NCBI GenBank assembly: GCA_023898585.1
Contig: CP060229.1
Location: 854,587-918,586, forward strand
Direction: 5' to 3'
Length of the DNA stretch: 64,000 nucleotides
DNA from: Candidatus Nomurabacteria bacterium
GTDB taxonomy: Bacteria; Patescibacteriota; Minisyncoccia; Phycocordibacterales; UBA918
Both the position numbers and the translations under genes were made by a program. Below the pieces are notes generated by a model, which was not told where the DNA came from, ran no database searches, and saw nothing but the letters and a program-made list of their open reading frames with translations. Positions 1 through 64,000 of the stretch are shown here, piece by piece (positions within the stretch are counted from its first letter, which is position 1; each line of letters starts with the position of its first letter).

Positions 1-288
1 GAGTGTTTCCATCTTTCTTCCGCCCGGAAAACCGGAGTAACTCTGATAAATTTCACCCTTCTTCTTGTCTGCGATATCAAGTTTGCTGACGTTTGAAATT
101 TTAACGTTTACATCAGACTTGATATTTCTTGCGTAATGCGGATCGTTTTTTCCCAACAAAACAGACGTAGCTTCTGTGGCAATTTTACCTAATCTCTTTC
201 CGGTTGCGTCTATTTCATGCACGTTACCTTCCGGTATTTGCTTACTTTCTGAAAGTTCAGCTTTCGTTTTTAAATTATCTTTAGTCAT
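1..288 (-). CDS. rplM: 50S ribosomal protein L13 (N-terminal part; gene continues beyond window start)
   Basis: Manual translation of the minus strand from ATG (revcomp of cat at 286-288): MTKDNLKTKAELSESKQIPEGNVHEIDATGKRLGKIATEATSVLLGKNDPHY...YSGFPGGRK. This matches L13 (IDATGK.LG..A......LLGK; SG.PGG.K). Not in the ORF track because it runs off the window. Confidence 0.75.
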   Translation of the reverse strand, partial: MTKDNLKTKAELSESKQIPEGNVHEIDATGKRLGKIATEATSVLLGKNDPHYARNIKSDVNVKISNVSKLDIADKKKGEIYQSYSGFPGGRKMETL

Positions 289-289
289 A

Positions 290-646
290 TTATTCCACAA
301 AAGAAATTATCGCTTCATCTCGACCCGGTGATGTGTGTCCGAGCTTTACAATGCGGGTGTAACCTCCGTTTCTGTCTTTAAATCTAGGTGCGATTTCTGA
401 AAAAAGTTTTTGCACTGTAACACCCATCGGTTCTCCTAATCGTGAAGAAACAAGTCTGCGCGCTGACACCGTATCTTTTTTGGCGTGAGTAACTAATTTT
501 TCAATGTCTGGTTGCAACTCTTTCGCTTTGGCTAGGGTGGTCTTAATCTGTTCGTCTCTTATTAAAGACACAGCCAAGCCACGCAAAAGACCTGTCCTTT
601 GACTGCGATTTCTGCTTAGTGTTCGTTTGTTGCTTCCGTGTATCAT
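290..646 (-). CDS. rplQ: 50S ribosomal protein L17
   Basis: 118-aa ORF; L17-like sequence (RLVSSRLGEP..., GYTRIVKLGHTSPGRDEAIISFVE); directly downstream of rpoA as in the alpha operon. Confidence 0.9.
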   Translation of the reverse strand: MIHGSNKRTLSRNRSQRTGLLRGLAVSLIRDEQIKTTLAKAKELQPDIEKLVTHAKKDTVSARRLVSSRLGEPMGVTVQKLFSEIAPRFKDRNGGYTRIVKLGHTSPGRDEAIISFVE

Positions 647-650
647 AAAA

Positions 651-1610
651 TTATACTTCTAGTGTTAGGTTCATTTTTGCAAGCAGAGCTTCAATTTCCT
701 CAAGTCCCTTGGGGCCGATGCCATCGAGAGCAAGAATATCATCTTTTTTCTTTCTAACAAGCCCCCCCACCGTTCGGATGCTCGCTTCCTCGAGTGCTTG
801 CAAGGTACGGCTAGTCAAATCAAGTGTTTCAATTCGTGTTTTTAACACTTCTTGATCTGGTTCTTGGGATGTTTTTTCAACTTTCTCGACCACCTCTGTC
901 ACTTTCTCGCTACGCATCTCCTGAAAACCAATAATAGCTTTAAGTTGATGGATCATTATTTCGATTGACTTTTCGAGCGCCTCGCTGGCAGAATAGGTCC
1001 CATCGGTTTCCAAGATTATTCTCAATCGATTGTAATCTGTCCTGTCTCCGACACGCATGTTTTCCACTTCATAGTTTGCTCGCCTGATCGGAGTAAACAC
1101 AGCGTCAAGAGCAATTGTACCTATCTCAACTTTGTCTTTTTGGTGAACTTCTCGTGGCACATAACCAAGACCTTTTTCAACCGAGATTTCCATATTCAAT
1201 TTAGCACTCTTGTTGGTGATCTCACAAATGTGTTGATCCTTGTTAAGAATTTCAACTTGCGTTGGAGCCTCGATATCTCCGGCCGTTACGATTCCCGATC
1301 CGGACTTTTTCAAAGTAATTTTCATCGCTTCGTCTCCGTGTAAATGAAGTCTGACTTTTCGCAGATTTAACAAAATGGTTATAACATCTTCCTTCACTCC
1401 TTCCACGGTAGAAAATTCATGCTCGACACCATCGATTTTGACTTGTGTAATGGCAGCTCCCGGTAATGACGAAAGGATGATTCTTCTTAATGAATTACCA
1501 AGCGTGTGACCGTATCCAGGATATAGACCGTCAATCTCAAAAATACCTAAGTTGTCTTCTTCTGACACAACTCGTGGTTTTGACGGTAAAGTTACATTTG
1601 TTTCCAACAT
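651..1610 (-). CDS. rpoA: DNA-directed RNA polymerase subunit alpha
   Basis: 319 aa; N-terminal dimerisation-domain motifs ([35 protein letters not shown]) and a C-terminal alpha-CTD helix-hairpin-helix ([22 protein letters not shown]); position between rpsD and rplQ. Confidence 0.92.
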   Translation of the reverse strand: [319 protein letters not shown]

Positions 1611-1647
1611 AATTTATGAATGTAATTATTATTTGTAAACTCTTATC

Positions 1648-2259
1648 CTATCGACTGTAGTATTGCATCACTTGTTCCGGATCAAACAATGACTCTGCCG
1701 GGTTGTACACAGGTGCGGTTTTTATCACTCCTTCCATCTTTTTAACATCAAACGAAGCCCAAGCCGGTACACCGACCGCTTCGTGGGTCTCGCTTAAGTT
1801 GACGAAGAGGCCGGTTTGACGACTACCTTCGCGGACTGTCAAAACGTCACCAACCTTTACCTTATGGGAAGGTATGGTCATTCTTTTGCCGTTTACACAG
1901 ATATGTCCGTGAGAAGTCATTTGTCTTGCTAGGCGACGTGTTTTAGCAAGGCCCAGTCTGTAAACAATATTGTCGAGACGTGATTCCAGACGATCCATCA
2001 AAATGGCAACTGGTTGATTGCTTTTTTCTACCGCATCGTCGACGTATCTCCTCAACTGTTTTTCTGACAGCCCGTAGGTCATGCGCATTTTTTGTTTTTC
2101 GAGCAATTGTCGTTTGTAATCACTCATTTGACCCGGGCGTCTAGCATTTCGTTGATTGGCGCTTCTGGCCACCGATAACTCAAACTTTTGGGTTTGCGTT
2201 TTTTCAAATATTGGTGAGCCAAGTCTCTTGGCAATTTTAAATTTTGGTCCTATTTTCAT
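1648..2259 (-). CDS. rpsD: 30S ribosomal protein S4 (Cys-less form)
   Basis: 203 aa; S4 signature (MKIGPKFKIAKRLG..., S4 RNA-binding domain RLDNIVYRLGLAKTRRLARQMTSHGHICVNGKRMTIPSHKVKVGDVL). Confidence 0.9.
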   Translation of the reverse strand: MKIGPKFKIAKRLGSPIFEKTQTQKFELSVARSANQRNARRPGQMSDYKRQLLEKQKMRMTYGLSEKQLRRYVDDAVEKSNQPVAILMDRLESRLDNIVYRLGLAKTRRLARQMTSHGHICVNGKRMTIPSHKVKVGDVLTVREGSRQTGLFVNLSETHEAVGVPAWASFDVKKMEGVIKTAPVYNPAESLFDPEQVMQYYSR

Positions 2260-2268
2260 ATGTTAAAA

Positions 2269-2700
2269 CTATACTCGACGAGATTTCGGTGGACGTGGTC
2301 CATTAAACGGTACTGGAGTTTTGTCAGTAATTCTTGAAACGTTTATACCTTTTCCAGTAAATGCGCGTAAGGCTGATTCTCGACCGGCACCAACACCACG
2401 CACTATAACATTAGCTTCCTTCATTCCCATTTGCTGAGCTTTGTCTCCAATAATTTCTCCCACTTTGGCGGCGGCAAATGGTGTGCTTTTTCTTGAACCT
2501 TTGAAACCAAGAGCTCCACTAGAAGCAGACATCACCGCATTACCTTTCTCGTCACACAAAGTCACGAGTGTGTTATTAAAAGTGGCCAGAATGTTTAATG
2601 TTCCGTTTGCTAGCTTCTTTTTAGGGATTCGGTTGAGGGCTCTTGAAGTACCCGCAATATCAGAACCTCCACTTTTTTTCATTATACGTTTCTTACCCAT
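2269..2700 (-). CDS. rpsK: 30S ribosomal protein S11
   Basis: 143 aa; S11 core (ANVIVRGVGAGRESALRAFTGKGINVSRITDKTPVPFNGPRPPKSRRV). Confidence 0.9.
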   Translation of the reverse strand: MGKKRIMKKSGGSDIAGTSRALNRIPKKKLANGTLNILATFNNTLVTLCDEKGNAVMSASSGALGFKGSRKSTPFAAAKVGEIIGDKAQQMGMKEANVIVRGVGAGRESALRAFTGKGINVSRITDKTPVPFNGPRPPKSRRV

Positions 2701-2731
2701 ATGTCGTACGTTTATGAATTATTAATAATAA

Positions 2732-3109
2732 CTATGTCTTCTCTAACTTACGTTTTCCACTTCCCATTGTCTTCTTAGCACCTTTGAGAGTTCTAGCGTT
2801 TGTTTTTGAACGCTGTCCGCGTGCGGGGAGTCTTTTGGTATGGCGAGAACCACGATAGGAGCTGATGTCTTTTAACCGTTTAATGTTGTTTGTCACTTGA
2901 CGTCTTAGTTCCCCTTCGATGGTAAATGATTCTACTTTTTCTCGGATCTGATTTTCTTCCTCAGTCGTTAGTTCTGTCGCTTTTTTTGAGCTTTCAATCG
3001 AAAGTCCCTGCAAAATTTCTTTTGAACGTGACAAACCAATACCGTACACGGCAGTTAGTGCGTAAGAAAGTTGTTTTTCGTCTGGAATTGTAATACCGGA
3101 AATTCTCAT
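2732..3109 (-). CDS. rpsM: 30S ribosomal protein S13
   Basis: 125 aa; starts MRISGITIPDEKQLSYALTAVYGIGLSRSKEIL..., Lys/Arg-rich C-terminus typical of S13. Confidence 0.9.
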   Translation of the reverse strand: MRISGITIPDEKQLSYALTAVYGIGLSRSKEILQGLSIESSKKATELTTEEENQIREKVESFTIEGELRRQVTNNIKRLKDISSYRGSRHTKRLPARGQRSKTNARTLKGAKKTMGSGKRKLEKT

Positions 3110-3123
3110 AATAATATTAAAAC

Positions 3124-3240
3124 TTAACCCTGTCGTTGCTTATGTCTTGGTTTTTTCTTGTTTATCACAAACACAACACCACGTCGTTTGACGACCTTAT
3201 CATCCGGACTCATTTTTTTAACTGATGACCTAACTTTCAT
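3124..3240 (-). CDS. rpmJ: 50S ribosomal protein L36, zinc-independent (Cys-less) variant
   Basis: 38-codon ORF found by manual reverse-complement translation, missed by the >=60-aa ORF track: [38 protein letters not shown]. Aligns with canonical L36 [37 protein letters not shown], but the three Zn-ligand Cys are replaced (C11M, C14D, C27N). Sits between infA and rpsM as expected. Confidence 0.7.
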
Positions 3241-3250
3241 AAATAATTAT

Positions 3251-3478
3251 TTAAAGACGTTTAGTGATCCTCGCTTTTCCCCCATAAGGGTCAATGACCA
3301 TACCCACTTTGTCTCCGACCAGTACCCGTATGCGAAAACGTCGCATACGTCCAGCTAAGTACGCAAGTATTGTCTCTTTTGATTCTTCTAGAACTACACG
3401 GAACATTGCATTAGGGAGTGCTTCTTCCACAATGCCATACACTAAATCATCTTTTACGGTTGATGTCTCTTGATCCAT
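3251..3478 (-). CDS. infA: Translation initiation factor IF-1
   Basis: 75 aa; S1-like OB fold with IF-1 motifs ([18 protein letters not shown]...[20 protein letters not shown]...DPYG..KARI). Confidence 0.9.
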
Positions 3479-3565
3479 TAAACGAGGCTGAGTCTAACAA
3501 AAATACCGACTCACGTCAACTGTATATACTAGCCATGTGCTGTGGATAATTAAATAAAGGAAATT

Positions 3566-4900
3566 CTACTCTTGCCCATCCTTCAATTCTTCAATAATCA
3601 TTATTTCTTCAGCGTTATCGGGGAAAGATCTTTTCCAGAAAGGGGTAATACGGACGCTGGCACTGTCTATGCCGGAATAAGCCAATATCGCATTATGGAT
3701 TGCTGTTCTTGGTAATCCAGCCAAATCCTTGGTGAGCTTATTGACGTCATACTCCCAGACTAGTAGAGGTTTGCCTGTTAAATTAAACTTCAAGGAGGGT
3801 TCGTTGGCGATAACGCTGGAGCTGGTCGTTGGTGATGTATATCTGAACGAAAGAGCGTTCGGGTCATCTACTCTTACTTGATCACCGCTATATGTAGGGA
3901 TGGTTTCTCTTGCTAAGAATGACCCGAAATCCTTGGAATCAAAAAGAGGGATTTGCAATATCGCTTGCTCTTTTATCGTAACAAGGTCTTTTCCGTACTC
4001 GACAGCGGGAAGCTGGTTGTATGTTATTGCCACTGCATCTTGAAAAGCGATAAAATCAGCCGGTTTTTCGTTCTGGATTCTTGCTAGCAGGTTGTTGCGC
4101 AGGTCTATCTGTAATGCCTGTCTTGCAGTTTCAAGCGTACTGGTTCCGATTTGGAATTGTAGTCCGTCAAAGCCGTTGGTAAAAGGTTCTCTGTTTCTGG
4201 CAGAGATAGCTTTGAAAAGCTCGGTATAACCACCCTCTTCGAAGCCGGGTACATCAAAAGTCGTACCAGCCTTAATATTGTAGGTTTCTCCGACATCCTC
4301 GGCAAAAACCTCGGCTTGGATCGTACCGGGAACACTTGCACCATCATTATCCTTAACTGCACCGGGGACAACCACCGAATCCTTTATTTTAAATATCAAA
4401 CCTTCTGGTGTACGGAAGCGTGTGTTGGTGATAAGTCTCTCTGCTCCAGGGGTGGTTTTTATGATCTCTATGACTCCGGTAGCTTGTTCCTTTACTTGCA
4501 CTTGACCGGTTGCTTCGACTTGACTTTCGCTCGTTGCCTCAAGAGTCATTATTTCGTAACTCAACTCCCCGTCTCGTTTGTCGGGATAAGCCACAAAATC
4601 TGCATTAACATTTGGTTGGCGGTGTTTGGGATGAATTGTCAGTTCGGTTTTACCCAAAAGCGCACTCAAGCCGACAGCCGTACCAACTATAAACACAAAT
4701 AGAACAATTGACAGTATCAGTCTATTTCTGCCATTTTTATTACCGTCTTCTATCACAATACTTGGTATATCTTCCCGACTGGCTATTTCCGGTCGTGGCA
4801 CTTGTGGTTGTGCCGAAAGATCTGTCGTCGGTTGTAGGTAACTTCTTTTTTTTCTTGGTTGAGCGGGACGGATGTCCTGCAAATTCCATTTTTGTGACAT
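3566..4900 (-). CDS. Hypothetical membrane-anchored extracytoplasmic protein
   Basis: 444 aa; basic N-terminus then one TM helix (LILSIVLFVFIVGTAVGLSALL) and a large beta-rich ectodomain; no recognisable catalytic motif. Confidence 0.5.
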   Translation of the reverse strand: MSQKWNLQDIRPAQPRKKRSYLQPTTDLSAQPQVPRPEIASREDIPSIVIEDGNKNGRNRLILSIVLFVFIVGTAVGLSALLGKTELTIHPKHRQPNVNADFVAYPDKRDGELSYEIMTLEATSESQVEATGQVQVKEQATGVIEIIKTTPGAERLITNTRFRTPEGLIFKIKDSVVVPGAVKDNDGASVPGTIQAEVFAEDVGETYNIKAGTTFDVPGFEEGGYTELFKAISARNREPFTNGFDGLQFQIGTSTLETARQALQIDLRNNLLARIQNEKPADFIAFQDAVAITYNQLPAVEYGKDLVTIKEQAILQIPLFDSKDFGSFLARETIPTYSGDQVRVDDPNALSFRYTSPTTSSSVIANEPSLKFNLTGKPLLVWEYDVNKLTKDLAGLPRTAIHNAILAYSGIDSASVRITPFWKRSFPDNAEEIMIIEELKDGQE

Positions 4901-4923
4901 ATTTATATTCTACAGTATAGCTC

Positions 4924-6156
4924 CTAGAAATACTCAAATGACCTGGTTTTTTCCTGAGTGTGGAAAAACATGGCAGATAAAAGCAGGGCTGTGTCATTGG
5001 GGATAGTTTGTGGCGATCCCTTGGTCGTCTCCTCATAGGTGCGACTAATAATTTCTTTAGACATGGGAATAATGTTCGGCTCTGCTTTGATGGTGCGTTT
5101 TACGGCTTTTCCAAGTAGTTCTGTAAAAACGGGCTCGCTTCCCAAGTCAACATGAAGTGACAGACGCCTGGGAATAGAGAGAGTATCTCCTGTTTCGTGG
5201 AAAAGAGTCGCGATGCGGTCTACATATGCTTCGAACATGTTTTCGACTTCTTTTCTTTTTTGTGCGTTGAGTGTCTTTGTAAAACTGAAAGGAGCTTCTG
5301 AGTGTAGGTAACCAAAAGCTTCGTGTAGAGGCGCGCCGGTAATGCTTGATATTTCTCTTGCTAGAGAAAAGTAACCAAACGGCGTGTGGGTGCAATAGGT
5401 TAAAACTCCATCTCGCATGATGCCAATTTCACTGGCTTCATAGGTGATGTCAACCAAACACAGATCATATGTTTCCGGAAAAAGTTCTTTGGTGACTGCG
5501 TAAAGCATGAGCATGAAAGAAAGCTTTTTAGACTTAGTGCCAGCAAACAACTTGTCACGCATTTCGTCAATGGCGTCTGATACGTATTTCTGGGCAACAA
5601 CGCTGGTATGCGAAAGGGTTAATGAATCAGATTTTCCTCCTTCGGGGTGTTTGATTCTGTATCCGCTTGTTAACATTTCCATATTGGCGCGAGTGATTAC
5701 GGTAAGGCCAAGGTTGTACGCCATTTCATCCTCCTTAAGGTCTTCTTTAATTTTGTTTTGGATGGTTCTCGTGAGCTCGTCTACCAGCTCTTCTGTTATT
5801 ACGAATTTTTTCTCCTGTTTATAATTTATGGTCTTTGTAACAGTGTATGACCAAGGGGCTGCTATTCCACATTGTAACTCGGTCAATTTGGCGCTCTTGT
5901 CGTAGTCAAACAAAACTTTTCTTCCCTCACCGTCTAACATCATTGAGGCATTAACCAAGGCTGTCATAACAGCTTTCGCGCTTTGTTCGAGTGAATCAAT
6001 ATTTCTAAGTGGAGCATGTTCGCGATGTGCCCAGATGATGTCGGGGTGTTTTTGAGCTGGGGCGGAACGAATAATTGCTACCAGCACACTACCGGAACCA
6101 ACGTCAATAAGTACCCCATACCGTTCGGATGATTTAGACATCCCAAAAAATGACAT
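4924..6156 (-). CDS. Actin-like (ASKHA) ATPase, FtsA/PilM-like
   Basis: 410 aa; N-terminal phosphate-1 motif (GVLIDVGSGSVLVAII) and a second DxxxE/G region (LVDITYEASEIGIMRDG) arranged as in FtsA/PilM/Hsp70-fold ATPases; exact family unresolved. Confidence 0.4.
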   Translation of the reverse strand: MSFFGMSKSSERYGVLIDVGSGSVLVAIIRSAPAQKHPDIIWAHREHAPLRNIDSLEQSAKAVMTALVNASMMLDGEGRKVLFDYDKSAKLTELQCGIAAPWSYTVTKTINYKQEKKFVITEELVDELTRTIQNKIKEDLKEDEMAYNLGLTVITRANMEMLTSGYRIKHPEGGKSDSLTLSHTSVVAQKYVSDAIDEMRDKLFAGTKSKKLSFMLMLYAVTKELFPETYDLCLVDITYEASEIGIMRDGVLTYCTHTPFGYFSLAREISSITGAPLHEAFGYLHSEAPFSFTKTLNAQKRKEVENMFEAYVDRIATLFHETGDTLSIPRRLSLHVDLGSEPVFTELLGKAVKRTIKAEPNIIPMSKEIISRTYEETTKGSPQTIPNDTALLLSAMFFHTQEKTRSFEYF

Positions 6157-6221
6157 GCATACAGTATAACAGGTGTTATTTGTCTAAGTGGAGTTTCTGA
6201 AGCGGGTAGGAAGTGGATAGC

Positions 6222-6254
6222 TAAAAAGCCTCCCTGTTTTTATGCAGGAAGGCT
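6222..6254 (-). terminator. Rho-independent terminator after the 87-aa ORF
   Basis: Stem agcctccctg/caggaaggct (9 of 10 bp) followed on the minus strand by a U-run (A-run 6223-6227 on the plus strand). Confidence 0.45.
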
Positions 6255-6276
6255 TCGCAACAATTAACAAATTAAT

Positions 6277-6540
6277 TCATCTGCTTCCAAGCCACTCGCC
6301 AAGTTCGATGAGAAGACGTCTTCTTTTCACAGCTTCAACTGCCTGATTCAAAACCACTCTTTGGTGTTCTTTGCCGGACATAAGGAGCTCCACAACTTCT
6401 TGAGCTGAAAGTGAAAATTCGGATAGTATTCCCAAAACTTCGTACCTTTCATTTTTTAGAAAATTTTCAACATCAACACCAATTTGCTCGAAAGAAGCGA
6501 TTATTTTTGTGCGTAATTCTTCCGGTATTTTGTCTGTCAC
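6277..6540 (-). CDS. Hypothetical small helical protein
   Basis: 87-aa ORF immediately downstream of alaS with coding-like composition; no recognisable motif. An intrinsic terminator follows it. Confidence 0.35.
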   Translation of the reverse strand: MTDKIPEELRTKIIASFEQIGVDVENFLKNERYEVLGILSEFSLSAQEVVELLMSGKEHQRVVLNQAVEAVKRRRLLIELGEWLGSR

Positions 6541-6605
6541 GCTAACCCCCTTACTATGCTAATGGATTAAGTTTATCAGTACTTTCTCCAAAATACCACA
6601 GTATT

Positions 6606-8612
6606 TTAGAAAATCAAGGCGGGCTGATCCTCATGCAACACAGCCTTAATGCGACGAACTCCGGCTGATGAAGACTCTTCTTTGTTTATTTTGAACGTAC
6701 CTTTGATTTCCGTGAAATTATTCACATGCGGACCTCCGCAAAGCTCACGCGAAAAAACTGTGCCGTCACTTCCGGTCATGGTATAGACTTTGACTTCGTC
6801 CGGGTAACGATCCCAAAAACTACCTTCGATAGTCGAGTCTTTCTGGGCTTTGTCTTTGGTCATAGTTTCGATCGTGACTTCACCACCTGTTTTGATGGCG
6901 TCGTTAACCCAATCCTCAACTTCTTTCAGGGTCTCCGGGGTTAATTTTTCTGGATGGTAAAAGTCATAGCGTAGTCGCTCACCGGTAATATTGGAGCCCG
7001 CCTGGTGTACATGACTGCCAAGAATTTCACGTAGCGCAGCGAGCATAAGGTGAGTTGTAGTGTGGTACTGAATGGTTTTTTCACCTTGGTCAGCCAATCC
7101 GCCTTTAAACTTCTGCTCTGCTCCGGAGCGTGACTTCTCACGGTGCTCTGCCATGAGTTTCTCAAAACCGTGTCGATCGACAATTAAACCTTTTTCCATA
7201 GCAATTTCTTCGGTAAGCTCAATCGGAAAACCGTAGGTAGTGAAGAGGTCGAAGGCGTTTTTAGCGGAAATCGCCTTCTTTGCCTTGGCGTTTTCTTTAT
7301 CGAGTACTTTTTTTCCGTTAAGTTCCTTGGTATTAACGTGAATTTGTAATTCAATTTTGTTGAACTGTTTTAAGCCGTTTTCCAAAGTCTTACGAAACTG
7401 AACTTCTTCTTGCTCGATTGTAGCCATAATTTCCTTTCGATTAATCGAAAGGTTTTTGTAGTGTTCTTGATAAGATTCAATAACACTCTTAGCAAGCTCG
7501 GGGAATTTTCCGGCCGGCACCCCTAGGATGTCAGCATAGCGTACAGCTCGACGAAGGAGACGGCGTACAAAGTAACCCTGCTCGGTGTTGCTTGGCAAAA
7601 TACCATCGCCGATCATAAAGACCGCCCCTCGTATATGGTCGGTTACAATCCGAAATGCTTCTTTTGTTTTTGTACAAGAATCATAGTCTTTGTCATGACT
7701 AAGTTCACCTTTTACAAATTCATACTTTTTACCGGATAGTTCTGCAATTTGTTGAATGGTGTTCCAAAGGAGATCGACTTTGAATACATCATTGTTATTG
7801 ATAGTCGAGGCGACAATGCGTTCGAGTCCTCCACCGAAATCTACATTTCGTTTTGGTAGCTTTTCAAAACCGGTTTCAGTTTTGATGTACTCCATAAAGA
7901 CGGAATTTCCGATTTCCAAAAAACGTCCGCAATCACAGTTCGGATGACAGTGTTTACCGAATTCAGGATTGTGTTCAGTTCCAAAATCGTAAAAGACTTC
8001 ACTGTCCGGCCCACCGATTTCACCGATTGGCATTTTTTCCGGCTTGCCTGAGCGACTCCACCAGTTTTTGCTTGAATCATAATAAAAAATACGCTCATGC
8101 TCCTTCATTCCTCGCTCGCCTCCTTCCTTCTCAGACCCCATTTCTGCCACCCCATTACTGATGCCTCGTTCATTCAAAATTTTCTTCCATATCTCTACCG
8201 CCTCCGTATCTTTTGGTACACCAACCGAACTGTCTCCTTGAAATACTGTCACATAAATTTTGTTCGGATCCAGTCCTACTTCATCCACGAGAAAGGAATA
8301 AAACCAAGGTAATTGTTCGCTCTTGAAGTAATCACCAAGCGACCAATTACCGAGCATTTCAAAAAAGGTGGTGTGGCGGTTGTCGCCTACCTCATCAATA
8401 TCCTCAGCCCGGAAGCATTTTTGGGAGTTGGTGAGACGCACCCCTTTGGGGTGCGTCTCACCCATAAGATAAGGCACCAACGGTTGCATTCCACTACCAT
8501 TGAAAAGCGTAGTCGGATCATTTTCCGGAACCAGTCCGGCGGAAGGGATTACAGCATGGCCGTTCTTAGCCATAAAATCCAAATACTTTTTTCTGATATC
8601 GTTGCCCGTCAT
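6606..8612 (-). CDS. alaS: Alanine--tRNA ligase, short form (catalytic + tRNA-recognition + editing domains; no C-Ala domain)
   Basis: 668 aa; class II motifs (FTNAGM-like: TLFNGSGMQP, FRAEDIDEVGDNRHTTFFEMLGNWSLGDYFK) and editing-domain zinc motifs HTTTHLM...CGGPHV near the C-terminus; the protein ends right after the editing domain. Confidence 0.9.
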   Translation of the reverse strand: MTGNDIRKKYLDFMAKNGHAVIPSAGLVPENDPTTLFNGSGMQPLVPYLMGETHPKGVRLTNSQKCFRAEDIDEVGDNRHTTFFEMLGNWSLGDYFKSEQLPWFYSFLVDEVGLDPNKIYVTVFQGDSSVGVPKDTEAVEIWKKILNERGISNGVAEMGSEKEGGERGMKEHERIFYYDSSKNWWSRSGKPEKMPIGEIGGPDSEVFYDFGTEHNPEFGKHCHPNCDCGRFLEIGNSVFMEYIKTETGFEKLPKRNVDFGGGLERIVASTINNNDVFKVDLLWNTIQQIAELSGKKYEFVKGELSHDKDYDSCTKTKEAFRIVTDHIRGAVFMIGDGILPSNTEQGYFVRRLLRRAVRYADILGVPAGKFPELAKSVIESYQEHYKNLSINRKEIMATIEQEEVQFRKTLENGLKQFNKIELQIHVNTKELNGKKVLDKENAKAKKAISAKNAFDLFTTYGFPIELTEEIAMEKGLIVDRHGFEKLMAEHREKSRSGAEQKFKGGLADQGEKTIQYHTTTHLMLAALREILGSHVHQAGSNITGERLRYDFYHPEKLTPETLKEVEDWVNDAIKTGGEVTIETMTKDKAQKDSTIEGSFWDRYPDEVKVYTMTGSDGTVFSRELCGGPHVNNFTEIKGTFKINKEESSSAGVRRIKAVLHEDQPALIF

Positions 8613-8837
8613 AAGCTATGTTTTATAAAATAATACAGACATTGAATATAACAAATTAAACCGAGACGTCTAGAGCGTGTTCCCTAACCCCTAATTTTTG
8701 CGTTGTCTGCATCTCGATATGTCCACTGTAAGTCCATATGCTTTCCACCACCTCGATTAATGTCTTGAAAATGTGAATCAGAGACATACTTTGGCTGATG
8801 TTGTGACTAAAACCCACTGTCAGAAAACCCTCACTTT

Positions 8838-9113
8838 TCATTGTGACATAATAACCGACGCTTTGATGGCACAGTCAACACCGTGGCAAGTCAACATTTC
8901 TACAAAATCGTAGAAATAAATCTCCATAAAATAACCACCAACAATCAAAAGTATTCCGGTTAAAGTCAAAGTTCTTTCGAAGTGAAAAGATTGCAACACT
9001 TTGCGATCAAATCGTTTGTGATGAGCCAATTCAGTGTGGGCAACCAAAACTCCTATTGCCAACAGAACCTTGCCTATAACTCCAATAGTTAACGCCCAAA
9101 ATAACAAATTCAT
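8838..9113 (-). CDS. Hypothetical small membrane protein
   Basis: 91 aa with two predicted TM helices (LLFWALTIGVIGKVLLAIGVLV; LTLTGILLIVGGYFM); coding call is tentative. Confidence 0.3.
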   Translation of the reverse strand: MNLLFWALTIGVIGKVLLAIGVLVAHTELAHHKRFDRKVLQSFHFERTLTLTGILLIVGGYFMEIYFYDFVEMLTCHGVDCAIKASVIMSQ

Positions 9114-9145
9114 ACAAAGCTATTATAGCTCGGTATAAAATGGAA

Positions 9146-10978
9146 TTATCGCTTACTTGTGAGTTTCTCTAATTCTTTGATTTCTTGTTCCTGCATCTTG
9201 AGACCATCTAAATATGTTTTAATACTTCTGGTGTCGATCCCTATATTTTTAAATATATCATCAACTAACATACTACCTCCCGCACTTAAGAATTGGTGTA
9301 TTTGTTGGGCGTACGATGGGTCTTTTTCATAAAGTCGTATCATTTCCGCACTGATGAGGTGTCCGTAAGCGTAAGTGTAGACATAGAATCCACGACGGAT
9401 GTGTTGCCAATAGACATAAGAATAACCATCTTTTTCGCTTACATCTACTCCTCGGCCGAGATACGATTTCAAGTGTTTCTGCATCAGTTTCGCTAGCTCC
9501 TGCTTCGTCGCTAGTCCGTGCGAATTGATGTGTTCATACATATCCTTCATGAAGTTGAAACAGGCAATTTGTCGTTGAGTAGAAGCTATACTGCGATTGA
9601 TCGAATCATGTAACAATATCATCTTCTGCTCCGGGGGTAGAATTTCAACCAATCTCTTGGTAGTTAATTGCTCAAAAAGTGTACTGGCGGTCTCAGCGGA
9701 GCTCAGGGTGAAGTCGCTGTAAATGCCAGGTTGAACTTTACTCATCTCACCGTGAATAGCGTGACCCATTTCGTGGGCAATGGTCTCCAACCAGTAAAAG
9801 CTTGGGCTATAGTTTAAAAAGACGTAAGTCGGCACTCCATTAGTCCCGCTCATAAAGGCGCCACCTCGCTTGCCTGATCGTGGAAAAACATCAATATGTC
9901 CATTCACCAACATCTTATCGAACACTTCACCGTATTTCTTATTAAGACCGTAGAAGACATCACGACAAACTTCGATCGATTGGGCTAAAGTTGGTTTGGG
10001 TAGCTTTCCGATTTCCGCTGTGCGATTTGCGTAAGGAATGCTTTTTGCACCATGTAACTTGGCTTTAATCTGATAAAACTTCTTACTGAGGGTAAAACCT
10101 TTGGTGGAAACCGCTTCAACTAGAGCTTCCACTGCCCTTTCGTCGTTTTCAAAACTCAGTATGGAAGAAGTGTAGCTTTTATTATACCCGCGAAGTTCAT
10201 TTGTAACTTTGTCGTGATTTACTATGGCGGTTATTTCGTGCTCTGCAATATCACCCATATCCTCCATTTCAGCCATCACTAGGTCCCAAAGTTTTATCCT
10301 CTCATCAAAGCTGTACTGGTCTAAGCTGTCTAAAACTTCCATTACCCCCAGTGTTTTCTTCTTGTAGACAATCTGGCGGTTGGTTCTGATCTTGCTGACA
10401 GCTTCACTCCACATACCTCTTGAGGTGCTGGAACGCAAAGATAAAATTTTTTCCTCCGCTTCGGATAATTGATGCTTAGCTTCTTCAAATATTTTAGTCA
10501 GTAAGTAATGATATTTTTTAAGTCTGTCGTCGCCTAAGTAAGACTTTTGTTCCTTCTTTGCTATTTGGCCGATTTTTAAACTAAAAAATATAAGTTCATT
10601 CGCTAGTTTGCGAAAACGGTGGTCATACTGCAGTAATTTCTTTTTTGCGTTTGTGTCATTGACATTAAGTTGGGTGCGTAGCTCAAAATAAAACATCAAC
10701 TTTGTACCCTCGCTTATTTCTTCAAGCTTCTCGTAGTCCTCCAGAGCCTTTAGTAATTTCTGGGCGGAATCAGTAAAATTTACTTTACTATATTTCTTTA
10801 CAAATAATCTTACAGCACGCTCGTACACTTGCGCATCTTTTTCAATTTGTGGGTCATTTTCGCTTTTGTAGTAATGCTTCTTTAGGTCCCAGTTGGTTTT
10901 TGTCTTCCCTAATTTCGGTAAAACGTTTGTGGTTTCGAATGAAAATTCAGTCGATTTTTTCAAGTGTTTTTTGGACAT
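9146..10978 (-). CDS. pepF: Oligoendopeptidase F (M3B metallopeptidase)
   Basis: 610 aa; HEMGHAIHGE zinc-binding HExxH motif with a downstream E, and M3-family N-terminal region (NWDLKKHYYKSENDPQIEKD). Confidence 0.8.
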   Translation of the reverse strand: MSKKHLKKSTEFSFETTNVLPKLGKTKTNWDLKKHYYKSENDPQIEKDAQVYERAVRLFVKKYSKVNFTDSAQKLLKALEDYEKLEEISEGTKLMFYFELRTQLNVNDTNAKKKLLQYDHRFRKLANELIFFSLKIGQIAKKEQKSYLGDDRLKKYHYLLTKIFEEAKHQLSEAEEKILSLRSSTSRGMWSEAVSKIRTNRQIVYKKKTLGVMEVLDSLDQYSFDERIKLWDLVMAEMEDMGDIAEHEITAIVNHDKVTNELRGYNKSYTSSILSFENDERAVEALVEAVSTKGFTLSKKFYQIKAKLHGAKSIPYANRTAEIGKLPKPTLAQSIEVCRDVFYGLNKKYGEVFDKMLVNGHIDVFPRSGKRGGAFMSGTNGVPTYVFLNYSPSFYWLETIAHEMGHAIHGEMSKVQPGIYSDFTLSSAETASTLFEQLTTKRLVEILPPEQKMILLHDSINRSIASTQRQIACFNFMKDMYEHINSHGLATKQELAKLMQKHLKSYLGRGVDVSEKDGYSYVYWQHIRRGFYVYTYAYGHLISAEMIRLYEKDPSYAQQIHQFLSAGGSMLVDDIFKNIGIDTRSIKTYLDGLKMQEQEIKELEKLTSKR

Positions 10979-11543
10979 CGTAAATAAAATTCTTATACTC
11001 TTTAAAGGTGTGATTAAACTCGTGTACTATACCATCTGATAGTCGGCTGTTGATTGCGTTAGCGATGCTTTGGTAGGCTTCCAGTCGAGCGTCGAGATTT
11101 GGCCCAAAGTCTTTGAGGAATCTGTTGTGGTCTGTAAAGTACTCATCGACTGTAGAGCGAAAATTGTGGGACTTATCGGCAGCTGCAATCATGACCGCTT
11201 CAATTGGTCCCTTTCTGAGTCGTTTAGCATAATTTTTCTTAACGTCTAGCCATGGTAGTTTTACTTCTCCTTCGTGGGTTATCTCGGTAACAGTGGAAAC
11301 GAGTGTGGCGACTTCTTTTCCAAAATCTTCAGTTAACTCCTCGATTGTATAATCTGTGTTTTCCAAAGTGTCATGAAGCAACACGGCCACCAAAGCGTTT
11401 TCGTCGTCGGTGTAGTCGTGCAAGATTAACATCGTTGCTATCAGGTGGGTAATGTATGGAATAGGAACGGACCCTTTGCGTAATTGGTCTTGGTGCAAGA
11501 CCGAGGCCGCTTTAATGGCTTGTTCTATTCGGTAGGTGTACAT
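10947..11543 (-). CDS. HD-domain (p)ppGpp hydrolase-like protein (RelA/SpoT-type small alarmone hydrolase)
   Basis: RelA/SpoT HD motifs: HQDQLRKGSVPIPYITHLIATMLIL and AVLLHDTLENTDYTIEELTEDFGKEVATLVSTVTE. The ORF track extends it to 11618; the probable start is the internal Met (MYTYRIEQ...). Its 3' end overlaps the pepF start by ~30 nt. Confidence 0.65.
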   Translation of the reverse strand: MYTYRIEQAIKAASVLHQDQLRKGSVPIPYITHLIATMLILHDYTDDENALVAVLLHDTLENTDYTIEELTEDFGKEVATLVSTVTEITHEGEVKLPWLDVKKNYAKRLRKGPIEAVMIAAADKSHNFRSTVDEYFTDHNRFLKDFGPNLDARLEAYQSIANAINSRLSDGIVHEFNHTFKEYKNFIYDVQKTLEKID

Positions 11544-11626
11544 GATAGTTACTTTGTGGTGAATTCGATTGTGTCTAAATATTGTGTGAATTATTAAGGG
11601 TGTAATCAATTTCACCAAGTACAGAA

Positions 11627-11899
11627 TTATATTACAACACCTTCTGACTGAAGCAAGGCTTTTTTCACTGCCGGACCACCTCGATTATAACCGCCCGGCT
11701 GGCCGTCTTTACGAATCACGCGATGACAAGGTATCTTCTGGTCAAAATTTCCGGCCATTATATTTGCGACTGCTCGCGCACCTTTGGGACTGCCGGCTTT
11801 GTCGGCCACTTCTGCGTAAGTCATTGTTCGACCTCTTGGTATGTTGGCGACTATTTCTTTAACTTTTGTTTCGAATGTGGCCATAATTTTAAGCATCAC
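11627..11899 (-). CDS. ogt: Methylated-DNA--protein-cysteine methyltransferase, minimal DNA-binding/active-site domain
   Basis: 90 aa; PCHRVI active-site motif (IPCHRVIRKDG) and the HTH region of MGMT (TMTYAEVADKAGSPKGARAVANIMA). The catalytic Cys is present, so this is MGMT rather than an alkyltransferase-like (ATL) protein. Confidence 0.7.
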   Translation of the reverse strand: MMLKIMATFETKVKEIVANIPRGRTMTYAEVADKAGSPKGARAVANIMAGNFDQKIPCHRVIRKDGQPGGYNRGGPAVKKALLQSEGVVI

Positions 11900-11943
11900 A
11901 GATCAATCTCGTTCTCTTTAACATATTTACGTGCATCTTCGCA

Positions 11944-12723
11944 TTATTTCTTATTCGCAAAGTAAACCGCTTGTAGTTTCTTGCCGGACGCTTCTCGATA
12001 CTGACAAAACTCACATTTTTCACCGATACCGGGAAGGTCTTTTTGTTCCAAACAAACTTTGATTTTTTTTAGTGTTGGTTCGATCCAATCAATTTCCGTT
12101 TTAACTGGAACTAAGGTGGTTTCAAATATCAGTTGATTCCCAAAACCCGGCTCATCTTTGCTGGCATTGGCGTACACCAGATAACCCGTTTCATCGACTG
12201 TAAAACCATTTTGTTCTAGGAGCCAGCGATAAACGCCGAGCTGTCTCGTGTACTGTTGTTCCCATGGACTATCACCTAGCTTCTCGATTCGTTCTGCTTT
12301 TGAGGTGGATTTATAGTCAGCTATAATGAGTTTCTCGTCTGAATTGATCCAGATATCATCCACTCCCCCGCTTATCGTTAGCCCGGTTGGCTTATGGGTG
12401 TGGGTAATGCCGACAAAGGGGTCACGCCACTCATCCATTTTCTCGTGTTCAAACGGAATAGCGTCGAGATCGTATTCGTCGAAAATCGGGTGCGGAGTCT
12501 GATCTTTACGGTGTACATCAAATTCTTTTTTGAACAATTCATCAACGGCAATGTTAAGGTTAAACGAAGGAAAGCTTGGTCGTTTTGTACCCAGAACGTT
12601 GTCAAGATAAAAACACCTTGGGCACTCAAAGAAAAAATCAATTTTTGATCGAGAAAGTTTCCACTTTGCGCCACCGTAATTCCACTCAGCACTTCGGTTT
12701 GGGTTGTATGAATATTCCGCCAT
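11944..12723 (-). CDS. PD-(D/E)XK nuclease, Cas4/RecB-like with Cys cluster
   Basis: 259 aa; RecB-nuclease motifs (GGVDDIWI ... LIIADYKST ... QQYTRQLGVYRW) plus an N-terminal CPRC and C-terminal C-x12-C-x2-C (VCLEQ...KCEFC), as in FeS-containing Cas4/AddB-type nucleases. No CRISPR array nearby. Confidence 0.55.
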   Translation of the reverse strand: MAEYSYNPNRSAEWNYGGAKWKLSRSKIDFFFECPRCFYLDNVLGTKRPSFPSFNLNIAVDELFKKEFDVHRKDQTPHPIFDEYDLDAIPFEHEKMDEWRDPFVGITHTHKPTGLTISGGVDDIWINSDEKLIIADYKSTSKAERIEKLGDSPWEQQYTRQLGVYRWLLEQNGFTVDETGYLVYANASKDEPGFGNQLIFETTLVPVKTEIDWIEPTLKKIKVCLEQKDLPGIGEKCEFCQYREASGKKLQAVYFANKK

Positions 12724-12811
12724 TTTGAAAGTATAACATCTCTGAAGGGCAGAACGAAAAATGCTTCCCGAAGGGAAGCATTTTTCGTTCCAATATCTAA
12801 CAATTATAACT

Positions 12812-13375
12812 CTACTGTGCTACAAAAGTATCGAAGATATTGTCAATCTGAACATCGCCAGCCAAATTGAATTTGAAATCTCCGTCTTCAGTGAAGACGA
12901 CGATAGCGTAGCGATTTCCCGCTTTGGTTGAACGCTGTAGTAGAATTTCTTCCGGCACAAGTCCTTGGGATTCGCTAAATCGCACCACCCCGAGAATAAA
13001 GCCTAGCTGATCGTTGGTGTATTCTCTAACGCCGATCCAACCTTCGCTCACCGGATATACGGCACTATCGAGCTTTATGGATGTGCCAGCCGGTTGGTCT
13101 TCAACATTGACTTTACCATTTCCCACTTTAAGTTCGGGCACAGGCTTGACTTCTTCCGCTGTGTTTACTTTTTCTTCCGCTGATTCGTCTGTAGCTTCAG
13201 TGTCTACGTCTTCTGAATCATCCACGTCTACTTCTTCCGCTGTATCCTTTTTAATTTTGTCCTCAGGAGCACTTGCGGTAGGACCCGAAAAAGCCCACAC
13301 CAACATTCCGCCAATAAGGAGTCCGACTACAAAAGCCACCAATGTCTTCTGTCCGTCTTGTGTTTCTTCTGCCAT
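12812..13375 (-). CDS. Hypothetical membrane-anchored protein with acidic linker
   Basis: 187 aa; N-terminal TM (LVAFVVGLLIGGMLVWAF), a highly acidic Glu/Asp-rich segment, then a beta-rich C-terminal domain. Confidence 0.45.
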   Translation of the reverse strand: MAEETQDGQKTLVAFVVGLLIGGMLVWAFSGPTASAPEDKIKKDTAEEVDVDDSEDVDTEATDESAEEKVNTAEEVKPVPELKVGNGKVNVEDQPAGTSIKLDSAVYPVSEGWIGVREYTNDQLGFILGVVRFSESQGLVPEEILLQRSTKAGNRYAIVVFTEDGDFKFNLAGDVQIDNIFDTFVAQ

Positions 13376-13474
13376 ACAAAAAGTTTATGATTTGCTGAAT
13401 ACGAATAATGTGCTGAGTATATCATACGTAATTACGGCCGAAACATTGACAAAAACTCAGATTCAATCGCCTAT

Positions 13475-14308
13475 TTACCGGCTTCCGCAAATCTCTCCCA
13501 CCTCCTTCATCAACTCTTGCTGTTTTCCGGTCGGTAAGTGCAAAAGTGAAAGTGCATTTTCATTTTTAGCTATATCACTACACAGTATCATTCCTCTTGC
13601 AATCAATGTTTCCGCCTGTGATGCTGTCAAGCTCTGCAAGACGGTAATCGGATAAATCCCCGTACGCTGAATTCTGTCATGTAAATTATCATTTTTGGGA
13701 TAATCCCAACTAAGCATTTTTAACCCGACACAACGACCGTAGTTTTGAGCGGTGGTAGTAAATTTGGTATTCGTGATAAGCCAAAATTCCTTAATTTCAC
13801 ATATGCTCTCATCACAAACTCTACTATTCTTAAGGTCAAGAAATCTGGCGTAAGAATACATAGCTACTTGCAAGTCTGATTTTATTCCGGGGCGAGCATG
13901 GAATTTGGCCTCGCCTACGAAACTATGATCATCCTTATATGTTGCGATATCAATCTCATGCGGGGCGCAACTTCCTTGAATGATCAAACCGGTTTTGCAT
14001 TTATACCCATCGAGTTCAAACAATCTGGCTAGAAACTTTTCAAAGGGAAAACCGGTGGGGCCAAGACTAAACAGTGCTCTGCGGAGGGAATAACGAGCTG
14101 CAGCCGGTGGTTTTGCGTTACGAAGTAACGAAAAAGCTTTACTGTATATTTCTTGAGTTCTTATACCATCGTAAAGATTTGCTCCGACCTCGTCTACTAT
14201 TTCGTTGATTTCGGTCGGATTCGCTCCGGCTCGTCTTAATGAACGCCGTAATTTCTCCACTTTAAAGAATTCCGTGTCACCATCGGCTTTAGTGATTAGA
14301 AAGGACAT
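13475..14308 (-). CDS. ATP-cone domain protein fused to a restriction-endonuclease-like (Mrr-cat type PD-(D/E)xK) domain
   Basis: 277 aa; N-terminal ATP-cone (ITKADGDTEFFKVEKLRRSLRRAG...) followed by a nuclease core HEIDIATYKDDHSFVGEAKFH (D...EAK). Confidence 0.55.
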   Translation of the reverse strand: MSFLITKADGDTEFFKVEKLRRSLRRAGANPTEINEIVDEVGANLYDGIRTQEIYSKAFSLLRNAKPPAAARYSLRRALFSLGPTGFPFEKFLARLFELDGYKCKTGLIIQGSCAPHEIDIATYKDDHSFVGEAKFHARPGIKSDLQVAMYSYARFLDLKNSRVCDESICEIKEFWLITNTKFTTTAQNYGRCVGLKMLSWDYPKNDNLHDRIQRTGIYPITVLQSLTASQAETLIARGMILCSDIAKNENALSLLHLPTGKQQELMKEVGEICGSR

Positions 14309-14399
14309 TGTTAAATGTTAGCACACAAATACCGGTGAGATTGTGTAGGATGAGATGATTCGTTAATAAATAACTTTTTAATTCACATTCGTCGACAAC

Positions 14400-15464
14400 T
14401 CAAGCTACGATACCCCCGCCTATACAGAGACTCCCTTTATACAACACACAAGATTGACCCGAGGCCGGCTTTTCTACCGATTCACAGGGTTCGATCACCA
14501 TACTCCTATTGTCTTGGCTGATGATTTTTATCTCAAAAGGTTTTTGTCTGTATCTGAATTGCGCCTCTATAACGTCTCCACCAGATATGCGTGACCGCAA
14601 AGTCATATCATCCAATGTCACTTCATTGATTTCGGCTACAACCTCCCTTTTTTTCCCGACCGTGATCGTATTAGCTTCTATATCTCTTCCTGTCACAAAC
14701 ACAGCTTTCCTTTCCTCATCTTTGCTATCGAGAGTAAAACCGTGACGTTGCCCGAGTGTATACACCACGGCCCCTTTATGTCTGCCAATCACTCTCCTTT
14801 CTTCATCGAGCACGTCCCCTGGAGTCAAGTCAATGTAATGGGAAAGAAATTCAGGAATGTCTATATGCCCGAGAAAACATATACCCTGGCTATCTTTCTT
14901 GCGCGCCACCGGAATACCGGCCAATTCTGCCTCCGCACGGATTTTTTCCTTTGGAGTGTCTCCGACCGGAAAGAGCGAATAAGCCAACTGTTCTTTTGAA
15001 AGAGACCAAAGAAAATATGACTGGTCTTTATTATTATCAACTCCGCGGTGTAACTCGTAGTCACCCTCATTTTTAATTTTGCGAGCGTAGTGTCCGGTCG
15101 CTATAAAATCTGCCCCTCTTTCTTTGGCAAAACGTAAAAAAGCGCCGAATTTTACTTTTTGGTTGCACATCACATCGGGATTAGGAGTTCTGCCAGCTTT
15201 GTATTCGTCGATGAAGTACTTAGCAACCTCATCACGATATTCCGCTTCCGCGTCGCAGGTTAAAAAAGGAATTTCCAGGTGCGCCGAGACTCGCATGGCG
15301 TCCAACCTCTCTTTCTCCCAGTTGCAAACCATAAAATCCGGGTGCCAGACTTTTATAAAAACTCCGACCACATCATATCCCTGTTTCTTGAGGCGAAGTG
15401 CCGACACGCTCGAATCTACCCCGCCAGAAAGTCCTACAAATACTTTTTTTACTTTAACGCTCAT
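14400..15464 (-). CDS. mnmA: tRNA-specific 2-thiouridylase
   Basis: 354 aa; PP-loop SGGVDSS, catalytic Cys region (NPDVMCNQKVKFGAF), and an MnmA C-terminal domain. Confidence 0.85.
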   Translation of the reverse strand: MSVKVKKVFVGLSGGVDSSVSALRLKKQGYDVVGVFIKVWHPDFMVCNWEKERLDAMRVSAHLEIPFLTCDAEAEYRDEVAKYFIDEYKAGRTPNPDVMCNQKVKFGAFLRFAKERGADFIATGHYARKIKNEGDYELHRGVDNNKDQSYFLWSLSKEQLAYSLFPVGDTPKEKIRAEAELAGIPVARKKDSQGICFLGHIDIPEFLSHYIDLTPGDVLDEERRVIGRHKGAVVYTLGQRHGFTLDSKDEERKAVFVTGRDIEANTITVGKKREVVAEINEVTLDDMTLRSRISGGDVIEAQFRYRQKPFEIKIISQDNRSMVIEPCESVEKPASGQSCVLYKGSLCIGGGIVA

Positions 15465-15543
15465 AAGAAAACACTATCACAACCATTTCATTTATAAAGC
15501 GCCACTATGTGGCGCTTTAGCTAGACTTCTTTTGTGTGACTTT

Positions 15544-16911
15544 TTAAATCTCTTCAACTCTTGGAACCACTTCGATTCTTGCGTCTTTGACTATCTCAGG
15601 CACTGATGGGAAATGTGGGAATCTGCAAGATAAACGTACGATCTTGGTAGATGTGAGAGGATCGGTGAGGTAGCTATTACTCCAGGCACCCATAGTTGGT
15701 TCGTAGTTAATCGTAAGTGGACTCACTGCGGTGTTAAACAATTCACATGTCAGATTGGCGGTGGAATTTATTTCAATGTCAACTTCACCTTTTTCGCCAC
15801 TTCTGACGATATTCGGGTCGGCTGTGATTTTTACTGTTGGCGTTGGTATCGTTTCGCAATTAGTCGATGTGATGTTGGTAGCCAGTCCCGGGGCACAACC
15901 AGCGTTTAAAGTTAAGGTATCAAGTTCTATGTCTGAAGCATTTGGACCTGAATACAGAGTGTATGTGACAGGGTCAACAGTTAGAGTGATATTTTCGGAT
16001 GAGTCAGAGCTGATGTTGTTCTCAAGAACTGAACTATCTGTTACGTTTCTGATCAATCCATTTGTTACGTATTCGACGTCCCACTCTAAGTCCATTGTGC
16101 AAGATGAATTGCCTGATTGTATAGGGCAAGTTGAATTATCAGTACTTAAAACACCTTTGAGACAAGCACTACCATCCCATTTGTACCCGTTTGCTGTATC
16201 GCAATGAAACTCACATTTACTTGCCGTATCACTTGGTTGGTAAACCACATTCGTTGTTCCGTTTGTAAGGCCGGTATCATCTCCCGGCCAGAAGATAGAG
16301 CCGGGAGGCATAGAGGCTATATTGTTACAAGTGTTCACATAGGTGGCGCTAACATCATCCATGTCTATCCAGCCGAGATCACTCGACCAAGCGTAGCCAT
16401 CAAGGGTGCCGTCGGCATTGACAGTGACGCCATCCAACACGATACAGCCATCATAACCACCTGAATTGGAAATGGTTGGATCAGCATTATACTCGTCTCT
16501 TATAGCTAAGATACGCGCGCCGCCTACTATATTATTTCCAATTCTTTCGGCTGGCGCTATAGCGGGGTTACAACTAGCTAGATCCGCACTGTTGAAGCTT
16601 ATCCAACCATAACCTCCCTCCGGCTCGCCATCGGTTCCACCACTCCAGGCGTAGCCAGATAGAAATCCATCACCGTCCGGTATGTCTACACCATATAAAC
16701 CGGGTTGACCGATATCACCGCCGTTGAAACTAACCCACCCCATACCTTCGTACACACCGGCTTCGTTATTGTCAGCACCCCCTCCCCAAGCAAAACCTCC
16801 AGAGAGTGATGCATAAACTGTGTTCACAAGAATAGCAATAAATAGCAAAGATGATGAAAGTAGAATAGGAATCAGAAACCGCGCTTTTAGAACTGACTGT
16901 TTACTGATCAT
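15544..16911 (-). CDS. Secreted/anchored repeat protein (GYAWS...GWISF repeats)
   Basis: 455 aa; N-terminal TM/signal anchor and repeated Gly/Trp-rich motifs (GFAWGGG, GMGWVSFNGG, GYAWSGG...GYGWISFNS, GYAWSSDLGWIDMD); no enzymatic motif. Confidence 0.5.
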   Translation of the reverse strand: MISKQSVLKARFLIPILLSSSLLFIAILVNTVYASLSGGFAWGGGADNNEAGVYEGMGWVSFNGGDIGQPGLYGVDIPDGDGFLSGYAWSGGTDGEPEGGYGWISFNSADLASCNPAIAPAERIGNNIVGGARILAIRDEYNADPTISNSGGYDGCIVLDGVTVNADGTLDGYAWSSDLGWIDMDDVSATYVNTCNNIASMPPGSIFWPGDDTGLTNGTTNVVYQPSDTASKCEFHCDTANGYKWDGSACLKGVLSTDNSTCPIQSGNSSCTMDLEWDVEYVTNGLIRNVTDSSVLENNISSDSSENITLTVDPVTYTLYSGPNASDIELDTLTLNAGCAPGLATNITSTNCETIPTPTVKITADPNIVRSGEKGEVDIEINSTANLTCELFNTAVSPLTINYEPTMGAWSNSYLTDPLTSTKIVRLSCRFPHFPSVPEIVKDARIEVVPRVEEI

Positions 16912-16919
16912 AAGTTATT

Positions 16920-18125
16920 TTAATTAATCGAGGCTACATTTTTCAGACAAATTGCCTGACAATTAAAGTGTAGGGCAGAGTCCTCAGCGCGTGTAGTATT
17001 TGATTTACAGACCACACCGCTATTATTTATGCGTTCACCTATTGATTCAAGAGAACCTTGAGAATACGAAGTTCCTCCAATCGTCGTGTACCCATTGGGA
17101 CAATCAACCTGTACTGTACACATGCTTTTACTTTTGTTCACAACGCTTCCATTTCCGCTTTCTTTATGACAGTTGTTTGCATCAAAATCTTTTGCAAACA
17201 CACCCTCGCGTATGACATAAGTGGATTGGTTGTCGACATAGTCCTTTGTAACAACCGTTCGACCTACATCACCGGCTACTGTGGACTGGCTTCTAATTTT
17301 ACCCTCCACGACCAACTTTTCTTGTGGGTTTGTCGTCCCAATCCCCACATTCCCTGTATCGTTGTAGATGTCGCCATTGCCTTTGATGGTCCAGTCGGCG
17401 TCAGCGCTACCGCCGGGGCCGGTGAAGTAAAATGTTTTACCCTCCGCCTCTAAGGTTGTTATAGACTTACCGAAACAATCTGTTTGGGAAGTATGACTCT
17501 CGCCGTTAAAACTTTTATCTGAGTTGAAGGCTACATATCTACCAACAGCCTGTCCATTTTGTGTAGTGTACAAAACTGATGCACTACCGGAAATAGCGGG
17601 GGCTGTTACTGCCGAGCCATTGGAATCAAGATAATATATCCACTTTAGATCAACGTCCCCGTCGCCTGTTACTTTACAAGAAATAGCGTCAGGCCATCCA
17701 GGTAACATAGAACTTCCTCCAGGACCACCCCCAAACGGCACAGACTGACAGATAGTCCCGTCACCGTTACAATACTCATCCGCTCCGATTTTGCCGTTAA
17801 CATCAAATAGCAGTCCGTTGGTTAGGATACCGCCCGCGCTACCAGTAAAGCTACTCAATATACCCCCTGCGCTGGTATCGAATATGATAGGACCGACTAC
17901 ACCTAATCCTAGCGGACTTGAACCATTAGCGTTTATCGTCAACCCTCCATTTTTAGTCTGCCCGTTACCAGTGGTAATCGGAGCGTTTATGTTACCGCCA
18001 GGCGCTGACGCGGTCGGAGCTGTCCACGCCAAAGCTATTTGTATGCCGGTGCCAAGTAAAAAGGTTACAACTAAAGTGAGTGCAATTTGCACCACTTTAT
18101 TCGAATATATTGATTTGGTATGCAT
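16920..18125 (-). CDS. Secreted/anchored Gly-rich protein with tail-fibre-like motif
   Basis: 401 aa; N-terminal hydrophobic anchor, Gly/Asn-rich beta region, and the motif GNVGIGTTNPQEKLVVEGKIR typical of phage tail-fibre-like/collar domains; Cys-rich C-terminus. Confidence 0.5.
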   Translation of the reverse strand: MHTKSIYSNKVVQIALTLVVTFLLGTGIQIALAWTAPTASAPGGNINAPITTGNGQTKNGGLTINANGSSPLGLGVVGPIIFDTSAGGILSSFTGSAGGILTNGLLFDVNGKIGADEYCNGDGTICQSVPFGGGPGGSSMLPGWPDAISCKVTGDGDVDLKWIYYLDSNGSAVTAPAISGSASVLYTTQNGQAVGRYVAFNSDKSFNGESHTSQTDCFGKSITTLEAEGKTFYFTGPGGSADADWTIKGNGDIYNDTGNVGIGTTNPQEKLVVEGKIRSQSTVAGDVGRTVVTKDYVDNQSTYVIREGVFAKDFDANNCHKESGNGSVVNKSKSMCTVQVDCPNGYTTIGGTSYSQGSLESIGERINNSGVVCKSNTTRAEDSALHFNCQAICLKNVASIN

Positions 18126-18272
18126 ATTGAAATTCTAAGTTATTTAAATAAGTTTGGTATTTAAAATTTAATTGTTAATAAAACATTATCTTATTTTATG
18201 ACATATATTAATGGTAATGAATGTAAGGTGTGTATAATGTCTGTCGGAAAACAAAGATCGTAATTTGTGTTT

Positions 18273-18677
18273 CTAGCTTGACGGTTGCATTAAACGCTGT
18301 AGCTCCCCTCTCTGTCTTTTTTGCTCCTCCTCGGTTACTTTAGAGTCGGTTTGCTCCTCTGAAGGTTTCATCAGCTTGGTCAGTTCCTCTCGCTCTTCGT
18401 CTGTTGGCATAGCCTCAGGGTTGGTAGAAGTTGAGTTCATTAGTCTTAACAAATCTTCTTTAGAAACCGGTTTTTCCTCAGTTGTAGCTACCGGCACTTC
18501 CGCTCCTCCCTCTCTTGGTTGCTTTGACAGAAAATAAACTAGAGCGAGAACTACAACAAGAAAGACTAAAACAATCATTAAAATTGTTCTTCTGTTGCAT
18601 TTAAATCTACCGCCGAAACATGAATCTTCATATTCGGGCTCACTTTCTGGCTGTGGGTATATATTGTCGTTGTTCAT
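18273..18677 (-). CDS. Hypothetical membrane protein
   Basis: 134 aa; one TM (ILMIVLVFLVVVLALVYFL) and a repeated LxRLMxxS motif in the C-terminal region. Confidence 0.4.
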   Translation of the reverse strand: MNNDNIYPQPESEPEYEDSCFGGRFKCNRRTILMIVLVFLVVVLALVYFLSKQPREGGAEVPVATTEEKPVSKEDLLRLMNSTSTNPEAMPTDEEREELTKLMKPSEEQTDSKVTEEEQKRQRGELQRLMQPSS

Positions 18678-18796
18678 AAATAATTTAGGACTGTTAAACT
18701 ATTTGTATAGTACAGCTTACCTGTAGAGGTGTTTAGATAGCGGGTGTGTATAAAATCGCCCCTAAACAAAATGAAGCTCAGATAAAAGCGGTTAAG

Positions 18797-19828
18797 CTAA
18801 CGCAAATACCTTTCAATATTCATTAAATGTCGATCATAGGTTTCGGCAAAGTAGAATTCGCCCTCATCGTCTGTGATGTAGTAGTAGTACTCCGATAGGG
18901 TCGGCTCCAAAACAGCTGTTATGGCATTAAGACCCGGATTGCCAATCGGGGTTGGTGGTAGCCCAGTGTGCAGGTAAGTATTGTATGGAGACTCTATCTC
19001 AAGGTCTTCCGGAGTAAGGTCTGAAAGTGGTTTTTCCAAAATATATTCAATTGAAGCGTCTGCTTGCAGAGGCATACCTGTTCTAAGGCGGTTTTGGAGA
19101 ACACCAGAAACCAACTTCATGGATTCGGGCGTGTTGGCTTCTCTTTCGATTATCGACGCTAGTATTAAGATTTCGTCCATCGTTAGTTCTTGCTGTTCAA
19201 TCAGTGTTTGTAGACTGGTGGTTTTTTCAGCAAAAGTCTTTAGCAAAAGTTCCAACAATTCATCGTGAGTGAAGTCGGCCGGTATAAAGTAAGTGTCAGG
19301 GAAAAGTCTACCCTCTTGTGGCTCGGCCTTGTCTAAAAAATTTTTCGTATCAAAATTTGGCAATACTTCTTCTGCCCGCTTCGCCAACTGTGAAGCCCTT
19401 TCTCCCTCAATATGAGTGAAACGTATTAAATTGGTTGCAAAGTCACCCTTGGTCAGTCTCTCTGCCACTTCGGTGGTTGAAAGTGGTTGATCGAAGACAT
19501 AAGTGCTCGCTTTTATATCGGTTGGTTCATAGAAAAAGATGAGCGTGTAATACAGTAAACTGTTTGACCGAATCACTTTTTGCTCTTCCAGCGTTTCAGT
19601 GATGTCTTTAACCCCAGTTCCTTGAGTAATTGTGATTGGCACATTTATTGGAAAATCTTTCGGTGCTTCGTTGAGTGAGTTTGCCCAAAAATACAAACCG
19701 CCGAGTGTAATAAGAAGTAGTGCGCACAAAACTAACGTTAACTTAAAAAACTTACCTAAGGCAGTTCTTTGAGACTGTCCTTCCTGTAAACCCAATTCGG
19801 GACTGAATTTGATAGGTTCATCAGGCAT
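18797..19828 (-). CDS. mltG: Endolytic murein transglycosylase MltG (YceG family)
   Basis: YceG-family C-terminal motifs (GMPLQADASIEYIL...SPYNTYLHTGLPPTPIGNPGLNAITAVLEP). The ORF track's upstream extension to 19972 overlaps the neighbouring gene, so the internal Met (MPDEPIKF) is the likelier start. Confidence 0.75.
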   Translation of the reverse strand: MPDEPIKFSPELGLQEGQSQRTALGKFFKLTLVLCALLLITLGGLYFWANSLNEAPKDFPINVPITITQGTGVKDITETLEEQKVIRSNSLLYYTLIFFYEPTDIKASTYVFDQPLSTTEVAERLTKGDFATNLIRFTHIEGERASQLAKRAEEVLPNFDTKNFLDKAEPQEGRLFPDTYFIPADFTHDELLELLLKTFAEKTTSLQTLIEQQELTMDEILILASIIEREANTPESMKLVSGVLQNRLRTGMPLQADASIEYILEKPLSDLTPEDLEIESPYNTYLHTGLPPTPIGNPGLNAITAVLEPTLSEYYYYITDDEGEFYFAETYDRHLMNIERYLR

Positions 19829-21152
19829 AGGGCGTGTTACCGATTGGGAGATTGGCCGGAGCTTCTCTTCTTGTCGATTCCACCCTCGACATACTTGGAG
19901 TAAGAACAGATGTTCCGGGGATGTGATAAATAGTAGCCAGTTCCTCGACCGACATAACCTTAACCTTATCAACCCTTTTCTTTTTGTCGCCCGGCAAATA
20001 AAAACGGTGTTTGTAGTATTCTAGCTCGGTTTTTTTCATATTCCTTTTTCTTTGGCCGGAAAAGTCTGAAATGAAGTTGTAGTCGAAGTCGGTACGCCAG
20101 GTCGCTCCGAGTTGGTTCCTTCCCACCACATCATACTGCGCAAAAGCGCGCAAAAGTGGGCTGATCATGTCTGCGTCAAACTTTCCGGCTTCGGTTATGT
20201 ACATGGCTCTCACGACTGCGTCATACGCGTACTTACTGGTGTTGCGTTCAATGGCAGCGACCGTATCGCGCTCAGATAAAGTGAGGGTCGGTCTGTTTTC
20301 TGTTTCCTCTACCCCGCTACCTTCTTTGTCGCGCTTCATTATTTTGTCTATCACCTCCTTGGCGTGTACTTCCCATGTCGGCACATCAGATAGACTACCC
20401 CTCACTAAATTTTTGGGAGCGTGAGCGGTACAGAGAATTTGCACCCAGATTCTTTCGTGTGGTTTACACTTACCCAAATGTTCTATTAAGGGCGACATTG
20501 GTTCGAACTTTAATTCTTCTTTTGGTAGTTTATCCATCCCGAAATCAATGTAGGTTTTGATCGGGTAAACCTCGTCTTGTTTTTTTGTCATGTGGAATGA
20601 GATAAGGTCCCATTTTTTTTCGTCCCAAACCACTTCGGCGGCGTAGTCTATTAATTCTTCCACTATTTCAATACCCGGGTATTGAGCATAGAACTGCGCT
20701 TCGACAGCATTTTTGCCTTTTTTGGTTGGCACGTTGACATAAAAACGCACTTCTCCACCAATGGAGACAATCTCAAAGCTGTAGACCAAGGGGTGGCGAC
20801 CGTCGAAGTAGGTCTGCATGTAGTTGTCCGGTCTACTTGGGTTATGGATTTGGGTGAAGATACTTTCCATTGCTTCCGGTGACTTCAAAACTTCCTGTGG
20901 CAGTTTGATACGAAGAGTCGTTCGACCGTTATCGTATTTGAATTTTTCTGTCATGCTCCACATCCACATGTCAAACAAAACATAGAAAAAAACAACTGGT
21001 AGCCACAGCGGAGTCAAAACGATAACTACAGTGAGAATCGGTCTTATGTCTACATTGAGCAATGAAAAAACATAAAACATTATGCCTAAAGCAATGAATA
21101 AAAATAATGGTGTTGCGATGTTAACAACCATTGTTTTTGAGGAATCTCGCAT
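19821..21152 (-). CDS. Hypothetical membrane protein (2 N-terminal TM + large soluble domain)
   Basis: 443 aa; two N-terminal TM helices then a mixed alpha/beta domain; no recognised motif. Confidence 0.45.
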   Translation of the reverse strand: MRDSSKTMVVNIATPLFLFIALGIMFYVFSLLNVDIRPILTVVIVLTPLWLPVVFFYVLFDMWMWSMTEKFKYDNGRTTLRIKLPQEVLKSPEAMESIFTQIHNPSRPDNYMQTYFDGRHPLVYSFEIVSIGGEVRFYVNVPTKKGKNAVEAQFYAQYPGIEIVEELIDYAAEVVWDEKKWDLISFHMTKKQDEVYPIKTYIDFGMDKLPKEELKFEPMSPLIEHLGKCKPHERIWVQILCTAHAPKNLVRGSLSDVPTWEVHAKEVIDKIMKRDKEGSGVEETENRPTLTLSERDTVAAIERNTSKYAYDAVVRAMYITEAGKFDADMISPLLRAFAQYDVVGRNQLGATWRTDFDYNFISDFSGQRKRNMKKTELEYYKHRFYLPGDKKKRVDKVKVMSVEELATIYHIPGTSVLTPSMSRVESTRREAPANLPIGNTPYA

Positions 21153-21175
21153 GTGTCTGTTCTATTGTACACTAT

Positions 21176-21217
21176 AAAAACAGAGCGACTGGGCTAATGC
21201 CCAGTCGCTCTGTTTTT
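21176..21217 (-). terminator. Rho-independent terminator (bidirectional-capable) after the sigma-r4 gene
   Basis: Perfect 14-bp stem cagagcgactgggc/gcccagtcgctctg with a 4-nt loop, flanked by an A-run and a T-run. Confidence 0.7.
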
Positions 21218-21233
21218 AAAAATCTGCTTGTGT

Positions 21234-22259
21234 CTAATCAGCCAAAGCGTAGGAACCGTTGGCTAGTTTTTTGAAAATATTGGTGTCCTGAAGATTAACG
21301 AGAATGGTGTTATCTTTTACGTACCGTTCTTTTCTAACTTTATCAATCAGCTCTTCACGTGATAGTGGGCCTTCTTGGGCCAAAATTTCCCGGAGTACAT
21401 CTTTCACCACTCCGGCGGTGTAACCCCACTCAGTGAGAGCATATAAGCCACGACCTACCAAAACGAAACGTTCATCTTTGATCAATTCGTTGTGAGTGGT
21501 GGCAATATGTGCCTTGTGACCAAACAAGTCGCTGATGGTCTCAGCCACTTCGCGAAAGTGCATGGGAGAACCATGTCTTTTAACTGTGAGGTAAGCATAA
21601 TCTCGAATACCCTTCACGCGTATGTTCGGGCTGTCTGCCGGGCCCCAATCGCCAAGTGGATTACGCCCGATTTGCTTTGAAATCATTAGCCAACGCTTCA
21701 AGACACCCTCGTCGTGCTTGTCGGCGATATCAATCAGTTCGTTTCTGAAACGGTTTAGAATTTCTGACTCACTAATGAGTTCATCTCGGTTTAGATTGTT
21801 GTGAACATTGCGTAGCGCTTTTTCCACTGCTTCGGCAATTTTTCGTTCGGTAAACCAGCGGTGCTCATACTGAGGGTTCTCTTTACTTTTGTAAAAAGGA
21901 TCGCCAACCACCAGCAAAAAATACAAATGATTTCGAACTACCGGATCGTTACTTAGCTCATCAAGTAAAACATGTTCAGCGATCAGACCGCCCCCGAGCT
22001 GGTCGATTAGTTTTTGCATTTCTACGAAGAGATCGTAGTGTTTTTTGTATACATCGGATTTTTGGATCGATTGAATACCATAGTTTTCAATCTGTCGGAC
22101 TCGCTCTCTCGTTATGCCGTAAGACTGACCGATTGCTTCTAGAGTGTAGGTCTCTCCATCTTTGCCAAGCCCGTACCTTTTTTCAAGCACGTCACGAGCT
22201 CTCTCAGGGAGAACGTCCAGAAGAGTTTTGGTTATTTGTTTTGGTTTAAATGAAATCAT
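21234..22259 (-). CDS. Sigma-70 region-4 domain protein with C-terminal winged-helix-like domain
   Basis: 341 aa; N-terminal sigma-70 r4-like HTH (LPERARDVLEKRYGLG...TLEAIGQSYGITRERVRQIE); the remainder has no sigma r2/r3. Confidence 0.55.
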   Translation of the reverse strand: MISFKPKQITKTLLDVLPERARDVLEKRYGLGKDGETYTLEAIGQSYGITRERVRQIENYGIQSIQKSDVYKKHYDLFVEMQKLIDQLGGGLIAEHVLLDELSNDPVVRNHLYFLLVVGDPFYKSKENPQYEHRWFTERKIAEAVEKALRNVHNNLNRDELISESEILNRFRNELIDIADKHDEGVLKRWLMISKQIGRNPLGDWGPADSPNIRVKGIRDYAYLTVKRHGSPMHFREVAETISDLFGHKAHIATTHNELIKDERFVLVGRGLYALTEWGYTAGVVKDVLREILAQEGPLSREELIDKVRKERYVKDNTILVNLQDTNIFKKLANGSYALAD

Positions 22260-22357
22260 AAATAATTAAGTGAAGAATTGGTCATAGTCCTCAATGCGTG
22301 GCCAAATTTATAACATATCGGTCGTAATCGGTCAATGTTTTTAGTATAACACATGAT

Positions 22358-22551
22358 TAGAGCATGTCCAAAACCCTACACAAAGGAGTAAATCCTTCTC
22401 TAATATTTTGTTCCGGCTCGTCGGTTTGCAAAATTTGGTCAAAAAACCGCTATGATTTCTTACCGTACATCAGTATGGCTCGAAATTCTATCAATTTTTT
22501 GTCTCAAATTTTGCAAACCTTTGGAGCTCGGAGGGTTTTTGGACATGCTCT
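22358..22551. repeat. Nested inverted-repeat structured element (~190 bp) overlapping the leuS stop codon
   Basis: Outer IR tagagcatgtccaaaaccct (22358-22377) / agggtttttggacatgctcta (22531-22551); inner IR gtttgcaaaatttg (22424-22437) / caaattttgcaaac (22505-22518). No conserved ORF inside. Confidence 0.5.
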
Positions 22552-25339
22552 AAGAAATGATAAGGTTCAGAATTCTGCCTTGTACATAAATAATTTTTGT
22601 AATTTTATGATCTTTTATTCTGTTTGCGAGGGCTTCATTTTCATTGACTGCCTTCAGTGCTTCTTCTTCTGATGCTTCCCCCGAAATAGTTATCTCCCCT
22701 CTCATTTTGCCGTTAATTTGCACTCCGATAGTCACCGCTTCATCTTTAGTAAGGTCTGGGTCGTATGTGGGAAATTTTGCAATATGGATACTGCCTTCAT
22801 TGCCAATTTCGTGCCAAATTTCTTCGGTCAGATGTGGAGCGAAGGGGGCAAGAATCACCAAGAATTTTTTGTAGCTATCCGCAGTGAGACCGGTTTTTTC
22901 CGCCAGATTGACAAAGATCATCATCGCGCTGATGGCGGTATTAAATTTGAATTCTTTGATGTCTTCTGAAACCTTCTTGATTGTTTTATGGAGTTGTCTC
23001 GTCGTTTCATCAGGTTCGGTGTCGCTTATGTGCTCTCTCAAGCCGTTAACTCGTTCGAGAAACCGCCTTGCTCCAACCAGACCATCTTGCGACCAAGCAA
23101 TCGTGTTTTCGAACGGTCCCATGAACATTTCATAAACTCGTAAAGTATCCGCTCCCACCAAATTTACTATTTCATCGGGATTGATGACATTTCCCCATCT
23201 TTTACTCATTTTTCGTCCGTCTTCCGCCAAGATAAAGCCGAGAAATTCCAGTCTCTGGAAGGGTTCCTCTGTACTTACTACCCCGATATCGTAGAGAAAC
23301 TTGTGCCAAAAACGAGCGTAGATAAGGTGTCGTACAGCATGGTCGCCACCAACATAGACGTCAACCGGTGCCCAAAACTTCTCATTTTTCTTACTTACCA
23401 GTTCTTTAGTGTTGTGGGGGTCCATGTAGCGCAAGTAGTACCAGGAAGAACCGGCCCACTGTGGCATGGTATTGGTCTCTCGTCGGCCGGATCCGGCACA
23501 TTTCGGGCACTTTGTATTTACCCAATCCTCTATATTGGCAAGTGGTGATTGCCCGTCGCCTGCCGGCTCGTACTTCTCTACGTCCGGCAACACAACTGGC
23601 AACTCACTATCCGGTACTGGTACAGCGCCACATTTATCACAGTGAATGATCGGAATTGGCTCTCCCCAGTAGCGCTGGCGTGAAAACACCCAATCTTTGA
23701 TCTTGTATGTTTTGGTTAGTCGACCCCCTACCTTTTTGGTGATGGCGATTTTGGCTTCTTTGGAGTTCATGCCGTCAAACTCGTCGGAATTAATCAATTT
23801 ACCTAAAGCTATTGTCGGTTGATCAATCATGCTGTGAGCGAAGTCTTTTAATGAAAAAGCCCATTCATCATCTGGAATTCCTTCCAGGGAATCGAATATT
23901 TCCAATTGACCTTCATGAACTGATAAATTCGAATCGTCGACTTTATCTATGAAGTAAAAAGCATATTCTTCTCTTAAATCAGAACTAGATTTTCTAAGAT
24001 ATACGAGTCTGGGCGCTAGTTTATTTTTTATAATGTCTAATTCCAGTTCCTCATGCAGTTCTCTAGCTAGAGCTTGTTCGGGTGATTCTCCTTTCTCAAC
24101 ATGACCACCAAAAGTGCAAAGTTTATCAGGGCTGGTCGGTGCCCCTGTACGTCGCTGTAACAGGTACTTTCCTTCCCGATTCCTGATAAATGCGCCAGTT
24201 GCCTTTACTCTATTTATAGTTGGTATTTCGGTTATTACGTATCTAATCCCAATCCCAAACTTTTTCGCAAACGCAAAGTCTCGCTCATCATGCGCCGGGA
24301 CAGCCATAATCGCGCCCGTACCGTAGCTTGCGAGCACATAGTCAGCGATATACACCGGAATTGTCTCGCCATTGGCTGGATTGACTGCCGTTATCCCTTC
24401 CAGCTTCACTCCAGTTTTGTCTTTGGTTGCGTCAAGTCGATCCATTTCTTTTTTACCCTCCGCTTCTTTCACGTATGTCTCAACTTCATGCCAATTCAAA
24501 ATAACTTTACTGTATTTCTCTATAAATTCGTGCTCCGGTGCCAAAACCAAGTAAGTAGCTCCGAAAAGGGTGTCCGGACGAGTGGTAAAGACTGTTACTT
24601 TCCCACCAATCGACAATTCAAAGTCAATTTCCGCTCCCTCACTACGCCCGATCCAATTGCGTTGCGCCTCTTTAATATGTTCCGGCCACTCCAGGGTATC
24701 CAAATCTGCAAGCATCCGATCGGCGTACTCCCGGATTTTTAATACCCACTGTCGCATTGGTTTTTGCTCCACTTTACTCTCGCAACGCTCGCAGGTACCG
24801 TCCGCCTCCAGATCCTCATTAGCCAGTCCTGTCTGGCAACCGGGACACCAGTTGATCGGCTCATTGCTTTCGTAAGCCAGACCTTTTTTGAAAAGTTGAA
24901 TAAAAATCCACTGTGTCCATTTGTAATAATTTGGGTCTGTAGTATTGATTTCTCTTTCCCAATCATAGTCAAAGCCCAACACTTCCAACTGCTCTTTAAA
25001 GCGTGCGACGTTTTTCTCGACCGCCACGCGCGGATGGGTTTTGTTTTTGATGGCGAAGTTTTCTGCCGGCAGACCAAAAGCGTCCCAGCCCATCGGGTGT
25101 AGTACTTCGTGTCCGGTCATTCTCATGAAACGGGAGTAAATATCGGTCGCGATATAGCCTTTGGGGTGTCCAACGTGCAGTCCTTCGCCTGACGGATACG
25201 GAAACATGTCCAACACAAATGCTTTCGGTTTGCTGGTGTTTTCGTTAGTTTTATACAGTTTGTTCTCGCGCCAATTTTCGCGCCATTTGCTTTCTATTTG
25301 TTTGTGGTCGAAACGTTTATGCATACAAAATCTAGGCAC
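22550..25339 (-). CDS. leuS: Leucine--tRNA ligase with a NUDIX hydrolase domain inserted in the CP1 editing domain
   Basis: 929 aa; HVGH (LHVGHPKGY), KMSKR, editing-domain motifs TTRPDTLFGATYLVLAPEH and GTGAIMAVPAHDERDFAFAKKFGI, and an anticodon-binding domain. Residues ~376-510 (nt 23810-24214) form a Nudix fold with the Nudix box GGHVEKGESPEQALARELHEELEL. Confidence 0.9.
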   Translation of the reverse strand: MPRFCMHKRFDHKQIESKWRENWRENKLYKTNENTSKPKAFVLDMFPYPSGEGLHVGHPKGYIATDIYSRFMRMTGHEVLHPMGWDAFGLPAENFAIKNKTHPRVAVEKNVARFKEQLEVLGFDYDWEREINTTDPNYYKWTQWIFIQLFKKGLAYESNEPINWCPGCQTGLANEDLEADGTCERCESKVEQKPMRQWVLKIREYADRMLADLDTLEWPEHIKEAQRNWIGRSEGAEIDFELSIGGKVTVFTTRPDTLFGATYLVLAPEHEFIEKYSKVILNWHEVETYVKEAEGKKEMDRLDATKDKTGVKLEGITAVNPANGETIPVYIADYVLASYGTGAIMAVPAHDERDFAFAKKFGIGIRYVITEIPTINRVKATGAFIRNREGKYLLQRRTGAPTSPDKLCTFGGHVEKGESPEQALARELHEELELDIIKNKLAPRLVYLRKSSSDLREEYAFYFIDKVDDSNLSVHEGQLEIFDSLEGIPDDEWAFSLKDFAHSMIDQPTIALGKLINSDEFDGMNSKEAKIAITKKVGGRLTKTYKIKDWVFSRQRYWGEPIPIIHCDKCGAVPVPDSELPVVLPDVEKYEPAGDGQSPLANIEDWVNTKCPKCAGSGRRETNTMPQWAGSSWYYLRYMDPHNTKELVSKKNEKFWAPVDVYVGGDHAVRHLIYARFWHKFLYDIGVVSTEEPFQRLEFLGFILAEDGRKMSKRWGNVINPDEIVNLVGADTLRVYEMFMGPFENTIAWSQDGLVGARRFLERVNGLREHISDTEPDETTRQLHKTIKKVSEDIKEFKFNTAISAMMIFVNLAEKTGLTADSYKKFLVILAPFAPHLTEEIWHEIGNEGSIHIAKFPTYDPDLTKDEAVTIGVQINGKMRGEITISGEASEEEALKAVNENEALANRIKDHKITKIIYVQGRILNLIIS

Positions 25340-25470
25340 CTTTTATTGATAATTAATTAAACATTATTCTGCCACTGTTCAGTAAATGTGCAAATTATTT
25401 CTTTGAATTTATGTGTGAAGCATCAAGTTGTGTTTATTGGCCATTCATTCTGCTGTATAATCTGATTATT

Positions 25471-25740
25471 ATGAAACAAGAAGATTTGAGAAATGCACCC
25501 AAATTATTTTGCGAGAGCATAAATGTCGCCTTCACCCCGGAGTACTTTGTGGTTGGCATGACTTCAGGTAACCAAGGTTCGATTTATACACTTACCCCGC
25601 AACACGCTAAGAGATTGAAACAGTATTTGGAACATCAGGTAAAAGAATTTGAAGAAAAACATGGTGAAATCAATGCTAAGTGGGACCCGAATATCCTCAG
25701 TCCGATGCAAAGGGTTAAACCACTGGCCGAGGGAAGTTAA
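25471..25740 (+). CDS. DUF3467-like small protein
   Basis: Starts at the internal Met (MKQEDLRN). The motif INVAFTPEYFVVGMTSGNQGSIYTLTPQHAKRLKQYLEHQVKEFEEKHGEI resembles the DUF3467 family. It is one of the few plus-strand genes in the first half of the window. Confidence 0.45.
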   Translation: MKQEDLRNAPKLFCESINVAFTPEYFVVGMTSGNQGSIYTLTPQHAKRLKQYLEHQVKEFEEKHGEINAKWDPNILSPMQRVKPLAEGS

Positions 25741-25747
25741 ACGGGCA

Positions 25748-25777
25748 TAAAAAAACTGCCCCGGTACAACGCGGGGC
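25748..25777 (-). terminator. Rho-independent terminator after the 196-aa ORF
   Basis: Stem gccccg/cggggc with an 8-nt loop, followed on the minus strand by a U7 run (plus-strand A7 at 25749-25755). Confidence 0.5.
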
Positions 25778-25799
25778 GAGTTGAGAGACAGTTGCGAAA

Positions 25800-26390
25800 T
25801 CAAAGCATCTGTTTAAGAATCTCTAACCTATTTCTAAATGACACGCAAAGTTTTATGTTTTCCTTGAGCAGTCTTTCCAAGTCGCTGACTTCCTTTCTTA
25901 TCCTTGCCAGATAAAAATCCCTCCATTTGAGAGGAGAATGCCATTTTTGCTGAAACAAAGCCAACTTGCGCTTATCTTCGGTGTTTGTCTCGGGGTCTTG
26001 TAGCCACTGCATAATGGACACGAAAGGTCTTTTTCCTTTAATCTCTGGTCGACAATCGGGGTCGTAGTTCTTGAACGAAGCAACGATCTCTGTCGGCTGG
26101 TGCTTGATTGATATTTCGCCCCAAGTGTGATCGTCAACAATTAAGCACTTTCTAAACCTAAAATACTCAATTGAAACTACCGCATCAAAATCCTCAAGGA
26201 TCATAAGTCCCTGAAGGGCAGCTCTGATAGCATCCCTGTATGATGGACTCACTTCAATATCACAACCTCGTCCCGAATATATCGGTAGTTGCAACATATC
26301 TTCAGTGAGAGTGGTTCTTACGTGTTTCTCTGGTTCCGCCCAAGCAAAACAGAAAAGAAATTTTCTGCTACTAACGAGTCTAACGGTCAT
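25800..26390 (-). CDS. Hypothetical protein
   Basis: 196-aa ORF with coding-like composition; no recognised motifs. Confidence 0.4.
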   Translation of the reverse strand: MTVRLVSSRKFLFCFAWAEPEKHVRTTLTEDMLQLPIYSGRGCDIEVSPSYRDAIRAALQGLMILEDFDAVVSIEYFRFRKCLIVDDHTWGEISIKHQPTEIVASFKNYDPDCRPEIKGKRPFVSIMQWLQDPETNTEDKRKLALFQQKWHSPLKWRDFYLARIRKEVSDLERLLKENIKLCVSFRNRLEILKQML

Positions 26391-26463
26391 GTGTATTTCC
26401 CCTGTAAAAAAGCTTCTTTCACTAAGTTATAGCAAAGCGACTTGGTTGTCTATGGAAGTACGA

Positions 26464-26666
26464 GGAAGCGCGGCCGAAGTGGCTAAAAATATGTGTGAGA
26501 GACAAGCTGGAGCACGAGGCATATCGGGATATGTTGAGTGCGATGCGTGCGTTTCGTAGCCATATTTTAGCCACGACGACCGGAAATGAATTAGAATAAC
26601 ATTATTTTCATGGTGAGACTTCAGACAGTTTCACCTAGCCGAAGCGCGGCCGAAGGCCGCGCTTCC
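26464..26666. mobile_element. MITE-like palindromic repeat, copy A (inverted relative to copy B), flanked by a 15-bp direct repeat
   Basis: ~160-bp body (26480-26640) whose reverse complement is ~90% identical to 40498-40639. Flanked by the direct repeats gaagcgcggccgaag (26465-26479 and 26641-26655). The right-hand copy is part of a perfect GC hairpin gaagcgcggcc-gaa-ggccgcgcttc, 22 nt downstream of the ychF stop. Internal IR gtggctaaaaatatg / catattttagccac. Confidence 0.55.
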
Positions 26667-26688
26667 ATGCTCAATCAAATAGACGTTT

Positions 26689-27789
26689 TTACGAGTGCAT
26701 AAACTCAATCACGTCTCCGTCTTGCACCACGTACTCCCTGCCTTCGGTTCTGAGCTTACCTTGATCGCGAGCAACAGATTTTGACCCACTGGCCACCAAA
26801 TCTTCAAATTTTACCACCTGTGCGCGAATATACTTTGTCTGAAAGTCACTATGAATAACACCTCCCGCTTCCGGTCCAGTACTACCTTCTGGTATTGTCC
26901 AAGCACGCGTTTCTTTTTCGCCGGTCGTGAAATAACTGATCAGACCAAGACTATGGTAAGCGACTCTGATCAGCGATTCGACACCGTTTTCCTGTGCTCC
27001 ATACTCGCGACGAAATTCGTTTTTCTCACTCTCGGAAAAATCTTTTAGCTCGTGTTCCATTCCTGCGTCGACCACTACATACTCAGATCCGGTCTTTTCA
27101 AAAAACTCCACTAATTCGTCCCATCTTGGGTCGCTTTGTTCGTCCAGGTTAAAAGCATCTTGTTTTTTGTTGCAGACATATAAAAACTTCTTCATTGTTA
27201 AAAGATGAAGATCTTTAATCTGTTTTTTCTCATCTTTCGTCATTTCAAAACTATTAGCTAAAGATCCGGCATCCAAATGCACTAGAAGCTTTTCCAGCAA
27301 AGTTTTCTCTGCGATAGCCGGCTTGTCTCCTCGCTTAACCTCCTTCTCCAAGTTATTGACACGCTTTGCTACTGTCTCGGCGTCAGCCATGATAAGTTCC
27401 AGGTTAATAACTTCAATATCTCCCATCGGGTCAACTCCGCCGGAGACATGGTGGATATCACTGTCTTCAAAAATTCTTACCACCTCGGCAATCATGTCGG
27501 TTTCCCGAATATTAGCGAGGAACTTGTTCCCGAGTCCTTCGCCGGCCGAAGCTCCTTTTACCAGTCCTGCAATATCAACAAATTCCACAATGGCCGGGAT
27601 GATGTCTTTAGATTTTGAAATTTCGGCCAAAGTGGTGAGTCTATGGTCGGGTACGGCAACTACCCCAACTGTCGGGTCGATTGTGCAAAACGGATAGTTG
27701 GCCATTTCGACCGAATTTTTCGTGAGTGCATTAAAAAGGGTTGATTTTCCAACATTTGGTAGACCGGCAATTCCGACAGATAGTGACAT
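26689..27789 (-). CDS. ychF: Ribosome-binding ATPase YchF (Obg-family GTPase-like)
   Basis: 366 aa; G1 motif GIAGLPNVGKSTLFNALT, NYPFCTIDPTVG, and a TGS C-terminal domain. Confidence 0.85.
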   Translation of the reverse strand: MSLSVGIAGLPNVGKSTLFNALTKNSVEMANYPFCTIDPTVGVVAVPDHRLTTLAEISKSKDIIPAIVEFVDIAGLVKGASAGEGLGNKFLANIRETDMIAEVVRIFEDSDIHHVSGGVDPMGDIEVINLELIMADAETVAKRVNNLEKEVKRGDKPAIAEKTLLEKLLVHLDAGSLANSFEMTKDEKKQIKDLHLLTMKKFLYVCNKKQDAFNLDEQSDPRWDELVEFFEKTGSEYVVVDAGMEHELKDFSESEKNEFRREYGAQENGVESLIRVAYHSLGLISYFTTGEKETRAWTIPEGSTGPEAGGVIHSDFQTKYIRAQVVKFEDLVASGSKSVARDQGKLRTEGREYVVQDGDVIEFMHS

Positions 27790-27817
27790 GATAATTGTGT
27801 TGTTAATTTAGTTTATT

Positions 27818-27846
27818 AAAAAAGGCCAAGATAAAGGTATCCGGCC
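27818..27846 (-). terminator. Rho-independent terminator between the structured RNA candidate and ychF
   Basis: Minus-strand hairpin ggccggataccttta tcttggcc followed by UUUUUU (plus-strand aaaaaaggccaagataaaggtatccggcc). Confidence 0.5.
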
Positions 27847-27853
27847 TGAAAAT

Positions 27854-27967
27854 GACGTGGGAGGTTATGGAAACACGAATCGATCCCGAGGAGAGTCTGA
27901 GGAGTCGCTCCGCTGGGGAGACGGAGCCAGTTCGTGCCGGGTACTGCTGTGACCCACCTCCCACGTC
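27854..27967 (-). ncRNA. Unclassified GC-rich structured RNA candidate (114 nt) with its own intrinsic terminator
   Basis: Perfect 12-bp closing stem gacgtgggaggt/acctcccacgtc enclosing three internal hairpins (GGGU..ACCC; GCUCCG..CGGAGC; AAUCGAUUCG region). Local GC ~60% against a ~40% background, and the terminator follows immediately on the minus strand. No match to SRP, RNase P or tmRNA core motifs by eye. Confidence 0.3.
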
Positions 27968-28043
27968 AACTACACAATAGCATGATTATTTATTTTGTAA
28001 ATAGATTTATAGGTTCAGGACTTATGCTAGTTGTAAAGCACGA

Positions 28044-28883
28044 TCAAAACGGTAAGAAACCACGATCATACTCACAAAACGATATTTCAGAAGCGTCCAT
28101 TTCAAGGATACTAGCAAATATGTTTATTGCGTCTGATCTGTTTCCGAGTGAGTCAATAAGCCCGGCTTCAATAGCCTTCGCTCCCGGCATGGTTGATCCA
28201 TCTGCCAGAGCTTCGACTGCCGATACTTCCATGTCACGGTACTTGGCGACAATATTCACGAACTCTTTGTGTATTATGTCGAGATCAGCTTGTAATTTTT
28301 CTCTTTCTTCGTCCGTGATGGCGCGGTTTGGGCTGCCAATATCTTTGAATTTACCGGTTGTTAACTGTACGTACGTCAAACCTTCCTCTTCGTTTTTCAG
28401 TGACTCTTCTACGTACGACATATTGACTCCAATACTACCGACGTCTGACATCGGTGAAGCAATGAGAAAATCAGTCGAAGCCGCAACCATGTATCCGCCG
28501 GAAGCCGCGACATCGCCGACAAGACCGACAACCGGCAGACTGCTGTCTCTAAACCTCTCGGCGATACGCTCGGAAGCTACCGGAGTTCCTCCCGGAGAAT
28601 TTATTTCTAATAGCACTCCGTCAATGTCCTCGTCTTCCTCGGCGGTATCCATAAAAGTTTCGACCGCCTCCGGAGTAATAACCAAATCGAATTCAGTCAG
28701 GCCATGAAACGGTAAAATGGTGCCCTCAATTGGCAAAACGGCGATGTTGCAAGTGCCGTCACTGATTCCCGTTTCAACATCGTACAGGGCGGAGATTGAA
28801 ATCAGCACGGCGATAATGGTAAGAACTACAACCGTTGCTCGCATAACCGCTCCGGCCGTTTCTCTGAGGAATGATTTGTGCAT
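28044..28883 (-). CDS. sppA: Signal peptide peptidase SppA (S49 family), membrane-anchored
   Basis: S49 catalytic-Ser region GDVAASGGYMVAASTDFLIASPMSDVGSIGV and a Lys-containing region; N-terminal TM (VVVLTIIAVLISISAL). The probable start is the Met of MHKSFLRE (the ORF track extends to 28988). Confidence 0.75.
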   Translation of the reverse strand: MHKSFLRETAGAVMRATVVVLTIIAVLISISALYDVETGISDGTCNIAVLPIEGTILPFHGLTEFDLVITPEAVETFMDTAEEDEDIDGVLLEINSPGGTPVASERIAERFRDSSLPVVGLVGDVAASGGYMVAASTDFLIASPMSDVGSIGVNMSYVEESLKNEEEGLTYVQLTTGKFKDIGSPNRAITDEEREKLQADLDIIHKEFVNIVAKYRDMEVSAVEALADGSTMPGAKAIEAGLIDSLGNRSDAINIFASILEMDASEISFCEYDRGFLPF

Positions 28884-28961
28884 AAATTCACTACATAATA
28901 GCACGTCGTTATAGGTGGTTGGCCAAATTAGTGGTGAAAGTGAGGCGAACTCTGGTGTAGA

Positions 28962-28996
28962 TAAAAAAAAGCGCCTTGACCAAATCAATTTGGTCT
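28962..28996 (-). terminator. Rho-independent terminator downstream of the lipoprotein pair
   Basis: Stem gaccaaat/atttggtc followed on the minus strand by U8 (plus-strand A8 at 28963-28970). Confidence 0.45.
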
Positions 28997-29004
28997 CAGC
29001 GCCT

Positions 29005-29298
29005 CTAATTACATTCCATCTCCGCTTCCCTGCGGTGACGAGTGAATTTTAAGTCAGGGTTTTTTCGAGCAGACACTTTTGCTCGAACACTAGCACCACT
29101 CTGGCACTCAAAAGGCAATGATTGAGTCACACTCAACTGCACTTTAGTGCAGGCGTCGGCAATCACTGCCACGTCACTTTCGCAATGCCACGAGATACCA
29201 GCGCAACCCGTTATCATTAACAGTAAAGATGGCGCTAGTGTTTGAGCGATTTTATTCACCAGTCGATGAACAGTTGTGTGACTGTCCACTCTCTGCAT
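29005..29298 (-). CDS. Small lipoprotein (Cys-rich), in a GC-elevated segment
   Basis: 97 aa; signal peptide with lipobox LLLMITGC; six Cys in the mature part; local GC ~50-55%. Confidence 0.35.
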   Translation of the reverse strand: MQRVDSHTTVHRLVNKIAQTLAPSLLLMITGCAGISWHCESDVAVIADACTKVQLSVTQSLPFECQSGASVRAKVSARKNPDLKFTRHRREAEMECN

Positions 29299-29587
29299 TG
29301 TGCATGAACCATGTCCCAGCTCCGGTGGTACGAATCATGCTGTCCGCCGAACCGCCAGCTTGATGATTCACTCTCTTCATGCTTTTACGGGGGCATGAAT
29401 TGATGTCGTTCATTTCCGGAAGGACATCATTTGCTGCCCTTGCCACCGCCCTCCCCGATCTCTTATACTCTGAGATCTCAGAGGGCTCGTCCTCGCCCAT
29501 GTCAATTGTACGTACTGAGTAACCCCTGTACGGACAGCCTGTGAGAAGAGGAATTAACGCCATCACAACAATAAGTTTCATGTCCAT
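29252..29587 (-). CDS. Small lipoprotein, in a GC-elevated segment
   Basis: 111 aa; signal peptide MDMKLIVVMALIPLLTGC (lipobox LLTGC); overlaps the next lipoprotein ORF by 47 nt in another frame. Confidence 0.4.
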   Translation of the reverse strand: MDMKLIVVMALIPLLTGCPYRGYSVRTIDMGEDEPSEISEYKRSGRAVARAANDVLPEMNDINSCPRKSMKRVNHQAGGSADSMIRTTGAGTWFMHNAESGQSHNCSSTGE

Positions 29588-29665
29588 CTCGATCTCCTTC
29601 GAATCAAAAAAAATACCAAAAAGCTTACTTCACCAGCTCAAATTATACATAAAATCACTAAAAAG

Positions 29666-30247
29666 TCAAGCTCCCTTTGTTCCGAGATTACCCACTTCTT
29701 TCATCCAAGATTCTTTTTTAGCGTCATTAACCTTCTCACAGGGGCCGTAGATGGAAACTTGAGTTTTGATGCCGGCAAAATCAAGTATTCCGTACTGAAT
29801 TTCGTTAGTAAAATCGCCAAACTTCCACCAAGTCTTAAGTGGGCTGTGAGTGCCGGAAATAACAAAAACTCTGGCTGTTTTACCTTTCAAGTGCTGATCG
29901 ACTTTTTTAGTCTCTTTGTTGAAATTGAAAGCAAAGCCGGGAAGCCAAATGCGATCGAAAAGACCCTTTAATATGGCAGGCATCGTGCACCACCAATTGG
30001 GATAGCCTATTACTACGTGGTCACACTCTCGAATGGCATCTTGTATGTCGACCAAGTCAGGTTCAAGTTGTTGGATTTCCTTATAACCCTTGTGCAAAAT
30101 CGGGTCAAACTGCAACTCGCCAAGGTTAAAGCGTCGTACTTCATGTCCGGCCTTTTCAGCCGAAACTTGATATCGATCAAGCACAGCACCGGTAAAGGAA
30201 TCCGTGTCCGGATTACCACAAATAACAACAATCTTCTTAGTTTCCAT
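29666..30247 (-). CDS. Flavodoxin-like NAD(P)H:quinone oxidoreductase (Flavodoxin_2 / MdaB-KefF-like)
   Basis: 193 aa; KIVVICGNPDTDSFTGAV... and HVVIGYPNWWCTMPAILKGLFDRIW, typical of FMN-dependent NAD(P)H dehydrogenase (quinone) proteins. Confidence 0.6.
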   Translation of the reverse strand: METKKIVVICGNPDTDSFTGAVLDRYQVSAEKAGHEVRRFNLGELQFDPILHKGYKEIQQLEPDLVDIQDAIRECDHVVIGYPNWWCTMPAILKGLFDRIWLPGFAFNFNKETKKVDQHLKGKTARVFVISGTHSPLKTWWKFGDFTNEIQYGILDFAGIKTQVSIYGPCEKVNDAKKESWMKEVGNLGTKGA

Positions 30248-30327
30248 ATCAACATTCTACGCTATGAAGTAGCAATAAAAATGACGCACTGTTGATTATC
30301 GGCACAATTGATTGTGCAAGAAGTTAC

Positions 30328-30642
30328 CTACCTTCTGATACTGCCGTTCGGATTAAACTGCCCGGCTCCACCACCCTGCATTTTCATCAGCATCTCTTTC
30401 ATTTCCGGGCTCATGATAGCCATTATCTCCTTTTGGTATTTCGGCAAAACTTTGGTTGCTGCCGCCATTTGGTTGTTGCCATTTGCCTTCAACTCCGCCT
30501 GCATTTCCTTAGCGATTTTTTCGAACAAAGCCGGGTCTTTCTCTAATAATTCCAGAATCATTCGTTGCTGATCTTCAGGCACATTTTTCATCTGCGACTG
30601 AAGCACTTTCTTCATCGCGTATTGTTTTACTTTTCCAAACAT
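30328..30642 (-). CDS. Hypothetical Met/Lys-rich helical protein
   Basis: 104 aa; chosen over the overlapping plus-strand ORFs, whose Cys/His/Leu-rich translations look antisense. Confidence 0.35.
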   Translation of the reverse strand: MFGKVKQYAMKKVLQSQMKNVPEDQQRMILELLEKDPALFEKIAKEMQAELKANGNNQMAAATKVLPKYQKEIMAIMSPEMKEMLMKMQGGGAGQFNPNGSIRR

Positions 30643-30770
30643 ATGTCGAAGATTGTAACACAGCGATCATGATTGTAGAACTTTAATTACTAAGCTAAAA
30701 CGACCAAAAACCATAGACAAACATGTAAATCCATGGTACTGTCCACGATTATAATTTATTTTGAAATGAC

Positions 30771-32318
30771 ATGCAGTTTATAACCAATATCAGACAAAAA
30801 ATGATCGGTCGAAAATCAGCGACGTGGGTTGTGGCGTTTATTGTAATAGTTTTATTGATTGTCGTTATTGGAATAAAGCAAAACTCGGAAATTTCTGAGG
30901 AGGAGCTTGTTAAGAAACCACAAGTAACTGTGACTACTCCTTTTGAATTCTCAACTGAACAATCGGTCTCTTTACTCGGAAATGTTCGGGCTTTGAGCGA
31001 AGCTAGGATAACCTCTGAACGCTCCGGCCGTGTCGTTGCTGTTAATGTCAGATTGGGTCAAACAGTAACTCCTGGTCAAATTATCGCCACGCTGGAAAAT
31101 GCTTCCGAGCGAGCAAGTGTTCTACAGGCAGAGGGTGTTTATGATTCCGCACTGGCATTATCAGCCCAGAATGAAGTGGGAGTTACTCAAGCTGAAACAT
31201 CTCTTGTTAATGTGCAGAACGGCGCAGTTTCAACGCTTAAATCAACCTACAACATTGCCAACGGCATAGTTCTAAGTGACATTGACGCATTCTTCACAGA
31301 CCCTAATTCACGAGTACCTGGGCTACGAATAGACGGTCGTGGTTTTACCGAAGAGCTCAATTCCCGAAGAGTCTCGCTTCAGACATCCCTCCCTTCATGG
31401 CAGAATCGCGTCAACGAAGTTTCCCAAGATTCGAACTTGGAAGCGGAAATTCAGTACAGTAAGGAAAATGTACAAAAAATAATTGAAATAATCGACACCT
31501 TTTTGATTGTGTTTGATAAACAAGATAATAGCACTCGTTATACCGAAGCGGAGTTGATTTTGTTTCAAAGTAATTTTACGTCTTTACGCTCGACACTGAT
31601 CGGACTGCAGACGAACTTGGATGGTGCGCTGACGACCCTACAGTCTGCCGACGAATCACTTAAACGAGCGAAGCTGCAGGCCAGTGGAGGAGCTAATTCT
31701 GCTTCCGACGCGCAAGTCAAGCAAGCCCTAGGTTCACTTAGGTCAGCTGAGGCCAACCTTGCTAAAACAATTCTCCGCACTCCCGTCAGCGGAACTATCA
31801 ATTCGCTTTCAGTAAAGACCGGTGATTTCTTAAACTCCTTTAGCGAAGTAGCCATTGTCGCCAATAATTCTGCTTTAGAGATCGTGACTTATGTCGGCGA
31901 TAGTGAGCGCAACCTTATTGATATTGGTGATATTGTCATGATTGAGGGTGAGTTTGAAGGTCTGGTGACGGAAATCGCTCCAGCGGTAGACGTATCAACC
32001 GGAAAAACTGAAGTGAGAATAGCTACTGAAGGAACGGATATTAGAAACGGTGATACAGTGCGAATTACAAAAAAAGTTTCTGACAGCGATGCTTCCCTAG
32101 ATCAAATGGTAAGAATTCCCCTTACTGCCATCAAGTTTGAACGTGAGGATGGTTCGGTATTTCAAATAGTCGATGGAAAGTTGGAAAAACGTCCGGTTGA
32201 GCTTGGGGTTATTCTTGGTAACTCGGTTGAGGTGGTCTCGGGACTTAAAGCAACTGATGAGTTTGTGGTAGATGTTAGAGGTTTGGTAGCCGGCGAAAGC
32301 GTGGAAATAGCGAAATAA
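30771..32318 (+). CDS. Efflux RND transporter periplasmic adaptor subunit (HlyD/AcrA-like membrane fusion protein)
   Basis: 515 aa; N-terminal TM, biotinyl/lipoyl-like half-motifs (SLLGNVRALSEARITSERSGRVVAV ... ILRTPVSGTINSLSVKTGDFLN), a long coiled-coil hairpin and a C-terminal beta-barrel; directly precedes the RND pump. Confidence 0.7.
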   Translation: MQFITNIRQKMIGRKSATWVVAFIVIVLLIVVIGIKQNSEISEEELVKKPQVTVTTPFEFSTEQSVSLLGNVRALSEARITSERSGRVVAVNVRLGQTVTPGQIIATLENASERASVLQAEGVYDSALALSAQNEVGVTQAETSLVNVQNGAVSTLKSTYNIANGIVLSDIDAFFTDPNSRVPGLRIDGRGFTEELNSRRVSLQTSLPSWQNRVNEVSQDSNLEAEIQYSKENVQKIIEIIDTFLIVFDKQDNSTRYTEAELILFQSNFTSLRSTLIGLQTNLDGALTTLQSADESLKRAKLQASGGANSASDAQVKQALGSLRSAEANLAKTILRTPVSGTINSLSVKTGDFLNSFSEVAIVANNSALEIVTYVGDSERNLIDIGDIVMIEGEFEGLVTEIAPAVDVSTGKTEVRIATEGTDIRNGDTVRITKKVSDSDASLDQMVRIPLTAIKFEREDGSVFQIVDGKLEKRPVELGVILGNSVEVVSGLKATDEFVVDVRGLVAGESVEIAK

Positions 32319-32320
32319 TT

Positions 32321-35300
32321 ATGTGGGAATTTTTTATTAAAAACAACAAATTCGCGTATTTGTTTCTGATTGCTCTCATTGGGCTTGGTAGCTACAGTAT
32401 CGTTGCTATCCCCAAGGAATCTGCCCCAGAGGTTGTTATACCAGTTGGTGTTGTCACTACTGTCTTGCCGGGAGCGCCAGCAACCGACGTTGAGTCTTTG
32501 GTTACCAATGAAATAGAAAGCGGTTTATCTAGTTTGGAAAATGTCAAAAAAATTACCTCGACTTCACGCGAAGGTGTTTCCAGTGTGGTAGTCGAATTTG
32601 ACGCTTCGGCCGATATCGACACCTCAATTTCGGATCTTAAAGATGAAGTAGATACAATCAAACAAGATTTACCTCAAGACGCGGAAGACCCTTTCGTCTC
32701 GGAGGTAAATTTCGTTGACCAGCCAATTCTGACTATCGCTATTTCGGGAGAGCTGTCTGATTTTGCGTTGACCGAGCTTTCCAATGAACTCGAAAAAAGA
32801 ATCGAATCGGTCTCTGGTGTTTCTCGCGTCGAAGTAAGCGGTGTGCGCAATCGAGAAGTGACAGTTATTGTCAATCAAGAATCTTTGCTTCGATTCAACG
32901 TAAGTTTGTCCGAAGTATCGGGTGCGATTGGTAGAGCTAATTTGACCTTACCGGTTGGCCAAATCATTAACGACGGTGTTTCTTATAACGTCGCTTTTGA
33001 AGGTGATATTGCAGACAGTGAGCAAATTCAGCATATCGCCGTTGCCAGTCGTGGCGGTCAGCCAGTTTTTGTTAAAGACATAGCGGTGGTGGAAGATGGC
33101 CTGGCTCCAGCCAGTTCTTTGTCGAGACTGAGTGTTCAGGGAGAACCTTCTTTGAATTCGGCCACTTTCAATGTATATAAACAATCGGGTGGTGACATCA
33201 CTGTAATTACGGCGTCAGTCAATGACAAAATTGAGCAGTTGAAATCTTCCGGCGAGCTTCTTGATGGTGTAACAACAGCGGTGGTACTCGACGCCGGTCG
33301 CGATATTAAGAACGACCTGGTTCGACTTTCCACTTCTGGACTACAAACTGTTGCTTTGGTCGTCTTGTTGCTCGTGTTTGCTATCGGTTGGAGAGAAGGG
33401 CTTTTGGCTGGGCTCGCGATTCCCCTTTCGTTCTTGTTTGGTTTTATCGGACTTTATTTATCCGGCAACACCATCAACTTTCTCAGTCTTTTTTCACTTA
33501 TTCTCGGAATCGGTATTTTGGTTGATTCAGCTATTGTGATGGTGGAAGGGATAAATCGTCGCATGAAAGACAATCCGAACATCGACAAAAAAGAAGCGTC
33601 TTTAAAAGCTATAAAGGAATTTTCCGCACCTCTCATTTCAGGTACTTTAACAACGGTCGCAATGTTTGTCGGGTTATTTATTGTTTCCGGCGTTACCGGT
33701 CAGTTTATTGCCAGTATTCCTTTCACGCTTATTTTCTTACTCTTTGCTTCAATGTTCGTCTCTCTCGCCATTCTGCCTTTGATTGCATCGGTCTTTCTAC
33801 ACCGTAAAAGCACAACAGTATTTCAAAAGAAGCAGGTCGCGCAAGCTCATAGACTTGAGTTTTGGTACAGAAAGAAGCTCGAAGTGATACTGGATGATAA
33901 AGATAAGCAGAATAAGTTTTTGGCGGGTATATTCTCCACCCTGGTCTTTTCAGTTTTTCTACCAATAAACTTTTTTGCTGGAGCGCTGGCCGGACTGTTG
34001 GTTTACCTCGCCACCATGAAGTCCTATTCGATACAGAAAAAGAGACAATATAGTGAGTTCAAACGAAGATTGGTTTGGTTGCCTATGATGGCGGTTTCAA
34101 TCGTTGTTTCCGTGATGGTTGTTTCGGCAGTGTTGCCTTCAATCACTCTGGTCAAGGTTATTTTTTTCGACCAGAGTGATGTCGATTATGTAATCATCGA
34201 GGTCGAAAACCCAGAGGGAACAACTAAAGATGTGACCGACATAACCATACGTAGAGTTGAAGAGATTCTTTACGATGAGAATGAGATTGATTCATTTTCC
34301 ACCACAGTTGGAAGTGGAAACCAGTGGGGTGCGGGCGGAACCGGCGAAAAGTTCGCGAATATTTTTGTTAACTTAAAAAAAGACCGAGACCGCAGTAGTA
34401 CTGAAATTGTAGATGATTGGCGAAAACAAATGGCTGAACTGAAAGATATCAACGTAACTGTCAACCAGCCAAGCGACGGCCCTCCAACCGGCGCGGCTAT
34501 TATTGTAAAGTTTCTTGGTGATGACTTGATTGAAATTACAGACCTCGCAGATAAATCAGCTGAAGTATTTCGATCGACGCCGGATATAGTCAATGTCCAA
34601 ACCAGTACTAACAACAATAGTACTGAGTTTGTGTTGGAGCTTGATCGAGACAAAACAGCTTCACTTGGACTTAATCCTTTTCTGGTTTCAGAAGTGCTAA
34701 GAACCGCTGTCTACGGCACGAAAGCTACCTCTTTGACCACGCTCGAAGAAGATATAGATGTTATAGTTAAGCTTAATATAGAAAACGTCAATCAGCCGAC
34801 CAGTGGCGCGACAAATATTGCTACTATCAACGCGCTTAGCGAAATAGACATTCCTACCGCAACCGGCCCTGTGCCACTATCAAGCCTGGTCAGTATTACT
34901 CTCCGTGAATCTAGTTCGGTTATAAGTCACGAGAGTGGGAAAAGGGTGGTTTCTGTAACAGCTGATGTGGCGGGAGATGGAAATGCTCGTGAGTTACAAG
35001 CAAAAATAATTGAACAGATAGAAACCGAATTGGACATTCCGGCCGGTGTGACGATAAGTACGGGCGGTGGAGAGACAGATGAGTCAAACAAAGCGTTTAT
35101 GGAAATGTTTTTAGCCTTGATTGTCGGCGTTGGTCTGATGGTTGGAATTCTTACCCTGCAGTTCAATTCATACCTACACATGCGCTATGTTTTGTCTATT
35201 TTACCCTACTCAATAATCGGTATTATGTTTGGGCTCGCTATTACACAAAATACCCTGTCCTTCCCTTCCATGATGGGTTTTATTGCTCTCTCGGGTATTG

Positions 35301-35584
35301 TGGTCAACAATTCAATATTGTTAATTGACATGATGAATCACTTACGACGAATAAGGCCAGATGATGATATTAAAACAATCGTGTTGGATGCATCCGGTAA
35401 CCGACTGCGACCAATTCTACTAACCATGCTCACGACGGTAATCGGTATGATACCTCTCACTTACGCGGGTGATTTGTGGTCACCACTGGCTTACGCGGTA
35501 ATGTTTGGTCTTGTTTTTTCCGTCGTTATTACACTGATTCTTATTCCGATTATTTACACCAGAAAACCTGGTGATTTAGAGTGA
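32321..35584 (+). CDS. Efflux RND transporter permease (AcrB/AcrD/AcrF family)
   Basis: 1087 aa; 12-TM two-fold repeated architecture with AcrB-like N-terminus (FFIKNNKFAYLFLIALIGLGSYSIVAIPKESAPEV) and large periplasmic loops. Confidence 0.85.
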   Translation: MWEFFIKNNKFAYLFLIALIGLGSYSIVAIPKESAPEVVIPVGVVTTVLPGAPATDVESLVTNEIESGLSSLENVKKITSTSREGVSSVVVEFDASADIDTSISDLKDEVDTIKQDLPQDAEDPFVSEVNFVDQPILTIAISGELSDFALTELSNELEKRIESVSGVSRVEVSGVRNREVTVIVNQESLLRFNVSLSEVSGAIGRANLTLPVGQIINDGVSYNVAFEGDIADSEQIQHIAVASRGGQPVFVKDIAVVEDGLAPASSLSRLSVQGEPSLNSATFNVYKQSGGDITVITASVNDKIEQLKSSGELLDGVTTAVVLDAGRDIKNDLVRLSTSGLQTVALVVLLLVFAIGWREGLLAGLAIPLSFLFGFIGLYLSGNTINFLSLFSLILGIGILVDSAIVMVEGINRRMKDNPNIDKKEASLKAIKEFSAPLISGTLTTVAMFVGLFIVSGVTGQFIASIPFTLIFLLFASMFVSLAILPLIASVFLHRKSTTVFQKKQVAQAHRLEFWYRKKLEVILDDKDKQNKFLAGIFSTLVFSVFLPINFFAGALAGLLVYLATMKSYSIQKKRQYSEFKRRLVWLPMMAVSIVVSVMVVSAVLPSITLVKVIFFDQSDVDYVIIEVENPEGTTKDVTDITIRRVEEILYDENEIDSFSTTVGSGNQWGAGGTGEKFANIFVNLKKDRDRSSTEIVDDWRKQMAELKDINVTVNQPSDGPPTGAAIIVKFLGDDLIEITDLADKSAEVFRSTPDIVNVQTSTNNNSTEFVLELDRDKTASLGLNPFLVSEVLRTAVYGTKATSLTTLEEDIDVIVKLNIENVNQPTSGATNIATINALSEIDIPTATGPVPLSSLVSITLRESSSVISHESGKRVVSVTADVAGDGNARELQAKIIEQIETELDIPAGVTISTGGGETDESNKAFMEMFLALIVGVGLMVGILTLQFNSYLHMRYVLSILPYSIIGIMFGLAITQNTLSFPSMMGFIALSGIVVNNSILLIDMMNHLRRIRPDDDIKTIVLDASGNRLRPILLTMLTTVIGMIPLTYAGDLWSPLAYAVMFGLVFSVVITLILIPIIYTRKPGDLE

Positions 35585-35626
35585 CAAGGAGATGTCCTGT
35601 CGAACGATAGTAAGTAATTATTAAGC

Positions 35627-36160
35627 TTAAGAATCTGTCTCTTCTTCCCTTCTCTTGGCCTTTTCTTTCGCACTGAACATCAGCAAATTTATGACACCGA
35701 TAGCCAGAACTAGCCAAGTCATGTAGCTTAAAATAAATGTAGTGAATGAAAAATTAGTCCAACCGATGGTGTTTAGAGCCAACAGTATGCCTAGTGTGTA
35801 CCAACTACCGGCTTGCAACCCGGGCCCGAAAGTGGTCGACATAAGATGAGCCGTCATCAGCATGGCGTTAGTAAATAAAACAAAGAGTGTCAGCAGTTGC
35901 CCCAGACTGAAAGCGGATAATCCTGCGAGTCCAGCAGAACTATATTCGGCGGATATCAATAAAATTGTAGTGATTAAAATAATCACCATTGCGACACGTA
36001 ACACTACGTAAACAACTCCCATCATGCGACGTTCTGCATCGTCTATTTTGCCGTCTTTAATTGCCACCAAAAAATTGATAACGGCGAGAGTCGAGGAACC
36101 TACTCCGAGGGCAATCGAAAGAGTTTGGACGATAGAGACTAGTCCAAGAAATGTAATCAT
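35627..36160 (-). CDS. Hypothetical polytopic membrane protein
   Basis: 177 aa with ~5 hydrophobic helices. Confidence 0.4.
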   Translation of the reverse strand: MITFLGLVSIVQTLSIALGVGSSTLAVINFLVAIKDGKIDDAERRMMGVVYVVLRVAMVIILITTILLISAEYSSAGLAGLSAFSLGQLLTLFVLFTNAMLMTAHLMSTTFGPGLQAGSWYTLGILLALNTIGWTNFSFTTFILSYMTWLVLAIGVINLLMFSAKEKAKRREEETDS

Positions 36161-36232
36161 ATTTAAATGATAGCAGAGTAATCAGACATATTTACACCAG
36201 ACTGTGAATTTACAGACTACTCACTTCGGTTT

Positions 36233-36943
36233 ATGCTTAATGTTATGAACAAATATAAACACTTGTTTTTTGATATGGATCAAACTGTTGCTCCGTCGAG
36301 ACAACCAATTCTGCCTCATATGTATAAGCTCTTAAATGAATTACCTCACGATATTGTGATTGTCTCCGGTCAGGAAGTACCTAAAATCATGTGGCAAAGC
36401 AACAACCTGCCCGCTTACACCCTAGGGCAAAACGGCAATCACGCCACCAATATTGATAACGTCGAATTATGGAATGTCCCTCTAGATTATGAGCACCAAG
36501 AAGAAATAATGAGGCATATCGACTCAATAGTAGCTATCCTTGATCATGACCTAAATCATGAATGGAGCCCGGTTGAGAACCGTGGATCACAGATAACCTT
36601 TAGTCCGATTGGCAACACTGCTCCAGTCGAATATAAGAAAAACTACGACCCTGACCGGAAAAAGCGAGAATTATTGCTCGAGAAAATCCCGTTTCTCTCT
36701 GATGAGCTGGTGGTTAAAATTGGAGGCTCTACCAGCTTTGATTACATCCACAAAGACAGACACAAAGGTACAAACGTACAGAAACTGATTGATTACATGA
36801 ACTGGAACAAAGAGCAGTGTATTTACTTTGGCGATGGGCTATATCCTGGTGGCAACGACGAAGCCGTCATTGGTGTGATTGAAACAGTGGCGGTTTCTGA
36901 CCATGAGGATACGTATAGCAAATTAAGGGAAATGTTTGGGTGA
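36233..36943 (+). CDS. HAD-IIB hydrolase, eukaryotic-type phosphomannomutase (PMM)-like
   Basis: 236 aa; motif I LFFDMDQTVAPSRQPI (cf. PMM FDVDGTLT..RQ.I), IGGSTSFDYIHKDRHKGT and FGDGLYPGGNDEAV (cf. PMM FGDKT.PGGNDHEIF). Confidence 0.55.
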   Translation: MLNVMNKYKHLFFDMDQTVAPSRQPILPHMYKLLNELPHDIVIVSGQEVPKIMWQSNNLPAYTLGQNGNHATNIDNVELWNVPLDYEHQEEIMRHIDSIVAILDHDLNHEWSPVENRGSQITFSPIGNTAPVEYKKNYDPDRKKRELLLEKIPFLSDELVVKIGGSTSFDYIHKDRHKGTNVQKLIDYMNWNKEQCIYFGDGLYPGGNDEAVIGVIETVAVSDHEDTYSKLREMFG

Positions 36944-37082
36944 TTTTTGATGAGCTGACAAGTTCGTCAAGCATTTTACAATATCCACTTGTTTTGCCGT
37001 GCTCGTGTAGGTTACTTGATGCGTGTAGATATTCGCGAGTTTTTTCAGTCTCTAATCTTGTGCTCAAACTGTGATTATGACC

Positions 37083-37117
37083 AAAAAAACCGCTCCCGAC
37101 AAAAACTTTCGGGAGCG
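37083..37117 (-). terminator. Rho-independent terminator after the GC-rich secreted-protein gene
   Basis: Stem cgctcccg/cgggagcg followed on the minus strand by U7 (plus-strand A7 at 37083-37089). Confidence 0.55.
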
Positions 37118-37133
37118 AACTTCACTGAGGGCG

Positions 37134-37883
37134 CTAGACAGTGCGCACGGCTGCATAAACAGCGTCGGGCGCAAGCTCATGTTTCAGGGGAACTATCGCA
37201 GCTGCCCATCGCCCGTTGTTACAAAACAACAGACTGCCGTGTAAATCGTCGTCTACACTTGCGTATGTCGTACCGAGAAACAGAATCTGCTTGCCTCCCC
37301 ATTCCTTTGGAATTATCCCCGGGTCAGAAAGCAGATACTCCAGTGCGGTCGCATTCAGAGGTTGCTTGTTCACGAGCATTTTCATGTAGTCGTAGCCACG
37401 CGGCCACTTGTTACAGGAAGGTGGTTTGGGTGAGAACAACTGAATGCTAGTCTGATCCCACGTAAAGAGTCCGTCGTTATGCATCACCACTTGCATGTTC
37501 GGTGGAGGAGAGGGTGACTTCGTGCAATCGAAGATGTAGTTGATTCCTCCATATCCATCAAACTCCCACTCTGCACGACGTGATGCTCGCACATACACCG
37601 TGCCAGCGGCAAGATAGTGCCAATCCTCGTGACGGAAGACGTCATCACGAAGTGAGACAAGCAATTTTCGTTTTGCAGGAATAACCTGGTGCTTCAAACA
37701 CCATTCGAGCGACTCTTCAGTCATGTACATGTAGGCATCGCAGTAACCTGGCTCTCTGAACACATTTGCTGTTTCGTCATACACGGTGTTCCTTGGTGAC
37801 ATTGGTGACCATTCAGGCACCAATGTTATATCGATTTTGACGAAGAACAGAACGGCTATTGCTACTAAAATGAGTTTCTTCAC
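37134..37883 (-). CDS. Secreted hypothetical protein encoded in a GC-elevated segment
   Basis: 249 aa; signal peptide MKKLILVAIAVLFFV; mature domain Trp/Tyr/Cys-rich; local GC ~50% over 36.95-37.9 kb against a ~40% background. Confidence 0.45.
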   Translation of the reverse strand: MKKLILVAIAVLFFVKIDITLVPEWSPMSPRNTVYDETANVFREPGYCDAYMYMTEESLEWCLKHQVIPAKRKLLVSLRDDVFRHEDWHYLAAGTVYVRASRRAEWEFDGYGGINYIFDCTKSPSPPPNMQVVMHNDGLFTWDQTSIQLFSPKPPSCNKWPRGYDYMKMLVNKQPLNATALEYLLSDPGIIPKEWGGKQILFLGTTYASVDDDLHGSLLFCNNGRWAAAIVPLKHELAPDAVYAAVRTV

Positions 37884-38163
37884 TTAATACACCCCTCAAA
37901 AGTTATTAACGATTTGTTAGTGAATCAATCAACTGATTGAGACTTTGATCAAGTTCTCGTGTCGCTTTCTCTGCACGTACCAGAGCAGGATCTTCTCTTT
38001 TGAGTAAAAAACTGTTTGTCTAGGAACCTCTTACGGTAGTCGTGTAGTTTCTTGGTGTCTTCGTTGTTACCAAGACAAAGTTGTGAGACGGTCATGTCAG
38101 TAGCCTCCGTAGTTTTGGTGTGTTGTCAGACTGCAATTTCTGGAGACATCCTAGCATTTCGAT

Positions 38164-38176
38164 TTGACACTGTCAA
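38164..38176. promoter_or_regulatory. Palindrome ttgaca-c-tgtcaa (second copy of the TTGACA-N-TGTCAA motif)
   Basis: Perfect 6-bp arms with a 1-nt spacer, in the 400-bp non-coding gap between the GC-rich secreted-protein gene and tRNA-Ala. Shares its arms with the palindrome at 46798-46818. Confidence 0.3.
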
Positions 38177-38287
38177 TAAATCGTTATATATTCATAGTCA
38201 TAAACTGCTCCCCACGATAACCCGAATATTAGAACACCAGGTGTCATTCCTAGCTAGGTGGTTATTTCGCCCCTTGCAACTTTTTTG

Positions 38288-38360
38288 TGGACTGTACAGG
38301 ATTCGAACCTGCGACCTCTTCCATGCCATGGAAGCGCTCTACCAGCTGAGCTAACAGCCC
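38288..38360 (-). tRNA. tRNA-Ala (anticodon GGC)
   Basis: Minus-strand sequence GGGCTGTTAGCTCAGCTGGTAGAGCGCTTCCATGGCATGGAAGAGGTCGCAGGTTCGAATCCTGTACAGTCCA: G3:U70 pair, D-loop AGCTCAGCTGGTAGAGC, anticodon loop AT-GGC-AT, T-loop GGTTCGAATCC; 3' CCA is not encoded (..GTCCA then CAAAA). Confidence 0.85.
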
Positions 38361-38463
38361 AAATTTTTTAAAACTGCAAATCTAGAAGCAGGTGATACTA
38401 ACATTACTATGAGTTCGGACAGACACTACTTTATCTCAATTTAGCAATTTGTACAGTTTAGTA

Positions 38464-38745
38464 TTAATAATCTAATGAAATCATCCCCCCTTCCAAGTAC
38501 TGTGCATTGTAGCCGTTGTCTACCAAAAACTCATTGAGTATCTGGCATCTCCTGCCACTCCTGCAAACAGTTACTATAGGTTTGTCTTTCATTAAGCTCC
38601 CGTTTTTCACTCTTTCGATTACAGTCGACAAAGGAATGTGAGTCGTGTTCCGAAGAAGAGGAATGCTTTCTACTTCATCATCTTCACGAATATCTATAAT
38701 CTCAACTTTCTCTGGATCTAGCTTTAAAAATTCATCTTTGGTCAT
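38464..38745 (-). CDS. Rhodanese-like sulfurtransferase (single domain)
   Basis: 93 aa; active-site loop TVCRSGRRC (CRxGxR). Confidence 0.7.
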   Translation of the reverse strand: MTKDEFLKLDPEKVEIIDIREDDEVESIPLLRNTTHIPLSTVIERVKNGSLMKDKPIVTVCRSGRRCQILNEFLVDNGYNAQYLEGGMISLDY

Positions 38746-38790
38746 TCCTTGTATTACTTCATTAGATTAGATTGTTAAAATTACAAAATC

Positions 38791-39582
38791 CTATTTGTTC
38801 ATGTTGCTGAGTTTTTCAGCTGTGCTGGCTTGCATCCATTCCTTCATTCCTTCAAAAGCTCTCAGTACTTCTATCGGGGTAGCAAAAACAACGGTGTTTG
38901 ATTGGTCAGAAGACAAATCATTAAGACTTTGTAAAGTACGAAGATGAAGCGCGCCGTTTGCTGAAGATAATATACTAGCCGCTTTGGCCATATTCTCAGC
39001 TGCTACCACTTCTCCTTCCGCCTTGATAATCACTGCTCTTCTTTCTCGCTCCGCTTCGGCTTGTTTGGCAATAGTTCGCTCCATATCTTCAGGTAGGAAA
39101 AAGTCTTTCAGCTCAACATTCTCTACCTTAATACCCCAAGCATCAGTCTCAGCGTCGATGATTTGTTGTATTCGTTCTGAAAGCTTGTCTCTTTCTGCTA
39201 ACACTTCATCTAAATCAGCGCCTCCTACAATATTGCGCATGGTCGTTTGAGCTAGTTGAGATACAGCAAAACGAAAATTTTCAACCTCCAAAATTGCTCT
39301 CGCCGCGTTTGATACCCTATAATAGATAACAGCATTAATACTGGCTGAAACATTGTCCCGAGTTATAACTTTTTGGTCAGGCACATCGACTGCCTTCACA
39401 CGCAAATCTACCTTCTCCATGCTTTGAAAAATAGGTACTACAATCCTCCAACCCGGCATTCTTAAGCCATTAGCATGGAACCTTCCCATCGTCAAAACAA
39501 CGCCTCTTTCGTATTGTTTTACTTCACGCAGAAAAACAACCAGTAAAAGTACAACAACAGCTACGATACTTAATATTTCCAT
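38791..39582 (-). CDS. SPFH/band-7 (stomatin-like) membrane protein
   Basis: 263 aa; N-terminal TM then SPFH core (YERGVVLTMGRFHAN... RDNVSASINAVIYYRV) and a coiled-coil tail. Confidence 0.75.
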   Translation of the reverse strand: MEILSIVAVVVLLLVVFLREVKQYERGVVLTMGRFHANGLRMPGWRIVVPIFQSMEKVDLRVKAVDVPDQKVITRDNVSASINAVIYYRVSNAARAILEVENFRFAVSQLAQTTMRNIVGGADLDEVLAERDKLSERIQQIIDAETDAWGIKVENVELKDFFLPEDMERTIAKQAEAERERRAVIIKAEGEVVAAENMAKAASILSSANGALHLRTLQSLNDLSSDQSNTVVFATPIEVLRAFEGMKEWMQASTAEKLSNMNK

Positions 39583-39621
39583 ACTATTATATTATTAGCG
39601 ACTCATTTTTGTAGTATATAT

Positions 39622-40461
39622 TCAAAGTCTTTTTTTGAGAATACCCATCGCCCCGTAAAGACCGGCTTCTTCACCGAGCTCTGCCATGGTGATGTGAGGA
39701 GTCGGAACAAAACCGTCAAGAACGGCGACCGTATACTTACGAATAGCGTCTATCTCAATTCTCGGGTCACCGGTTATCATCGAACCACCAAGAACAATCA
39801 CGTCCGGCGACCAGTACATGATCGTGTTTCTAAGACCCTGAGCGAGATACTCCGCGAGTTCGTCCCACACCACGTCACTTTGTGGAATTTCATAAGCCTT
39901 CATGCCAAATCTTTCCGCCACTGCTGTGCCGGAAACTAAGTTTTCTAAGGTTGGTGTTATATCATCTCCCAAGACCGTTCGGTCTATGTCAAGAATTTGG
40001 TGACCAGGTTCGAAACCTACGCTGGCCATATCAATTTCGCCGTCCTCAATTTTAACCCCCCCTACCCCGCTACTTATTGTGTGGAAAGCGACCACATCAA
40101 GACCTTTGCCGGCTCCGTAAACCGCCTCACCCAATCCGGCGATAGCTGAGTCGTTTTCCAAAAAAATCTCCACCTTATAGTGTTTTTTAAGAGCATCCAC
40201 AACTGACTTACCGGCCCATTTAGGAATTAAACTGTCGTTTGTGATACCGGTTTTTTCTTCATTTAAAGGCCCACGAATTCCTCCAGCAATAGCTGTTACT
40301 TTATCGTTTGTCAGCTTCTTAACTGTTGCCACCATTTGCTCGATGCCTTTGTCAAATTCTTGTGGGGTGTTAAAAGATTCTGATTTATCTAGAGTTTTTA
40401 AATCCCCACTTACTCCCATTCGAATTTTAGTCCCCCCGATATCAAAAAGTATGTATGTCAT
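39622..40461 (-). CDS. ROK-family sugar kinase (glucokinase-like)
   Basis: 279 aa; N-terminal ATPase motif ILFDIGGTKIRMGV and a glycine-rich ROK region (ENDSAIAGLGEAVYGAGKG). Confidence 0.6.
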   Translation of the reverse strand: MTYILFDIGGTKIRMGVSGDLKTLDKSESFNTPQEFDKGIEQMVATVKKLTNDKVTAIAGGIRGPLNEEKTGITNDSLIPKWAGKSVVDALKKHYKVEIFLENDSAIAGLGEAVYGAGKGLDVVAFHTISSGVGGVKIEDGEIDMASVGFEPGHQILDIDRTVLGDDITPTLENLVSGTAVAERFGMKAYEIPQSDVVWDELAEYLAQGLRNTIMYWSPDVIVLGGSMITGDPRIEIDAIRKYTVAVLDGFVPTPHITMAELGEEAGLYGAMGILKKRL

Positions 40462-40497
40462 GTTATGGATTATATCTTATCATGGATAATAGTTTGA

Positions 40498-40740
40498 GAA
40501 ACTGTCTGAAGTCTCACCATGAAAATAATTGTTATTTAAATTCATTTCGGGTCGTCGTGGCTAAAAATATGGCTACGAAAATACGCTTCGCACTCAACAT
40601 ATCCCGATATGCTTCGTGCTCCAGCTTGTTTCTCACCACTAGAGTACTTCCGTCTTCATAGTCGCTAATCTCTCCTTGAAGACTAGGTCGCGCTCATATT
40701 TTTAGCCACTTTGGACTCCGATGAGACTTCAGACAGTTTC
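40498..40740. mobile_element. MITE-like palindromic repeat, copy B (243 bp) with 19-bp terminal inverted repeats
   Basis: TIRs gaaactgtctgaagtctca (40498-40516) / tgagacttcagacagtttc (40722-40740); internal IR gtggctaaaaatatg / catatttttagccac; core is ~90% identical to the reverse complement of 26494-26640. The right TIR overlaps the pgi stop codon by 1 nt. No conserved ORF. Confidence 0.6.
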
Positions 40741-41999
40741 TAAGACCTGAGACCAAGAATGGCCCGGGTCTTGATTTTATAAAGTTCAACATTTGGCTGA
40801 TCGAAGGCGTTGACATTCATAAGCTCCGCTACATACATTGTTTCCAACATACGCATACCCATAAAAAGGCCGAGAGCGTATGGCAAATCTTCAGTAAATA
40901 TTGTTGAGCGGTATGGCAACTGACGTTCTCTGTAAGCTTCTATCACCCCTCCATAAATAGCTGTTGCTACCTCCTCCGCATCAAACCTTCCAAAAATTTT
41001 TGACATTCCTTTTTTAGGAATATCGTAGTTAGCGGAGTCATCGTCGAAAGTGACAAAATCAGTATATACTCCTTGAAAACCGCTGAAATATAATTGTCCA
41101 ACTGAGTGTAGTTCCGTCGGGGTCGAGACTGTAGGTAAAAAACCGCTCTTGACTAGCTTTCCCGCACGGTCTTTTTCTTTGCCAATACTTTCCGCAAATA
41201 GTTGTCTGTACCATGCTCCCAGCTTATACAATCGCGACTCAAAGGCGAAAAAATTATAGTGCTTGAAATTCTTTACCATGTAGTGTTGTAGCTTGACTGC
41301 GCTTTCTGCTACCACAGACTCAAACTCATCCTCCAGAACATCAACCACTCCCGAGATAAAGGAGTCGGTATCGTGACCTAAAATCGCTAGAGGCAGGAGC
41401 CCGACTTCTGTCGCAACAGAGTATCTACCACCAACGATTGTCGGCATATCAACGATGTTTGCACCCAATCTTTTCCCTGTCTTCATAAAATCCGTCCCGG
41501 GGTTGCCGATAAAAATCGTTTGACCGTATATAGTTTTACTGAACCTTTTTTCTAAGATATCTAAAATAATTCCGGCGTTGACCAGAGTTTCAGTGGTATT
41601 GCCCGATTTGCTCACAACACAAACAGCTATTTTTTTTACCGAACGAACACTTTGCAGTTCCTCGACCAACAAACTCATTTTATGGGTAGAGACATGATCC
41701 AATGAATGAAGTTTCACTTTACCTTTGTCGAGAACTTCATGAACAGCTTCCGTACCCAGATTTGAACCACCAATTCCAACCAGCACTAGGTGTTGCACGC
41801 CTTTAAACTGCTTTTTGATATTATCAACGAGATCGTGTACTTGCGGATTTCTTGTATGCACGAGAGAGTATTCAGGTCTACAGTTGTCATTGTCTTCCCT
41901 AACTTTCTTCACTTCATCTCGATACTTCTTCAACTTTTTCATCCCTACCTGCTGTGTTTTCGGAGTGAGTGAATTAATATCAAAATAAGAAAAATTCAT
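40740..41999 (-). CDS. pgi: Glucose-6-phosphate isomerase
   Basis: 419 aa; PGI signature region (HLVLVGIGGSNLGTEAV) and SIS-domain organisation. Confidence 0.8.
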   Translation of the reverse strand: MNFSYFDINSLTPKTQQVGMKKLKKYRDEVKKVREDNDNCRPEYSLVHTRNPQVHDLVDNIKKQFKGVQHLVLVGIGGSNLGTEAVHEVLDKGKVKLHSLDHVSTHKMSLLVEELQSVRSVKKIAVCVVSKSGNTTETLVNAGIILDILEKRFSKTIYGQTIFIGNPGTDFMKTGKRLGANIVDMPTIVGGRYSVATEVGLLPLAILGHDTDSFISGVVDVLEDEFESVVAESAVKLQHYMVKNFKHYNFFAFESRLYKLGAWYRQLFAESIGKEKDRAGKLVKSGFLPTVSTPTELHSVGQLYFSGFQGVYTDFVTFDDDSANYDIPKKGMSKIFGRFDAEEVATAIYGGVIEAYRERQLPYRSTIFTEDLPYALGLFMGMRMLETMYVAELMNVNAFDQPNVELYKIKTRAILGLRS

Positions 42000-42000
42000 A

Positions 42001-42741
42001 CTATATCTGTCTTACATTCTTAATTTTCTTTACTTCTTTTTCTATGTATCTCAGTGCATCTTCGACATTATCGACAATGTGAAATAGATCCAAATCTCCT
42101 TGACTAATAGTCTTGTACTTCTTAATAAGGTTCTGCTCAAAAAATTGAATCAGTGGTCCCCAATAATCTTTTCCATAAAGAACGACTGGGATCGGATCAA
42201 TTTTTTTAGTCTGTATCAGTGTGATAATTTCAAAAAATTCATCGAGCGTGCCAAAGCCACCTGGAAAATAAACATATACTTCCGACGCGAAAGTCAACAT
42301 AACTTTTCGGGAAAAGAAAAAGTTGAAATTGAGAGACTCTGTCGTGTATGGATTGAGCTTTTGCTCAAATGGCAGTTCTATATTTAAACCGACCGATTTA
42401 CCACCCACTTTAAACGCTCCGACATTGGAAGCTTCCATTATACCTGGTCCCCCACCGGAAATAACCGTAAAGCCTTTTTTTGCTAACTTGGAAGCAAGTT
42501 CTTCCGCTTCTTTGTAATACTGGTCATCGGGAGTTGTTCTGGCGCTTCCCCAGAAAGTCACTGCTAAACCATGACTTCGTAGCAACTCAAAGCCTTGGAC
42601 AAATTCCGACATGATACGGAAGACTCGCCACGATTGGACTGCGTCTCCGTCTGCTCCCTCTGGATCCAAGAGTTCTGTTATTACCCTACAGTTTTCCGGT
42701 TGACTGACTACTTTCTTAGCCTTTTTTCTATTTCCAAACAT
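42001..42741 (-). CDS. LOG-family (TIGR00730) nucleotide N-glycosidase / cytokinin riboside 5'-monophosphate phosphoribohydrolase-like
   Basis: 246 aa; VTFWGSARTTPDD..., ISGGGPGIMEA, and YVYFPGGFGTLDEFFE (the PGGxGTxxE motif). Confidence 0.7.
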   Translation of the reverse strand: MFGNRKKAKKVVSQPENCRVITELLDPEGADGDAVQSWRVFRIMSEFVQGFELLRSHGLAVTFWGSARTTPDDQYYKEAEELASKLAKKGFTVISGGGPGIMEASNVGAFKVGGKSVGLNIELPFEQKLNPYTTESLNFNFFFSRKVMLTFASEVYVYFPGGFGTLDEFFEIITLIQTKKIDPIPVVLYGKDYWGPLIQFFEQNLIKKYKTISQGDLDLFHIVDNVEDALRYIEKEVKKIKNVRQI

Positions 42742-42762
42742 ATCTTGATTGTACCACCCCTG

Positions 42763-43350
42763 CTACAGCCAAGGTATTTCAAATTGTTCAAATTCGGGGA
42801 GAAGTTTTTTGTCGAAAAGGAGCCGAGATGTCACTTCAGCGTGAGACATGGCGCCGGTTAGTGCTACATGTGGCCTTGGTTCTTCTGGGATACCAACATA
42901 GTTGAGAATCGCGTCGAGATCCAAAGCGGAGTGGTTATTCTTGGTTGGTGGTACTAGACCACGCTTGATCATATGCATGTAGCCGAGTGTGTGAGTATCG
43001 ACCACCTTATAACCAAAAGGAAATTCGAGGTTTTCACGATAAGCTGCGTTCATAAGAAACATCCGGTCAAAAAAAACGTTCTGTCCGACCAAAGTTCTTT
43101 CTCCAGTTAACTCTGACCAACCGATAAAGTTTCGAATAAGCTCACCTTCGGTCGGTTTTGCCTGGTCTGTCACTTCTTCCTTAGTGTAACCGGCATACTC
43201 GATTGACTCGTTATTGATGTGTGCTCCGTCCCAGACTCGACACTCCATGACAAAACGATTTTCGGGTTTCTCAAATTCAATAGCTGCCAAACTTACAATG
43301 GAAGCTTCGTGTGGTACCAAGCCAGAAAATTCACCATCGACTATTATCAT
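42763..43350 (-). CDS. DEDDh 3'-5' exonuclease domain protein
   Basis: 195 aa; Exo I IIVDGEFSG (D-x-E), Exo II FFDRMFL, Exo III HSALDLDAIL. Confidence 0.6.
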   Translation of the reverse strand: MIIVDGEFSGLVPHEASIVSLAAIEFEKPENRFVMECRVWDGAHINNESIEYAGYTKEEVTDQAKPTEGELIRNFIGWSELTGERTLVGQNVFFDRMFLMNAAYRENLEFPFGYKVVDTHTLGYMHMIKRGLVPPTKNNHSALDLDAILNYVGIPEEPRPHVALTGAMSHAEVTSRLLFDKKLLPEFEQFEIPWL

Positions 43351-43398
43351 GTTTAGAACTATATCATGCCGTGGTGATTTTCTGCTCCTACCTCAGCC

Positions 43399-43426
43399 TT
43401 TACAAGCTCATAAAGTGTGATATTAG
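43399..43426 (+). promoter_or_regulatory. Candidate sigma-70-type promoter for the 100-aa coiled-coil ORF
   Basis: -35 tttaca (43399-43404), 16-bp spacer, extended -10 TGa-tattag (43418-43426); strong RBS aaaaggagaaaag ahead of the ATG at 43464. Confidence 0.3.
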
Positions 43427-43463
43427 TATTATTAGGTCTAGCAAAACAAAAGGAGAAAAGTAA

Positions 43464-43766
43464 ATGCCGAGAGTGACAATCCAAAGCCTGCAGGAAGAAA
43501 TCAAAAAGTTACAAAGTGAGGTGGACAACCTAAACAGATCACTTCGAGCTGAAGCCGAGTCGAGGATAGCAATAGGCGAACTACTTAAGACAACAAAACG
43601 TGACCTCGCAAATGAAGTAGACAGGAGGCTAGTTATTGAGGGTTTTCTGGAAAACAAACGTAATGAGGTGGACGAGTATAGGAGTTACTACGAAGCAAAA
43701 AAAGTCGAAGTGAGTTTCTGGAAAGAAGCTCATCGGACTGTTATAGAAATTTTGTGCAAAAACTAA
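43464..43766 (+). CDS. Hypothetical coiled-coil protein
   Basis: 100 aa; strong Shine-Dalgarno (AAGGAG) 8 nt upstream; heptad-rich sequence; followed by an intrinsic terminator. Confidence 0.45.
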   Translation: MPRVTIQSLQEEIKKLQSEVDNLNRSLRAEAESRIAIGELLKTTKRDLANEVDRRLVIEGFLENKRNEVDEYRSYYEAKKVEVSFWKEAHRTVIEILCKN

Positions 43767-43786
43767 TGAGTGTTTCTCTTCATGAT

Positions 43787-43813
43787 CCCGGCTAAGTTGT
43801 AGCCGGGGTTTTT
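43787..43813 (+). terminator. Rho-independent terminator
   Basis: Stem cccggct/agccggg, loop aagttgt, then gttttt. Confidence 0.65.
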
Positions 43814-43817
43814 CAAT

Positions 43818-43902
43818 TCCTCCGAAGGGTTACCCTTCGCGAAGGGTAACCCTTCGGGATGTAAATTACCCTTCGCGAAGGGTAACCCTTCGGGATGTAA
43901 AT
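43818..43902. repeat. Tandem 36-bp palindromic direct repeats (2.3 copies)
   Basis: Unit tacccttcgcgaagggtaacccttcgggatgtaaat at 43831-43866 and 43867-43902, plus a partial copy at 43818-43830; each unit contains the perfect palindrome acccttcgcgaagggt. Lies between convergent genes. Confidence 0.6.
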
Positions 43903-43903
43903 G

Positions 43904-44275
43904 TTACTTCAGTCCTGGGCAGTTGGCGGCCGGCTGAAAGCCGGCCGCCTTTGCCAGCTCTACTGAGTCAAAAAATATTTTATTGTCATCTTTAATTTGG
44001 TTTGCGCCGGGACAGTCTAGCAGATGATATTTAGTACCGGAACGTGAAGCGACTACTGTAATTGATGGTTGGGCAGGTTCTTTGACCACACTTGTTGATG
44101 GGTCAGCTGGAGCCTCCGTTATGATTACAGACGCTAAAGAATGCGATTCTATTTCACGTCCTCCCGTTTCCCAAGATCTTCTTCCTAAACCGAACGAAAC
44201 TATACCGACCAGCAGTATTAAAATCGAATAAAAGAACGCGTCTTCAGACAATAATGACTTGAATTTTTCGTACAT
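43904..44275 (-). CDS. Membrane-anchored protein with Ada-type metal-binding-like C-terminal domain
   Basis: 123 aa; N-terminal TM (FFYSILILLVGIVSFGLG); C-terminal YHLLDCPGANQIKDDNKIFFDSVELAKAAGFQPAANCPG resembles the Ada N-terminal Zn domain (...FF.S.EEA.AAGFRPCKRC). Confidence 0.4.
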   Translation of the reverse strand: MYEKFKSLLSEDAFFYSILILLVGIVSFGLGRRSWETGGREIESHSLASVIITEAPADPSTSVVKEPAQPSITVVASRSGTKYHLLDCPGANQIKDDNKIFFDSVELAKAAGFQPAANCPGLK

Positions 44276-44317
44276 ATGTCGTATACTCGCGAAGTTAAAT
44301 TCTAATTATTATATCGT

Positions 44318-44599
44318 ATGGCACATAAAAAAGCTGGCGGAACAAGTAAAAACCTACGTGACTCACAACCAAGTTATCTAGGTGTGAAACGTAGTGATGG
44401 ACAAGCGATTAAGACTGGTCAAATTATTGTGCGCCAACGAGGAACTAAGATTGAGGGTGGAAAAGGCACAAAAGTTGGCAAAGATCATACTATTTTCGCA
44501 ATAACCGATGGTACAGTATCATTTAAAAACGTAAGAAAGACACGTTTCAACGGTAAGACTGTTTCTAAAAAAGCGGTAGAAGTAGTCGCTTCAGCTTAA
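44318..44599 (+). CDS. rpmA: 50S ribosomal protein L27
   Basis: 93 aa; [25 protein letters not shown]...[11 protein letters not shown], a classic L27 N-terminus. Confidence 0.9.
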
Positions 44600-44641
44600 A
44601 TCTTCTTAAAACCCGCTTGTGGCTTTGAAGCATAATAATTT

Positions 44642-44670
44642 AAAAAGCACTCCCTAGGGAGTGCTTTTTA
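44642..44670. terminator. Bidirectional rho-independent terminator between rpmA (+) and the cyclophilin gene (-)
   Basis: aaaaagcactccc-ta-gggagtgcttttt: 9-bp stem flanked by an A5 run and a T5 run. Confidence 0.7.
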
Positions 44671-44687
44671 GATGGTTGTGAATAGAC

Positions 44688-45392
44688 TTACTTAATTGTT
44701 GCCGATTCTATCACCACATCTTCCAAAGGCAAGTTATTAGCGTTGGTTTCGACTTGTCCGATGGTATCAACCACGTCCATGCCGGAAATTACTCTACCAA
44801 ATACAGGATGTTTGGATGACAACGGTTGTTTATCAAAGTCCAGATTAGTATTATCCACCAAGTTAATGAAGAATTGACTTCCACCAGAATTTGGTCCGCT
44901 GTTAGCCATAGAAATGGTACCGCGTTCATTCGTCAGCAATTTCCCTTTCACATGTTCATCTTGAATCACGTAACCTGGTCCACCCGTTCCGTAAGTTAGC
45001 ACGTTGTCTGTCTTGGTATTTGGGTCACCGCCTTGTATCATGAACCCGTCAATCACACGATGGAATTTAATACCATCGTAATAACCTTCCTTAACAAGTT
45101 TTACAAAGTTGCCAGCCGTAATCGGCATATCATCTTGGTACAACTCTATTTCGATAACTCCTAAATTTGTATTTAAAACAGCGATTGGATTCATATCATT
45201 ATTTACATCTACATTATAAGCCTCAAGGGCGGTAGCTTTTAAAGGTGCCGGTAGCGTTTCCGAACTAGTAAGTTCTAACTCTGGACTGTTACCAAACCCA
45301 CCATTGATCAAGAACATGACTCCGACAACCAATGCTGCACAAACCAGCAAAAGTATCACTATCGGCTTTGATTGTTGTAGTAAGTTATTCAT
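44688..45392 (-). CDS. Peptidyl-prolyl cis-trans isomerase, cyclophilin-type, membrane-anchored
   Basis: 234 aa; N-terminal TM; cyclophilin motifs YDGIKFHRVIDGFMIQGGDP and GTISMANSGPNSGGSQFFI. Confidence 0.8.
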   Translation of the reverse strand: MNNLLQQSKPIVILLLVCAALVVGVMFLINGGFGNSPELELTSSETLPAPLKATALEAYNVDVNNDMNPIAVLNTNLGVIEIELYQDDMPITAGNFVKLVKEGYYDGIKFHRVIDGFMIQGGDPNTKTDNVLTYGTGGPGYVIQDEHVKGKLLTNERGTISMANSGPNSGGSQFFINLVDNTNLDFDKQPLSSKHPVFGRVISGMDVVDTIGQVETNANNLPLEDVVIESATIK

Positions 45393-45404
45393 AAATTTAA
45401 ATTG

Positions 45405-45845
45405 TTACTTTTTTATCACTTCAATCTTAAATTTACCTCTTTTTTCACCCAAAACCAATTCGACTTCATGCTCGCCAATTTCCTTAATCGGCGCTTCAAA
45501 TGAAATCATGTTTGAATCGATTTTTACTCCGATAGCCTTTCCTGCCAGTGCGACATCTTGAGCATTAACAGCCTTAAAAGTGTGACCTTTTTCGTTCACG
45601 TCAGCTTCAATTTTTAACTTTGTTTCAGTCAGCGCTTTTAATGCTAATGTAAAGTGAGACTCATCAGCCAACTTGCTTAACTCTACCTCCGCGTGCAGTT
45701 TATCGATCCGCTTTTTGTTGTTTGCGGTTGCTGGCTCTGCCATTTTCATCGGGATCAGCTTGTTTAATGCGTAACCGTCCGGAACCACTACCAAATCTGA
45801 TTTCCTGCCAATTTTAGCTACGTCTTGTAAAAGGATAACTTTCAT
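45405..45845 (-). CDS. rplI: 50S ribosomal protein L9
   Basis: 146 aa; MKVILLQDVAKIGRKSDLVVVPDGYALNKLIP is an L9 N-domain; two-domain layout. Confidence 0.85.
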   Translation of the reverse strand: MKVILLQDVAKIGRKSDLVVVPDGYALNKLIPMKMAEPATANNKKRIDKLHAEVELSKLADESHFTLALKALTETKLKIEADVNEKGHTFKAVNAQDVALAGKAIGVKIDSNMISFEAPIKEIGEHEVELVLGEKRGKFKIEVIKK

Positions 45846-45949
45846 ATTCTTTTCATTATATTAAAACTTCAAACAGTGCTTTTTGATCGCTTGCATCATA
45901 TCAGAACAAAGCAATATTCTCCAGTTTTAGTCTTCACTTTTGGAATTGA

Positions 45950-45980
45950 AAAACCGTTGCAATCTTTTGCAACGGTTTTT
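45950..45980. terminator. Rho-independent terminator (bidirectional-capable)
   Basis: aaaaccgttgcaa-tctt-ttgcaacggttttt: 11-bp perfect stem flanked by an A-run and a T-run. Confidence 0.65.
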
Positions 45981-45987
45981 GTGGTTC

Positions 45988-46668
45988 TTAACACAGATTA
46001 TTCTTGAACGAGGCGAGGTAATCGATTTTAACTGCCTCGAACTTGTTTTTTCCGTGACTGAATATTTTGTCTGAGATCTTTTCTGTCGCCACAAAAGACT
46101 TTAGCCTGATATGGAGGCAGACGTAGATCATGGCGTACACATATCTGTAGCCTTCACAGAATGTCCACTGTAAGACTCCCAGACTGAGAATCCTTAGGAG
46201 TCTTTCTCGCATTGTCTTAGACTGACCTCTGATGTCAATACAGAAGCGAGAAAGTTCAACACTGCCAGCCGGCACCAAATCTACCGCTTCCTGAACCGGT
46301 AGTTTCTTGCCTTTAGGAAGACGGTCTGAGTGTATGACTCTACAGCCACCCACCACTTTTCCGTTCAACACCAAAACCAGATAAGTAGAATAATTACTAC
46401 TGTCATAGTAGTCAAAATTCACTTTCTCCCAGTCCTGGTGCTTTTCGAGATAGTAATGCTTTCTTATCTCGAAGTACTTCTCTTTGAAATAGTTTGCAAT
46501 TTGTAAATCGTTGAGGATATACACCTCAATCAAATCCTCTTCATTTTTGTATCGCAACGAAATGAAGGGGAATAATTTTTCTTCAAGTTGCGGAACTAGT
46601 TTCAGACCTGGCTGATGCTCTGAACTTCTTACTGGTAACTGATACTGTTGTTGCAGTGCGTTTTGCAT
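45988..46668 (-). CDS. LuxI / N-acyl amino acid synthase (PF00765/PF13444-like) family acyltransferase
   Basis: 226 aa; matches autoinducer-synthase-family landmarks in order: R..YY....DWE, FDYYD, YLVLVLNGKVVGGCRVIHSD, and VELSRFCI (the E-x-SRF motif). No LuxR-type gene nearby. Confidence 0.45.
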   Translation of the reverse strand: MQNALQQQYQLPVRSSEHQPGLKLVPQLEEKLFPFISLRYKNEEDLIEVYILNDLQIANYFKEKYFEIRKHYYLEKHQDWEKVNFDYYDSSNYSTYLVLVLNGKVVGGCRVIHSDRLPKGKKLPVQEAVDLVPAGSVELSRFCIDIRGQSKTMRERLLRILSLGVLQWTFCEGYRYVYAMIYVCLHIRLKSFVATEKISDKIFSHGKNKFEAVKIDYLASFKNNLC

Positions 46669-46797
46669 TTTACACCTCCGGTGTATTCAGTGCCGACAGG
46701 CACTATGCTCATCACCTGTCAGCGACAGTAATTGAATCTTTTCCTTTCAGTGGTTCAAGAAAGGCAATATAAAAGTACCTGCTGGTAAGATAGCACA

Positions 46798-46818
46798 TTA
46801 TTGACAGACTGTCAATAA
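46798..46818. promoter_or_regulatory. Perfect 21-bp palindrome ttattgacag-a-ctgtcaataa (candidate operator)
   Basis: Located ~130 bp upstream of the LuxI-like gene start and 20 bp past the thioredoxin stop. No U-tract, so it is unlikely to be a terminator. Confidence 0.35.
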
Positions 46819-46836
46819 TAAGCTTGAAATTATTTA

Positions 46837-47406
46837 CTATTCATTATTTTGTGGGACAGCTAAAGCTTTATCTAAATATTTATGCATTTCGGCTGGTGTC
46901 AATTCTCCGTGTTGGTGATGTACAATTTCTCCGTTACGGTCATAAAAGAGAGTTTCGGGCATAGTATACCCCCCTATCGATTTGTAGTATTTGTCTGAAG
47001 CGTCTAAAACCAGCAATATTTTCTCTTCCGCATTTATGAATTTAAGAAAACTTTGAGCCGTAGTTCCTGGTTCTGCCCGGTTTATACCGATTACCTTAAC
47101 ACCCTCGTTTTTATATTTTTCGTACAATTCCGTTAACTCTTTCATCTCACTTACACATGCCGGACACCAGCTAGCCCATGAATTGACAATCAAAACTTCA
47201 CCCACAAAATCAGACAAAATGACTAGATTACCGTTCAAATCTGTGTAAGTAGCAAGCGGGTCGTTCTCTAATGATTGCTGAGCTGGACTTACTTCTTCGG
47301 TCGCCTCATTGTTCTTTTTTACAACTGTCCACGTGTAAAAAACAACACTGATCGTTACCAGCGCTATAGTCGTGATCGTTAGAACGTTGTCTTTGCTTAA
47401 CTGCAC
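46837..47406 (-). CDS. TlpA/ResA-like thiol-disulfide oxidoreductase (membrane-anchored thioredoxin fold)
   Basis: 189 aa; N-terminal TM; WCPAC active site (VNSWASWCPACVSEMKEL). Confidence 0.7.
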   Translation of the reverse strand: MQLSKDNVLTITTIALVTISVVFYTWTVVKKNNEATEEVSPAQQSLENDPLATYTDLNGNLVILSDFVGEVLIVNSWASWCPACVSEMKELTELYEKYKNEGVKVIGINRAEPGTTAQSFLKFINAEEKILLVLDASDKYYKSIGGYTMPETLFYDRNGEIVHHQHGELTPAEMHKYLDKALAVPQNNE

Positions 47407-47415
47407 AAAAAAATT

Positions 47416-47922
47416 TTAACCTTTTATGAACAACTCAAATTCGTCCGGTGATTCACCTTCGCTGGCAGGAATTAAATTCAGTTCAATATTTCTTCCCATG
47501 AAAAGGGCAGAAAATGTAGCACTGTCTGATGCGCTTGCTTCCACTTTAAAGCGTTGCGCTGTTACAACCTGTACGCAAGTGTCCGAGTTGTTGATTACGT
47601 CGAAATTGATAACCACTCTCTCCGGGTAGGATTCTTGAATCGTTGCTTTTGCTTCTAAGAGGTCACAAGGAGTTGGAAAATTTATCTCACCAACCAAAGT
47701 ATGGACACCATCAATAAAGTAGTGCTTGGCATCAACGCGAGTAATATCAGGGTATTTGTTTGAATCTTCGATTTTTTCAATCGGGGTCACATCGACTGGT
47801 GCTTCTTGCTGTATTTCTCCCTTTTTCAAGTGTGCATATATAAACATCCCAACTACCAAAAGAGCAAATAGTGTAACCACTAAAATAATTGATTTTTGAC
47901 TCATAAGTATTGTATTAGCCAT
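47416..47922 (-). CDS. Hypothetical membrane-anchored protein
   Basis: 168 aa; N-terminal TM (IILVVTLFALLVVGMFIYAHL) and a beta-rich ectodomain. Confidence 0.4.
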   Translation of the reverse strand: MANTILMSQKSIILVVTLFALLVVGMFIYAHLKKGEIQQEAPVDVTPIEKIEDSNKYPDITRVDAKHYFIDGVHTLVGEINFPTPCDLLEAKATIQESYPERVVINFDVINNSDTCVQVVTAQRFKVEASASDSATFSALFMGRNIELNLIPASEGESPDEFELFIKG

Positions 47923-47939
47923 TAAACCTCTCCTTACAG

Positions 47940-49607
47940 TTATTGTACAATATTTACGATATCTTTGCCTACATAAATTGATATTTGAGCTTTGGATTCG
48001 GACAGTCCGCTATACGATGACAACAAGGCGCCTTCCAAGATATTACTTAGAGTCAGAGCTTGATCTTCGAGGCCTGGTTCGAAAACGATTATGGTATTGT
48101 TCTCCTTAGTTTCCAAATCGTTAGACATTGACACTATTTCATAACCCATATTTTCAAGATAGATACGTAGTGAGGCGGCAAGGCCATTGATGCCACTGCG
48201 GTTTACGATTTTTATTTGCGGAAGTTCAGGATTTGTAGCTACTTTTTCTTTTTCGCCCTGTACGAGTTTTTGGTAAGCTGTATCTTCCGAAGTTATCTTT
48301 ACCCCCTCACCTACCCCTTCAAAAGTGACTTCATATGGTCGCTCCGGTGTGGATGCAGATTTTACGTACCAAACAACAGCAGAGATAAATAAAATTGCCC
48401 CAAGCAAAGCTAGGAAGAAAAATTTGTAATTTGAGACGAAGCCGGCCACAGTTTTTAAACGATCTGTGTTTGTGGTTGTGTGTTGTAGTCGACCCCTCAA
48501 ATCTAACATGCCGGCTTCAATCGGGGCCACCACCGACAGTCTGGCCTTTTGATTATTCGAAATCATTTTACCGCTAAACTGCTGACTGGAATTAAGACCA
48601 GCCAGGTTTAGCATTTTTCTTATGTAGAGTTTAACAGCCCAGGTAAATAAATAAGCAAAGCCGAGCAGAACCAATATTACCGCGCCCATTATTTTCCAAG
48701 GTATTACCCAAAATGCAGTTTCACTGTTAACAAACTGTCTTTCCTTATCTCCGTAACCGATGGTGGCTATGGCTGTATATCTACCAATGTCTGCCATAGA
48801 CCACTTTCCAGTCCAAGTGAAAGTAAACATCCTAATGCTTTCCGGAAGCACGTTACCAAACATGGTTGAGCGGTTGATAGGGATAACTCCGCGCTCTTGA
48901 CCCCACATGTTAAGTATTTTTATATCCCCTTGTGGCTGAATATGGACATTGCCTTTGTTTTCAAAACGCAGTTCAAAAGTTGCTTCCGGTTTTTCTAAGA
49001 TGGCTGATGTGGTGCGAAATGATCTTATATTGCCAGATTCGACTACGTCGCCGGTAACACGCAAAAAGACCAGAGAGGTTACAATCTGTGACGTTTTTAC
49101 CTCAGGAACTCCGGTTTCATTTGCTGGAGGTTTTGTTCCAATCAATACAGCCGCGAAGTGACCTCCAGGCGAGGCGTCCTCAGGGACTTTGATAGTAAAA
49201 TCAAGTTTATGAGTCTGTTCAGGCGGAATAATAATTTCACTTTCCGGAATACTTATCCATTCAGCGATTGTTTGACCTTTGCTTTCTTCTTCTATTATAG
49301 GGACGAATTTACCCTGCCCATCTTCACCTTGTGGAGCAAAGTTGACAGCATTGGCAAAAATAGTAATTGGGTATGAGTTTGAGTTCACTACACGAATTGA
49401 GCTACTCCATTCCTGTCCCGGGTTGGCTGACATTTCGAATAAGGTCGGAGAAACTGTGAGCGATAAAGCACTTTGAGCAAACGTTATGGCCGGCAAAAGC
49501 GACATTAAGAAAATACCTGAAAACAAATATAGGTGCGCTTTATTGGGTTTTGTTTTTGAGATCGATATCATGTTCCTTGGGATTTTGTGTATGACCTTCA
49601 CGGACAT
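47940..49607 (-). CDS. DUF916-like cell-surface protein with internal TM pair and C-terminal LytR_C-like domain
   Basis: 555 aa; signal peptide; N-domain SLTVSPTLFEMSANPGQEWSSSIRVVNSNSYPITIFANAVNF (DUF916-like pattern SP....E....PGQ....I.V.N.S); two TM helices; C-terminal PQIKIVNRSGINGLAASLRIYLENMGYEIV... resembles LytR_C. Confidence 0.45.
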   Translation of the reverse strand: MSVKVIHKIPRNMISISKTKPNKAHLYLFSGIFLMSLLPAITFAQSALSLTVSPTLFEMSANPGQEWSSSIRVVNSNSYPITIFANAVNFAPQGEDGQGKFVPIIEEESKGQTIAEWISIPESEIIIPPEQTHKLDFTIKVPEDASPGGHFAAVLIGTKPPANETGVPEVKTSQIVTSLVFLRVTGDVVESGNIRSFRTTSAILEKPEATFELRFENKGNVHIQPQGDIKILNMWGQERGVIPINRSTMFGNVLPESIRMFTFTWTGKWSMADIGRYTAIATIGYGDKERQFVNSETAFWVIPWKIMGAVILVLLGFAYLFTWAVKLYIRKMLNLAGLNSSQQFSGKMISNNQKARLSVVAPIEAGMLDLRGRLQHTTTNTDRLKTVAGFVSNYKFFFLALLGAILFISAVVWYVKSASTPERPYEVTFEGVGEGVKITSEDTAYQKLVQGEKEKVATNPELPQIKIVNRSGINGLAASLRIYLENMGYEIVSMSNDLETKENNTIIVFEPGLEDQALTLSNILEGALLSSYSGLSESKAQISIYVGKDIVNIVQ

Positions 49608-50553
49608 ACATTAAGACTTCTTCACCGTCCTCATCATTGTAATTGTCTCGCGAAAATGTTCTTCTAAGCAATAACGTAACCAGTATTACCACGATTAAGA
49701 TACCGCCAAATATCGTTACCAGCAAATGTATCGGCATCATGTAAAAAAAAGTTGTGTCGTGCAACGACGCCCCCATGTTCTTTCCGTATTGTAATGATAC
49801 ATTGGCTTTGAATCGACCCAACTTGTCATCTATCGGCACTTCGCTGGTTAGAGTAACTGTTTCGCCCGGTTCGATCACTTTAGCTTCGCTGTTTACTTGA
49901 ACTGAGCCGATTTCTGAGCCTCTAGAATCATAAAAAATAACTTCACCACTCGGAGCAGACGGTATGTCCCCTAAGTTCTCTACCACTATACTAATTTTCT
50001 TTTTGTCATCGTCTGTGATGAATCTATCCACCAAAAACCCAGCTATCTTCATGCTGTCTGCTCGTTGATCAGCAACTGTTATTTTTACAACAACACCATC
50101 AGCTTCGCCTTTCATAGCAATATCTTCCGCGATGTCTCGATTTTTTGCCGGTACAAAACCGATAAACGCGTGGTACTCCCCAGGTTTAGCGAGTGGGTTG
50201 ATTCTGAAGGTCACCGGTATCTCCTTTTTGTCTCCCGGCAGAATTTCGATTCTGCCTCTTGTTACTTCTATCCAGCTGGTAATTGTATTGGTTCTGTCTG
50301 TCATGACCGGAGTAACAAATTCCTTAATTTCACCTTTTGTGTCCACGGAAATTTCGTTAACCGTGGCGTAGACAACATATTTTGTGAATTTGCTTTCGTT
50401 AGTCAACAAAACCGTCTCTTCGATGATGTCTCGCGGTCCGGCTACTTTATCCATCAAAAAAGGTCGGACTGAGTACTCGGACGCCGAGGAAAATGCCGGC
50501 GGGATAAAAATGGTCAGCAAGAATAAAAGTTTTATAGCAAAATGTCTTTTCAC
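49540..50553 (-). CDS. DUF916-like cell-surface protein with C-terminal TM anchor
   Basis: 337 aa; signal peptide; YSVRPFLMDKVAGPRDIIEETVLLTNESKFTKYVVYATVNEISVDTKGEIKEF (DUF916-like); a C-terminal TM (LLVTIFGGILIVVILVTLLL) and an acidic cytoplasmic tail, the same topology as Gram-positive CscA-type proteins. Confidence 0.45.
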   Translation of the reverse strand: MKRHFAIKLLFLLTIFIPPAFSSASEYSVRPFLMDKVAGPRDIIEETVLLTNESKFTKYVVYATVNEISVDTKGEIKEFVTPVMTDRTNTITSWIEVTRGRIEILPGDKKEIPVTFRINPLAKPGEYHAFIGFVPAKNRDIAEDIAMKGEADGVVVKITVADQRADSMKIAGFLVDRFITDDDKKKISIVVENLGDIPSAPSGEVIFYDSRGSEIGSVQVNSEAKVIEPGETVTLTSEVPIDDKLGRFKANVSLQYGKNMGASLHDTTFFYMMPIHLLVTIFGGILIVVILVTLLLRRTFSRDNYNDEDGEEVLMYVREGHTQNPKEHDIDLKNKTQ

Positions 50554-50569
50554 AGAAGTAATATACCAT

Positions 50570-53500
50570 TTAAAATACCGGTACCGCTACATAGGTTATT
50601 GTTGTAGTGTAGTCACCAGCCGGCTGAAGCTCTCTGGCTTTGATTCTGTATATGATGTTTTCTACGTCGACTGAGGCTATGGAACTGTACATTATTTCAT
50701 CCAATGAAGTACTGAGAGAAGCGTACGAATCAAGTGGAGCAAACCTGGCCGAGCCACCTTCGAGTGTAGCGTCGGTGGTGTGGTAGCCGGAACAACTAAT
50801 CGCACCTCCTGTGCATCCAGTAGACCAACCGACCGGTGATGCGTTTGTGCCGGTTATCGGTATGATTTGGTTTCCATAGGAATCAAGTAGTTGCTGATCC
50901 ACATACTTAAAGACCTGATAACCTTCGATCGCGTTAGTATCGACAGTAATTTGCTGTGCCACTTCAACATCGGTATCAAGAGGCAGTGACCCGAAATCGA
51001 CAGAAGTTGCCGTCGTGGTAGCGTCTGTCGTTATTCCTGCTATCGAAGTGTTGGCGTCGACACCATCGATGGTAAAAGTAAGAGAGGCACTTTCTCCAGC
51101 CAGGCTGGGGTTTGAAGTACTCGCGAAGACCACTTCGTTATTAGCAAGATCATACAGTCTGAAGTGATAAACCCTGCCGTAATTACGTTCCACATTGGTG
51201 TACTTAAGAGCAAACTCGTATTCCGTCTTATCTCCTCCATTATGTGTGAAGCCGTTGTAGTAATAAGAACTTTCATTATGAGTGCCACATCCGGCCCCGA
51301 CACTTGCCACGCAACTATCAGAATCGGAAAGTACCGCCGTTGTAATTACTTCATTGTCAACTCCTCCACCATCTTCATAACACCAAACTGAACTGGCCAC
51401 ACACGAAGATGTGGCGACAACATCTTGAGCATCACTGAAATCAGCCTGTTCAGCAAACTGTATTTTGAATCGAGCATTCACTTGGGTCAAGTTCTTTATC
51501 TCGTCCAAAGTGACTCTCAACTTAACCGAGTCGTCTTTTAAAACATTGGTTGGAGCTATGTTCTCCGGTGCTAGATCAACGGTTGGTGTTTCGTTTGTCT
51601 CATCGCCGTACCAACGCCAGGAAGTGATGACCGGTGTGTAACCTTCTGTCCTTATTTCAGGGTAATAAAGATAACCATCGAGTGGAGTGTCGTCAGACTT
51701 AATCATGCGAAAACAGTAAGTGGTTCTTTGTGCGGCTCCGTTTTGCTCAATTAACCAATCGTATTCAACATCTTCACCATCATAAACCGGATACTGATTG
51801 GCTAACGACGGGTTGTTTTCGGTGTAGCGCCCGGCACGATCTGATATTGAAATTAGCAAATCGCCTCCGGTTGGCGGATTGCCCGAAAGTGAAACACCGT
51901 CTGTGATTCCTGGCGCATCGTATCCTCTCCAAATCGCACCACTTCCAACTGAACCGACATCAGTCCATGAGACAACTGCCGAGCAAGTTGTGCTTCTAAC
52001 AGCGTATTGCAATTTTGTCGTCACCAGACCAGCGGGTAAAGTAGCATTACTTACTTTCAAACTCATTCTTATGCGGATTCTGTCACCATCAGCCAGTGGT
52101 GCATCAAGCGCCCCAATGGAAGTATTCTCTCCAAGATTGTCAATTCCCGGTGGCCATGGATCAGTCGGTTTCAAAGCGTCGTTATCCACATAAAAACGAT
52201 AGTAATTTTGTCGCACTGCGAGGTCTGCGGCTGGCCATTGAACAACCTCGGTTCGGTAAGCTAATACTTGACCGGTGTCACTACGCCACAATTCATAGGT
52301 GCTGGTCGACATTATAGTAGCTCCGGCTATCATTCTTGGATAATTATTTCCCGTTCCGGTAACGGACGTAGTCAAAAATATGGATGCGTTATTGGTTGCA
52401 TTGAGAGGCGTCGGGATGTTAACCGAGATACTAAGTGGCTCTGAACCGCCGGTTGTGTTTCCATTACTTCTTTGTACGAGCATTTCTCCGGTACTGGTCT
52501 GGGTGTTTTCGATAATCCAGGCTACAGAAACGTGATTGGAGGTAAGTAGAGCTTGCGGTTCCAAAAGAAATGACACAGCGCCAATACTCGATAGCCATAC
52601 TTCATGACCGAAGTCGGCCAAGCCAAGACTACTGGCGTATCGTTTTTGCGAATGAATGAAAGTGCGAGCTAGGCTATTAACGGCGGTTATGTTTTCAGTC
52701 TCCGTCACTCCGACCGCTGAATAAGAATGCTCAACTCTCTGCACTTTCCAATTTAGTCCCACGAATTCAACTACAGCGTAACTCACGTAACCATCATTAG
52801 CTCCGGTGTCATTACGAGTAAAGACCGGTTCATTTGTTGAAGATGACCAAGAAGCGGTCGACTGATGCCCGTAGCCTTCAGATCGGTTACCGCCGGTGTG
52901 TTGTTGTCCTGTAATAAAGACAACAATGTCGCTGTCATCAACTACGGTTGAAACTGCGGTACCTGTCCCTATAGTATCCGCCACACCATAATTTATAAGA
53001 CTTTGACTTCTAACGAAAATTTCGTTATCTCCACCCGGTGGACCAATATATTCAACAATCTCCCAAGCTACATAAGTATTATTTATAGAGTCACTGTCTC
53101 TCGCAATCGTGAAACTCGTTTCTATATTCCAAGGGTTAGAAATATAAGCGGCATAGTCGTCGGTGTTTTGGTTCCCTCCATTAGAGTCTTTACCAGCACC
53201 TGTGTAATGTGAATTCGTGATCCTAACAAAGGCACTCGTTGAGGCACTCGGTGCGACATAATCTGTACCGGCTGTTAATGTGACACCAGAGCCACTCACT
53301 ATATTGACTCCCCGCTGAATTTTAAAATCTCTTCTTGCTTCTATCGACACTTCAGCGTACTGGTCGTACTGCAAGAGAGGATCACCATTTTGAGTTGCTC
53401 TAAAACAAAAAGTAGTTTCGTAAGGCGTGTCGTTTGTAGTTGTAATGGCATACTCAAGATCAACGTACTGAGTCTGCGTTAAGGTGGTGGTAGCTGAAAA

Positions 53501-56500
53501 TGATTCAGTATCTCGAACGCCACCGTTTGAACCTAAGAAGGTTTTTCCACCCGGGTTGCTTACTCCACCGTTTGCCACAGCTATGTCAGTCGTGGTTTCA
53601 CCGTTGGTGAGATTGGGAGAATCGTACATATCCCAGGAAATTCCTCCACCGTCTGCATCGCTCCAAACCGCAATCGCTTCGCAAGTGGTAACTTTAATAC
53701 CATATTCGAGGCCGTATTTGTGAGGAATTGAGCTGGTTGAGCCCTCGTTCGAAAGACCCAGCCTCAATCGAATTGAGCTGTTTTTACCAAAATCTAGCAA
53801 AGGGGTGTCTTCCGACCCTCCGGTAGCTGAAGTGGCCCCAGTCTCGTTTCCGTCGTCGTTTCGCCAGTGATAATGTATTTGCGTAACAATTCCACCGGAG
53901 AGCGTGGTTGAGCTAGTTATGTCGAGAGCGGTTGATGGAGCGACTGAACCTCCGTCTGTGACCAAAACATCGGACGATCCTGAATTGATGATAATGTTAA
54001 GAGTTTCACCATTGTTAGCTGTGTTAGTAACATCAAGGACTGGATATACGCACATCGCCTGGGTAGTTGTGATGCCAACCGAGCCGGTAAAAGTGGCAGT
54101 TCCGTCAGGACCACTAAAAGAGGAGAAAGCACTTCCGAATTGCGAGTCAGATATGGAAAAAGTTTCGCTGGCACAATCGTATGGAGAGCTGGTATCAAGA
54201 TCGTAGTAAAGTCTGATATTTTCCACTCCACTTGTGCCGTCAACAGTGCCGTTCTCGGTAATAGTTATACTTGTTACATTTCGTGATGAATTGTTTTCTT
54301 TTATAACAAAAGCTCCACCAACATGAAAATCGGCTGTCGGTATATCGACCGTGGCGTACTGCGTGCTAGTGGCACTTACTCGTACATCAGCAGCGATCGT
54401 AGCCTTGGGGTAATTGGTATATGCTGGCAACTCTTCGCCATTGTTTGTTAGTCGAAAGCAATAGGTATTACCTTCGGTAGCTGAGGTGGAAGCGATTATT
54501 GAAAACTCCACTTCTGTCCAGTTAGTAGGTAAAAATGTCAGTGGACCAAGTGTGGAAGAAGTATCACGTAGTCCACCATTGGGGGTCAACAAAACAGTAT
54601 TCTCATTTGTCACACCACCGATACCAACACTAATGTCCGTCGAGTTCGACCCGTCTGTTAAAAATGTCGAATCATACATGTTCCAATCGTCATCAGTGGC
54701 TCCGACATCTGTCCAGCCGGTCGCAACATCACAAGTTGCGGTGTTAAGCGCGTACTCAAGTCTTAATGTGGTTGGAAAAGATGAAGTTGAACCTTCATTG
54801 GAAATACCGAGTCGCAATCTCCTTGGTGTGTCTTGCTGGAGCGCAGTCAATGAAGTGTCTTCTATCCCACCAGTCCTAGATGTGGCACCGGTTTCGTTAC
54901 CATTATCATTTCGCCAATGGAAGTGAGTTTGAGTAAGATCTGAATCGAGTATATTTGTTGTTCCGGACAAAACCTGCACCGTATCAGGAACGGCAGTCAC
55001 CGACCCTGATACAAGAACATCTGTTGCCGGATTGGAAATTTCAATTTCCATATTACTTCCGTCAACCGCCGATTTGAGAACGTCCAACACAACATAAACG
55101 CACATTGACTGTGTTGGCGAAATACTGACGGAGCCAGTGAAAGCTGAAGTTCCGTCTGCACCAGAAAAACCGTTGGCATCAGTACTACCAAATTGTGACT
55201 CAGAGCCGGAGTATGATTCGCTCGCGCAGTCGTAGGGAGAACTGGTGTCAAGGTCGTACTTCAACTTTATATTATTCAAGCCACTTGAAGCATCTACCGT
55301 ACCGTTTTCTGTAATCTGAATATTGGTGACGTTTCGTGCTTCAGTAAACTCTCGAATTACGAATTGCCCACCCACATACTGATCGGTGGTACTTGCTCTC
55401 ATTGTCGTTGCTTGTGTGCCGGAAGCAGACACAACGGTTTTAGGGGAGAGGTCAGCAACTGTATCGCCGAACACATCATCAACGTTAGCTTCAAACCATG
55501 ACAAAAATAATCTTTGAATTGACGAGTAATTAAATGAAACCCCGTACATATCACCGGAAACAGTATTGACAGGACCTTGTTCAGCGCCCCAACTGGTCAT
55601 GGCGGAGGTCGACGTTGCCCAATACACGTTAGCTGTAGATGCACTGTTAATGGTGGTACGGGCAGAATAAGCAACGTAGACGGTCTCTGTATTTTCATCA
55701 ATTGTAAGGGAAACGGATGTTAAACCACGGGTATCGTTGGTAATGATGTCGGGTAGATTTGACCAAGAACCACCTGAATATTTCGCTACTCTAATATCGT
55801 GGTCAGCGGTAGTGAAGGTGTTAGCATCAGCGATATAAGCAAGGAAAACATCTCCGGAAACTGGGCTCCTTACCGCCGACATTTGGAAATCGTAGGTTGA
55901 GCTTTCAACGGCATTCGCATCAATAGTAAGCCAGTTTGTGTCCCAACTTGTGCCATTCCATACCTTGGAACGCATGTCGTTGGCACTAATATCACGATTG
56001 ATGAGAAGTATGTTTCCACTGTCTAGAGGTAGGAGCATAGTAGCATCTTCATCAGCGTCCATGAATGTGCCATCGCCAACTTCAACCCAGTTCGTTGCTG
56101 TGCCACAGGTAGCAGAACAAGAAACAACAAAGCGATCGCCATTGTCAGACACTGATATATAAAGGATCCCGTTTGTACCTTTTGTTAGAGAATGATTAGC
56201 CGTAGCAGCACTTAGTGACATTGGACTTTGGCTCAGTACAGCACTTACAGGACTTGAGCCGAGCAACAAAGTATCACTAGACACATCAAGACGATTGTAC
56301 CAAATATCATCGTCACCCGAATCCATCGTGGCGATGTGTATGTAGGATCCAGTATCACCCGGTGTCCACTGATCGTACCAAACAACAATTGCTTGACAGT
56401 CGGTCTGTGAATCCACAAGTACCTGTGTCCCCCATGTCGCCCCACCGTCTGTAGTTTTCTTGTAGACACAAGTGCCGTTTGTTCCAGTTCCTCCGACACC

Positions 56501-56707
56501 ATCTCGATAAAATTTATATCCAACTTGATCCGATATAAACACTGAGGACGGTTGAACTTGGTTGTGAGAAGGGCCGTTTGTGCTCGGAGTGTCATCAATA
56601 ACTACTTCTGCTGCTAAAGCATAAGGAAATAGTGGCCAACTCAAAAATTTGTCTGCGCCTGAAAAAACAAAAGTTGAAATAAGTATAAAAGTAATTAACT
56701 TTTGCAT
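50570..56707 (-). CDS. Giant secreted surface protein (~2045 aa): BNR/sialidase-like N-domain, four repeated ~230-aa modules, conserved C-terminal domain
   Basis: Probable start is the Met of MQKLITFILISTFVFSG (signal peptide; GGTGG-like RBS upstream). BNR/Asp-box TTDGGATWGTQ. Repeated modules signalled by FHWRNDNGNETGATS / HYHWRNDDGNETGATS / YYRFYVDNDALKPTD / SWRWYGDETNETPTV, each followed by RLRLG(I/L)SNEG... and ...(T/Y)(Y/F)CFR... Duplicated beta-sandwich segments (YDLDTSSPYDCASE...). C-terminus ...YRIKARELQPAGDYTTTITYVAVPVF. Confidence 0.6.
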   Translation of the reverse strand: MQKLITFILISTFVFSGADKFLSWPLFPYALAAEVVIDDTPSTNGPSHNQVQPSSVFISDQVGYKFYRDGVGGTGTNGTCVYKKTTDGGATWGTQVLVDSQTDCQAIVVWYDQWTPGDTGSYIHIATMDSGDDDIWYNRLDVSSDTLLLGSSPVSAVLSQSPMSLSAATANHSLTKGTNGILYISVSDNGDRFVVSCSATCGTATNWVEVGDGTFMDADEDATMLLPLDSGNILLINRDISANDMRSKVWNGTSWDTNWLTIDANAVESSTYDFQMSAVRSPVSGDVFLAYIADANTFTTADHDIRVAKYSGGSWSNLPDIITNDTRGLTSVSLTIDENTETVYVAYSARTTINSASTANVYWATSTSAMTSWGAEQGPVNTVSGDMYGVSFNYSSIQRLFLSWFEANVDDVFGDTVADLSPKTVVSASGTQATTMRASTTDQYVGGQFVIREFTEARNVTNIQITENGTVDASSGLNNIKLKYDLDTSSPYDCASESYSGSESQFGSTDANGFSGADGTSAFTGSVSISPTQSMCVYVVLDVLKSAVDGSNMEIEISNPATDVLVSGSVTAVPDTVQVLSGTTNILDSDLTQTHFHWRNDNGNETGATSRTGGIEDTSLTALQQDTPRRLRLGISNEGSTSSFPTTLRLEYALNTATCDVATGWTDVGATDDDWNMYDSTFLTDGSNSTDISVGIGGVTNENTVLLTPNGGLRDTSSTLGPLTFLPTNWTEVEFSIIASTSATEGNTYCFRLTNNGEELPAYTNYPKATIAADVRVSATSTQYATVDIPTADFHVGGAFVIKENNSSRNVTSITITENGTVDGTSGVENIRLYYDLDTSSPYDCASETFSISDSQFGSAFSSFSGPDGTATFTGSVGITTTQAMCVYPVLDVTNTANNGETLNIIINSGSSDVLVTDGGSVAPSTALDITSSTTLSGGIVTQIHYHWRNDDGNETGATSATGGSEDTPLLDFGKNSSIRLRLGLSNEGSTSSIPHKYGLEYGIKVTTCEAIAVWSDADGGGISWDMYDSPNLTNGETTTDIAVANGGVSNPGGKTFLGSNGGVRDTESFSATTTLTQTQYVDLEYAITTTNDTPYETTFCFRATQNGDPLLQYDQYAEVSIEARRDFKIQRGVNIVSGSGVTLTAGTDYVAPSASTSAFVRITNSHYTGAGKDSNGGNQNTDDYAAYISNPWNIETSFTIARDSDSINNTYVAWEIVEYIGPPGGDNEIFVRSQSLINYGVADTIGTGTAVSTVVDDSDIVVFITGQQHTGGNRSEGYGHQSTASWSSSTNEPVFTRNDTGANDGYVSYAVVEFVGLNWKVQRVEHSYSAVGVTETENITAVNSLARTFIHSQKRYASSLGLADFGHEVWLSSIGAVSFLLEPQALLTSNHVSVAWIIENTQTSTGEMLVQRSNGNTTGGSEPLSISVNIPTPLNATNNASIFLTTSVTGTGNNYPRMIAGATIMSTSTYELWRSDTGQVLAYRTEVVQWPAADLAVRQNYYRFYVDNDALKPTDPWPPGIDNLGENTSIGALDAPLADGDRIRIRMSLKVSNATLPAGLVTTKLQYAVRSTTCSAVVSWTDVGSVGSGAIWRGYDAPGITDGVSLSGNPPTGGDLLISISDRAGRYTENNPSLANQYPVYDGEDVEYDWLIEQNGAAQRTTYCFRMIKSDDTPLDGYLYYPEIRTEGYTPVITSWRWYGDETNETPTVDLAPENIAPTNVLKDDSVKLRVTLDEIKNLTQVNARFKIQFAEQADFSDAQDVVATSSCVASSVWCYEDGGGVDNEVITTAVLSDSDSCVASVGAGCGTHNESSYYYNGFTHNGGDKTEYEFALKYTNVERNYGRVYHFRLYDLANNEVVFASTSNPSLAGESASLTFTIDGVDANTSIAGITTDATTTATSVDFGSLPLDTDVEVAQQITVDTNAIEGYQVFKYVDQQLLDSYGNQIIPITGTNASPVGWSTGCTGGAISCSGYHTTDATLEGGSARFAPLDSYASLSTSLDEIMYSSIASVDVENIIYRIKARELQPAGDYTTTITYVAVPVF

Positions 56708-56837
56708 ACGCAAAAAACCACCTTTTTTGTGTGCCCAAAAAAACATGATATGTGGTTATATTTTACTCTATAAACTACAAAAATGTGGTTCTGGTAGTGG
56801 AAAATGTTACTTCATGACACCAATCGTTATTCCTTTA

Positions 56838-58685
56838 CTAGTCGCCCTGGTTGATTGCTGTACTAGAAGAACCAGATTCGTTTGTTGGCTGAATAATCAA
56901 GTCGTAATCAGTCAGTTCCAAGAACTGTTGATCTTCAGTGGTTTTCAGCGATGTACTAGATAATTGCATATCATCCGGTTCATCGGCGGTAGAACTGCCG
57001 TTAGCTGAAGCCTGCTTGAGATTTAGAGTTTCAGCTTCATCAATCTCTCCGACACCCGAGGTACTAGAGCCAGTAACATTCTTTGTTCCATCGATATTGA
57101 ACTCACCTTTACTTGAAGATTTGTTTTGAATAAGAGCTCTTGTCTCACCTGTCCCATCAGCATCTGGAATCTCAACCGGATTATCAGCCGGTCGAGAAGC
57201 GATGGGCGCGGAGATTCCCGTGTTAGGATCAAATCCTTGCGTTACAACGTCACCATTGTCGTACATAGTGTCGTATACAAGCACAAAGCGTGGATTTGCT
57301 ATAACACCCCCTTCGTAGCCATTAATAGTTAAAGTCTCACCACTCTTGAGTGAATAAACCTTGGCTTCTTGCTCTTCCAAGCCTAGCACGCTCCAGAGAA
57401 CATAGCCGTCATCAATCGCCGGAGCAACATCTTGAGTCAGATTATCTGTCAATTGGTCAGTGTATGTGCCATCAAACATCATTATCTCCCAATCATTACC
57501 GTCCCAAGCTTGCCACACCACACCTTCTTTTGAGACTTTTGGCTCCATGTTGTTGGTGCGTGAAAATGTCAGCTGGTCTTCTTTTTCTTCTTTTATGTCG
57601 TATAAGATAATTTGGTACCTGCCATCTATCTGTCTTTGCCACACTACTTGCATTGATTCGGCGTTGTAGTGAGGAGAAGTATCTTCGTACTCATTGTCAG
57701 TTAATTGTTTTACTTCACCCATCGACGTACGCAAGAAAATTTCCATATTTGAATTGGCGCCCAAATCAGCGTACACCACAGCGTTCAAATCTATTCCGGT
57801 TTCCGTATTAACACTACAGTGGTAAGTTCCATCACCAATGGCAACACATGACTGACGGTTGAATTGATAATAATTATCTTCAGTAACTAGACTCTGCGCC
57901 TCAACCTGATTAATTTGTTGAGGAGCAAGATCGTCGATAATTCCAGTCAGGTCAGTATCTTGTGTTTCTGTACTATCGGCACCTGTCGAAGAAGCAGAGA
58001 AAGAAACATGGTCATCCAGTGATGAATCAGCACCAACGGTTGTTGTCATCAGGTCTGAAGAACTCGCCGATGAACTATCATTATCACTATACGAATTTGA
58101 GCTAGTACTCGATGATTCTGTTTCACCCGTATCACTATTACTCTCCGAACCAGTTTGAGTAGTTGTTGACACGCTGGTTTGAAGGAGCAACGATTTGTTA
58201 CTACTACTAGCTACTTTACTTGAAGTGGCAAAAGTTTGTTTAGTAGAAGAAGCAGTTATATTGCTAGATTGAATATCAGCTTGGACATTCGTGTTTACAA
58301 CATTGTTATTAATGGAAGTTGACGAATTTTTAGTGTTTTTTAAGAGCGAGTCTTCGATTGTTGTTGCTGGCTCATTATCGATATCGTCATCTAACGTGGA
58401 TGCTTCAATTGATTCATCTGAATCTCTTATTGAATCATTTATGGTAACAGTTTCTGCAGATTTTGATGAGGCTTGTAAAGCAACCGATTCAGCAACTGGT
58501 GAATTTTTTTCAACATCAACAGTAATAGCATCTTCACTCGCAAAGGCTTTATGAATTGGTTGAATCAAAAACGAAATAAAGAGAGTTAAAACCAAAACAA
58601 CCGAAAAGCCACTGTTAAAGGTAACAGCATAAATAAATGCGGCGGACCGCTTATTATTCTGATATAGCTTTGGTTTGTACCTCAT
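56838..58685 (-). CDS. Membrane-anchored Ser/Thr-rich protein with TolB-like beta-propeller domain
   Basis: 615 aa; N-terminal TM; ~200-aa low-complexity Ser/Thr/Asp tract; C-terminal repeated W/D-rich blades (QVVWQRQIDGRYQIILYD...VVWQAWDGNDWEIMMFDG...YVLWSV). Confidence 0.5.
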   Translation of the reverse strand: MRYKPKLYQNNKRSAAFIYAVTFNSGFSVVLVLTLFISFLIQPIHKAFASEDAITVDVEKNSPVAESVALQASSKSAETVTINDSIRDSDESIEASTLDDDIDNEPATTIEDSLLKNTKNSSTSINNNVVNTNVQADIQSSNITASSTKQTFATSSKVASSSNKSLLLQTSVSTTTQTGSESNSDTGETESSSTSSNSYSDNDSSSASSSDLMTTTVGADSSLDDHVSFSASSTGADSTETQDTDLTGIIDDLAPQQINQVEAQSLVTEDNYYQFNRQSCVAIGDGTYHCSVNTETGIDLNAVVYADLGANSNMEIFLRTSMGEVKQLTDNEYEDTSPHYNAESMQVVWQRQIDGRYQIILYDIKEEKEDQLTFSRTNNMEPKVSKEGVVWQAWDGNDWEIMMFDGTYTDQLTDNLTQDVAPAIDDGYVLWSVLGLEEQEAKVYSLKSGETLTINGYEGGVIANPRFVLVYDTMYDNGDVVTQGFDPNTGISAPIASRPADNPVEIPDADGTGETRALIQNKSSSKGEFNIDGTKNVTGSSTSGVGEIDEAETLNLKQASANGSSTADEPDDMQLSSTSLKTTEDQQFLELTDYDLIIQPTNESGSSSTAINQGD

Positions 58686-58801
58686 TTGGGCTACATAATT
58701 TTGATTTTGCGTGGGAAGTTAGAATATCCCCACATCATAATAATACCAACAGTGCTGTGCCACTGTTAGTATTATTATCAACAGATATTTTGTCTTTTAA
58801 A

Positions 58802-59548
58802 TCATTTGAAGAATAGGTCTGCCAAAATAATTGAAAAGTCTTTAAACGTCATTTTTCCGTCTCCATTAAAGTCGTAAATTTTATCCTTTGTTCCCCATGC
58901 TGACATAAACGCACTAACATCTTTCAGTGTAACTTCGCCATCGCCGTCAACGTCTGTTAAAATACTAACTTTGACATCTAAACCGATACTGGTTGGGTCT
59001 GTATTCTGGTCATATATGTATAAATTTACATTTGAACTCAAAGCTTCAGCAACTTTTACCTTGGTGCCGGCCCCATCACCAGCCAACAAAACCACATCGG
59101 ATGTTTTTACACTACTTTGCCCAGTTTGTTTAGCCTGAAGTTTTATTGTGGCGATCTTATGTTCACCTTTAAAACCTTTCTTGTATGTCCCACCTTGCAA
59201 TATTACGTGATCCGGCATTATTACTGGCTCTTTTGTCCAAATTGTTAAAACAGACTGTCCCTTATCAACCCCCAGGACTTTCACAGCAGACTCATTGAAG
59301 CGTAGTGTAATATCTATGGCATTAACCGGAACATGTGCGTACGCAAAAACATCTAAAGAAAAATTTTCACCTGCTTTGATAGCTGTCTTGGATGCTTCCA
59401 GTCTCACATATGAAACATCAGTCGAAGTAACTACCGCCGCGCCAAGCAAAGCAATTAATGTTAGTGAAGCGGAGAACATGTAGCGGACAGTTCCCTTTCG
59501 TTTTAGAGGGTTAAAGAATACTTTAACGAAACGAAGGAAAAAATCCAT
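58802..59548 (-). CDS. Cohesin-dockerin protein
   Basis: 248 aa; signal anchor; cohesin-like domain (ENFSLDVFAYAHVPVNAIDITLRFNESAVKVLGV); C-terminal type-I dockerin duplicate Ca-binding segments DVDGDGEVTLKDVSAFMSAWG and DFNGDGKMTFKDFSIILADLF. Confidence 0.65.
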   Translation of the reverse strand: MDFFLRFVKVFFNPLKRKGTVRYMFSASLTLIALLGAAVVTSTDVSYVRLEASKTAIKAGENFSLDVFAYAHVPVNAIDITLRFNESAVKVLGVDKGQSVLTIWTKEPVIMPDHVILQGGTYKKGFKGEHKIATIKLQAKQTGQSSVKTSDVVLLAGDGAGTKVKVAEALSSNVNLYIYDQNTDPTSIGLDVKVSILTDVDGDGEVTLKDVSAFMSAWGTKDKIYDFNGDGKMTFKDFSIILADLFFK

Positions 59549-59556
59549 AATTAGGG

Positions 59557-60243
59557 CTAGATGGAAATTAAATCAGAGCGAATGCTTGAAGTTTTTGTAG
59601 CAGTAACAGTGAGTGCCTCTTGGACGGAGCGAACTTCGACTAATATATCCGTGATCTCAGATGAATCTACCGCACTTCCTGCCAGCAGTGTGGAAATGAT
59701 TTGATCCTGAAGTCTTACCAAAGTAGCAAAAAGATCACTTTGCTTTTGTTCCTCATCGGCTAAACTTTGCCACAAAGAAAGTTTATACTCTTCGGAAACG
59801 CTTTCACCAAGGACAAGTTCGAGCTGATTCACATAAGACTCGAACACTTCTATTTCTCTCGCAAGTTTTGTCACCATGACCGACTTAGTGTCGGAACGAA
59901 ATTTACCACACCTGCCAAAAAGCCTTTCCAGCTCTGTAAGTTCAGCGTTATTGAGTCTGTTATTAAGCTGATTAAGCAAACTATCAAACTGCGATCTTTC
60001 AGCCACTGAACAATCGATAATGATCGATTCTGTGATTTGATCAGCACCATTTCTAGCAGTAGTCTCAGCTATGGCAACTAGCAGGGCTTGCTGATTGGCG
60101 ATAAGGAGTCTAGTGCCGAGCTCGATATCCTTAAAATGGTTGTTGATGATTACGGTAACCAATGAATACATTACGCCTATTCCAGCCACAACCACGATTA
60201 CGTTCTTTATATTTAACCAGTTAAATTTACTTGTTTTGTTCAT
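59557..60243 (-). CDS. Hypothetical membrane-anchored helical protein
   Basis: 228 aa; N-terminal TM (VIVVVAGIGVMYSLVTVII) and a predicted alpha-helical ectodomain. Confidence 0.4.
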   Translation of the reverse strand: MNKTSKFNWLNIKNVIVVVAGIGVMYSLVTVIINNHFKDIELGTRLLIANQQALLVAIAETTARNGADQITESIIIDCSVAERSQFDSLLNQLNNRLNNAELTELERLFGRCGKFRSDTKSVMVTKLAREIEVFESYVNQLELVLGESVSEEYKLSLWQSLADEEQKQSDLFATLVRLQDQIISTLLAGSAVDSSEITDILVEVRSVQEALTVTATKTSSIRSDLISI

Positions 60244-60249
60244 AAAAGT

Positions 60250-62025
60250 TTATGCGTTATTTTGCTTTTCAGTTAATTCTGTAACATCCCTCATTTCCTT
60301 TTCGACCTTTTCTTGTGATGATCTCAAGGCCTTATCGAGAACATCCACCATGTTTATTTCCGCTCTAGTTAACTTCTTTGTTTTGCGAGAATCTTGCAAG
60401 ATTAGTTCTTGATCCTGTAAAATCTTCTGCAACACTGAAAATTCGCGGTGCAAAATCTCAAGCGCCTCGACGGATTCTATTCGTACTTTTTTCCTGAATC
60501 TACGTACATACAATAGCATATACCATGCTCCGAGAATTAAGACAAAAGTCAATACTATGAGTGGCACGATCACCGATAAAACACTGACTATAAAGGAACC
60601 GATTCTTAAGTATCCAGGTTGTTGGACTGCGATTCTGATAGATTCAGACACATCACTTTGGGCTCCAAATTTATCTGTCGCTATAGCTGATAGTTCATAC
60701 ACACCGTTTGAAAATGTCCCTTCTGGTATGAATATAAATTCACCAACTTCGTTGCTCATTAAAACATGCTCGTTCGGCTCGGCACCTATCTTGTTAATGT
60801 AAATTTGCACAGTCGATTCAGGTCTGGTTTTACCCTTTATTACCGGTATAACCTCTTCATTAATTTCAGACGGATACTCGGTAAAGATTGGTCGGTCGAA
60901 GGCTTCTATAGTAAACGAATGAGTACCGATTATACTATTTCCAGCTTGGTCAAAGGCTTCTATTATTACCGAGTGGTAACCTGGCTCTAAACCAAAGAGC
61001 AAAATTGTACTTGAACCCGATTTATCAATGTACTCATAGGCTTCGTCTGAATCGAGCTTCACCATGAAACGATTCACTTTTGTAGTTTCATCTTCGACGT
61101 CAACCTTGAGTACTTGTTCAGGACTCGACAAATCGACTTCTTCCAAGTGCGAAATTTTTATTGCGGTTGGGCTTTTTGTGTCAACAGCTAACCGATAATG
61201 AGTTACTTTACCCCAGCCGTCTTGGTTTCTGAATTGCACATGAAAATAGGATTCTCCTTCTGGCAGATCGGTAAGTTTTATATTGTTAATCACGTTGTCG
61301 TATACTTTGGTCGGAACAGAAGTGGGAACTTCGTTTAACAAAGTCCGAACGCCGGTTACGTCTCTTGGGGTACTCCACTTCAGTTCAGCGACATTGTTTT
61401 TGTACCAGGCAGATGTGTCGGGATGAGTGACGGACGTGACACTCGGCGCTTGTGGTGTATTAGCCGGAGCGACATACTCAATCACTTCCGGTTCCGGAGC
61501 GGTGGAGGCTGCTTGAATAGTGAAAGAACCACCATTCATGGTAGTTAGAATATTTGTGCCTCGTCCGTCATTTGCCAGAACCGAACCGTTTTTAAAATTA
61601 ACTCTGGCTGTTCCTGCTCCTTTGGTGCGAAAAGTGACGTTCATGATAGTTCCGGTTTGTAGAGAAAAGCCCGAGGGTAGACCACCACTAAAACTTATCG
61701 TACCCGCACTGTTAGAGAAAGTCGGCTCCGTCACCCAGAGATTGAATATTGACCCGCTTCGATTAACCGATACCACAGACAATTCATTGGGGTTAAAAGC
61801 AAGCGTCCCTTCGGCGGCATTGACCGATTTCCCTTCAGTATTAACGATTACTTTCGTTGTAAATGTACTGTTGGCCGTATATACACCGGTGGTAGGTGAT
61901 AAAGATAGTGAAGCGGCTTCTGCAACTGAAAAGAATGGTACAAGATAAAGAACCACTAACAACATTAAGAAAAGGACTTGGTGACAAAAACGTGAATTAA
62001 TTGGGTTCGTCATAATCAGATCCAT
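60250..62025 (-). CDS. Type-I membrane protein with N-terminal cohesin domain
   Basis: 591 aa; signal peptide; cohesin-like domain (SLSLSPTTGVYTANSTFTTKVIVNTEGKSVNAAEGTLAFNPNELSVVSV...GTISFSGGLPSGF); Ig/Fn-like middle; TM near the C-terminus (FIVSVLSVIVPLIVLTFVLILGAWYMLLYV) and a charged cytoplasmic tail. Confidence 0.5.
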   Translation of the reverse strand: MDLIMTNPINSRFCHQVLFLMLLVVLYLVPFFSVAEAASLSLSPTTGVYTANSTFTTKVIVNTEGKSVNAAEGTLAFNPNELSVVSVNRSGSIFNLWVTEPTFSNSAGTISFSGGLPSGFSLQTGTIMNVTFRTKGAGTARVNFKNGSVLANDGRGTNILTTMNGGSFTIQAASTAPEPEVIEYVAPANTPQAPSVTSVTHPDTSAWYKNNVAELKWSTPRDVTGVRTLLNEVPTSVPTKVYDNVINNIKLTDLPEGESYFHVQFRNQDGWGKVTHYRLAVDTKSPTAIKISHLEEVDLSSPEQVLKVDVEDETTKVNRFMVKLDSDEAYEYIDKSGSSTILLFGLEPGYHSVIIEAFDQAGNSIIGTHSFTIEAFDRPIFTEYPSEINEEVIPVIKGKTRPESTVQIYINKIGAEPNEHVLMSNEVGEFIFIPEGTFSNGVYELSAIATDKFGAQSDVSESIRIAVQQPGYLRIGSFIVSVLSVIVPLIVLTFVLILGAWYMLLYVRRFRKKVRIESVEALEILHREFSVLQKILQDQELILQDSRKTKKLTRAEINMVDVLDKALRSSQEKVEKEMRDVTELTEKQNNA

Positions 62026-63070
62026 TAGTGTTTTCTAAAATATCGGCTCTTTCCACACTATTTTTACGCCCACGATTTCTTTTCAGCCAGTAAAATACAA
62101 CCAGTGCTGTTAGCACTACGACTATCAAAGTTGCAAAACTAATAGCTATCGTAAGCACTTGAGCGCGTGAAATAGTCCTCATCGACTCATCCGGTATAAG
62201 GGTGGCTATATATTCATTACCCGCCTTATCAACCGCTTTAACACGAATAATACTATTGAGACTTTGGTCTTTTAACACATAAGGACTACGTTCAATAACC
62301 CAGGGGGCATCCGCTCTTCCCCACTGAAACGAACCTAGTTGAGCAAGCGGTTCTTCCATCACCTCGTAGTGGTCTATTCCTGTCTGTTTGTCTGTAGTAT
62401 TGAAAACTATGAAATGATCGCCTGAAAAAGCTTTGTTATCCTTTTGGACAGAAATACTAAATTCTTCGGGTGCTATCTTATCTGCCGTTATTTGGTTCTT
62501 CCAATCATTAACTTGCGATTGACCGGCTTGTGGTTTTAGCTCAACCGTAGCTCCGTAAGTCGAGAGATCTGCCTTTGTTCCCAATCCATCATTTAAATAG
62601 GCTGTAGTTTCGTCAGAAAAAGATAGTTTTGCTAAAGCTTCCTCGGAGGAGCCTCCCCCAACTGAAAAACCGGGTGACCTGAACACAATTTCAGCAACTA
62701 CATTAGTTAACATTGGATCACCAACTATTCGTCCGCAATAACCGTTGGGTACTCCTCCGGCAAAAGTCACTGTCCTGTCTTCTTTATTTATTGTTGGGGT
62801 TTCCACCCACACACTGAATATTGATGAACCGAGTGAGACATCAACCGGAGCTATGTTGTCAGTATATGTTAAAACACCATCGATAGCATTAACGCACTCA
62901 TTATTTGCCTCATCGGTGTCTAGCCTGACAGCAACTTTGATTGAGTCACCCCGATACAATGTGCTACTGGCCGGATCGATATACAAAGACGCACCGAGAG
63001 TTACGTTCGGTAACAAGACAAACGTCACTAACATACATACAAAAAGTCGCCGAACACGAATTCTATTCAT
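61997..63070 (-). CDS. Type-I membrane protein with N-terminal cohesin domain (paralog)
   Basis: Probable start is the Met of MNRIRVRRLFVCMLVTFVLLPNVTLGA (the ORF track extends to 63121). Cohesin-like SLYIDPASSTLYRGDSIKVAVRLDTDE...LTYTDNIAPVDVSLGSSIFSVWVETPT...TVTFAGGVPNGY; C-terminal TM (VLTIAISFATLIVVVLTALVVFYWL) and a short tail. Confidence 0.5.
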   Translation of the reverse strand: MNRIRVRRLFVCMLVTFVLLPNVTLGASLYIDPASSTLYRGDSIKVAVRLDTDEANNECVNAIDGVLTYTDNIAPVDVSLGSSIFSVWVETPTINKEDRTVTFAGGVPNGYCGRIVGDPMLTNVVAEIVFRSPGFSVGGGSSEEALAKLSFSDETTAYLNDGLGTKADLSTYGATVELKPQAGQSQVNDWKNQITADKIAPEEFSISVQKDNKAFSGDHFIVFNTTDKQTGIDHYEVMEEPLAQLGSFQWGRADAPWVIERSPYVLKDQSLNSIIRVKAVDKAGNEYIATLIPDESMRTISRAQVLTIAISFATLIVVVLTALVVFYWLKRNRGRKNSVERADILENTNGSDYDEPN

Positions 63071-63227
63071 GACAAAATTATAACAAGCACTTGTAAAAAA
63101 ATAAGTGGCTGTACACAACACTGAGAAGATAAGAGTCGCATAGACAAATTAGCAAAACAAAAAACCCTTCTCGTGGTGGGAGATAGGGCTTTTTGTTTTT
63201 AACTCCAAGCTTAGAGTCAGTATTCGA

Positions 63228-64000
63228 CTAGAATACTGGGGTTGCTACGTATGTCAGGGTAGCTGTGTAATCATCAGCTGCCTCTTGTAAGGCGCTGATT
63301 TGAACTTTGTAACCAACTCTGGTTGTACCGACACCTTGGGTTGTACCATTGGTTGGTCCGGTATGACGGAATATTTCAACCGGTGTGGTGGAAGCCGAAA
63401 GGTAACGGTCACCACCTCCTCCAACGTTGAATGGATTCGTCAAACCTGAGGTAAGAGCACCATCATCTGAGGTAATTCCCCAGTGACCGTATGTTTCCTC
63501 AGAACCGAGAACCGGTGTTGGACCTTCCCACGCAACCGGTGTTGTATCGTAATTTCCATTACGGAAACCATCGATATCTGCACCAGTGGCTGAAACGAGT
63601 TGACCATCGGCGGTCACTGTAACAACAAAACCATTCTTAGCGTTGGTGTTTACAGTCAAGTCCTGAGCTGTTGTGCTGGCGCTTCCATTTGTCAAAACGC
63701 CAAACGGAATCGTCGTCGCAGTCGTTGGACCGTCAGTTATATCAGCTGTGTTAACTGTTGCTCCACCGGATACCCCCGCTACAGAAAAGGTAAAGAGTGT
63801 ATCTACCGATGCGGTAACAGTGACGGAATCAACTATCGCTACACGAGTGGCACCTGAATCAGAGGCACCAGCAGTGACGGCTATTTCGTATGAACCGACG
63901 GCTGGGTTTGTTAATTGGTTTACACCAGGACCGGAATCACCACTGAAGGTAGCATTGGTACCAATCTTAACGGTAGTTGTACCGTTAGCTGGTATGGATG
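63228..64000 (-). CDS. C-terminal part of a large surface protein (gene continues beyond window end) sharing the C-terminal domain of the giant protein
   Basis: The ORF-track entry 63228-63695 starts at a TTG only because the upstream reading frame is open to the window edge (manual translation gives ...SVTVTASVDTLFTFSVAGVSGGATVNTADITDGPTTATTIPFGVLTNGS... with no stop). The C-terminal ~150 aa align with the giant protein (LTVNTNAKNGF / ITVDTNAIEGY; PVAWEG / PVGWSTG; ...DDYTATLTYVATPVF / ...GDYTTTITYVAVPVF). Confidence 0.5.
   Translation of the reverse strand, partial: SIPANGTTTVKIGTNATFSGDSGPGVNQLTNPAVGSYEIAVTAGASDSGATRVAIVDSVTVTASVDTLFTFSVAGVSGGATVNTADITDGPTTATTIPFGVLTNGSASTTAQDLTVNTNAKNGFVVTVTADGQLVSATGADIDGFRNGNYDTTPVAWEGPTPVLGSEETYGHWGITSDDGALTSGLTNPFNVGGGGDRYLSASTTPVEIFRHTGPTNGTTQGVGTTRVGYKVQISALQEAADDYTATLTYVATPVF

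Follow-up and report, generated by a model that had tools for sequence, protein, structure and literature searches.

A probable new MITE family inserted between housekeeping genes of CPR bacteria

Tourist-like MITEs (e.g. mPing), together with their PIF/Harbinger and IS5 parents, are short and non-coding, carry TIRs, have a 3-bp T-W-A target and lie at AT-rich intergenic sites. The target duplication of PIF/Harbinger elements and Tourist MITEs reads 5'-TWA-3' (PMC4482050), and the IS1031 group of the IS5 family has a target of 3 nt (PMC2516522). In Neisseria, the Correia elements (CREE/NEMIS) are MITEs of 100-200 bp with long perfect TIRs and no known parent; they come in a long and a short form, distinguished by an internal segment, are gene-adjacent and co-transcribed, and RNase III cuts the double-stranded RNA of their TIRs (PMC10969869, where general features of MITEs are also reviewed). 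ERIC, RUP, BOX and RPE-type repeats are intergenic imperfect palindromes as well, with transcripts that form stem-loops, and they are found at the 3' ends of genes or in operons (PMC10969869).

The family reported here resembles the respective groups in such traits of form and position; for its own copies, the T-W-A target duplication, co-transcription and an RNase III substrate are putative. On its T-W-A target, the closest mechanistic analogy would be a Tourist/IS5-type MITE. This likeness is confined to the target site because no related transposase was found (its TIRs may resemble IS5-type ends), and the family differs from Tourist-like MITEs in its CPR host and in an interior that is a conserved nested hairpin, not just two fused ends. 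By analogy of form, the closest bacterial look-alike is the Correia element, although its host is unrelated. Correia elements have been shown to be cleaved by RNase III and to contain promoters and IHF sites; their TIRs are 26 bp long, and their target duplication is TA. Unlike ERIC, RUP, BOX and RPE-type repeats, to which it has no sequence relation, the family shows insertion polymorphism and sharply conserved 19-bp ends. By sequence, it is no member of any named family; the class itself is well known.

Genomes of CPR/Patescibacteria are about 1 Mb in size, dense and usually described as poor in mobile DNA, and full-text literature searches, the coverage of which is incomplete, returned no report of MITEs in these bacteria. 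Here we analyse a 64-kb stretch of a Candidatus Nomurabacteria genome (the whole stretch is referred to as the window). It holds three copies (A, B and C) of what is very probably a new MITE family in CPR bacteria, for which we did not find the enzyme that moves its members. Minimal genomes without a visible transposase are a mildly surprising setting for an otherwise ordinary class of element.

Copies in the window and members elsewhere

Copy A (Table 1) is the unit from which the first-pass annotation of this stretch had started, described there as a 243-bp element with perfect 19-bp TIRs and an internal 15-bp inverted repeat that ends at the pgi stop codon. All of this was borne out. The perfect TIRs can be extended to 25 nt at 92% complementarity, and in the window the TIR 19-mer occurs three times with at most three mismatches (0.06 expected). 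The outermost TIR base, 40740, is the G that completes the TAG stop codon of pgi on the minus strand, and the trinucleotides flanking the element are TGA (40495-40497) and TAA (40741-40743). Most of the 278-nt spacer between pgi and the gene for the ROK-family kinase is taken up by copy A, the central hairpin of which lies within a conserved block at 40583-40636. Since copy A is 100% identical in contigs of five other samples, it is no assembly artefact; it is a fixed, complete copy.

A second, inverted copy had also been proposed, and this stood in part. In inverted orientation, 26495-26632 of copy B aligns with 40498-40636 of A (140 nt, 92% identical), and B has the inner repeat arms; it lacks the 58-nt segment of A (40637-40694), and it has one TIR only, so it is not a full copy. 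Both copies had furthermore been placed immediately 3' of a gene, which is right for A at the pgi stop codon, but copy B lies 56 nt downstream of the ychF stop codon and not against it. At 26641-26655, the 15-bp repeat that surrounds B makes up one half of the hairpin (26641-26666; GC-rich, cUUCGg) that follows ychF. With its single TIR and 15-bp flanking repeat, B does not have the look of a canonical insertion, and it is a one-ended, probably immobile copy. The 196-aa ORF downstream of B had no record in a look-up.

Copy C, which had been missed at first, was found by a repeat search of the whole window. It abuts the TAG stop codon of leuS, on the downstream side of this gene, and is flanked by TTA (22357-22359) and TAA (22551-22553). 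The arms of its TIR (GAGCATGTCCAAAACCCT / GAGCATGTCCAAAAACCC) differ at 2 of 18 positions, and this TIR is related to the A type (GAGCATGTCCAAAA vs GAAACTGTCTGAAG). The subterminal motifs TTCCGGCTCGTC and TTTGGAGCTCGG are common to C and the A type, the nested architecture is alike, and the central hairpin of C reads CCGTAC-ATCA-GTATGG. Copy C is a member of a second subfamily. One outward-facing hybrid promoter-like site, TTGGAC-17-TATACT, is located at its edge.

Table 1. Positions of the elements, their parts and neighbouring genes (window coordinates unless a contig is named)
Feature	Position	Strand	Details
Copy A, complete MITE, 243 bp	40498..40740	+ (model orientation)	covariance model 181.7 bits
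Left TIR of A, 19 bp	40498..40516	+	GAAACTGTCTGAAGTCTCA
Right TIR of A, 19 bp	40722..40740	-	TGAGACTTCAGACAGTTTC
Inner inverted repeat of A, 5' arm	40557..40571	+	GTGGCTAAAAATATG; pairs with 40695-40709; covaries across the family
Inner inverted repeat of A, 3' arm	40695..40709	+	CATATTTTTAGCCAC; 15 bp, perfect
Central conserved hairpin of the core	40590..40619	+	GCAC-TCAA-CATAT-CCCG-ATATG-CTTC-GTGC; helices 4 and 5 pair via compensatory changes
58-nt segment, copy A only	40637..40694	+	extra stem-loop GTCTTCA...TGAAGAC; not in B or any other member
pgi ORF (Pfam PGI)	40740..41999	-	
ROK-family kinase gene	39622..40461	-	
Copy B, one-ended	26480..26632	-	covariance model 122 bits
Inner repeat arms of B	26480-26494 and 26561-26574		
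Sole TIR of copy B	26614..26632	-	
15-bp direct repeat around B	26465..26479	+	GAAGCGCGGCCGAAG; second at 26641-26655
Copy C, 191 bp, diverged	22360..22550	+	covariance model 149 bits
Inner inverted repeat of C	22423-22446 / 22496-22519		
L003 member, 201 bp	L003		TIRs perfect and identical; flanked by TTA/TTA; immediately 3' of the pnp stop codon
L005 member, ~183 bp	L005		20 nt upstream of smpB
D subfamily member	L045 1228-1416		TIR GAACCAATCTTAAAATAAAT; 7 nt upstream of a prepilin peptidase gene; covariance model E = 3e-12
Mini version, TIRs only, without core, 87 bp	L053		7 nt upstream of a start codon

Members elsewhere (L003, L005 and L008) were found by exact 19-mer scans, and a covariance model then built from six members added the D member in L045 and the mini version in L053. 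The degenerate TIR pattern of the family with its flank is T-N-A GARNNTRTCYNRAA, and the same or related TIRs are present in at least four other contigs. Between the two TIR arms there are no mismatches in A and in the L003 member, one in L008, two in L005 and two over about 22 positions in D. All of the members in L003, L005, L008, L045 (D) and L053 (mini) adjoin housekeeping genes. As is characteristic of MITEs, the members are small (87-243 bp, with about 600 bp as the upper limit of the class) and TIRs are present in A, L003, L008, L005, C and D. The first-pass annotation had stated that the element contains no conserved ORF, and six-frame translations of the members agree: no ORF is conserved in start, frame or length. 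A coding reading was rejected: the 'LEHEAY'-like peptide that the sense strand could encode in A, B, L008 and D has, in L008, no start codon and a stop codon directly upstream, its ends vary between members and it coincides with the covarying hairpin.

In the genome contigs, a 25-mer (the TIR plus 6 nt) had no match, and the degenerate 19-mer matched 11 loci, with a partner TIR only at L008. The other ten loci are single matches in unrelated taxa and are consistent with chance; by our own rough estimate, about 17 chance matches to this pattern would presumably arise. The 19-mer scan of the metagenomes gave three loci, of which L003 and L005 are real and L004, a single GC-rich match, is probably due to chance. 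In the viral contigs, the A-type TIR had one chance match without a partner TIR, and neither the C-type TIR nor the core motif had any. A blastn search with A against the PLSDB plasmids gave nothing meaningful.

Empty sites and insertion boundaries

The decisive case for mobility is the rplJ locus, compared between L008 and L045-L052. L008 is a MAG contig (its L10 homologues are named Paceibacterota) with a 184-bp member 13 nt upstream of rplJ, located between cctgatcTTA and TTAatagatagatATG(rplJ). Eight contigs from four MAG and four ENA assemblies (L045-L052; L10 99% identical) have this locus without the element (cctgatcTCAtagatagatATG), and the rplJ spacer measures 373 nt when empty vs 561 nt when filled. 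Read along the rplJ sense strand, the allele with the element is cctgatc-TTA-[GAAACTGTCTG...CAGATAGTTTC]-TTA-atagatagatATG and the empty allele cctgatc-TCA-tagatagatATG. The flanks of the two alleles are identical over about 85 nt upstream and about 30 nt downstream, as displayed. The empty allele has TCA-T where TTA-AT would be expected, which would fit either a footprint left by excision or a polymorphism.

The site of copy A is empty in relatives. In contigs with PGI 68-74% identical (L029, L030, L031-L037 and L038), the gene order LDcluster4-PGI-ROK-Band7 is kept, and pgi and the ROK gene overlap by 4 nt (cTATGAc) with no spacer between them. Source names of the PGI homologues include Candidatus Pacebacteria, Paceibacteria, Nomurabacteria, Kaiserbacteria and Parcubacteria, which marks the window, with its 43% GC, as a CPR genome of the Paceibacteria type. 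Among the relatives compared, the 278-nt spacer is found only in this species, and the roughly 41 nt of it that are not part of the element are likewise missing in the relatives. The covariance model found no member in the syntenic DNA of these relatives (about 56 kb of non-redundant sequence from L029-L032 and L038; about 98 kb with the near-identical L033-L037 counted), and thus the distribution of the family is patchy.

Copy B is polymorphic as well. The window is nearly identical to contigs of the MAG GCA_020428745.1, and the ychF site in one of these (L054) has an intact GC hairpin, which passes straight into what lies beyond B in the window; that strain therefore lacks B. A third strain (L002) has yet another sequence at the ychF site. 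The homology between A and B starts exactly at the first TIR base, GAAACTG, and in contig L042 copy C is joined to a wholly different flank, with the breakpoint between TA and GAGCATG.

According to the first-pass annotation, a total of only two copies, with no transposase partner, would speak against its reading; the window has three copies, and there is indirect evidence of more. Three Logan contigs (L040, L041 and L044) begin 30 nt inside C, counted as 27 nt of the element plus TAA, and L022-L024 end 27 nt inside A, or 30 nt counting the TTA flank. We assume that Logan contigs were built with k = 31, in which case 30 nt corresponds to k-1, the value that a repeat would produce. The B site and C delimit the MAG contig L054. 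The contig ends inside A and C, the alternative flank in L042 and the ends of L054 therefore point to further copies beyond the three.

The element is mobile and was recently inserted between housekeeping genes. A mobile MITE family was one of two options that had been left standing at first, and it is supported by the polymorphism between near-identical strains at rplJ, by empty orthologous sites in all relatives examined, by independent comparisons in which the element ends exactly where its TIRs do, and by the recurrence of one TIR, around differing interiors, in other Paceibacteria contigs. Such an active family in CPR bacteria provides a marker for variation at the strain level and accounts for the repeated breaks of contigs in MAGs from these organisms.

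Target site, candidate transposase and parent

In the five complete A-type and C-type copies, 8 of the 10 flanking trinucleotides are T-N-A. The flank pairs are TTA/TTA in L003, TTA/TTA in L008 (rplJ sense), TGA/TAA in A, TTA/TAA in C and TTG/CTA in L005; the D member has CTA/TAA. Identical pairs are seen in two of the five complete copies, which is no better than chance, both flanks being T-N-A; T-N-A could therefore belong to the element itself. A duplication of the target is also called into question by the TCA-T of the empty rplJ allele, by the roughly 41 extra nt in the pgi-ROK spacer and by the form of copy B.

Mobilization would involve a DDE transposase that acts in trans, recognises the TIRs of about 19 bp, and cuts and pastes the element. 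Its target would be T-N-A, mostly TTA or TAA, with 3 bp duplicated as a putative rule. Because a T-W-A duplication or a 3-nt target is of the type seen in PIF/Harbinger and IS1031, we infer a transposase of the IS5/PIF type. In tightly packed genomes, only insertions into the few bases between genes would be expected to survive, and a T-W-A target combined with selection against intragenic insertion would account for copies that lie on stop codons or 7-36 nt upstream of starts. The stop codon concerned is TAA itself in L003, and TA plus the G of the TIR in A and C; the copies 7-36 nt upstream of start codons are D, the mini version, L008, L005 and A. Such genomes tolerate insertions at stop codons and in the few bases ahead of starts only, and sometimes genes that overlap in relatives have been split.

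Movement by a single-stranded or RNA-guided route would instead involve a Y1 transposase (REP/RAYT, IS200/IS605-like) or a recombinase that uses the structured RNA of the element. Such a route would suit internal stems that covary while their sequence is free, as well as the strand asymmetry described below, and no DDE transposase was found nearby. We nevertheless regard it as very unlikely: long perfect TIRs that are the same across hosts, T-N-A flanks and the TTA/TTA pair are hallmarks of DDE transposition, and no gene for a Y1 transposase, TnpB or IS110 adjoins any copy. To our knowledge, elements of the IS200/IS605, REP and IS110 types are without such TIRs or target duplications.

A DDE transposase as the preferred candidate raises the question of which transposase mobilises the family. 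An autonomous, transposase-bearing parent, which had been suggested as a possible partner, was absent from the window ORFs, the fetched DNA and the exact TIR scans. A Pfam scan (E <= 1e-5) of about 46 window ORFs identified no transposase, integrase or reverse-transcriptase domain. The 251 kb of fetched DNA, about one third of which comes from unrelated chance-match contigs, yielded MITEs only when searched for TNA-GA...TC-TNA inverted pairs 0.06-3.5 kb apart. The genome, metagenome and viral collections, scanned for the exact TIR, gave MITE-sized elements or single matches, in about the number that our rough estimate of chance would give, and no full-length element. Exact matching would miss a parent with slightly different ends, and 64 kb of this genome were covered; the missing partner is therefore weak negative evidence. 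Many accepted MITEs, e.g. Correia, are likewise without a known parent.

Conserved fold and readings at the RNA level

Complete members are 180-245 bp long and have TIRs of about 19 bp of the type GA(A/G)..TGTC..AA, most often GAAACTGTCTGAAGTCTCA. The core-bearing members follow a common plan, in the order TIR, spacer with a small hairpin, inner stem, conserved block, return arm, short spacer and second TIR. The interior is one long imperfect hairpin that consists of a variable inner stem and a small conserved central hairpin. The inner stem (15-24 bp) is wholly different in sequence between members (GTGGCTAAAAATATG, CCAAAACATTGAAATTT, GGTTTGCAAAATTTGGTCAAAAAA and CGCGAGGGTCGTTTCGCG). The conserved block reads GGCTAC..CGCTTCGC..hairpin..GTGCTCCAGCT, and its central hairpin has 4 bp + 5-6 bp.

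Folding and covariation, which the first-pass annotation had proposed as a check, indicate a structure stronger than that of shuffled sequences. Against shuffled sequence, A folds with z = -8.8 on both strands and B with z = -5.2 and -6.9 on its two strands. In the alignment of seven sequences, 91.6% of the cells are paired, vs 70% after shuffling and 31-42% after sliding the partners, and 37 of 46 pairs have compensatory changes (the whole inner stem, most of the central hairpin and the non-terminal helices 3-5), with the caveat that this alignment was fitted to the model and that TIRs are inverted repeats by definition.

A fold of this strength (z = -8.8) with covariation, a terminal stem that is invariant in divergent hosts, and strand asymmetry are also what would be seen if the copies were stand-alone genes for structured small RNAs with paired 5' and 3' ends, similar to Y RNA or 6S RNA, and not mobile. 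The size of 180-245 nt and the covariation are typical of the structured RNAs in Rfam 15; however, no model matches, and the copies are insertions in both orientations. Rfam searches, run on the whole window at the gathering threshold and with E cut-offs of 1 or 10 for A, C, L008 and D, matched only a tRNA-Ala and chance-level models. Promoter and terminator scans of the elements found no consistent signal. The small-RNA family, the other option left standing by the first-pass annotation, is thus not sustained in the form of a stand-alone gene, and we consider it extremely improbable. It is contradicted by a presence/absence difference, with a 3-bp direct repeat, among strains whose L10 is 99% identical, by insertion between genes that overlap in all relatives, by neighbours that differ at each locus, by the opposite orientations of A and B in one genome, and by the existence of mini and one-ended derivatives.

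Other structured elements were considered and rejected. A retron msr-msd is disfavoured by the absence of an RT domain from the window ORFs and by the neighbouring genes (pgi/ROK, ychF, leuS/sigma-like, pnp, smpB and rplJ). The ends GAAACTG...CAGTTTC do not fit the GTTRRRY of an integron attC (core sites RYYYAAC ... GTTRRRY), and the neighbours are conserved housekeeping genes in conserved order, not cassette ORFs. For hammerhead, DGR and REP/RAYT resemblances, the defining features are missing.

The two strands of the MITE do not fold alike. For six of the seven members with a core, the more stable fold, by 4-20 kcal/mol, is that of the reverse complement of the model orientation, which also has more G.U pairs (8 vs 1 in A and likewise in L003). 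Again in six of seven (A, C, D, L003, L005 and L008, not B), the flanking genes have this reverse complement as their sense strand. On this strand the internal loop by the central hairpin is purine-rich (GAAG/UUGA, GAA/AGA, AAG/UGA, GAG/UAA). The asymmetry hints at a possible role at the RNA level. Conserved internal structure and strand asymmetry together exceed the needs of a simple MITE made of two fused IS ends.

Since the elements lie inside operons, they should be co-transcribed, and the perfect 19-bp terminal stem in such a transcript would be a plausible substrate for RNase III, as in Correia elements. It is possible, though in our view rather doubtful, that these MITEs also act in RNA, with the rod fold under selection and the co-transcribed double-stranded RNA serving, for instance, as an RNase III site at which neighbouring cistrons are uncoupled or as a stabiliser of 3' ends; this extends the MITE explanation rather than excluding it. 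The paired cells (91.6%) and compensatory pairs (37 of 46) fit such a role, but they come from an alignment fitted to the model, A and B are not independent, and there are only seven members, two of them closely related. The advantage in folding and the excess of G.U pairs on the sense strand point the same way, as does the purine-rich internal loop; the orientation bias of 6/7 is, however, not significant (two-sided p ~0.13), and the G.U excess may stem from compositional or mutational strand bias. The strand asymmetry may equally reflect orientation-dependent survival of insertions, and the 87-bp member persists without the core. A precedent is the cleavage by RNase III of Correia TIR stems in mRNAs (PMC10969869). 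We think it unlikely that the conserved, strand-biased rod, closed by an invariant 19-bp stem and with a purine-rich internal loop, is a functional RNA borne by the mobile element. Such an RNA might be a self-spreading module, for RNase III or other processing, by which operon expression in minimal CPR genomes is rewired, or it might help to mobilise the element in genomes with no apparent resident transposase. Should the fold act in RNA, the family would offer a mobile way to alter how operons are processed.

In line with a compositional strand bias, the GC skew is negative in all members in the model orientation. Across the family, the GC content of the locus ranges from 43% to 56% (43% for the window), and the L008 element has 43% GC inside a contig with 56% GC.

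Edges and insertion points of family members

At the rplJ locus, the empty allele of L045 (a contig related to L008, the MAG contig with a member upstream of rplJ) reads TCA-TAGATAGAT. A single duplication copy in the filled allele of L008 would give TTA-ATAGATAGAT. The alleles mismatch at 2 nt lying exactly at the insertion point, and the flanks are otherwise identical. The difference could be an excision footprint.

The spacer 3' of ychF is hypervariable across strains that are ~99-99.9% identical. The window version consists of the one-ended copy B plus a GC hairpin, and in GCA_020428745.1 (contig L054) B is absent, the hairpin is intact and the 20 nt upstream have diverged. In L002, from a near-identical strain, the spacer instead holds a terminator-like hairpin of unrelated sequence and, after it, ...GCCTTCGGCATAGGTGAAAAGTAACGGGGTTACTTTTCAC; the only sequence in common with the window is TTCGGC(A)TAGGTGAAA.

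The leuS side of element C has a different neighbour in L042, a k141 contig of one ENA assembly, from that in the window. There it is joined to an unrelated 140-aa ORF and a terminator hairpin, both missing from the window. This junction reflects either a rearrangement at the edge of C or a chimeric join via a second near-identical C copy. An outward-facing, promoter-like site also spans an edge of C and is directed toward the downstream sigma-70-region-4/HARE-HTH gene. Its -35 (TTGGAC) falls within the TIR, and 17 nt separate this from an extended -10 (TGTTATACT) located in the flank.

The mini member of L053 has a 49-nt interior between its TIRs and lacks the conserved core; 7 nt separate it from the start codon downstream. 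Its host is a relative sharing 85% L10 identity with L008.

Positions of the features discussed, in the window and on related contigs
Feature	Sequence	Position	Strand	Details
rplJ locus, empty	L045	9960-10000
rplJ locus, filled	L008	2297-2316, 2494-2510
ychF spacer	window	26633-26688
ychF spacer	L002	8881-8966
ychF spacer	L054	1-60
C junction	L042	1-537		compared with window 22553 onward
Promoter-like site	window	22343-22370	minus
Sigma-70-region-4/HARE-HTH gene	window	21234..22259
Mini member	L053	3029-3111		87 bp; TIRs GAAATTGTCTGGAATCTCA / TGAGATTACAGATAATTTC
Core pseudo-peptide	window	40583-40636	reverse
Inverted tandem-repeat pair	L045	19600-19690
36-nt palindromic unit	window	43822-43901
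Leucyl-tRNA synthetase	window	22550-25339	minus	NUDIX domain (Pfam PF00293), residues 378-478
2058-aa ORF	window	50570-56746
400-620-aa ORFs	window	3566-4900, 4924-6156, 15544-16911, 16920-18125, 56838-58685

A pseudo-peptide in the conserved core

On the strand that folds best, translation of the core gives much the same pseudo-peptide, (L/V)EHE(A/P)Y...S..K, in copy A of the window and in the equivalents from B, L008 and D. Where these depart from the member in L003, they do so at third codon positions, and those are also the compensating hairpin positions. We judged the pseudo-peptide non-coding because a start is missing in L008 and the ends vary. It is an example of coding conservation mimicked by hairpin covariation.

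Other repeats

Two tandem copies of a 36-nt GC-rich palindromic unit (TTACCCTTCGCGAAGGGTAACCCTTCGGGATGTAAA), preceded by a partial copy, occupy an intergenic gap in the window and form cUUCGg-type hairpins. Contig JAGQMH010000008.1 of a related MAG begins within this repeat, at window 43867. The palindrome may represent a second, REP-like repeat class.

An intergenic region of L045, in the L008-related MAG, carries short tandem repeats as an inverted pair (CATAAAGTT x3 ... ACTTTATAA x2-3) with a GC-rich centre between them. Its covariance-model match is weak (E = 0.025), and it does not belong to the family.

Proteins of note in the window

The NUDIX domain of the leucyl-tRNA synthetase is inserted after the editing domain and is also present in the strain contigs; we know of no other LeuRS with this architecture. 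The 2058-aa ORF and several ORFs of 400-620 aa had no Pfam match at E <= 1e-5, and they appear to encode function-unknown proteins specific to CPR bacteria.

Follow-up and report, generated by a model that had tools for sequence, protein, structure and literature searches.

The window, the whole 64-kb stretch of DNA analysed here, carries a genuine luxI-like gene, and the best explanation for its product is a functional, highly divergent LuxI-branch enzyme of the GNAT superfamily, belonging to a small clade confined to Parcubacteria/CPR. Judged from sequence comparisons, the chances that this reading is right, and that LuxI-type chemistry would yield an acyl-homoserine lactone (AHL), are about even. 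The open reading frame (45988..46668, minus strand) and its 226-residue translation are exactly as the earlier note had described them. The protein is identical to NCBI MCA9355857.1 / USN92142.1, annotated as 'hypothetical protein [Candidatus Kaiserbacteria bacterium]', which confirms the CPR origin proposed in that note, and 13 contigs, drawn from at least 8 samples, encode the identical protein.

The window protein is very isolated: 14 relatives with 25-40% identity were found among 1.84 billion representatives, and all that carry a name are from Parcubacteria. The CPR clade, as defined in the present analysis (alignment A1), comprises 15 sequences, and its named members are from Kaiserbacteria, Nomurabacteria and Parcubacteria. 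A word-indexed search with the window protein returned only the protein itself, the same search with the family alignment returned only 4 proteins, and a metagenome scan with the sub-clade alignment returned only 3 loci.

Gene, transcription unit and promoter palindrome

As the earlier note stated, the neighbours are housekeeping genes. The features of the locus and a related site are as follows.

37949-38095, minus strand: 48-aa ORF
37134-37883, minus strand: gene for a 249-aa signal-peptide protein
38164..38176, no strand assigned: second palindromic promoter copy, TTGACA-c-TGTCAA (plus strand), with TAGGAT 17 nt past the -35 (minus strand)
44318-44599: ribosomal L27 gene, neighbour
44688-45392: cyclophilin gene, neighbour
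45405-45845: ribosomal L9 gene (rplI), neighbour
45949..45980, no strand assigned: intrinsic-terminator-like hairpin, 14-bp perfect stem, 4-nt loop, A5/T5 flanks, 8 nt past the stop codon
45988..46668, minus strand: luxI-like coding sequence, 226 aa, ATG start (from the ORF list)
46669..46780, minus strand: 5' leader of ~112 nt, its extent inferred from the promoter position
46675..46679, minus strand: Shine-Dalgarno GGAGG, 6 nt 5' of the ATG, in coding-strand reading
46787..46815, minus strand: sigma-70-type promoter, -35 TTGACA (46815-46810), 17-nt spacer, TG-extended -10 TATCTT (46792-46787)
46797..46819, no strand assigned: perfect 11+1+11 palindrome ATTATTGACAG-a-CTGTCAATAAT, holding the -35 hexamer and an inverted copy
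46837-47406: redoxin/thioredoxin-like protein gene, neighbour

The luxI-like gene is monocistronic, running from its own promoter to its own terminator. The promoter scan gave 10 of 12 consensus matches plus the TG, and the same promoter geometry is repeated 5' of the relatives at two loci (L018 and L009). The terminator-like hairpin indicates that the gene is isolated from rplI, which has a separate promoter-like site at 45923-45895. The gene lies at a synteny breakpoint: four related genomes have the same upstream block of genes but no luxI-like gene at that point. Base composition is unremarkable (GC 0.414 vs 0.43) and GC3 is ~2 sd high, inside the range (0.485 vs 0.406 +/- 0.038), so recent horizontal transfer is not claimed from composition.

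The palindrome at 46797..46819 could serve as an operator or as a shared promoter element. Across 241 kb of non-redundant CPR DNA, TTGACA-N(0-5)-TGTCAA occurs at four independent sites against ~0.09 expected, and three of the four lie 130-165 nt 5' of luxI-like genes (in the window, at L009/L013 and at L018). The element is kept with relatives whose proteins are only 30-39% identical. The half-site spacing differs between loci, from 1 to 3 nt, which argues against a rigid dimeric operator. Lux boxes have the form CTG-N10-CAG; the palindrome bears no similarity to it, and its centre lies near -30, not -42.5; we rejected its reading as a lux box. The second copy at 38164..38176 lies upstream of the 48-aa ORF and of the signal-peptide protein, which matched no Pfam family, and the shared motif suggests that this site may be regulated in common with the luxI-like gene.

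The 5' leader can form several short hairpins that exclude one another (CTGTC/GACAG, GCTGACAGG/CCTGTCGGC and GTGCC/GGCAC), and in the leader RNA fold a small ACACC/GGTGT hairpin may partly mask the GGAGG Shine-Dalgarno sequence. The fold signal is weak, with a z-score of only -2.39 and 5 of 200 shuffles folding equally well, and the hairpins are anatomy rather than a demonstrated regulator. Rfam gave no match at E <= 1 in the flanks of the gene and no family for the leaders of the relatives. A structured leader RNA was not called in the relatives, where RNAalifold gave compensatory change in 0 of 15 pairs and a covariation term of +1.0.

Hallmark residues, fold and family scores

Residues 1-29 of the window protein are predicted to be disordered, and the GNAT-like catalytic domain spans ~31-226, with key residues R69, Y73, W80, E81, D86, D89, R110, L123-P124, E138, S140 and R141. 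All the landmark motifs of the earlier note are present in the translation, namely IRKHYY...DWE (R69, Y72-Y73, D79-W80-E81), FDYYD (85-89), GKVVGGCRV (103-111) and VELSRFCI (137-144); the spacing had to be corrected from R-x3-YY to R-x2-YY, and the equivalent of LuxI F28 is Y73. A profile alignment to EsaI places all nine LuxI hallmarks (EsaI numbering R24, F28, W34, D45, D48, R68, E97, S99 and R100) at R69, Y73, W80, D86, D89, R110, E138, S140 and R141. These nine positions are nearly invariant across the CPR clade, whose members are 173-257 aa long and in which R69, E81, D86, G108, P124 and E138-x-S140-R141 are invariant in 15 of 15 sequences.

The earlier note took these ordered motifs as landmarks of the autoinducer-synthase superfamily, but they are not diagnostic of AHL synthases: the putative N-acyl-amino-acid synthases associated with PEP-CTERM/exosortase systems (the NAS-like family) show the same invariance at eight of the nine hallmarks. 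The exception is W34, which is Phe in the NAS-like family and Trp in 13 of 15 clade members, and besides this Trp no SAM-specific sequence marker separating LuxI from the NAS-like family was established. The hallmarks therefore do not prove SAM use, and the nine-residue set is necessary but not sufficient for an AHL synthase assignment. Because the classical 'LuxI motifs' are common to putative N-acyl amino acid synthases, motif and Pfam counts of metagenome 'AHL synthases', CPR included, may be over-interpreted.

A single-sequence AlphaFold model was unusable (pLDDT 37.8), and the 15-sequence alignment was used instead, giving an AF2 model with pLDDT 85.4 and pTM 0.80. The model has the AHL-synthase fold, a GNAT-like alpha/beta/alpha core with an acyl-chain half. 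The top Foldseek matches (E 2e-8 to 7e-7) are LuxI AHL synthases (PF00765), both CoA-dependent (MesI 6WNS, BjaI 5W8A and RpaI 6WN0) and ACP-dependent (LasI 1RO5, EsaI 1KZF and TofI 3P2F); the structural comparison with EsaI, LasI and FeeM suggested by the earlier note thus gave the first two among the top matches and FeeM near them (E 1.9e-6). The FeeM value and that of a plain GNAT (4.7e-7) are near those of the AHL synthases, and the generic GNATs SACOL1063, ElaA and YjcF gave E 5e-7 to 2e-5. The window protein shares with the LuxI enzymes the fold, a similar catalytic-domain length and the nine hallmarks (F28 as Tyr). They are its best profile and fold matches, yet structural alignments show only 15-19% identity, and the window protein adds the 30-residue disordered N-terminal extension and an extra beta-hairpin.

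The sequence scores of the window protein also lean to LuxI. It narrowly passes PF00765 (Autoinducer synthase; 28.6 bits vs a gathering cut-off of 24, E 1.2e-6), with residues 82-213 aligned to positions 34-171 of the 183-position model, reaching the C-terminal acyl-chain half. Of the two Pfam families named for a check in the earlier note, only this one is passed, PF13444 (Acetyltransf_5) scoring 20.3 bits vs a cut-off of 22.4. The scores are also below the cut-offs for PF21926 (FeeM; 17 vs 27 bits) and TIGR03694 (14.8 vs 111.95 bits), and no general acetyltransferase Pfam family was matched. The NCBIfam AHL-synthase models of the TraI type score far below their cut-offs (18.9 vs 292 and 17.8 vs 250), which, as these are narrow equivalog/subfamily models, excludes TraI orthology and not family membership. 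With local HMMs the protein scores 38.8 bits to the LuxI set and 17.6 bits to the NAS-like set, 21 bits better for LuxI, and the LuxI model is the better-scoring one for 12 of 15 clade members. In a search of PDB sequences the clade profile matched 7 of 7 distinct solved AHL synthases (E 5.5e-12 to 5.5e-6); the next fold and first non-LuxI match was SACOL1063 (E 0.0095), and FeeM was absent at E <= 1. Membership of the autoinducer-synthase superfamily, as first proposed, is borne out by the Pfam, profile and fold comparisons together.

At the level of the clade the margin is small. The hhalign comparison gave 99.4% (E 3.5e-21, score 134) with the LuxI set and 99.1% (E 1.2e-18, score 127) with the NAS-like set. 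PF00765 matches 4 of 15 clade members at E <= 0.01, and PF13444 matches 5 of 15; one relative (P0009) passes PF13444 with 26 bits, and two others (P0005 and P0014) also score higher to PF13444. By profile-profile comparison the CPR clade is nearly equidistant from the two families. It scores 38-47 bits to LuxI and a mean of 44 bits to the NAS-like family, while LuxI and the NAS-like family score 14-30 bits against each other (mean 26), so that the clade is closer to each of the two families than they are to each other.

Competing explanations

The earlier note considered an N-acyl amino acid the more likely product. Such a synthase, like FeeM, PF13444 proteins and the exosortase-associated enzymes, would acylate a free amino acid with a fatty acyl group taken from acyl-ACP or acyl-CoA, and its N-acyl amino acid or aminolipid could serve as a signal, a surfactant or a membrane lipid made from scavenged fatty acids. 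We find this reading possible but somewhat doubtful, since every comparative score of the window protein leans to LuxI. In its favour, the exosortase-associated family (TIGR03694) has the same R / aromatic / D / D / R / P / E-x-S-R pattern, and by profile comparison it resembles the CPR clade almost as closely as LuxI does; the P0025 family, which scores 67 bits to PF13444 and 28.9 bits to FeeM and to which hhalign matches the clade with 99.1% (E 1.2e-18), has R, aromatic, D, D, R and E-x-S-R in common with the clade. The higher count of PF13444 matches in the clade and the orphan gene without LuxR point the same way. FeeM itself (PDB 2G0B), which comes from soil eDNA and makes N-acyl tyrosine with acyl-ACP as donor, resembles the window protein in its orphan-type context without LuxR and in its fold, a close match (TM 0.55-0.69). 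However, the window protein is under the cut-offs of PF13444, FeeM and TIGR03694, the LuxI model is 21 bits ahead, and the sequence search finds all LuxI structures and not FeeM. The active-site strand of FeeM is E94-V-V-Q97 (PMC9654057 Table 1), whereas the clade has the LuxI-type E-x-S-R. The exosortase-associated proteins are longer (240-260 aa), have Phe at W34 and an insertion of ~30-40 residues after E-x-S-R, and come from proteobacterial-type genomes with exosortase systems, whereas the clade has Trp at this position and no such insertion. Genes for ACP, acyl-AMP ligase and exosortase were found neither within +/-10 kb nor elsewhere in the 64-kb window, and a FeeL-like ACP is missing near the gene.

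An ordinary GNAT acetyl- or acyltransferase, acting with acetyl-CoA as donor on a small molecule or protein and having no signalling role, is in our view very unlikely. SACOL1063, ElaA and YjcF do appear among the fold matches, and SACOL1063 is the first non-LuxI sequence match, but the sequence-profile matches to AHL synthases are at least 1000-fold stronger and the PF00765 match runs through the C-terminal acyl-chain half, while general acetyltransferase Pfam families remain unmatched. The acetyl-CoA loop of GNAT enzymes has the motif Q/R-x-x-G-x-G/A, which on direct reading is missing from CIDIRGQSKTMRER after the E-L-S-R strand. A decaying or non-functional relic of a luxI-like gene gained by horizontal transfer is the hardest reading to credit and is highly improbable. 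The patchy distribution, the synteny breakpoint with four related genomes lacking the gene there, the slightly high GC3 and the disordered 30-residue N-terminal extension would fit such a remnant, but the ORF is intact, with a strong Shine-Dalgarno sequence, promoter and terminator, all catalytic and structural invariants are kept and the fold is confidently predicted. The presence of the identical protein in 13 contigs and the conservation of the promoter element with distant relatives also argue against decay.

Predicted chemistry, partners and relatives

The analysis shows the gene and the anatomy of its transcription unit, the fold, the placement in the family, the conserved residues, the lack of a receptor in the window and the gene linkage in relatives; for the preferred LuxI-branch reading, we infer from these what the enzyme would use, make and signal. 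With an acyl-phosphopantetheine thioester (acyl-CoA or acyl-ACP) as donor, it would acylate the amino group of S-adenosylmethionine, and lactonisation would then free the acyl-homoserine lactone and methylthioadenosine. The invariant E138-x-S140-R141 strand, together with R69, Y73 and W80, would form the amine-substrate pocket. Ala179 occupies the position of EsaI T140 / LasI T142, which would predict an acyl chain without a 3-oxo group. To our knowledge CPR bacteria generally lack fatty-acid synthesis, which makes the acyl donor uncertain; scavenged fatty acids would probably be the source of the acyl thioesters. Table 1 and the supplement of PMC7567580 show homologues of fatty-acid-CoA ligases widely across CPR, Kaiserbacteria included. 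No ACP, acyl-CoA ligase, MetK or MTA nucleosidase was seen in the 64-kb window.

The type of acyl donor was assessed by the basic ACP-docking helix (LasI 146-173) and the Trp-Trp indole platform (BjaI W142/W143) (PMC4234381, PMC8188788). In contrast to CoA-type LuxI enzymes, the clade has no Trp-Trp platform (C184-L185 in the window protein, WW in 0 of 15 members), and the basic residues of the docking helix of ACP-dependent enzymes are only partly conserved (R188 and K190 in the window protein, a basic residue at the helix end in 12 of 15). The earlier note held that a lack of LuxI-specific acyl-ACP-binding features would refute a LuxI assignment, which is invalid because CoA-dependent LuxI enzymes lack them too (PMC4234381).

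LuxI synthase genes usually, though not obligatorily, adjoin luxR, and they are proteobacterial, whereas the window gene has a CPR host and no adjacent luxR. As the earlier note observed, no LuxR-type receptor is nearby: none (PF03472/PF00196) was found among ~60 ORFs with a length of 90 aa or more in the 64-kb window, and none (PF03472 + PF00196) in the neighbourhoods of 12 relatives. The absence of a cognate LuxR in 64 kb suggests that the product would act on other cells or through a receptor encoded elsewhere; possible targets are the host or neighbours with LuxR receptors. We know of no CPR/Patescibacteria organism in which production of a quorum-sensing signal has been shown experimentally, and these bacteria are host-dependent and lack most lipid metabolism, which makes the luxI-like gene a direct experimental handle on communication with, or manipulation of, partner cells; communities in activated sludge or groundwater are examples. 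The gene is small, self-contained and easily cloned, with an AHL and an N-acyl amino acid as its possible products.

In one sub-clade the luxI-like gene has as neighbours a response regulator that consists of a receiver domain alone and a PAS histidine kinase with two TM segments (loci L009, L013, L014, L100 and L101, of which L009 is from Nomurabacteria). No response regulator or kinase was found in the 64-kb window, and the RR/HK/AckA/XFP/SET block of the relatives has no counterpart there by tblastn. In Vibrio harveyi LuxM/LuxN, an AHL is sensed by a membrane histidine kinase and not by LuxR, and LuxM lies outside the LuxI enzyme family. The synthase, response regulator and PAS kinase of the relatives would work alike if the kinase senses the product; the window itself has no such arrangement. 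A bolder reading, which we consider unlikely, is that the clade is a distinct third autoinducer-synthase lineage bridging LuxI and the N-acyl amino acid synthases, with a conserved palindromic promoter-operator. Fatty acyl thioesters derived from the host would be turned into an acyl-HSL or a new N-acyl signal, and a PAS-kinase/receiver pair rather than LuxR would read this signal in some lineages, while in receptor-less genomes such as the present one an ultra-small episymbiont would produce it without self-sensing, aimed at the host or neighbouring bacteria.

LuxI-like genes in CPR were predicted before. Bernard et al. 2020 (mSystems, PMC7567580) report in silico predictions of LuxI homologues from CPR, Parcubacteria included, that retain the key residues. 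No experimentally characterised CPR LuxI homologue was found in the literature searched. The table passages of PMC7567580 considered here pair LuxI homologues with Taga-, Vogel-, Portnoy-, Giovannoni-, Kerfeld- and Nomurabacteria and WWE3, and in these passages none is paired with Kaiserbacteria. The overlap with the NAS-like family, the palindromic promoter and the tandem duplications are not described in that study. Eighteen of the CPR LuxI homologues are described there as adjoining a sensory kinase; the window gene differs from them in having no kinase nearby, and the five kinase-linked relatives fit this description.

Family assignment and predicted fold of the luxI-like protein

The open reading frame at 45988..46668 on the minus strand starts with ATG and encodes 226 aa, and every motif quoted for it in the earlier note is found in the translation. 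The CPR origin proposed there is confirmed by the identical NCBI entries MCA9355857.1 and USN92142.1 from Candidatus Kaiserbacteria, which are labeled as a hypothetical protein and carried on a 994,774-bp contig. Across at least 8 samples, 13 contigs encode the protein without change, and its gene context is constant throughout. It passes the Pfam model of autoinducer synthases (PF00765, Autoind_synth; 28.6 bits, gathering score 24), and the match extends across the model's C-terminal acyl-chain half. Its scores are below the cut-offs of PF13444 (20.3 bits, cut-off 22.4) and of the FeeM family PF21926 (17 bits, cut-off 27), and far under those of the NCBIfam models for TraI-type AHL synthases and exosortase-associated acyltransferases.

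The protein stands unusually alone in sequence comparisons: among 5.8 billion clusters, a word-indexed search returned only the protein itself, and an exhaustive phmmer search of 1.84 billion representatives returned 14 relatives with 25-40% identity. The named relatives belong to Kaiserbacteria, Nomurabacteria, and "Parcubacteria", and IMG labels two of them N-acyl-L-homoserine lactone synthetase. The 15-sequence alignment of this CPR clade spans the whole domain, with R69, E81, D86, G108, P124, E138, S140, and R141 invariant and W80, D89, R110, L123, and F210 nearly so. Through the alignment, the EsaI hallmarks R24, F28, W34, D45, and D48 correspond to R69, Y73, W80, D86, and D89 of the window protein, and R68, E97, S99, and R100 to R110, E138, S140, and R141. 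The clade profile matches all distinct solved AHL synthases in the PDB (MesI, E 5.5e-12; BjaI, 2.6e-11; RpaI, 5.7e-11; EsaI, 4e-9; LasI, 4e-7; TofI, 5.5e-6), the first match of a different fold has E 0.0095, and FeeM is missing from the matches at E <= 1. The structure comparison agrees with this placement. The AlphaFold model built with the alignment (pLDDT 85.4, pTM 0.80; residues 1-29 disordered, the remainder mostly >90) retrieves AHL synthases first in Foldseek against the PDB (MesI, LasI, BjaI, and TofI; E 2e-8 to 3e-7), closely followed by RpaI, EsaI, a plain GNAT (SACOL1063), and FeeM.

Nine of the 14 relative clusters (P0003-P0007, including the P0005 cluster, P0010-P0012, and P0015) end in Ala (QLAA, SFAA, RRVA, QATA, MLAA, RQVA, QRCA, AQEA, and WQMA), far above the compositional expectation. 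Such termini recall ssrA-like or non-polar C-terminal degrons. The C-terminus of the window protein is NNLC, without terminal Ala.

Predicted chemistry, between LuxI and N-acyl amino acid synthases

The likeliest single chemistry, at middling confidence, is the LuxI-type reaction, in which an acyl-thioester and SAM would yield acyl-HSL and MTA; its product would have its effect on other cells or via a receptor encoded elsewhere. Fold, family placement, residue conservation, the anatomy of the transcription unit, the lack of a receptor in the window, and the linkage patterns are direct results, and substrates, product, and biological role are inferred from them. The main rival, a synthase of N-acyl amino acids, is a serious though lesser possibility. 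The only protein outside the clade recovered by the family profile, P0025, matches PF13444 solidly (67 bits) and the FeeM family at 28.9 bits, and its motif string (IRYKVY..GFED..DEWDD..AMRLV..VELSRLCV) is near-identical to that of the window protein. Its 91 relatives are "PEP-CTERM/exosortase system-associated acyltransferases", which IMG calls N-acyl amino acid synthases, and in 21 of them the R, the aromatic position, the two Asp, the Arg, a Pro, and E-x-S-R are all invariant, with only the W34 position deviating (Phe). The landmark motifs that the earlier note listed for the autoinducer-synthase superfamily are therefore superfamily features shared with this NAS-like set, and do not prove AHL synthesis. 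In profile-profile comparison, the CPR clade matches LuxI (four sequences rebuilt from PDB alignments) at 99.4% (E 3.5e-21, score 134) and the NAS-like set at 99.1% (E 1.2e-18, score 127), which places it nearly midway. Local HMMs likewise place the clade nearer to LuxI (38-47 bits) and to the NAS-like set (mean 44) than those two are to each other (14-30 bits in one direction, mean 26 in the other).

Several features lean toward LuxI, with none decisive on the amine substrate. Trp occupies the W34 position in 13 of the 15 clade members; the clade has E-x-S-R where FeeM has the strand E-V-V-Q (PMC9654057); and the clade is without the long insertion that the exosortase-associated family carries. 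The LuxI model is preferred by 12 of the 15 members, including the window protein (38.8 versus 17.6 bits). A generic GNAT, the class of one Foldseek runner-up, is improbable, and a decaying remnant more so.

A Trp-Trp "indole platform" (BjaI W142/143, RpaI W146/147; PMC8188788) is said to mark CoA-dependent LuxI enzymes, and basic residues in the helix equivalent to LasI 146-173 (PMC4234381) mark ACP-dependent ones. The platform position of the window protein is C184-L185, and WW is found in 0/15 clade members, although the best profile matches of the clade are CoA-dependent enzymes. The docking helix carries R188 and K190, and 12/15 members have a basic residue at the helix end. Because Ala179 aligns with the 3-oxo determinant (EsaI T140, LasI T142), an unsubstituted acyl chain is predicted if the product is an AHL. 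The window also encodes an RND-type efflux pair (30771-35584, plus strand), comprising an HlyD-family membrane-fusion protein of 515 aa and an AcrB/AcrD/AcrF transporter of 1087 aa (574 bits), whose cargo could include lipophilic products, long-chain AHLs among them; the syntenic relative locus L017 has a similar membrane-fusion gene.

Transcription unit, palindromic promoter, and leaders

The luxI-like gene is a separate transcription unit, and rplI has a promoter-like site of its own. The unit comprises:

46815-46787, minus strand, promoter TTGACA-17-(TG)TATCTT
between promoter and CDS, inferred leader of ~112 nt
6 nt 5' of ATG, Shine-Dalgarno GGAGG
45949-45980, 3' of the CDS, terminator hairpin of 14 bp

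Folding of the leader exceeds that of shuffles only modestly (z -2.39), and Rfam contains no match to it. A perfect 11+1+11 palindrome (46797-46819) encloses the -35 hexamer. Non-redundant CPR DNA totaling 241 kb contains TTGACA-N(0-5)-TGTCAA at only four independent places, against ~0.09 expected:

Place 1, upstream of the window luxI-like gene
Place 2, upstream of the P0005-cluster gene (L009/L013)
Place 3, L018, 133 nt upstream of P0002
Place 4, window 38164-38176, before a 48-aa ORF (37949-38095, minus strand) and then a 249-aa ORF (37134-37883, minus strand)

A -10-like hexamer follows 17 nt past the -35 in all four, and the half-site spacing varies (1-3 nt). P0002 is the closest relative of the window protein (39% identity). 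That the feature is kept between genes with 30-39% identical proteins suggests selection on the palindrome, as a candidate operator or special promoter class; it is probably a regulatory element. The luxI-like gene and the genes at the 38164 promoter may be regulated together; the 249-aa protein, which matches no Pfam family, carries a signal or TM segment at its N-terminus.

The kinase-linked luxI-like genes carry a conserved leader of ~55 nt (...GCGGGGTCTCCCGTT..CTGTTCATTGGGAGACT....TCTCTCAAT...) flanked by a TTGACT-17-TATAAT promoter and the SD:

L014 7130-7210 and 7920-8000; L019 1225-1300; L017 6925-7000
L100, L101, and L102, upstream of the luxI-like genes; in weaker form, L009 9920-9996

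It could form the alternative hairpins GTCTCCC/GGGAGAC or GGGAGA/TCTCTC, has no Rfam match, and shows no compensatory covariation in 8 sequences. The window gene's own leader lacks it.

Gene neighborhood, receptors, and mobility

The housekeeping neighbors are as the earlier note described (a redoxin/thioredoxin-like protein, ribosomal protein L9, and cyclophilin), with L27 in addition, and the absence of a nearby LuxR also holds: a Pfam search of ~60 ORFs of >=90 aa across the 64 kb found no Autoind_bind/GerE protein, response regulator, or histidine kinase. Tblastn of the relatives' RR, HK, AckA, XFP, and SET proteins against the window gave no match. One sub-clade (L009 from Nomurabacteria, L013, L014, L100, and L101) shares the order luxI-like gene, single-domain receiver, two-TM PAS-HisKA-HATPase kinase, acetate kinase, and phosphoketolase, followed by SET in L009, L013, and L014, where the sequence reaches far enough. 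Because synteny among these loci extends over >15 kb, common ancestry may account for part of the linkage. The luxI-like genes of L011, L015, L016, L018, and L019, and of L017 up to the contig end, have housekeeping neighbors without a kinase. Tandem luxI-like pairs lie directly upstream of the response-regulator/PAS-kinase pair; the copies are ~53-60% identical to each other, with the conserved leader before each:

L014 7211-7789 and 8001-8564
L100 10-132 and 344-898
L102 1114-1689 and 1904-2140

The kinase linkage agrees with Bernard et al. 2020 (PMC7567580), who predicted CPR LuxI homologues (9 by BLAST in 5 phyla, 36 by HMM) with conserved key residues, 18 of them adjoining a putative sensory kinase; Kaiserbacteria is not among the lineages with LuxI matches named in the part of their supplement consulted. 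CPR luxI-like genes, kinase pairing included, are thus already described computationally, and the literature searched contains no experimental test of any of them, so the window gene is a new, receptor-less Kaiserbacteria member of a known uncharacterized kind. It is a good target for experiment that would not surprise a specialist. New here are the clade's position between the LuxI and NAS-like families, by which the classical motifs fail to discriminate, as well as its rarity, the tandem duplications, and the conserved palindromic promoter.

Upstream of the gene, a block at 46837-56746 (minus strand) encodes a 2058-aa repeat-rich protein without a Pfam match and then smaller genes (337-aa, 555-aa WxL-interacting/LytR_C, 168-aa, and redoxin), and is probably a cell-surface complex. 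The p337-p555-p168-redoxin order is syntenic in four related Paceibacterota/Kaiserbacteria genomes (L020-L023), where synteny breaks off directly past the redoxin gene and a luxI-like gene is present there in 0/4. L017 is syntenic with the window over 25400-32300 (MFP, Flavodoxin_2, Peptidase_S49, YchF, and DUF3467), and carries a DUF5671 gene plus its luxI-like gene at the position of the window's LeuRS. The luxI-like gene therefore occupies different sites in related genomes; its distribution is patchy and it has moved. The base composition of the gene is unremarkable.

The window LeuRS (22550-25339, minus strand, 929 aa) carries a NUDIX insert (PF00293, E 3.7e-15, residues 378-478) immediately past the editing domain (residues 227-373), an arrangement uncommon in LeuRS. 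The 341-aa protein at 21234-22259 (minus strand) combines an N-terminal Sigma-70 region 4 (13-67), a HARE-HTH (227-278), and a DUF3320-like segment, an odd transcription-factor architecture among the few DNA-binding candidates of the window. A 248-aa protein (58802-59548, minus strand) with a C-terminal dockerin/EF-hand-like calcium-binding repeat sits among consecutive large proteins (56838-63695) that lack Pfam families and may be surface or adhesion proteins.

What the first reader, a model, noticed from the sequence alone, without database searches (positions are those of the whole stretch)
47416..64000. 16.5-kb minus-strand cell-surface island: cohesin/dockerin proteins, DUF916-like anchors and giant proteins with a shared C-terminal domain
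Eleven consecutive co-directional genes. Three carry cohesin domains: one also has a dockerin, and two are type-I membrane proteins with cytoplasmic tails. Alongside them are two DUF916-like proteins with CscA-like topology, a 2045-aa BNR/repeat-module protein and a Ser/Thr-rich beta-propeller protein. At least two large proteins end in the same ~150-aa C-terminal domain. This combines the logic of a cellulosome-like scaffold (cohesin-dockerin pairing, membrane-anchored cohesins) with that of Gram-positive WxL/Csc surface complexes (DUF916 anchors plus large proteins sharing a C-terminal non-covalent anchoring domain). In a small-genome, probably episymbiotic, CPR-like organism such a locus is a strong candidate for a host-attachment or surface-assembly system that has not been characterised as a unit.
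Basis: partly seen in the sequence, partly recalled or inferred. Interest (0 to 1): 0.8.

Follow-up and report, generated by a model that had tools for sequence, protein, structure and literature searches.

The report
Conserved surface-protein island of CPR bacteria
This is the downstream part of a large, strictly conserved gene cluster of ultra-small (CPR/Patescibacteria) bacteria; it probably builds a multi-protein cell-surface structure from membrane anchors related to Gram-positive WxL-interacting proteins, cohesin-dockerin connectors and a new, uncatalogued C-terminal domain, and it is a good candidate for how these cells attach to other cells.

Summary
The observation largely holds. Ten co-directional minus-strand genes (g1-g10, 47416-64000) encode secreted or membrane-anchored proteins.

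**Confirmed:**
- g2 passes Pfam thresholds for WxLIP_PGBD (DUF916) and LytR_C; g3 is its paralogue.
- g6 has a dockerin and a cohesin-like module; the g8 N-domain passes the Pfam cohesin threshold; g9 is a g8 paralogue.
- The 2045/2058-aa g4 and g10 share a ~190-aa C-terminal domain.

**Corrections:**
- g10 is not large. It is a 390-aa protein cut by the window end, the most conserved island gene in the one full-length comparison, and it has its own conserved terminator.
- The shared domain is not a Pfam WxL domain. It is an unannotated family (about 2,000 clusters at 50% identity) whose confident model resembles donor-strand pilins and TasA.
- BNR is sub-threshold.
- A redoxin gene (46837-47406) belongs to the island, which also continues beyond base 64000.

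Gene order is conserved in every related locus with enough flank (g9 43/43 to g4 20/20).

**Best reading (confidence 0.6):** a WxL-cluster-like surface display system combined with cohesin-dockerin scaffolding. A donor-strand fibre is the main rival. New variant of a known kind; function is inferred.

The parts
46837..47406 (-). Membrane-anchored thioredoxin-fold protein (redoxin, TlpA/ResA-like).
   Evidence: Pfam Redoxin 78 bits and AhpC-TSA 65 bits. It starts 9 nt after g1. A redoxin or thioredoxin gene follows g2/g1 in L004/L008, L091 and L092.
47416..47922 (-). g1: 168-aa protein with an N-terminal TM anchor and an ectodomain of about 130 aa of unknown family.
   Evidence: Hydropathy. No Pfam or NCBIfam hit. 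36% identical orthologue in L004/L008; absent in L091.
47940..49607 (-). g2: WxLIP-like membrane protein. Probable start is at 49505 (521 aa). Order of parts: signal peptide; two Ig-like domains homologous to DUF916-DUF3324 (about 48690-49484); TM; cytoplasmic loop; TM; extracellular LytR_C domain (47961-48218).
   Evidence: Pfam WxLIP_PGBD 29.8 bits and LytR_C 37.7 bits. hhalign against Firmicutes WxLIP gives 93.9%, E 1.5e-7. The family profile hits PDB entry 9i1y (EfmWxLIP1) only weakly, E 0.54. TMs. 868 homologues at 47-61% identity, named from Parcubacteria.
49540..50553 (-). g3: second WxLIP-like protein (337 aa): signal peptide, two Ig-like domains, C-terminal TM and a short acidic tail (CscA-like topology).
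   Evidence: BLASTP to g2 1e-11. The g2-family ectodomain HMM gives 8e-20. TM at residues 277-295. No direct Pfam hit.
50570..56746 (-). g4: giant secreted protein (2058 aa, or 2045 aa from the M14 start). N-terminal region with one Asp-box; two ~355-aa repeat modules (54389-55456 and 53336-54403) plus weaker copies; shared C-terminal domain at 50573-51082.
   Evidence: Repeats. BNR_4 only 14.2 bits. C-domain matches g10 at 32% over 190 aa. 66-77% identical to orthologues over the aligned length.
56838..58685 (-). g5: 615-aa secreted or anchored protein with Ser/Thr-rich linkers flanking a probable beta-propeller.
   Evidence: TIGR04275 beta-propeller repeat 30.7 bits (below cut-off) and TolB 20.5 bits. 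N-terminal hydrophobic segment. Present in 26/26 related loci.
58802..59548 (-). g6: adaptor protein with a signal or anchor segment, a cohesin-like module (59075-59389) and a type-I-like dockerin with two Ca-binding loops (58826-58957).
   Evidence: Dockerin_1 25.3 bits and Cohesin 19.7 bits. Orthologues give Cohesin up to 27 bits; four of the five give Dockerin_1 above cut-off. Loops DVDGDGEVTLKD and DFNGDGKMTFKD are visible in the sequence.
59557..60243 (-). g7: 228-aa protein with an N-terminal TM anchor and a helix-rich, probably coiled-coil, ectodomain. Family unknown.
   Evidence: Hydropathy. No family hit. Present in 32/32 related loci.
60250..62025 (-). g8: type-I membrane protein: signal peptide, cohesin domain (61519-61878), Ig-like domains including Big_13 (60643-60852), TM, and a charged cytoplasmic tail of about 95 aa.
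   Evidence: Cohesin 28.4 bits for the N-domain alone. Big_13 31-38 bits. TMs. Present in 35/36 related loci.
61997..63121 (-). g9: type-I membrane protein, paralogue of g8, with a cohesin-like N-domain, a TM and a short tail. Probable start is at 63070 (357 aa).
   Evidence: BLASTP to g8 8e-14. hhalign of the two families 99.7%. No direct Pfam cohesin hit in the window copy or in 5 orthologues. Present in 43/43 related loci.
63153..63216 (-). Conserved palindrome CTCTAAGCTTGGAG (63203-63216) followed by an intrinsic terminator (63153-63194), directly after the g10 stop codon.
   Evidence: RNA fold -18.4 kcal/mol with a U-tract. The same two elements occur in L006, L008, L009, L016 and L022, and at the ends of many ~1.3-kb contigs. 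The simple consensus scan missed it, probably because the stem is bulged (my guess).
63228..64000 (-). g10: C-terminal 256 aa of a 390-aa secreted protein (full sequence P0121). N-terminal Ig-like domain, then the shared C-terminal domain (63231-63830), ending in the near-invariant TYVATPVF.

Best explanation
The region is the distal two-thirds of a conserved cell-surface assembly locus of Paceibacteria-type CPR bacteria.

**Shown**
- All products are secreted or membrane-anchored.
- g2 and g3 are homologues of the Gram-positive WxL-interacting protein (two Ig-like domains plus a TM).
- g10 (small, the best conserved of the island proteins against L008, own terminator) and g4 (giant, with repeat modules) carry the same C-terminal beta-sandwich domain.
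- g6, g8 and g9 carry cohesin-type modules, and g6 also carries a dockerin.
- The gene order is fixed across the clade.

**Inferred mechanism**
- The membrane-anchored WxLIP-like proteins hold the shared C-domain of g10 and g4 at the cell surface by beta-strand complementation, as WxLIP does with WxL domains. The extra LytR_C domain of g2 may contact the wall.
- g10 forms the abundant base or coat, and g4 is the long adhesive or enzymatic passenger.
- The type-I membrane cohesin proteins g8 and g9 dock the dockerin of g6. The dockerin protein encoded just upstream of g10 in relatives would dock either there or on g6's own cohesin.
- The membrane-anchored redoxin may oxidise the many conserved cysteines of g4.

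The assembled structure would mediate contact with other cells or surfaces.
For: - **Domain assignments:**
- **WxLIP homology:** it spans both Ig domains (hhalign 93.9%, E 1.5e-7). A third WxLIP-like paralogue lies upstream in relatives (hhalign 94.8%).
- **Shared C-domain:** found only in g10 and g4.
- **Modular use of the g10 module:** in other members it sits C-terminal to varied passengers (Laminin_G_3, LVIVD, Flg_new, Y_Y_Y, CarboxypepD_reg), as an anchoring module would.
- **Recurrent pairing with WxLIP-like genes in a different arrangement:** P0354 fuses a WxLIP-like ectodomain plus TM to a g10 module. Its locus L093 also holds a 996-aa protein ending in the C-domain, a 312-aa WxLIP-like protein and a 392-aa small C-domain protein.
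- **Synteny:** 20/20 to 43/43.
- **Operon structure:** g4-g3-g2-g1-redoxin are separated by 9-34 nt.
- **Published model:** WxL clusters consist of a small WxL, a large WxL and a WxLIP, with a WxLIP strand completing the WxL sandwich (PMC10599100, PMC9772566). A PDB entry of WxLIP bound to a long WxL exists (9i25, listed).
- **g10 as the major component:**
  - 69% identity to its UBA3466 (L008) orthologue, against 36-66% for the other island proteins.
  - Mature pI about 4 and a T/G/A/V-rich composition.
  - A conserved terminator after the gene.
Against:
- The C-domain is not a WxL domain by Pfam or HH-suite. No WxL chain appeared among its top structural neighbours, although the PDB holds one.
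- The AF2 monomer of the C-domain is a confident, apparently complete fold, so a need for a complementing strand is not evident.
- No dockerin-bearing enzymes were seen in the window.
- g9's cohesin rests on transitive homology only.
- Neither expression nor localisation has been measured.
Confidence: 0.6

Rival explanations
1. g10 is the major subunit of a surface fibre or pilus that polymerises by donor-strand exchange, like TasA, archaeal threads and bundling pili, or chaperone-usher pili. g4 joins the fibre through the same pilin-like C-domain as a tip or side adhesin. The WxLIP-like proteins act as membrane-bound nucleators or anchors, in the way TapA does for TasA.
For: - Foldseek's top hit is the TasA fibre (E 6.5e-4, probability 0.97).
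- g10 is the best-conserved island gene in the L008 comparison and has its own terminator, as major subunit genes often do.
- g4 has an adhesin-like layout: a large N-terminal part and a C-terminal pilin-like domain.
- TLP-1 fibrils were recovered from 0.22-um pond-water filtrate and are of unknown origin (PMC11494351).
Against: - The AF2 monomer appears complete at pLDDT 94 without a free N-terminal extension on the C-domain.
- No SipW-type peptidase, usher or PapD-like chaperone was detected in the island by Pfam.
- There is no sequence similarity to any solved pilin.
Confidence: 0.25
2. g10 is an S-layer or coat protein forming a two-dimensional lattice. The neighbouring genes are a collection of unrelated envelope proteins kept together by operon history rather than one machine.
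For: - g10 is acidic, Thr/Gly/Ala/Val-rich and nearly Cys-free.
- It is very conserved and probably highly expressed.
- From my own knowledge, CPR cells have been reported to carry S-layers.
Against: - Strict synteny of more than 15 genes across loci whose g10 is 51-75% identical to the query.
- The C-domain is shared with g4.
- The g10 module pairs with, and in one case is fused to, WxLIP-like proteins in a different locus arrangement. This argues for functional coupling.
Confidence: 0.1
3. It is a cellulosome-like polysaccharide-degrading complex, as originally proposed for Csc clusters and for cohesin-dockerin systems.
For: Cohesin and dockerin modules. A possible BNR/sialidase-like N-terminus in g4. 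The Csc precedent (PMC1534035).
Against: - No glycoside hydrolase, CBM or other carbohydrate-active family reached threshold in any island protein.
- Only one dockerin is present in the window.
Confidence: 0.05

Closest known systems
WxL / Csc cell-surface clusters of Lactobacillales and Bacillales (small WxL, large WxL, WxLIP = DUF916-DUF3324-TM)
   Same: - g2 and g3, plus a third paralogue upstream in relatives, are true homologues of WxLIP (Pfam above threshold; hhalign about 94%).
- One small and one large secreted protein share a C-terminal ~190-aa beta-rich domain.
- The WxLIP-like genes directly follow the large protein gene.
- Three landmark motifs of the shared domain align in the same order as those of WxL (FG; G-aromatic-x-hydrophobic; Y-x-x-T-L-T-aromatic...P).
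   Different: - The shared domain fails the Pfam WxL model, and hhalign gives 2.7-3.4%.
- Trp is replaced by Phe or Tyr.
- No LPXTG protein and no sortase in the locus.
- g2 has an extra TM and a LytR_C domain.
- Host phylum is Patescibacteria, not Bacillota.
- Cohesin-dockerin genes are interleaved; the upstream part of the cluster in relatives adds a MacB-type ABC transporter.
Non-cellulosomal cohesin-dockerin systems and anchoring scaffoldins
   Same: Cohesin modules sit on membrane-anchored proteins (g8, g9). An adaptor (g6) carries both a cohesin and a dockerin. The dockerin has two Ca-binding loops.
   Different: - No dockerin-bearing enzymes or CBMs were seen.
- Anchoring is by a C-terminal TM helix with a cytoplasmic tail, rather than by SLH domains or sortase.
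- Cohesin scores lie near the Pfam threshold.
Donor-strand-exchange fibres (TasA/TapA, archaeal threads and bundling pili, chaperone-usher pilins, TLP-1 environmental fibrils)
   Same: The predicted fold of the shared C-domain is closest to these subunits. The layout of a giant protein with a C-terminal pilin-like domain resembles that of tip adhesins.
   Different: - No sequence similarity.
- No recognisable donor strand, SipW peptidase, chaperone or usher.
- Polymerisation has not been shown.

Membership tests
WxL/Csc cluster | A WxLIP protein: DUF916 (PGBD) + DUF3324 (HBD) + C-terminal TM | tested here: met
   g2 gives Pfam WxLIP_PGBD 29.8 bits against a cut-off of 27.3. hhalign with Firmicutes WxLIP gives 93.9% over 233 columns covering both domains. 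TM helices in g2 and g3. DUF3324 itself is not hit by Pfam.
WxL/Csc cluster | At least two proteins with a Pfam WxL domain (two Trp-x-Leu motifs) | tested here: not met
   No Pfam family, including WxL, matched g4C or g10C at E<=10, and WxL was not among the families listed for 134 diverse family members at E<=1. hhalign of the WxL alignment against the C-domain alignment gives 3.4% and 2.7%. The corresponding positions read GF/YxV and TYVA, not WxL.
WxL/Csc cluster | Small and large secreted proteins sharing the C-terminal domain, clustered with WxLIP | tested here: met
   g10 (390 aa) and g4 (2058 aa) share the domain. They are adjacent to g3 and g2. The same pairing occurs in L093.
WxL/Csc cluster | LPXTG protein (CscD) or sortase in the cluster (frequent, not obligatory) | tested here: not met
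   No LPxT[GAN] motif in any island protein. No sortase hit by Pfam.
WxL/Csc cluster | Peptidoglycan binding of the shared domain | not testable with these tools
   Requires a binding assay.
Cohesin-dockerin system | Cohesin domain (PF00963) | tested here: met
   g8 N-domain 28.4 bits. g6 orthologues reach 27 bits, while the window copy scores 19.7. g9 qualifies only through homology to g8.
Cohesin-dockerin system | Dockerin with duplicated Ca-binding loop-helix motif (PF00404) | tested here: met
   g6 Dockerin_1 25.3 bits against a cut-off of 22.9. Four of five orthologues are above cut-off. Two DxDxDG-type loops are visible in the sequence.
Cohesin-dockerin system | Specific cohesin-dockerin binding | not testable with these tools
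   No multimer prediction was available.
Cellulosome | Dockerin-bearing carbohydrate-active enzymes and a CBM-bearing scaffoldin | tested here: not met
   No GH, CE, PL or CBM family reaches threshold in the island.
Donor-strand-exchange pilus / TasA-like fibre | Pilin-type Ig-like fold | tested here: inconclusive
   [not shown]
Donor-strand-exchange pilus / TasA-like fibre | Free donor strand and an incomplete acceptor groove | tested here: inconclusive
   The monomer model is confident and looks complete. Coordinates could not be inspected and no oligomer model was made.
Donor-strand-exchange pilus / TasA-like fibre | Dedicated chaperone/usher or SipW-type signal peptidase in the locus | tested here: not met
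   No such Pfam or NCBIfam hit in g1-g10.
LCP (LytR-Cps2A-Psr) enzymes | LCP catalytic domain | tested here: not met
   g2 carries only the accessory LytR_C domain.

The most novel reading that the evidence does not exclude
g10 and its ~2,000-cluster family are subunits of a previously unrecognised class of donor-strand-assembled surface fibre of CPR bacteria. The fibre would be nucleated and anchored by WxLIP-type membrane proteins and tipped or decorated by giant proteins such as g4. The same principle (WxLIP as strand donor) would then also underlie the Gram-positive WxL clusters. Such fibres could be among the pili-like appendages seen on CPR cells and among the unassigned fibrils recovered from 0.22-um filtrates.
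Probability: 0.25. Interest if true: 0.85.

Novelty: new variant of a known kind. Interest (0 to 1): 0.66.

Why it matters
**The open question.** How Parcubacteria/Paceibacteria-type CPR cells build their envelope and attach to hosts is largely unknown. To my knowledge, type IV pili are the only attachment structure studied so far.

**What this locus offers.**
- It is present with fixed gene order in all related loci examined.
- It encodes one of the best-conserved secreted proteins of the clade.
- It defines a large domain family that Pfam does not cover.
- It extends WxLIP (DUF916/DUF3324) proteins, so far treated as a Lactobacillales/Bacillales feature, to a distant phylum where they pair with a different partner domain.

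**What follows.** The partners are concrete and testable: g2/g3 with the C-domains of g10 and g4, and the g6 dockerin with the g8/g9 cohesins. g10 is an obvious target for antibodies, cryo-ET and metaproteomics in enrichment cultures.

Tried and rejected
**Searches that found nothing or little**
- Exact look-up of the 555-aa form of g2 found nothing; the recorded gene starts 34 codons later (P0001).
- Sequence searches of the g2, g8 and g10 families against the PDB gave nothing significant.
- NCBIfam added only weak beta-propeller hits for g5.
- The genome-contig scan with a g4 alignment returned one locus only, because the peptide patterns chosen were too specific.
- The third homologue search (g4 C-domain) returned mostly contig-end fragments and was uninformative.
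- Literature searches found no paper linking DUF916/WxL or cohesin-dockerin clusters with CPR bacteria.

- The AFDB fold libraries were unavailable.
- The first AF2 run on full-length g10 with a shallow alignment modelled the C-domain poorly (pLDDT 55-65). It was rerun on the domain alone with 134 diverse sequences.
- The simple terminator scan missed the g10 terminator.

**Ideas tested and dropped**
- The upstream 627-aa protein of relatives carrying the same C-domain: hhalign 1.2%.
- The cohesin-type proteins g8/g9 being related to WxLIP: hhalign 1-10%. The g6-versus-g8 result of that call was discarded because the automatically gathered g6 set was contaminated with g8 ORFs.
- The C-domain being a divergent WxL domain: not supported statistically.

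Full report
**1. What is in the sequence**

Between 47416 and 64000 the minus strand carries ten ORFs, called g1 to g10 here.
- g10 runs off the window end. Its full form is the 390-aa protein P0121, 100% identical over the 256 residues present.
- Gaps are short (-29 to 34 nt) within g9-g8-g7-g6 and within g4-g3-g2-g1. They are longer after g10 (157 nt), g6 (116 nt) and g5 (130 nt).
- A further co-directional gene, a membrane-anchored redoxin (46837-47406; Pfam Redoxin 78 bits), starts 9 nt after g1.
- Hydropathy shows N-terminal signal or anchor segments in g1, g2, g5, g6, g7, g8 and g9. It shows C-terminal TM helices in g3, g8 and g9, and two internal TMs in g2.
- By eye, g3 and g4 also start with signal-peptide-like segments.

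**2. Domain checks**

*g2 and g3 (DUF916-like)*
- g2 passes Pfam thresholds for WxLIP_PGBD (DUF916; 29.8 against 27.3 bits) and LytR_C (37.7 against 22.2 bits).
- I took WxLIP proteins from annotated Enterococcus, Lactiplantibacillus and Listeria plasmids. They align with the g2 family at hhalign probability 93.9%, E 1.5e-7, over 233 columns. This covers both Ig-like domains, not only DUF916.
- g3 is a paralogue (BLASTP 1e-11; g2-family HMM 8e-20) with CscA-like topology.

*g6, g8 and g9 (cohesin and dockerin)*
- g6 has a dockerin above threshold (25.3 bits) and a cohesin just below it (19.7 bits). Five orthologues score 17-27 bits for cohesin (two above cut-off), and four of them pass for dockerin.
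- The g8 N-domain scanned alone passes the cohesin threshold (28.4 bits). Its membrane-proximal part has Big_13.
- g9 gives no direct cohesin hit, but it is clearly homologous to g8.

*g4 and g5*
- g4 has two ~355-aa repeat modules and weaker copies.
- Its N-terminus gives only a sub-threshold BNR_4 match and one clear Asp-box.
- g5 is Ser/Thr-rich with weak beta-propeller hits.

**3. The shared C-terminal domain**

*Distribution and family*
- g4 and g10 share about 190 C-terminal residues (32% identity, E 3e-11). A family HMM finds this domain in no other ORF of the window.
- g10 belongs to a large family: 2132 clusters at 90% identity and 2086 representatives at 50% identity, of which 351 have E<=1e-30.
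- No Pfam family covers it in 134 diverse members.
- g10 is acidic (mature pI about 4), rich in Thr, Gly, Ala and Val, and ends in a near-invariant TYVATPVF.

*Conservation and transcription signals*
- Against the UBA3466 genome, g10 is 69% identical while the other island proteins are 36-66% identical.
- Right after its stop codon lie a palindrome and a canonical intrinsic terminator. Both are conserved in five relatives.
- Many ~1.3-1.4-kb public contigs hold g10 alone, with about 180-195 nt upstream, and end in these hairpins. I read this as a sign of a separate, abundant transcript. It is an inference, because the sample types could not be checked.

*Predicted structure*
- With 134 diverse sequences, the C-domain alone reached pLDDT 94.4 and pTM 0.89.
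  - Caf1, PapA, TasA and CanX
- Foldseek ranks the TasA fibre first (E 6.5e-4, probability 0.97, TM about 0.3).
- These scores show a pilin-like Ig sandwich. They do not establish homology.

**4. Is it a WxL domain?**

[quoted passage not shown] A WxLIP hairpin is predicted to complete the WxL sandwich (PMC10599100, PMC9772566).

The architecture here is parallel, so I tested membership directly.
- I collected 16 WxL domains from annotated plasmids.
- Profile-profile comparison with the C-domain alignment gives only 3.4% and 2.7% probability.
- A greedy alignment is colinear for three landmark motifs:
  - FG
  - G-W-x-L against G-F/Y-x-V
  - Y-x-x-T-L-T-W-x-L...P against Y-T-A-T-L-T-Y-V-A-T-P

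Membership in the WxL family is therefore not met. Remote homology remains possible but unproven.

**5. Functional coupling of WxLIP-like proteins and the C-domain**

- In other family members the g10 module sits C-terminal to varied passenger domains (Laminin_G_3, LVIVD propeller, Flg_new, Y_Y_Y, CarboxypepD_reg). This is the behaviour of an anchoring or assembly module.
- One representative, P0354, is a fusion of a WxLIP-like ectodomain, a TM, a second hydrophobic segment and a g10 module. The fusion is topologically feasible.
- Its locus L093 holds, in a different order, a 996-aa protein ending in the C-domain, the fusion, a 312-aa WxLIP-like protein and a 392-aa small C-domain protein.
- In relatives of the window a third WxLIP-like gene lies upstream (hhalign 94.8% to the g2 family).

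**6. Conservation of the locus**

*Organism.* The closest relatives are Patescibacteria MAGs named Ca. Nomurabacteria, Ca. Kaiserbacteria, Ca. Parcubacteria and UBA3466. One is a complete 951,832-bp genome (CP060228.1).

*Downstream of g10.* A metagenome scan with the g10 family gave 80 loci. Counting only loci with enough flank, on the same strand and in the same order:

| Gene | Loci with the gene / loci with enough flank |
|---|---|
| g9 | 43/43 |
| g8 | 35/36 |
| g7 | 32/32 |
| g6 | 31/31 |
| g5 | 26/26 |
| g4 | 20/20 |

*Downstream of g4.* The run g4-g3-g2-(g1)-redoxin is present in all three independent relatives examined: UBA3466 (held as L004 and L008), L091 and L092.

*Upstream of g10, beyond the window.* Relatives carry the following:
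- a dockerin protein (37/40)
- the third WxLIP-like protein (32/36)
- a 627-aa protein (30/32)
- a MacB-type ABC transporter (25/27 and 22/23, 82-85% identity, the best conserved genes)
- an fn3 protein (17/20)
- a 7,750-8,128-aa giant protein in the two relatives where that far upstream region was seen (L006/L007, L009)

The window therefore shows only the distal part of a much larger conserved cluster. L085 and L089 are rearranged exceptions.

**7. Interpretation**

- **Best supported (0.6):** a surface display and assembly system. WxLIP-like membrane proteins hold the proteins that carry the shared C-domain. g10 is the abundant base and g4 the long passenger. Membrane-anchored cohesin proteins g8 and g9 dock the dockerin adaptor g6 and, in relatives, the upstream dockerin protein. 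The shown steps are domain identities, homologies, topology, co-occurrence and synteny. The inferred steps are all physical interactions, wall binding by LytR_C, disulfide formation by the redoxin, and a role in cell-cell contact.
- **Main rival (0.25):** g10 polymerises by donor-strand exchange into a fibre, with g2 and g3 as TapA-like nucleators. The fold neighbours and the major-subunit features favour it. The apparently complete monomer model and the absence of chaperone, usher or SipW genes count against it.
- **S-layer reading (0.1) and cellulosome-like enzymatic reading (0.05):** less likely, because the genes are tightly coupled and no carbohydrate-active domains were found.

**8. Novelty**

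No paper in the searchable library links DUF916/WxL or cohesin-dockerin clusters to CPR bacteria.

The locus combines known module types (WxLIP, cohesin, dockerin) with an uncatalogued partner domain, in a phylum far from where WxL clusters are known. I therefore rate it a new variant of a known kind. The fibre reading would move it towards a new class of appendage.

Noticed in passing
window 63153-63216 (minus strand); also L006, L008, L009, L016, L022: A palindrome CTCYAAGCTTGGAG and a strong intrinsic terminator directly follow the g10 stop codon and are conserved across genera. Many ~1.3-1.4-kb public contigs carry g10 alone with about 180-195 nt of upstream sequence and end inside these hairpins. 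This suggests an abundant monocistronic transcript, or an assembly break at the palindrome.
   Followed up: partly
beyond window end (>64000); L006, L009, L011-L090: In relatives the cluster continues upstream of g10 with a dockerin protein, a third WxLIP-like protein, a 627-aa protein, a MacB-type ABC transporter (82-85% identity, the most conserved genes of the cluster), an fn3 protein and a 7,750-8,128-aa giant protein (Pentaxin, Laminin_G_3, DUF2341).
   Followed up: partly
L093 8001-10001 (protein P0354): A single ORF fuses a WxLIP-like ectodomain plus TM to a g10-like module. The same locus has further WxLIP-like and C-domain genes in a different order, next to a type IV pilin-like gene and a two-component system.
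   Followed up: partly
[not shown]
   Followed up: partly
window 22550-25339 (minus strand): The leucyl-tRNA synthetase ORF (929 aa) carries a NUDIX domain (residues 378-478, 56.5 bits) inserted after the editing domain.
   Followed up: no
window 30771-35584 (plus strand): A HlyD-type membrane-fusion protein and an AcrB-type RND transporter (574 bits). I would expect this organism to be monoderm, so an RND pair is unexpected.
   Followed up: no
window 45988-46668 (minus strand): A 226-aa protein matches Pfam Autoind_synth (LuxI-type autoinducer synthase; 28.6 bits, cut-off 24). It lies just downstream of the island. It is also present in L001-L003 (near-identical contigs) but not at this position in L004, L091 or L092, which have an AI-2E-family transporter there.
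   Followed up: no
L004, L091, L092 and L096: An AI-2E family transporter gene lies next to the cluster in three CPR relatives and also next to the Listeria innocua WxL cluster. This may be coincidence.
   Followed up: no
window 63071-63100 (minus strand): A perfect TATAAT lies 7 nt upstream of the probable g9 ATG (63070). This hints at a very short leader or a leaderless transcript for g9-g6.
   Followed up: no
PMC10936435: In archaea-attached Paceibacteria, proteins annotated with 'PGBD' peptidoglycan-binding domains were among the five most highly expressed secreted proteins. Whether these are g2-type WxLIP_PGBD proteins was not checked.
   Followed up: no
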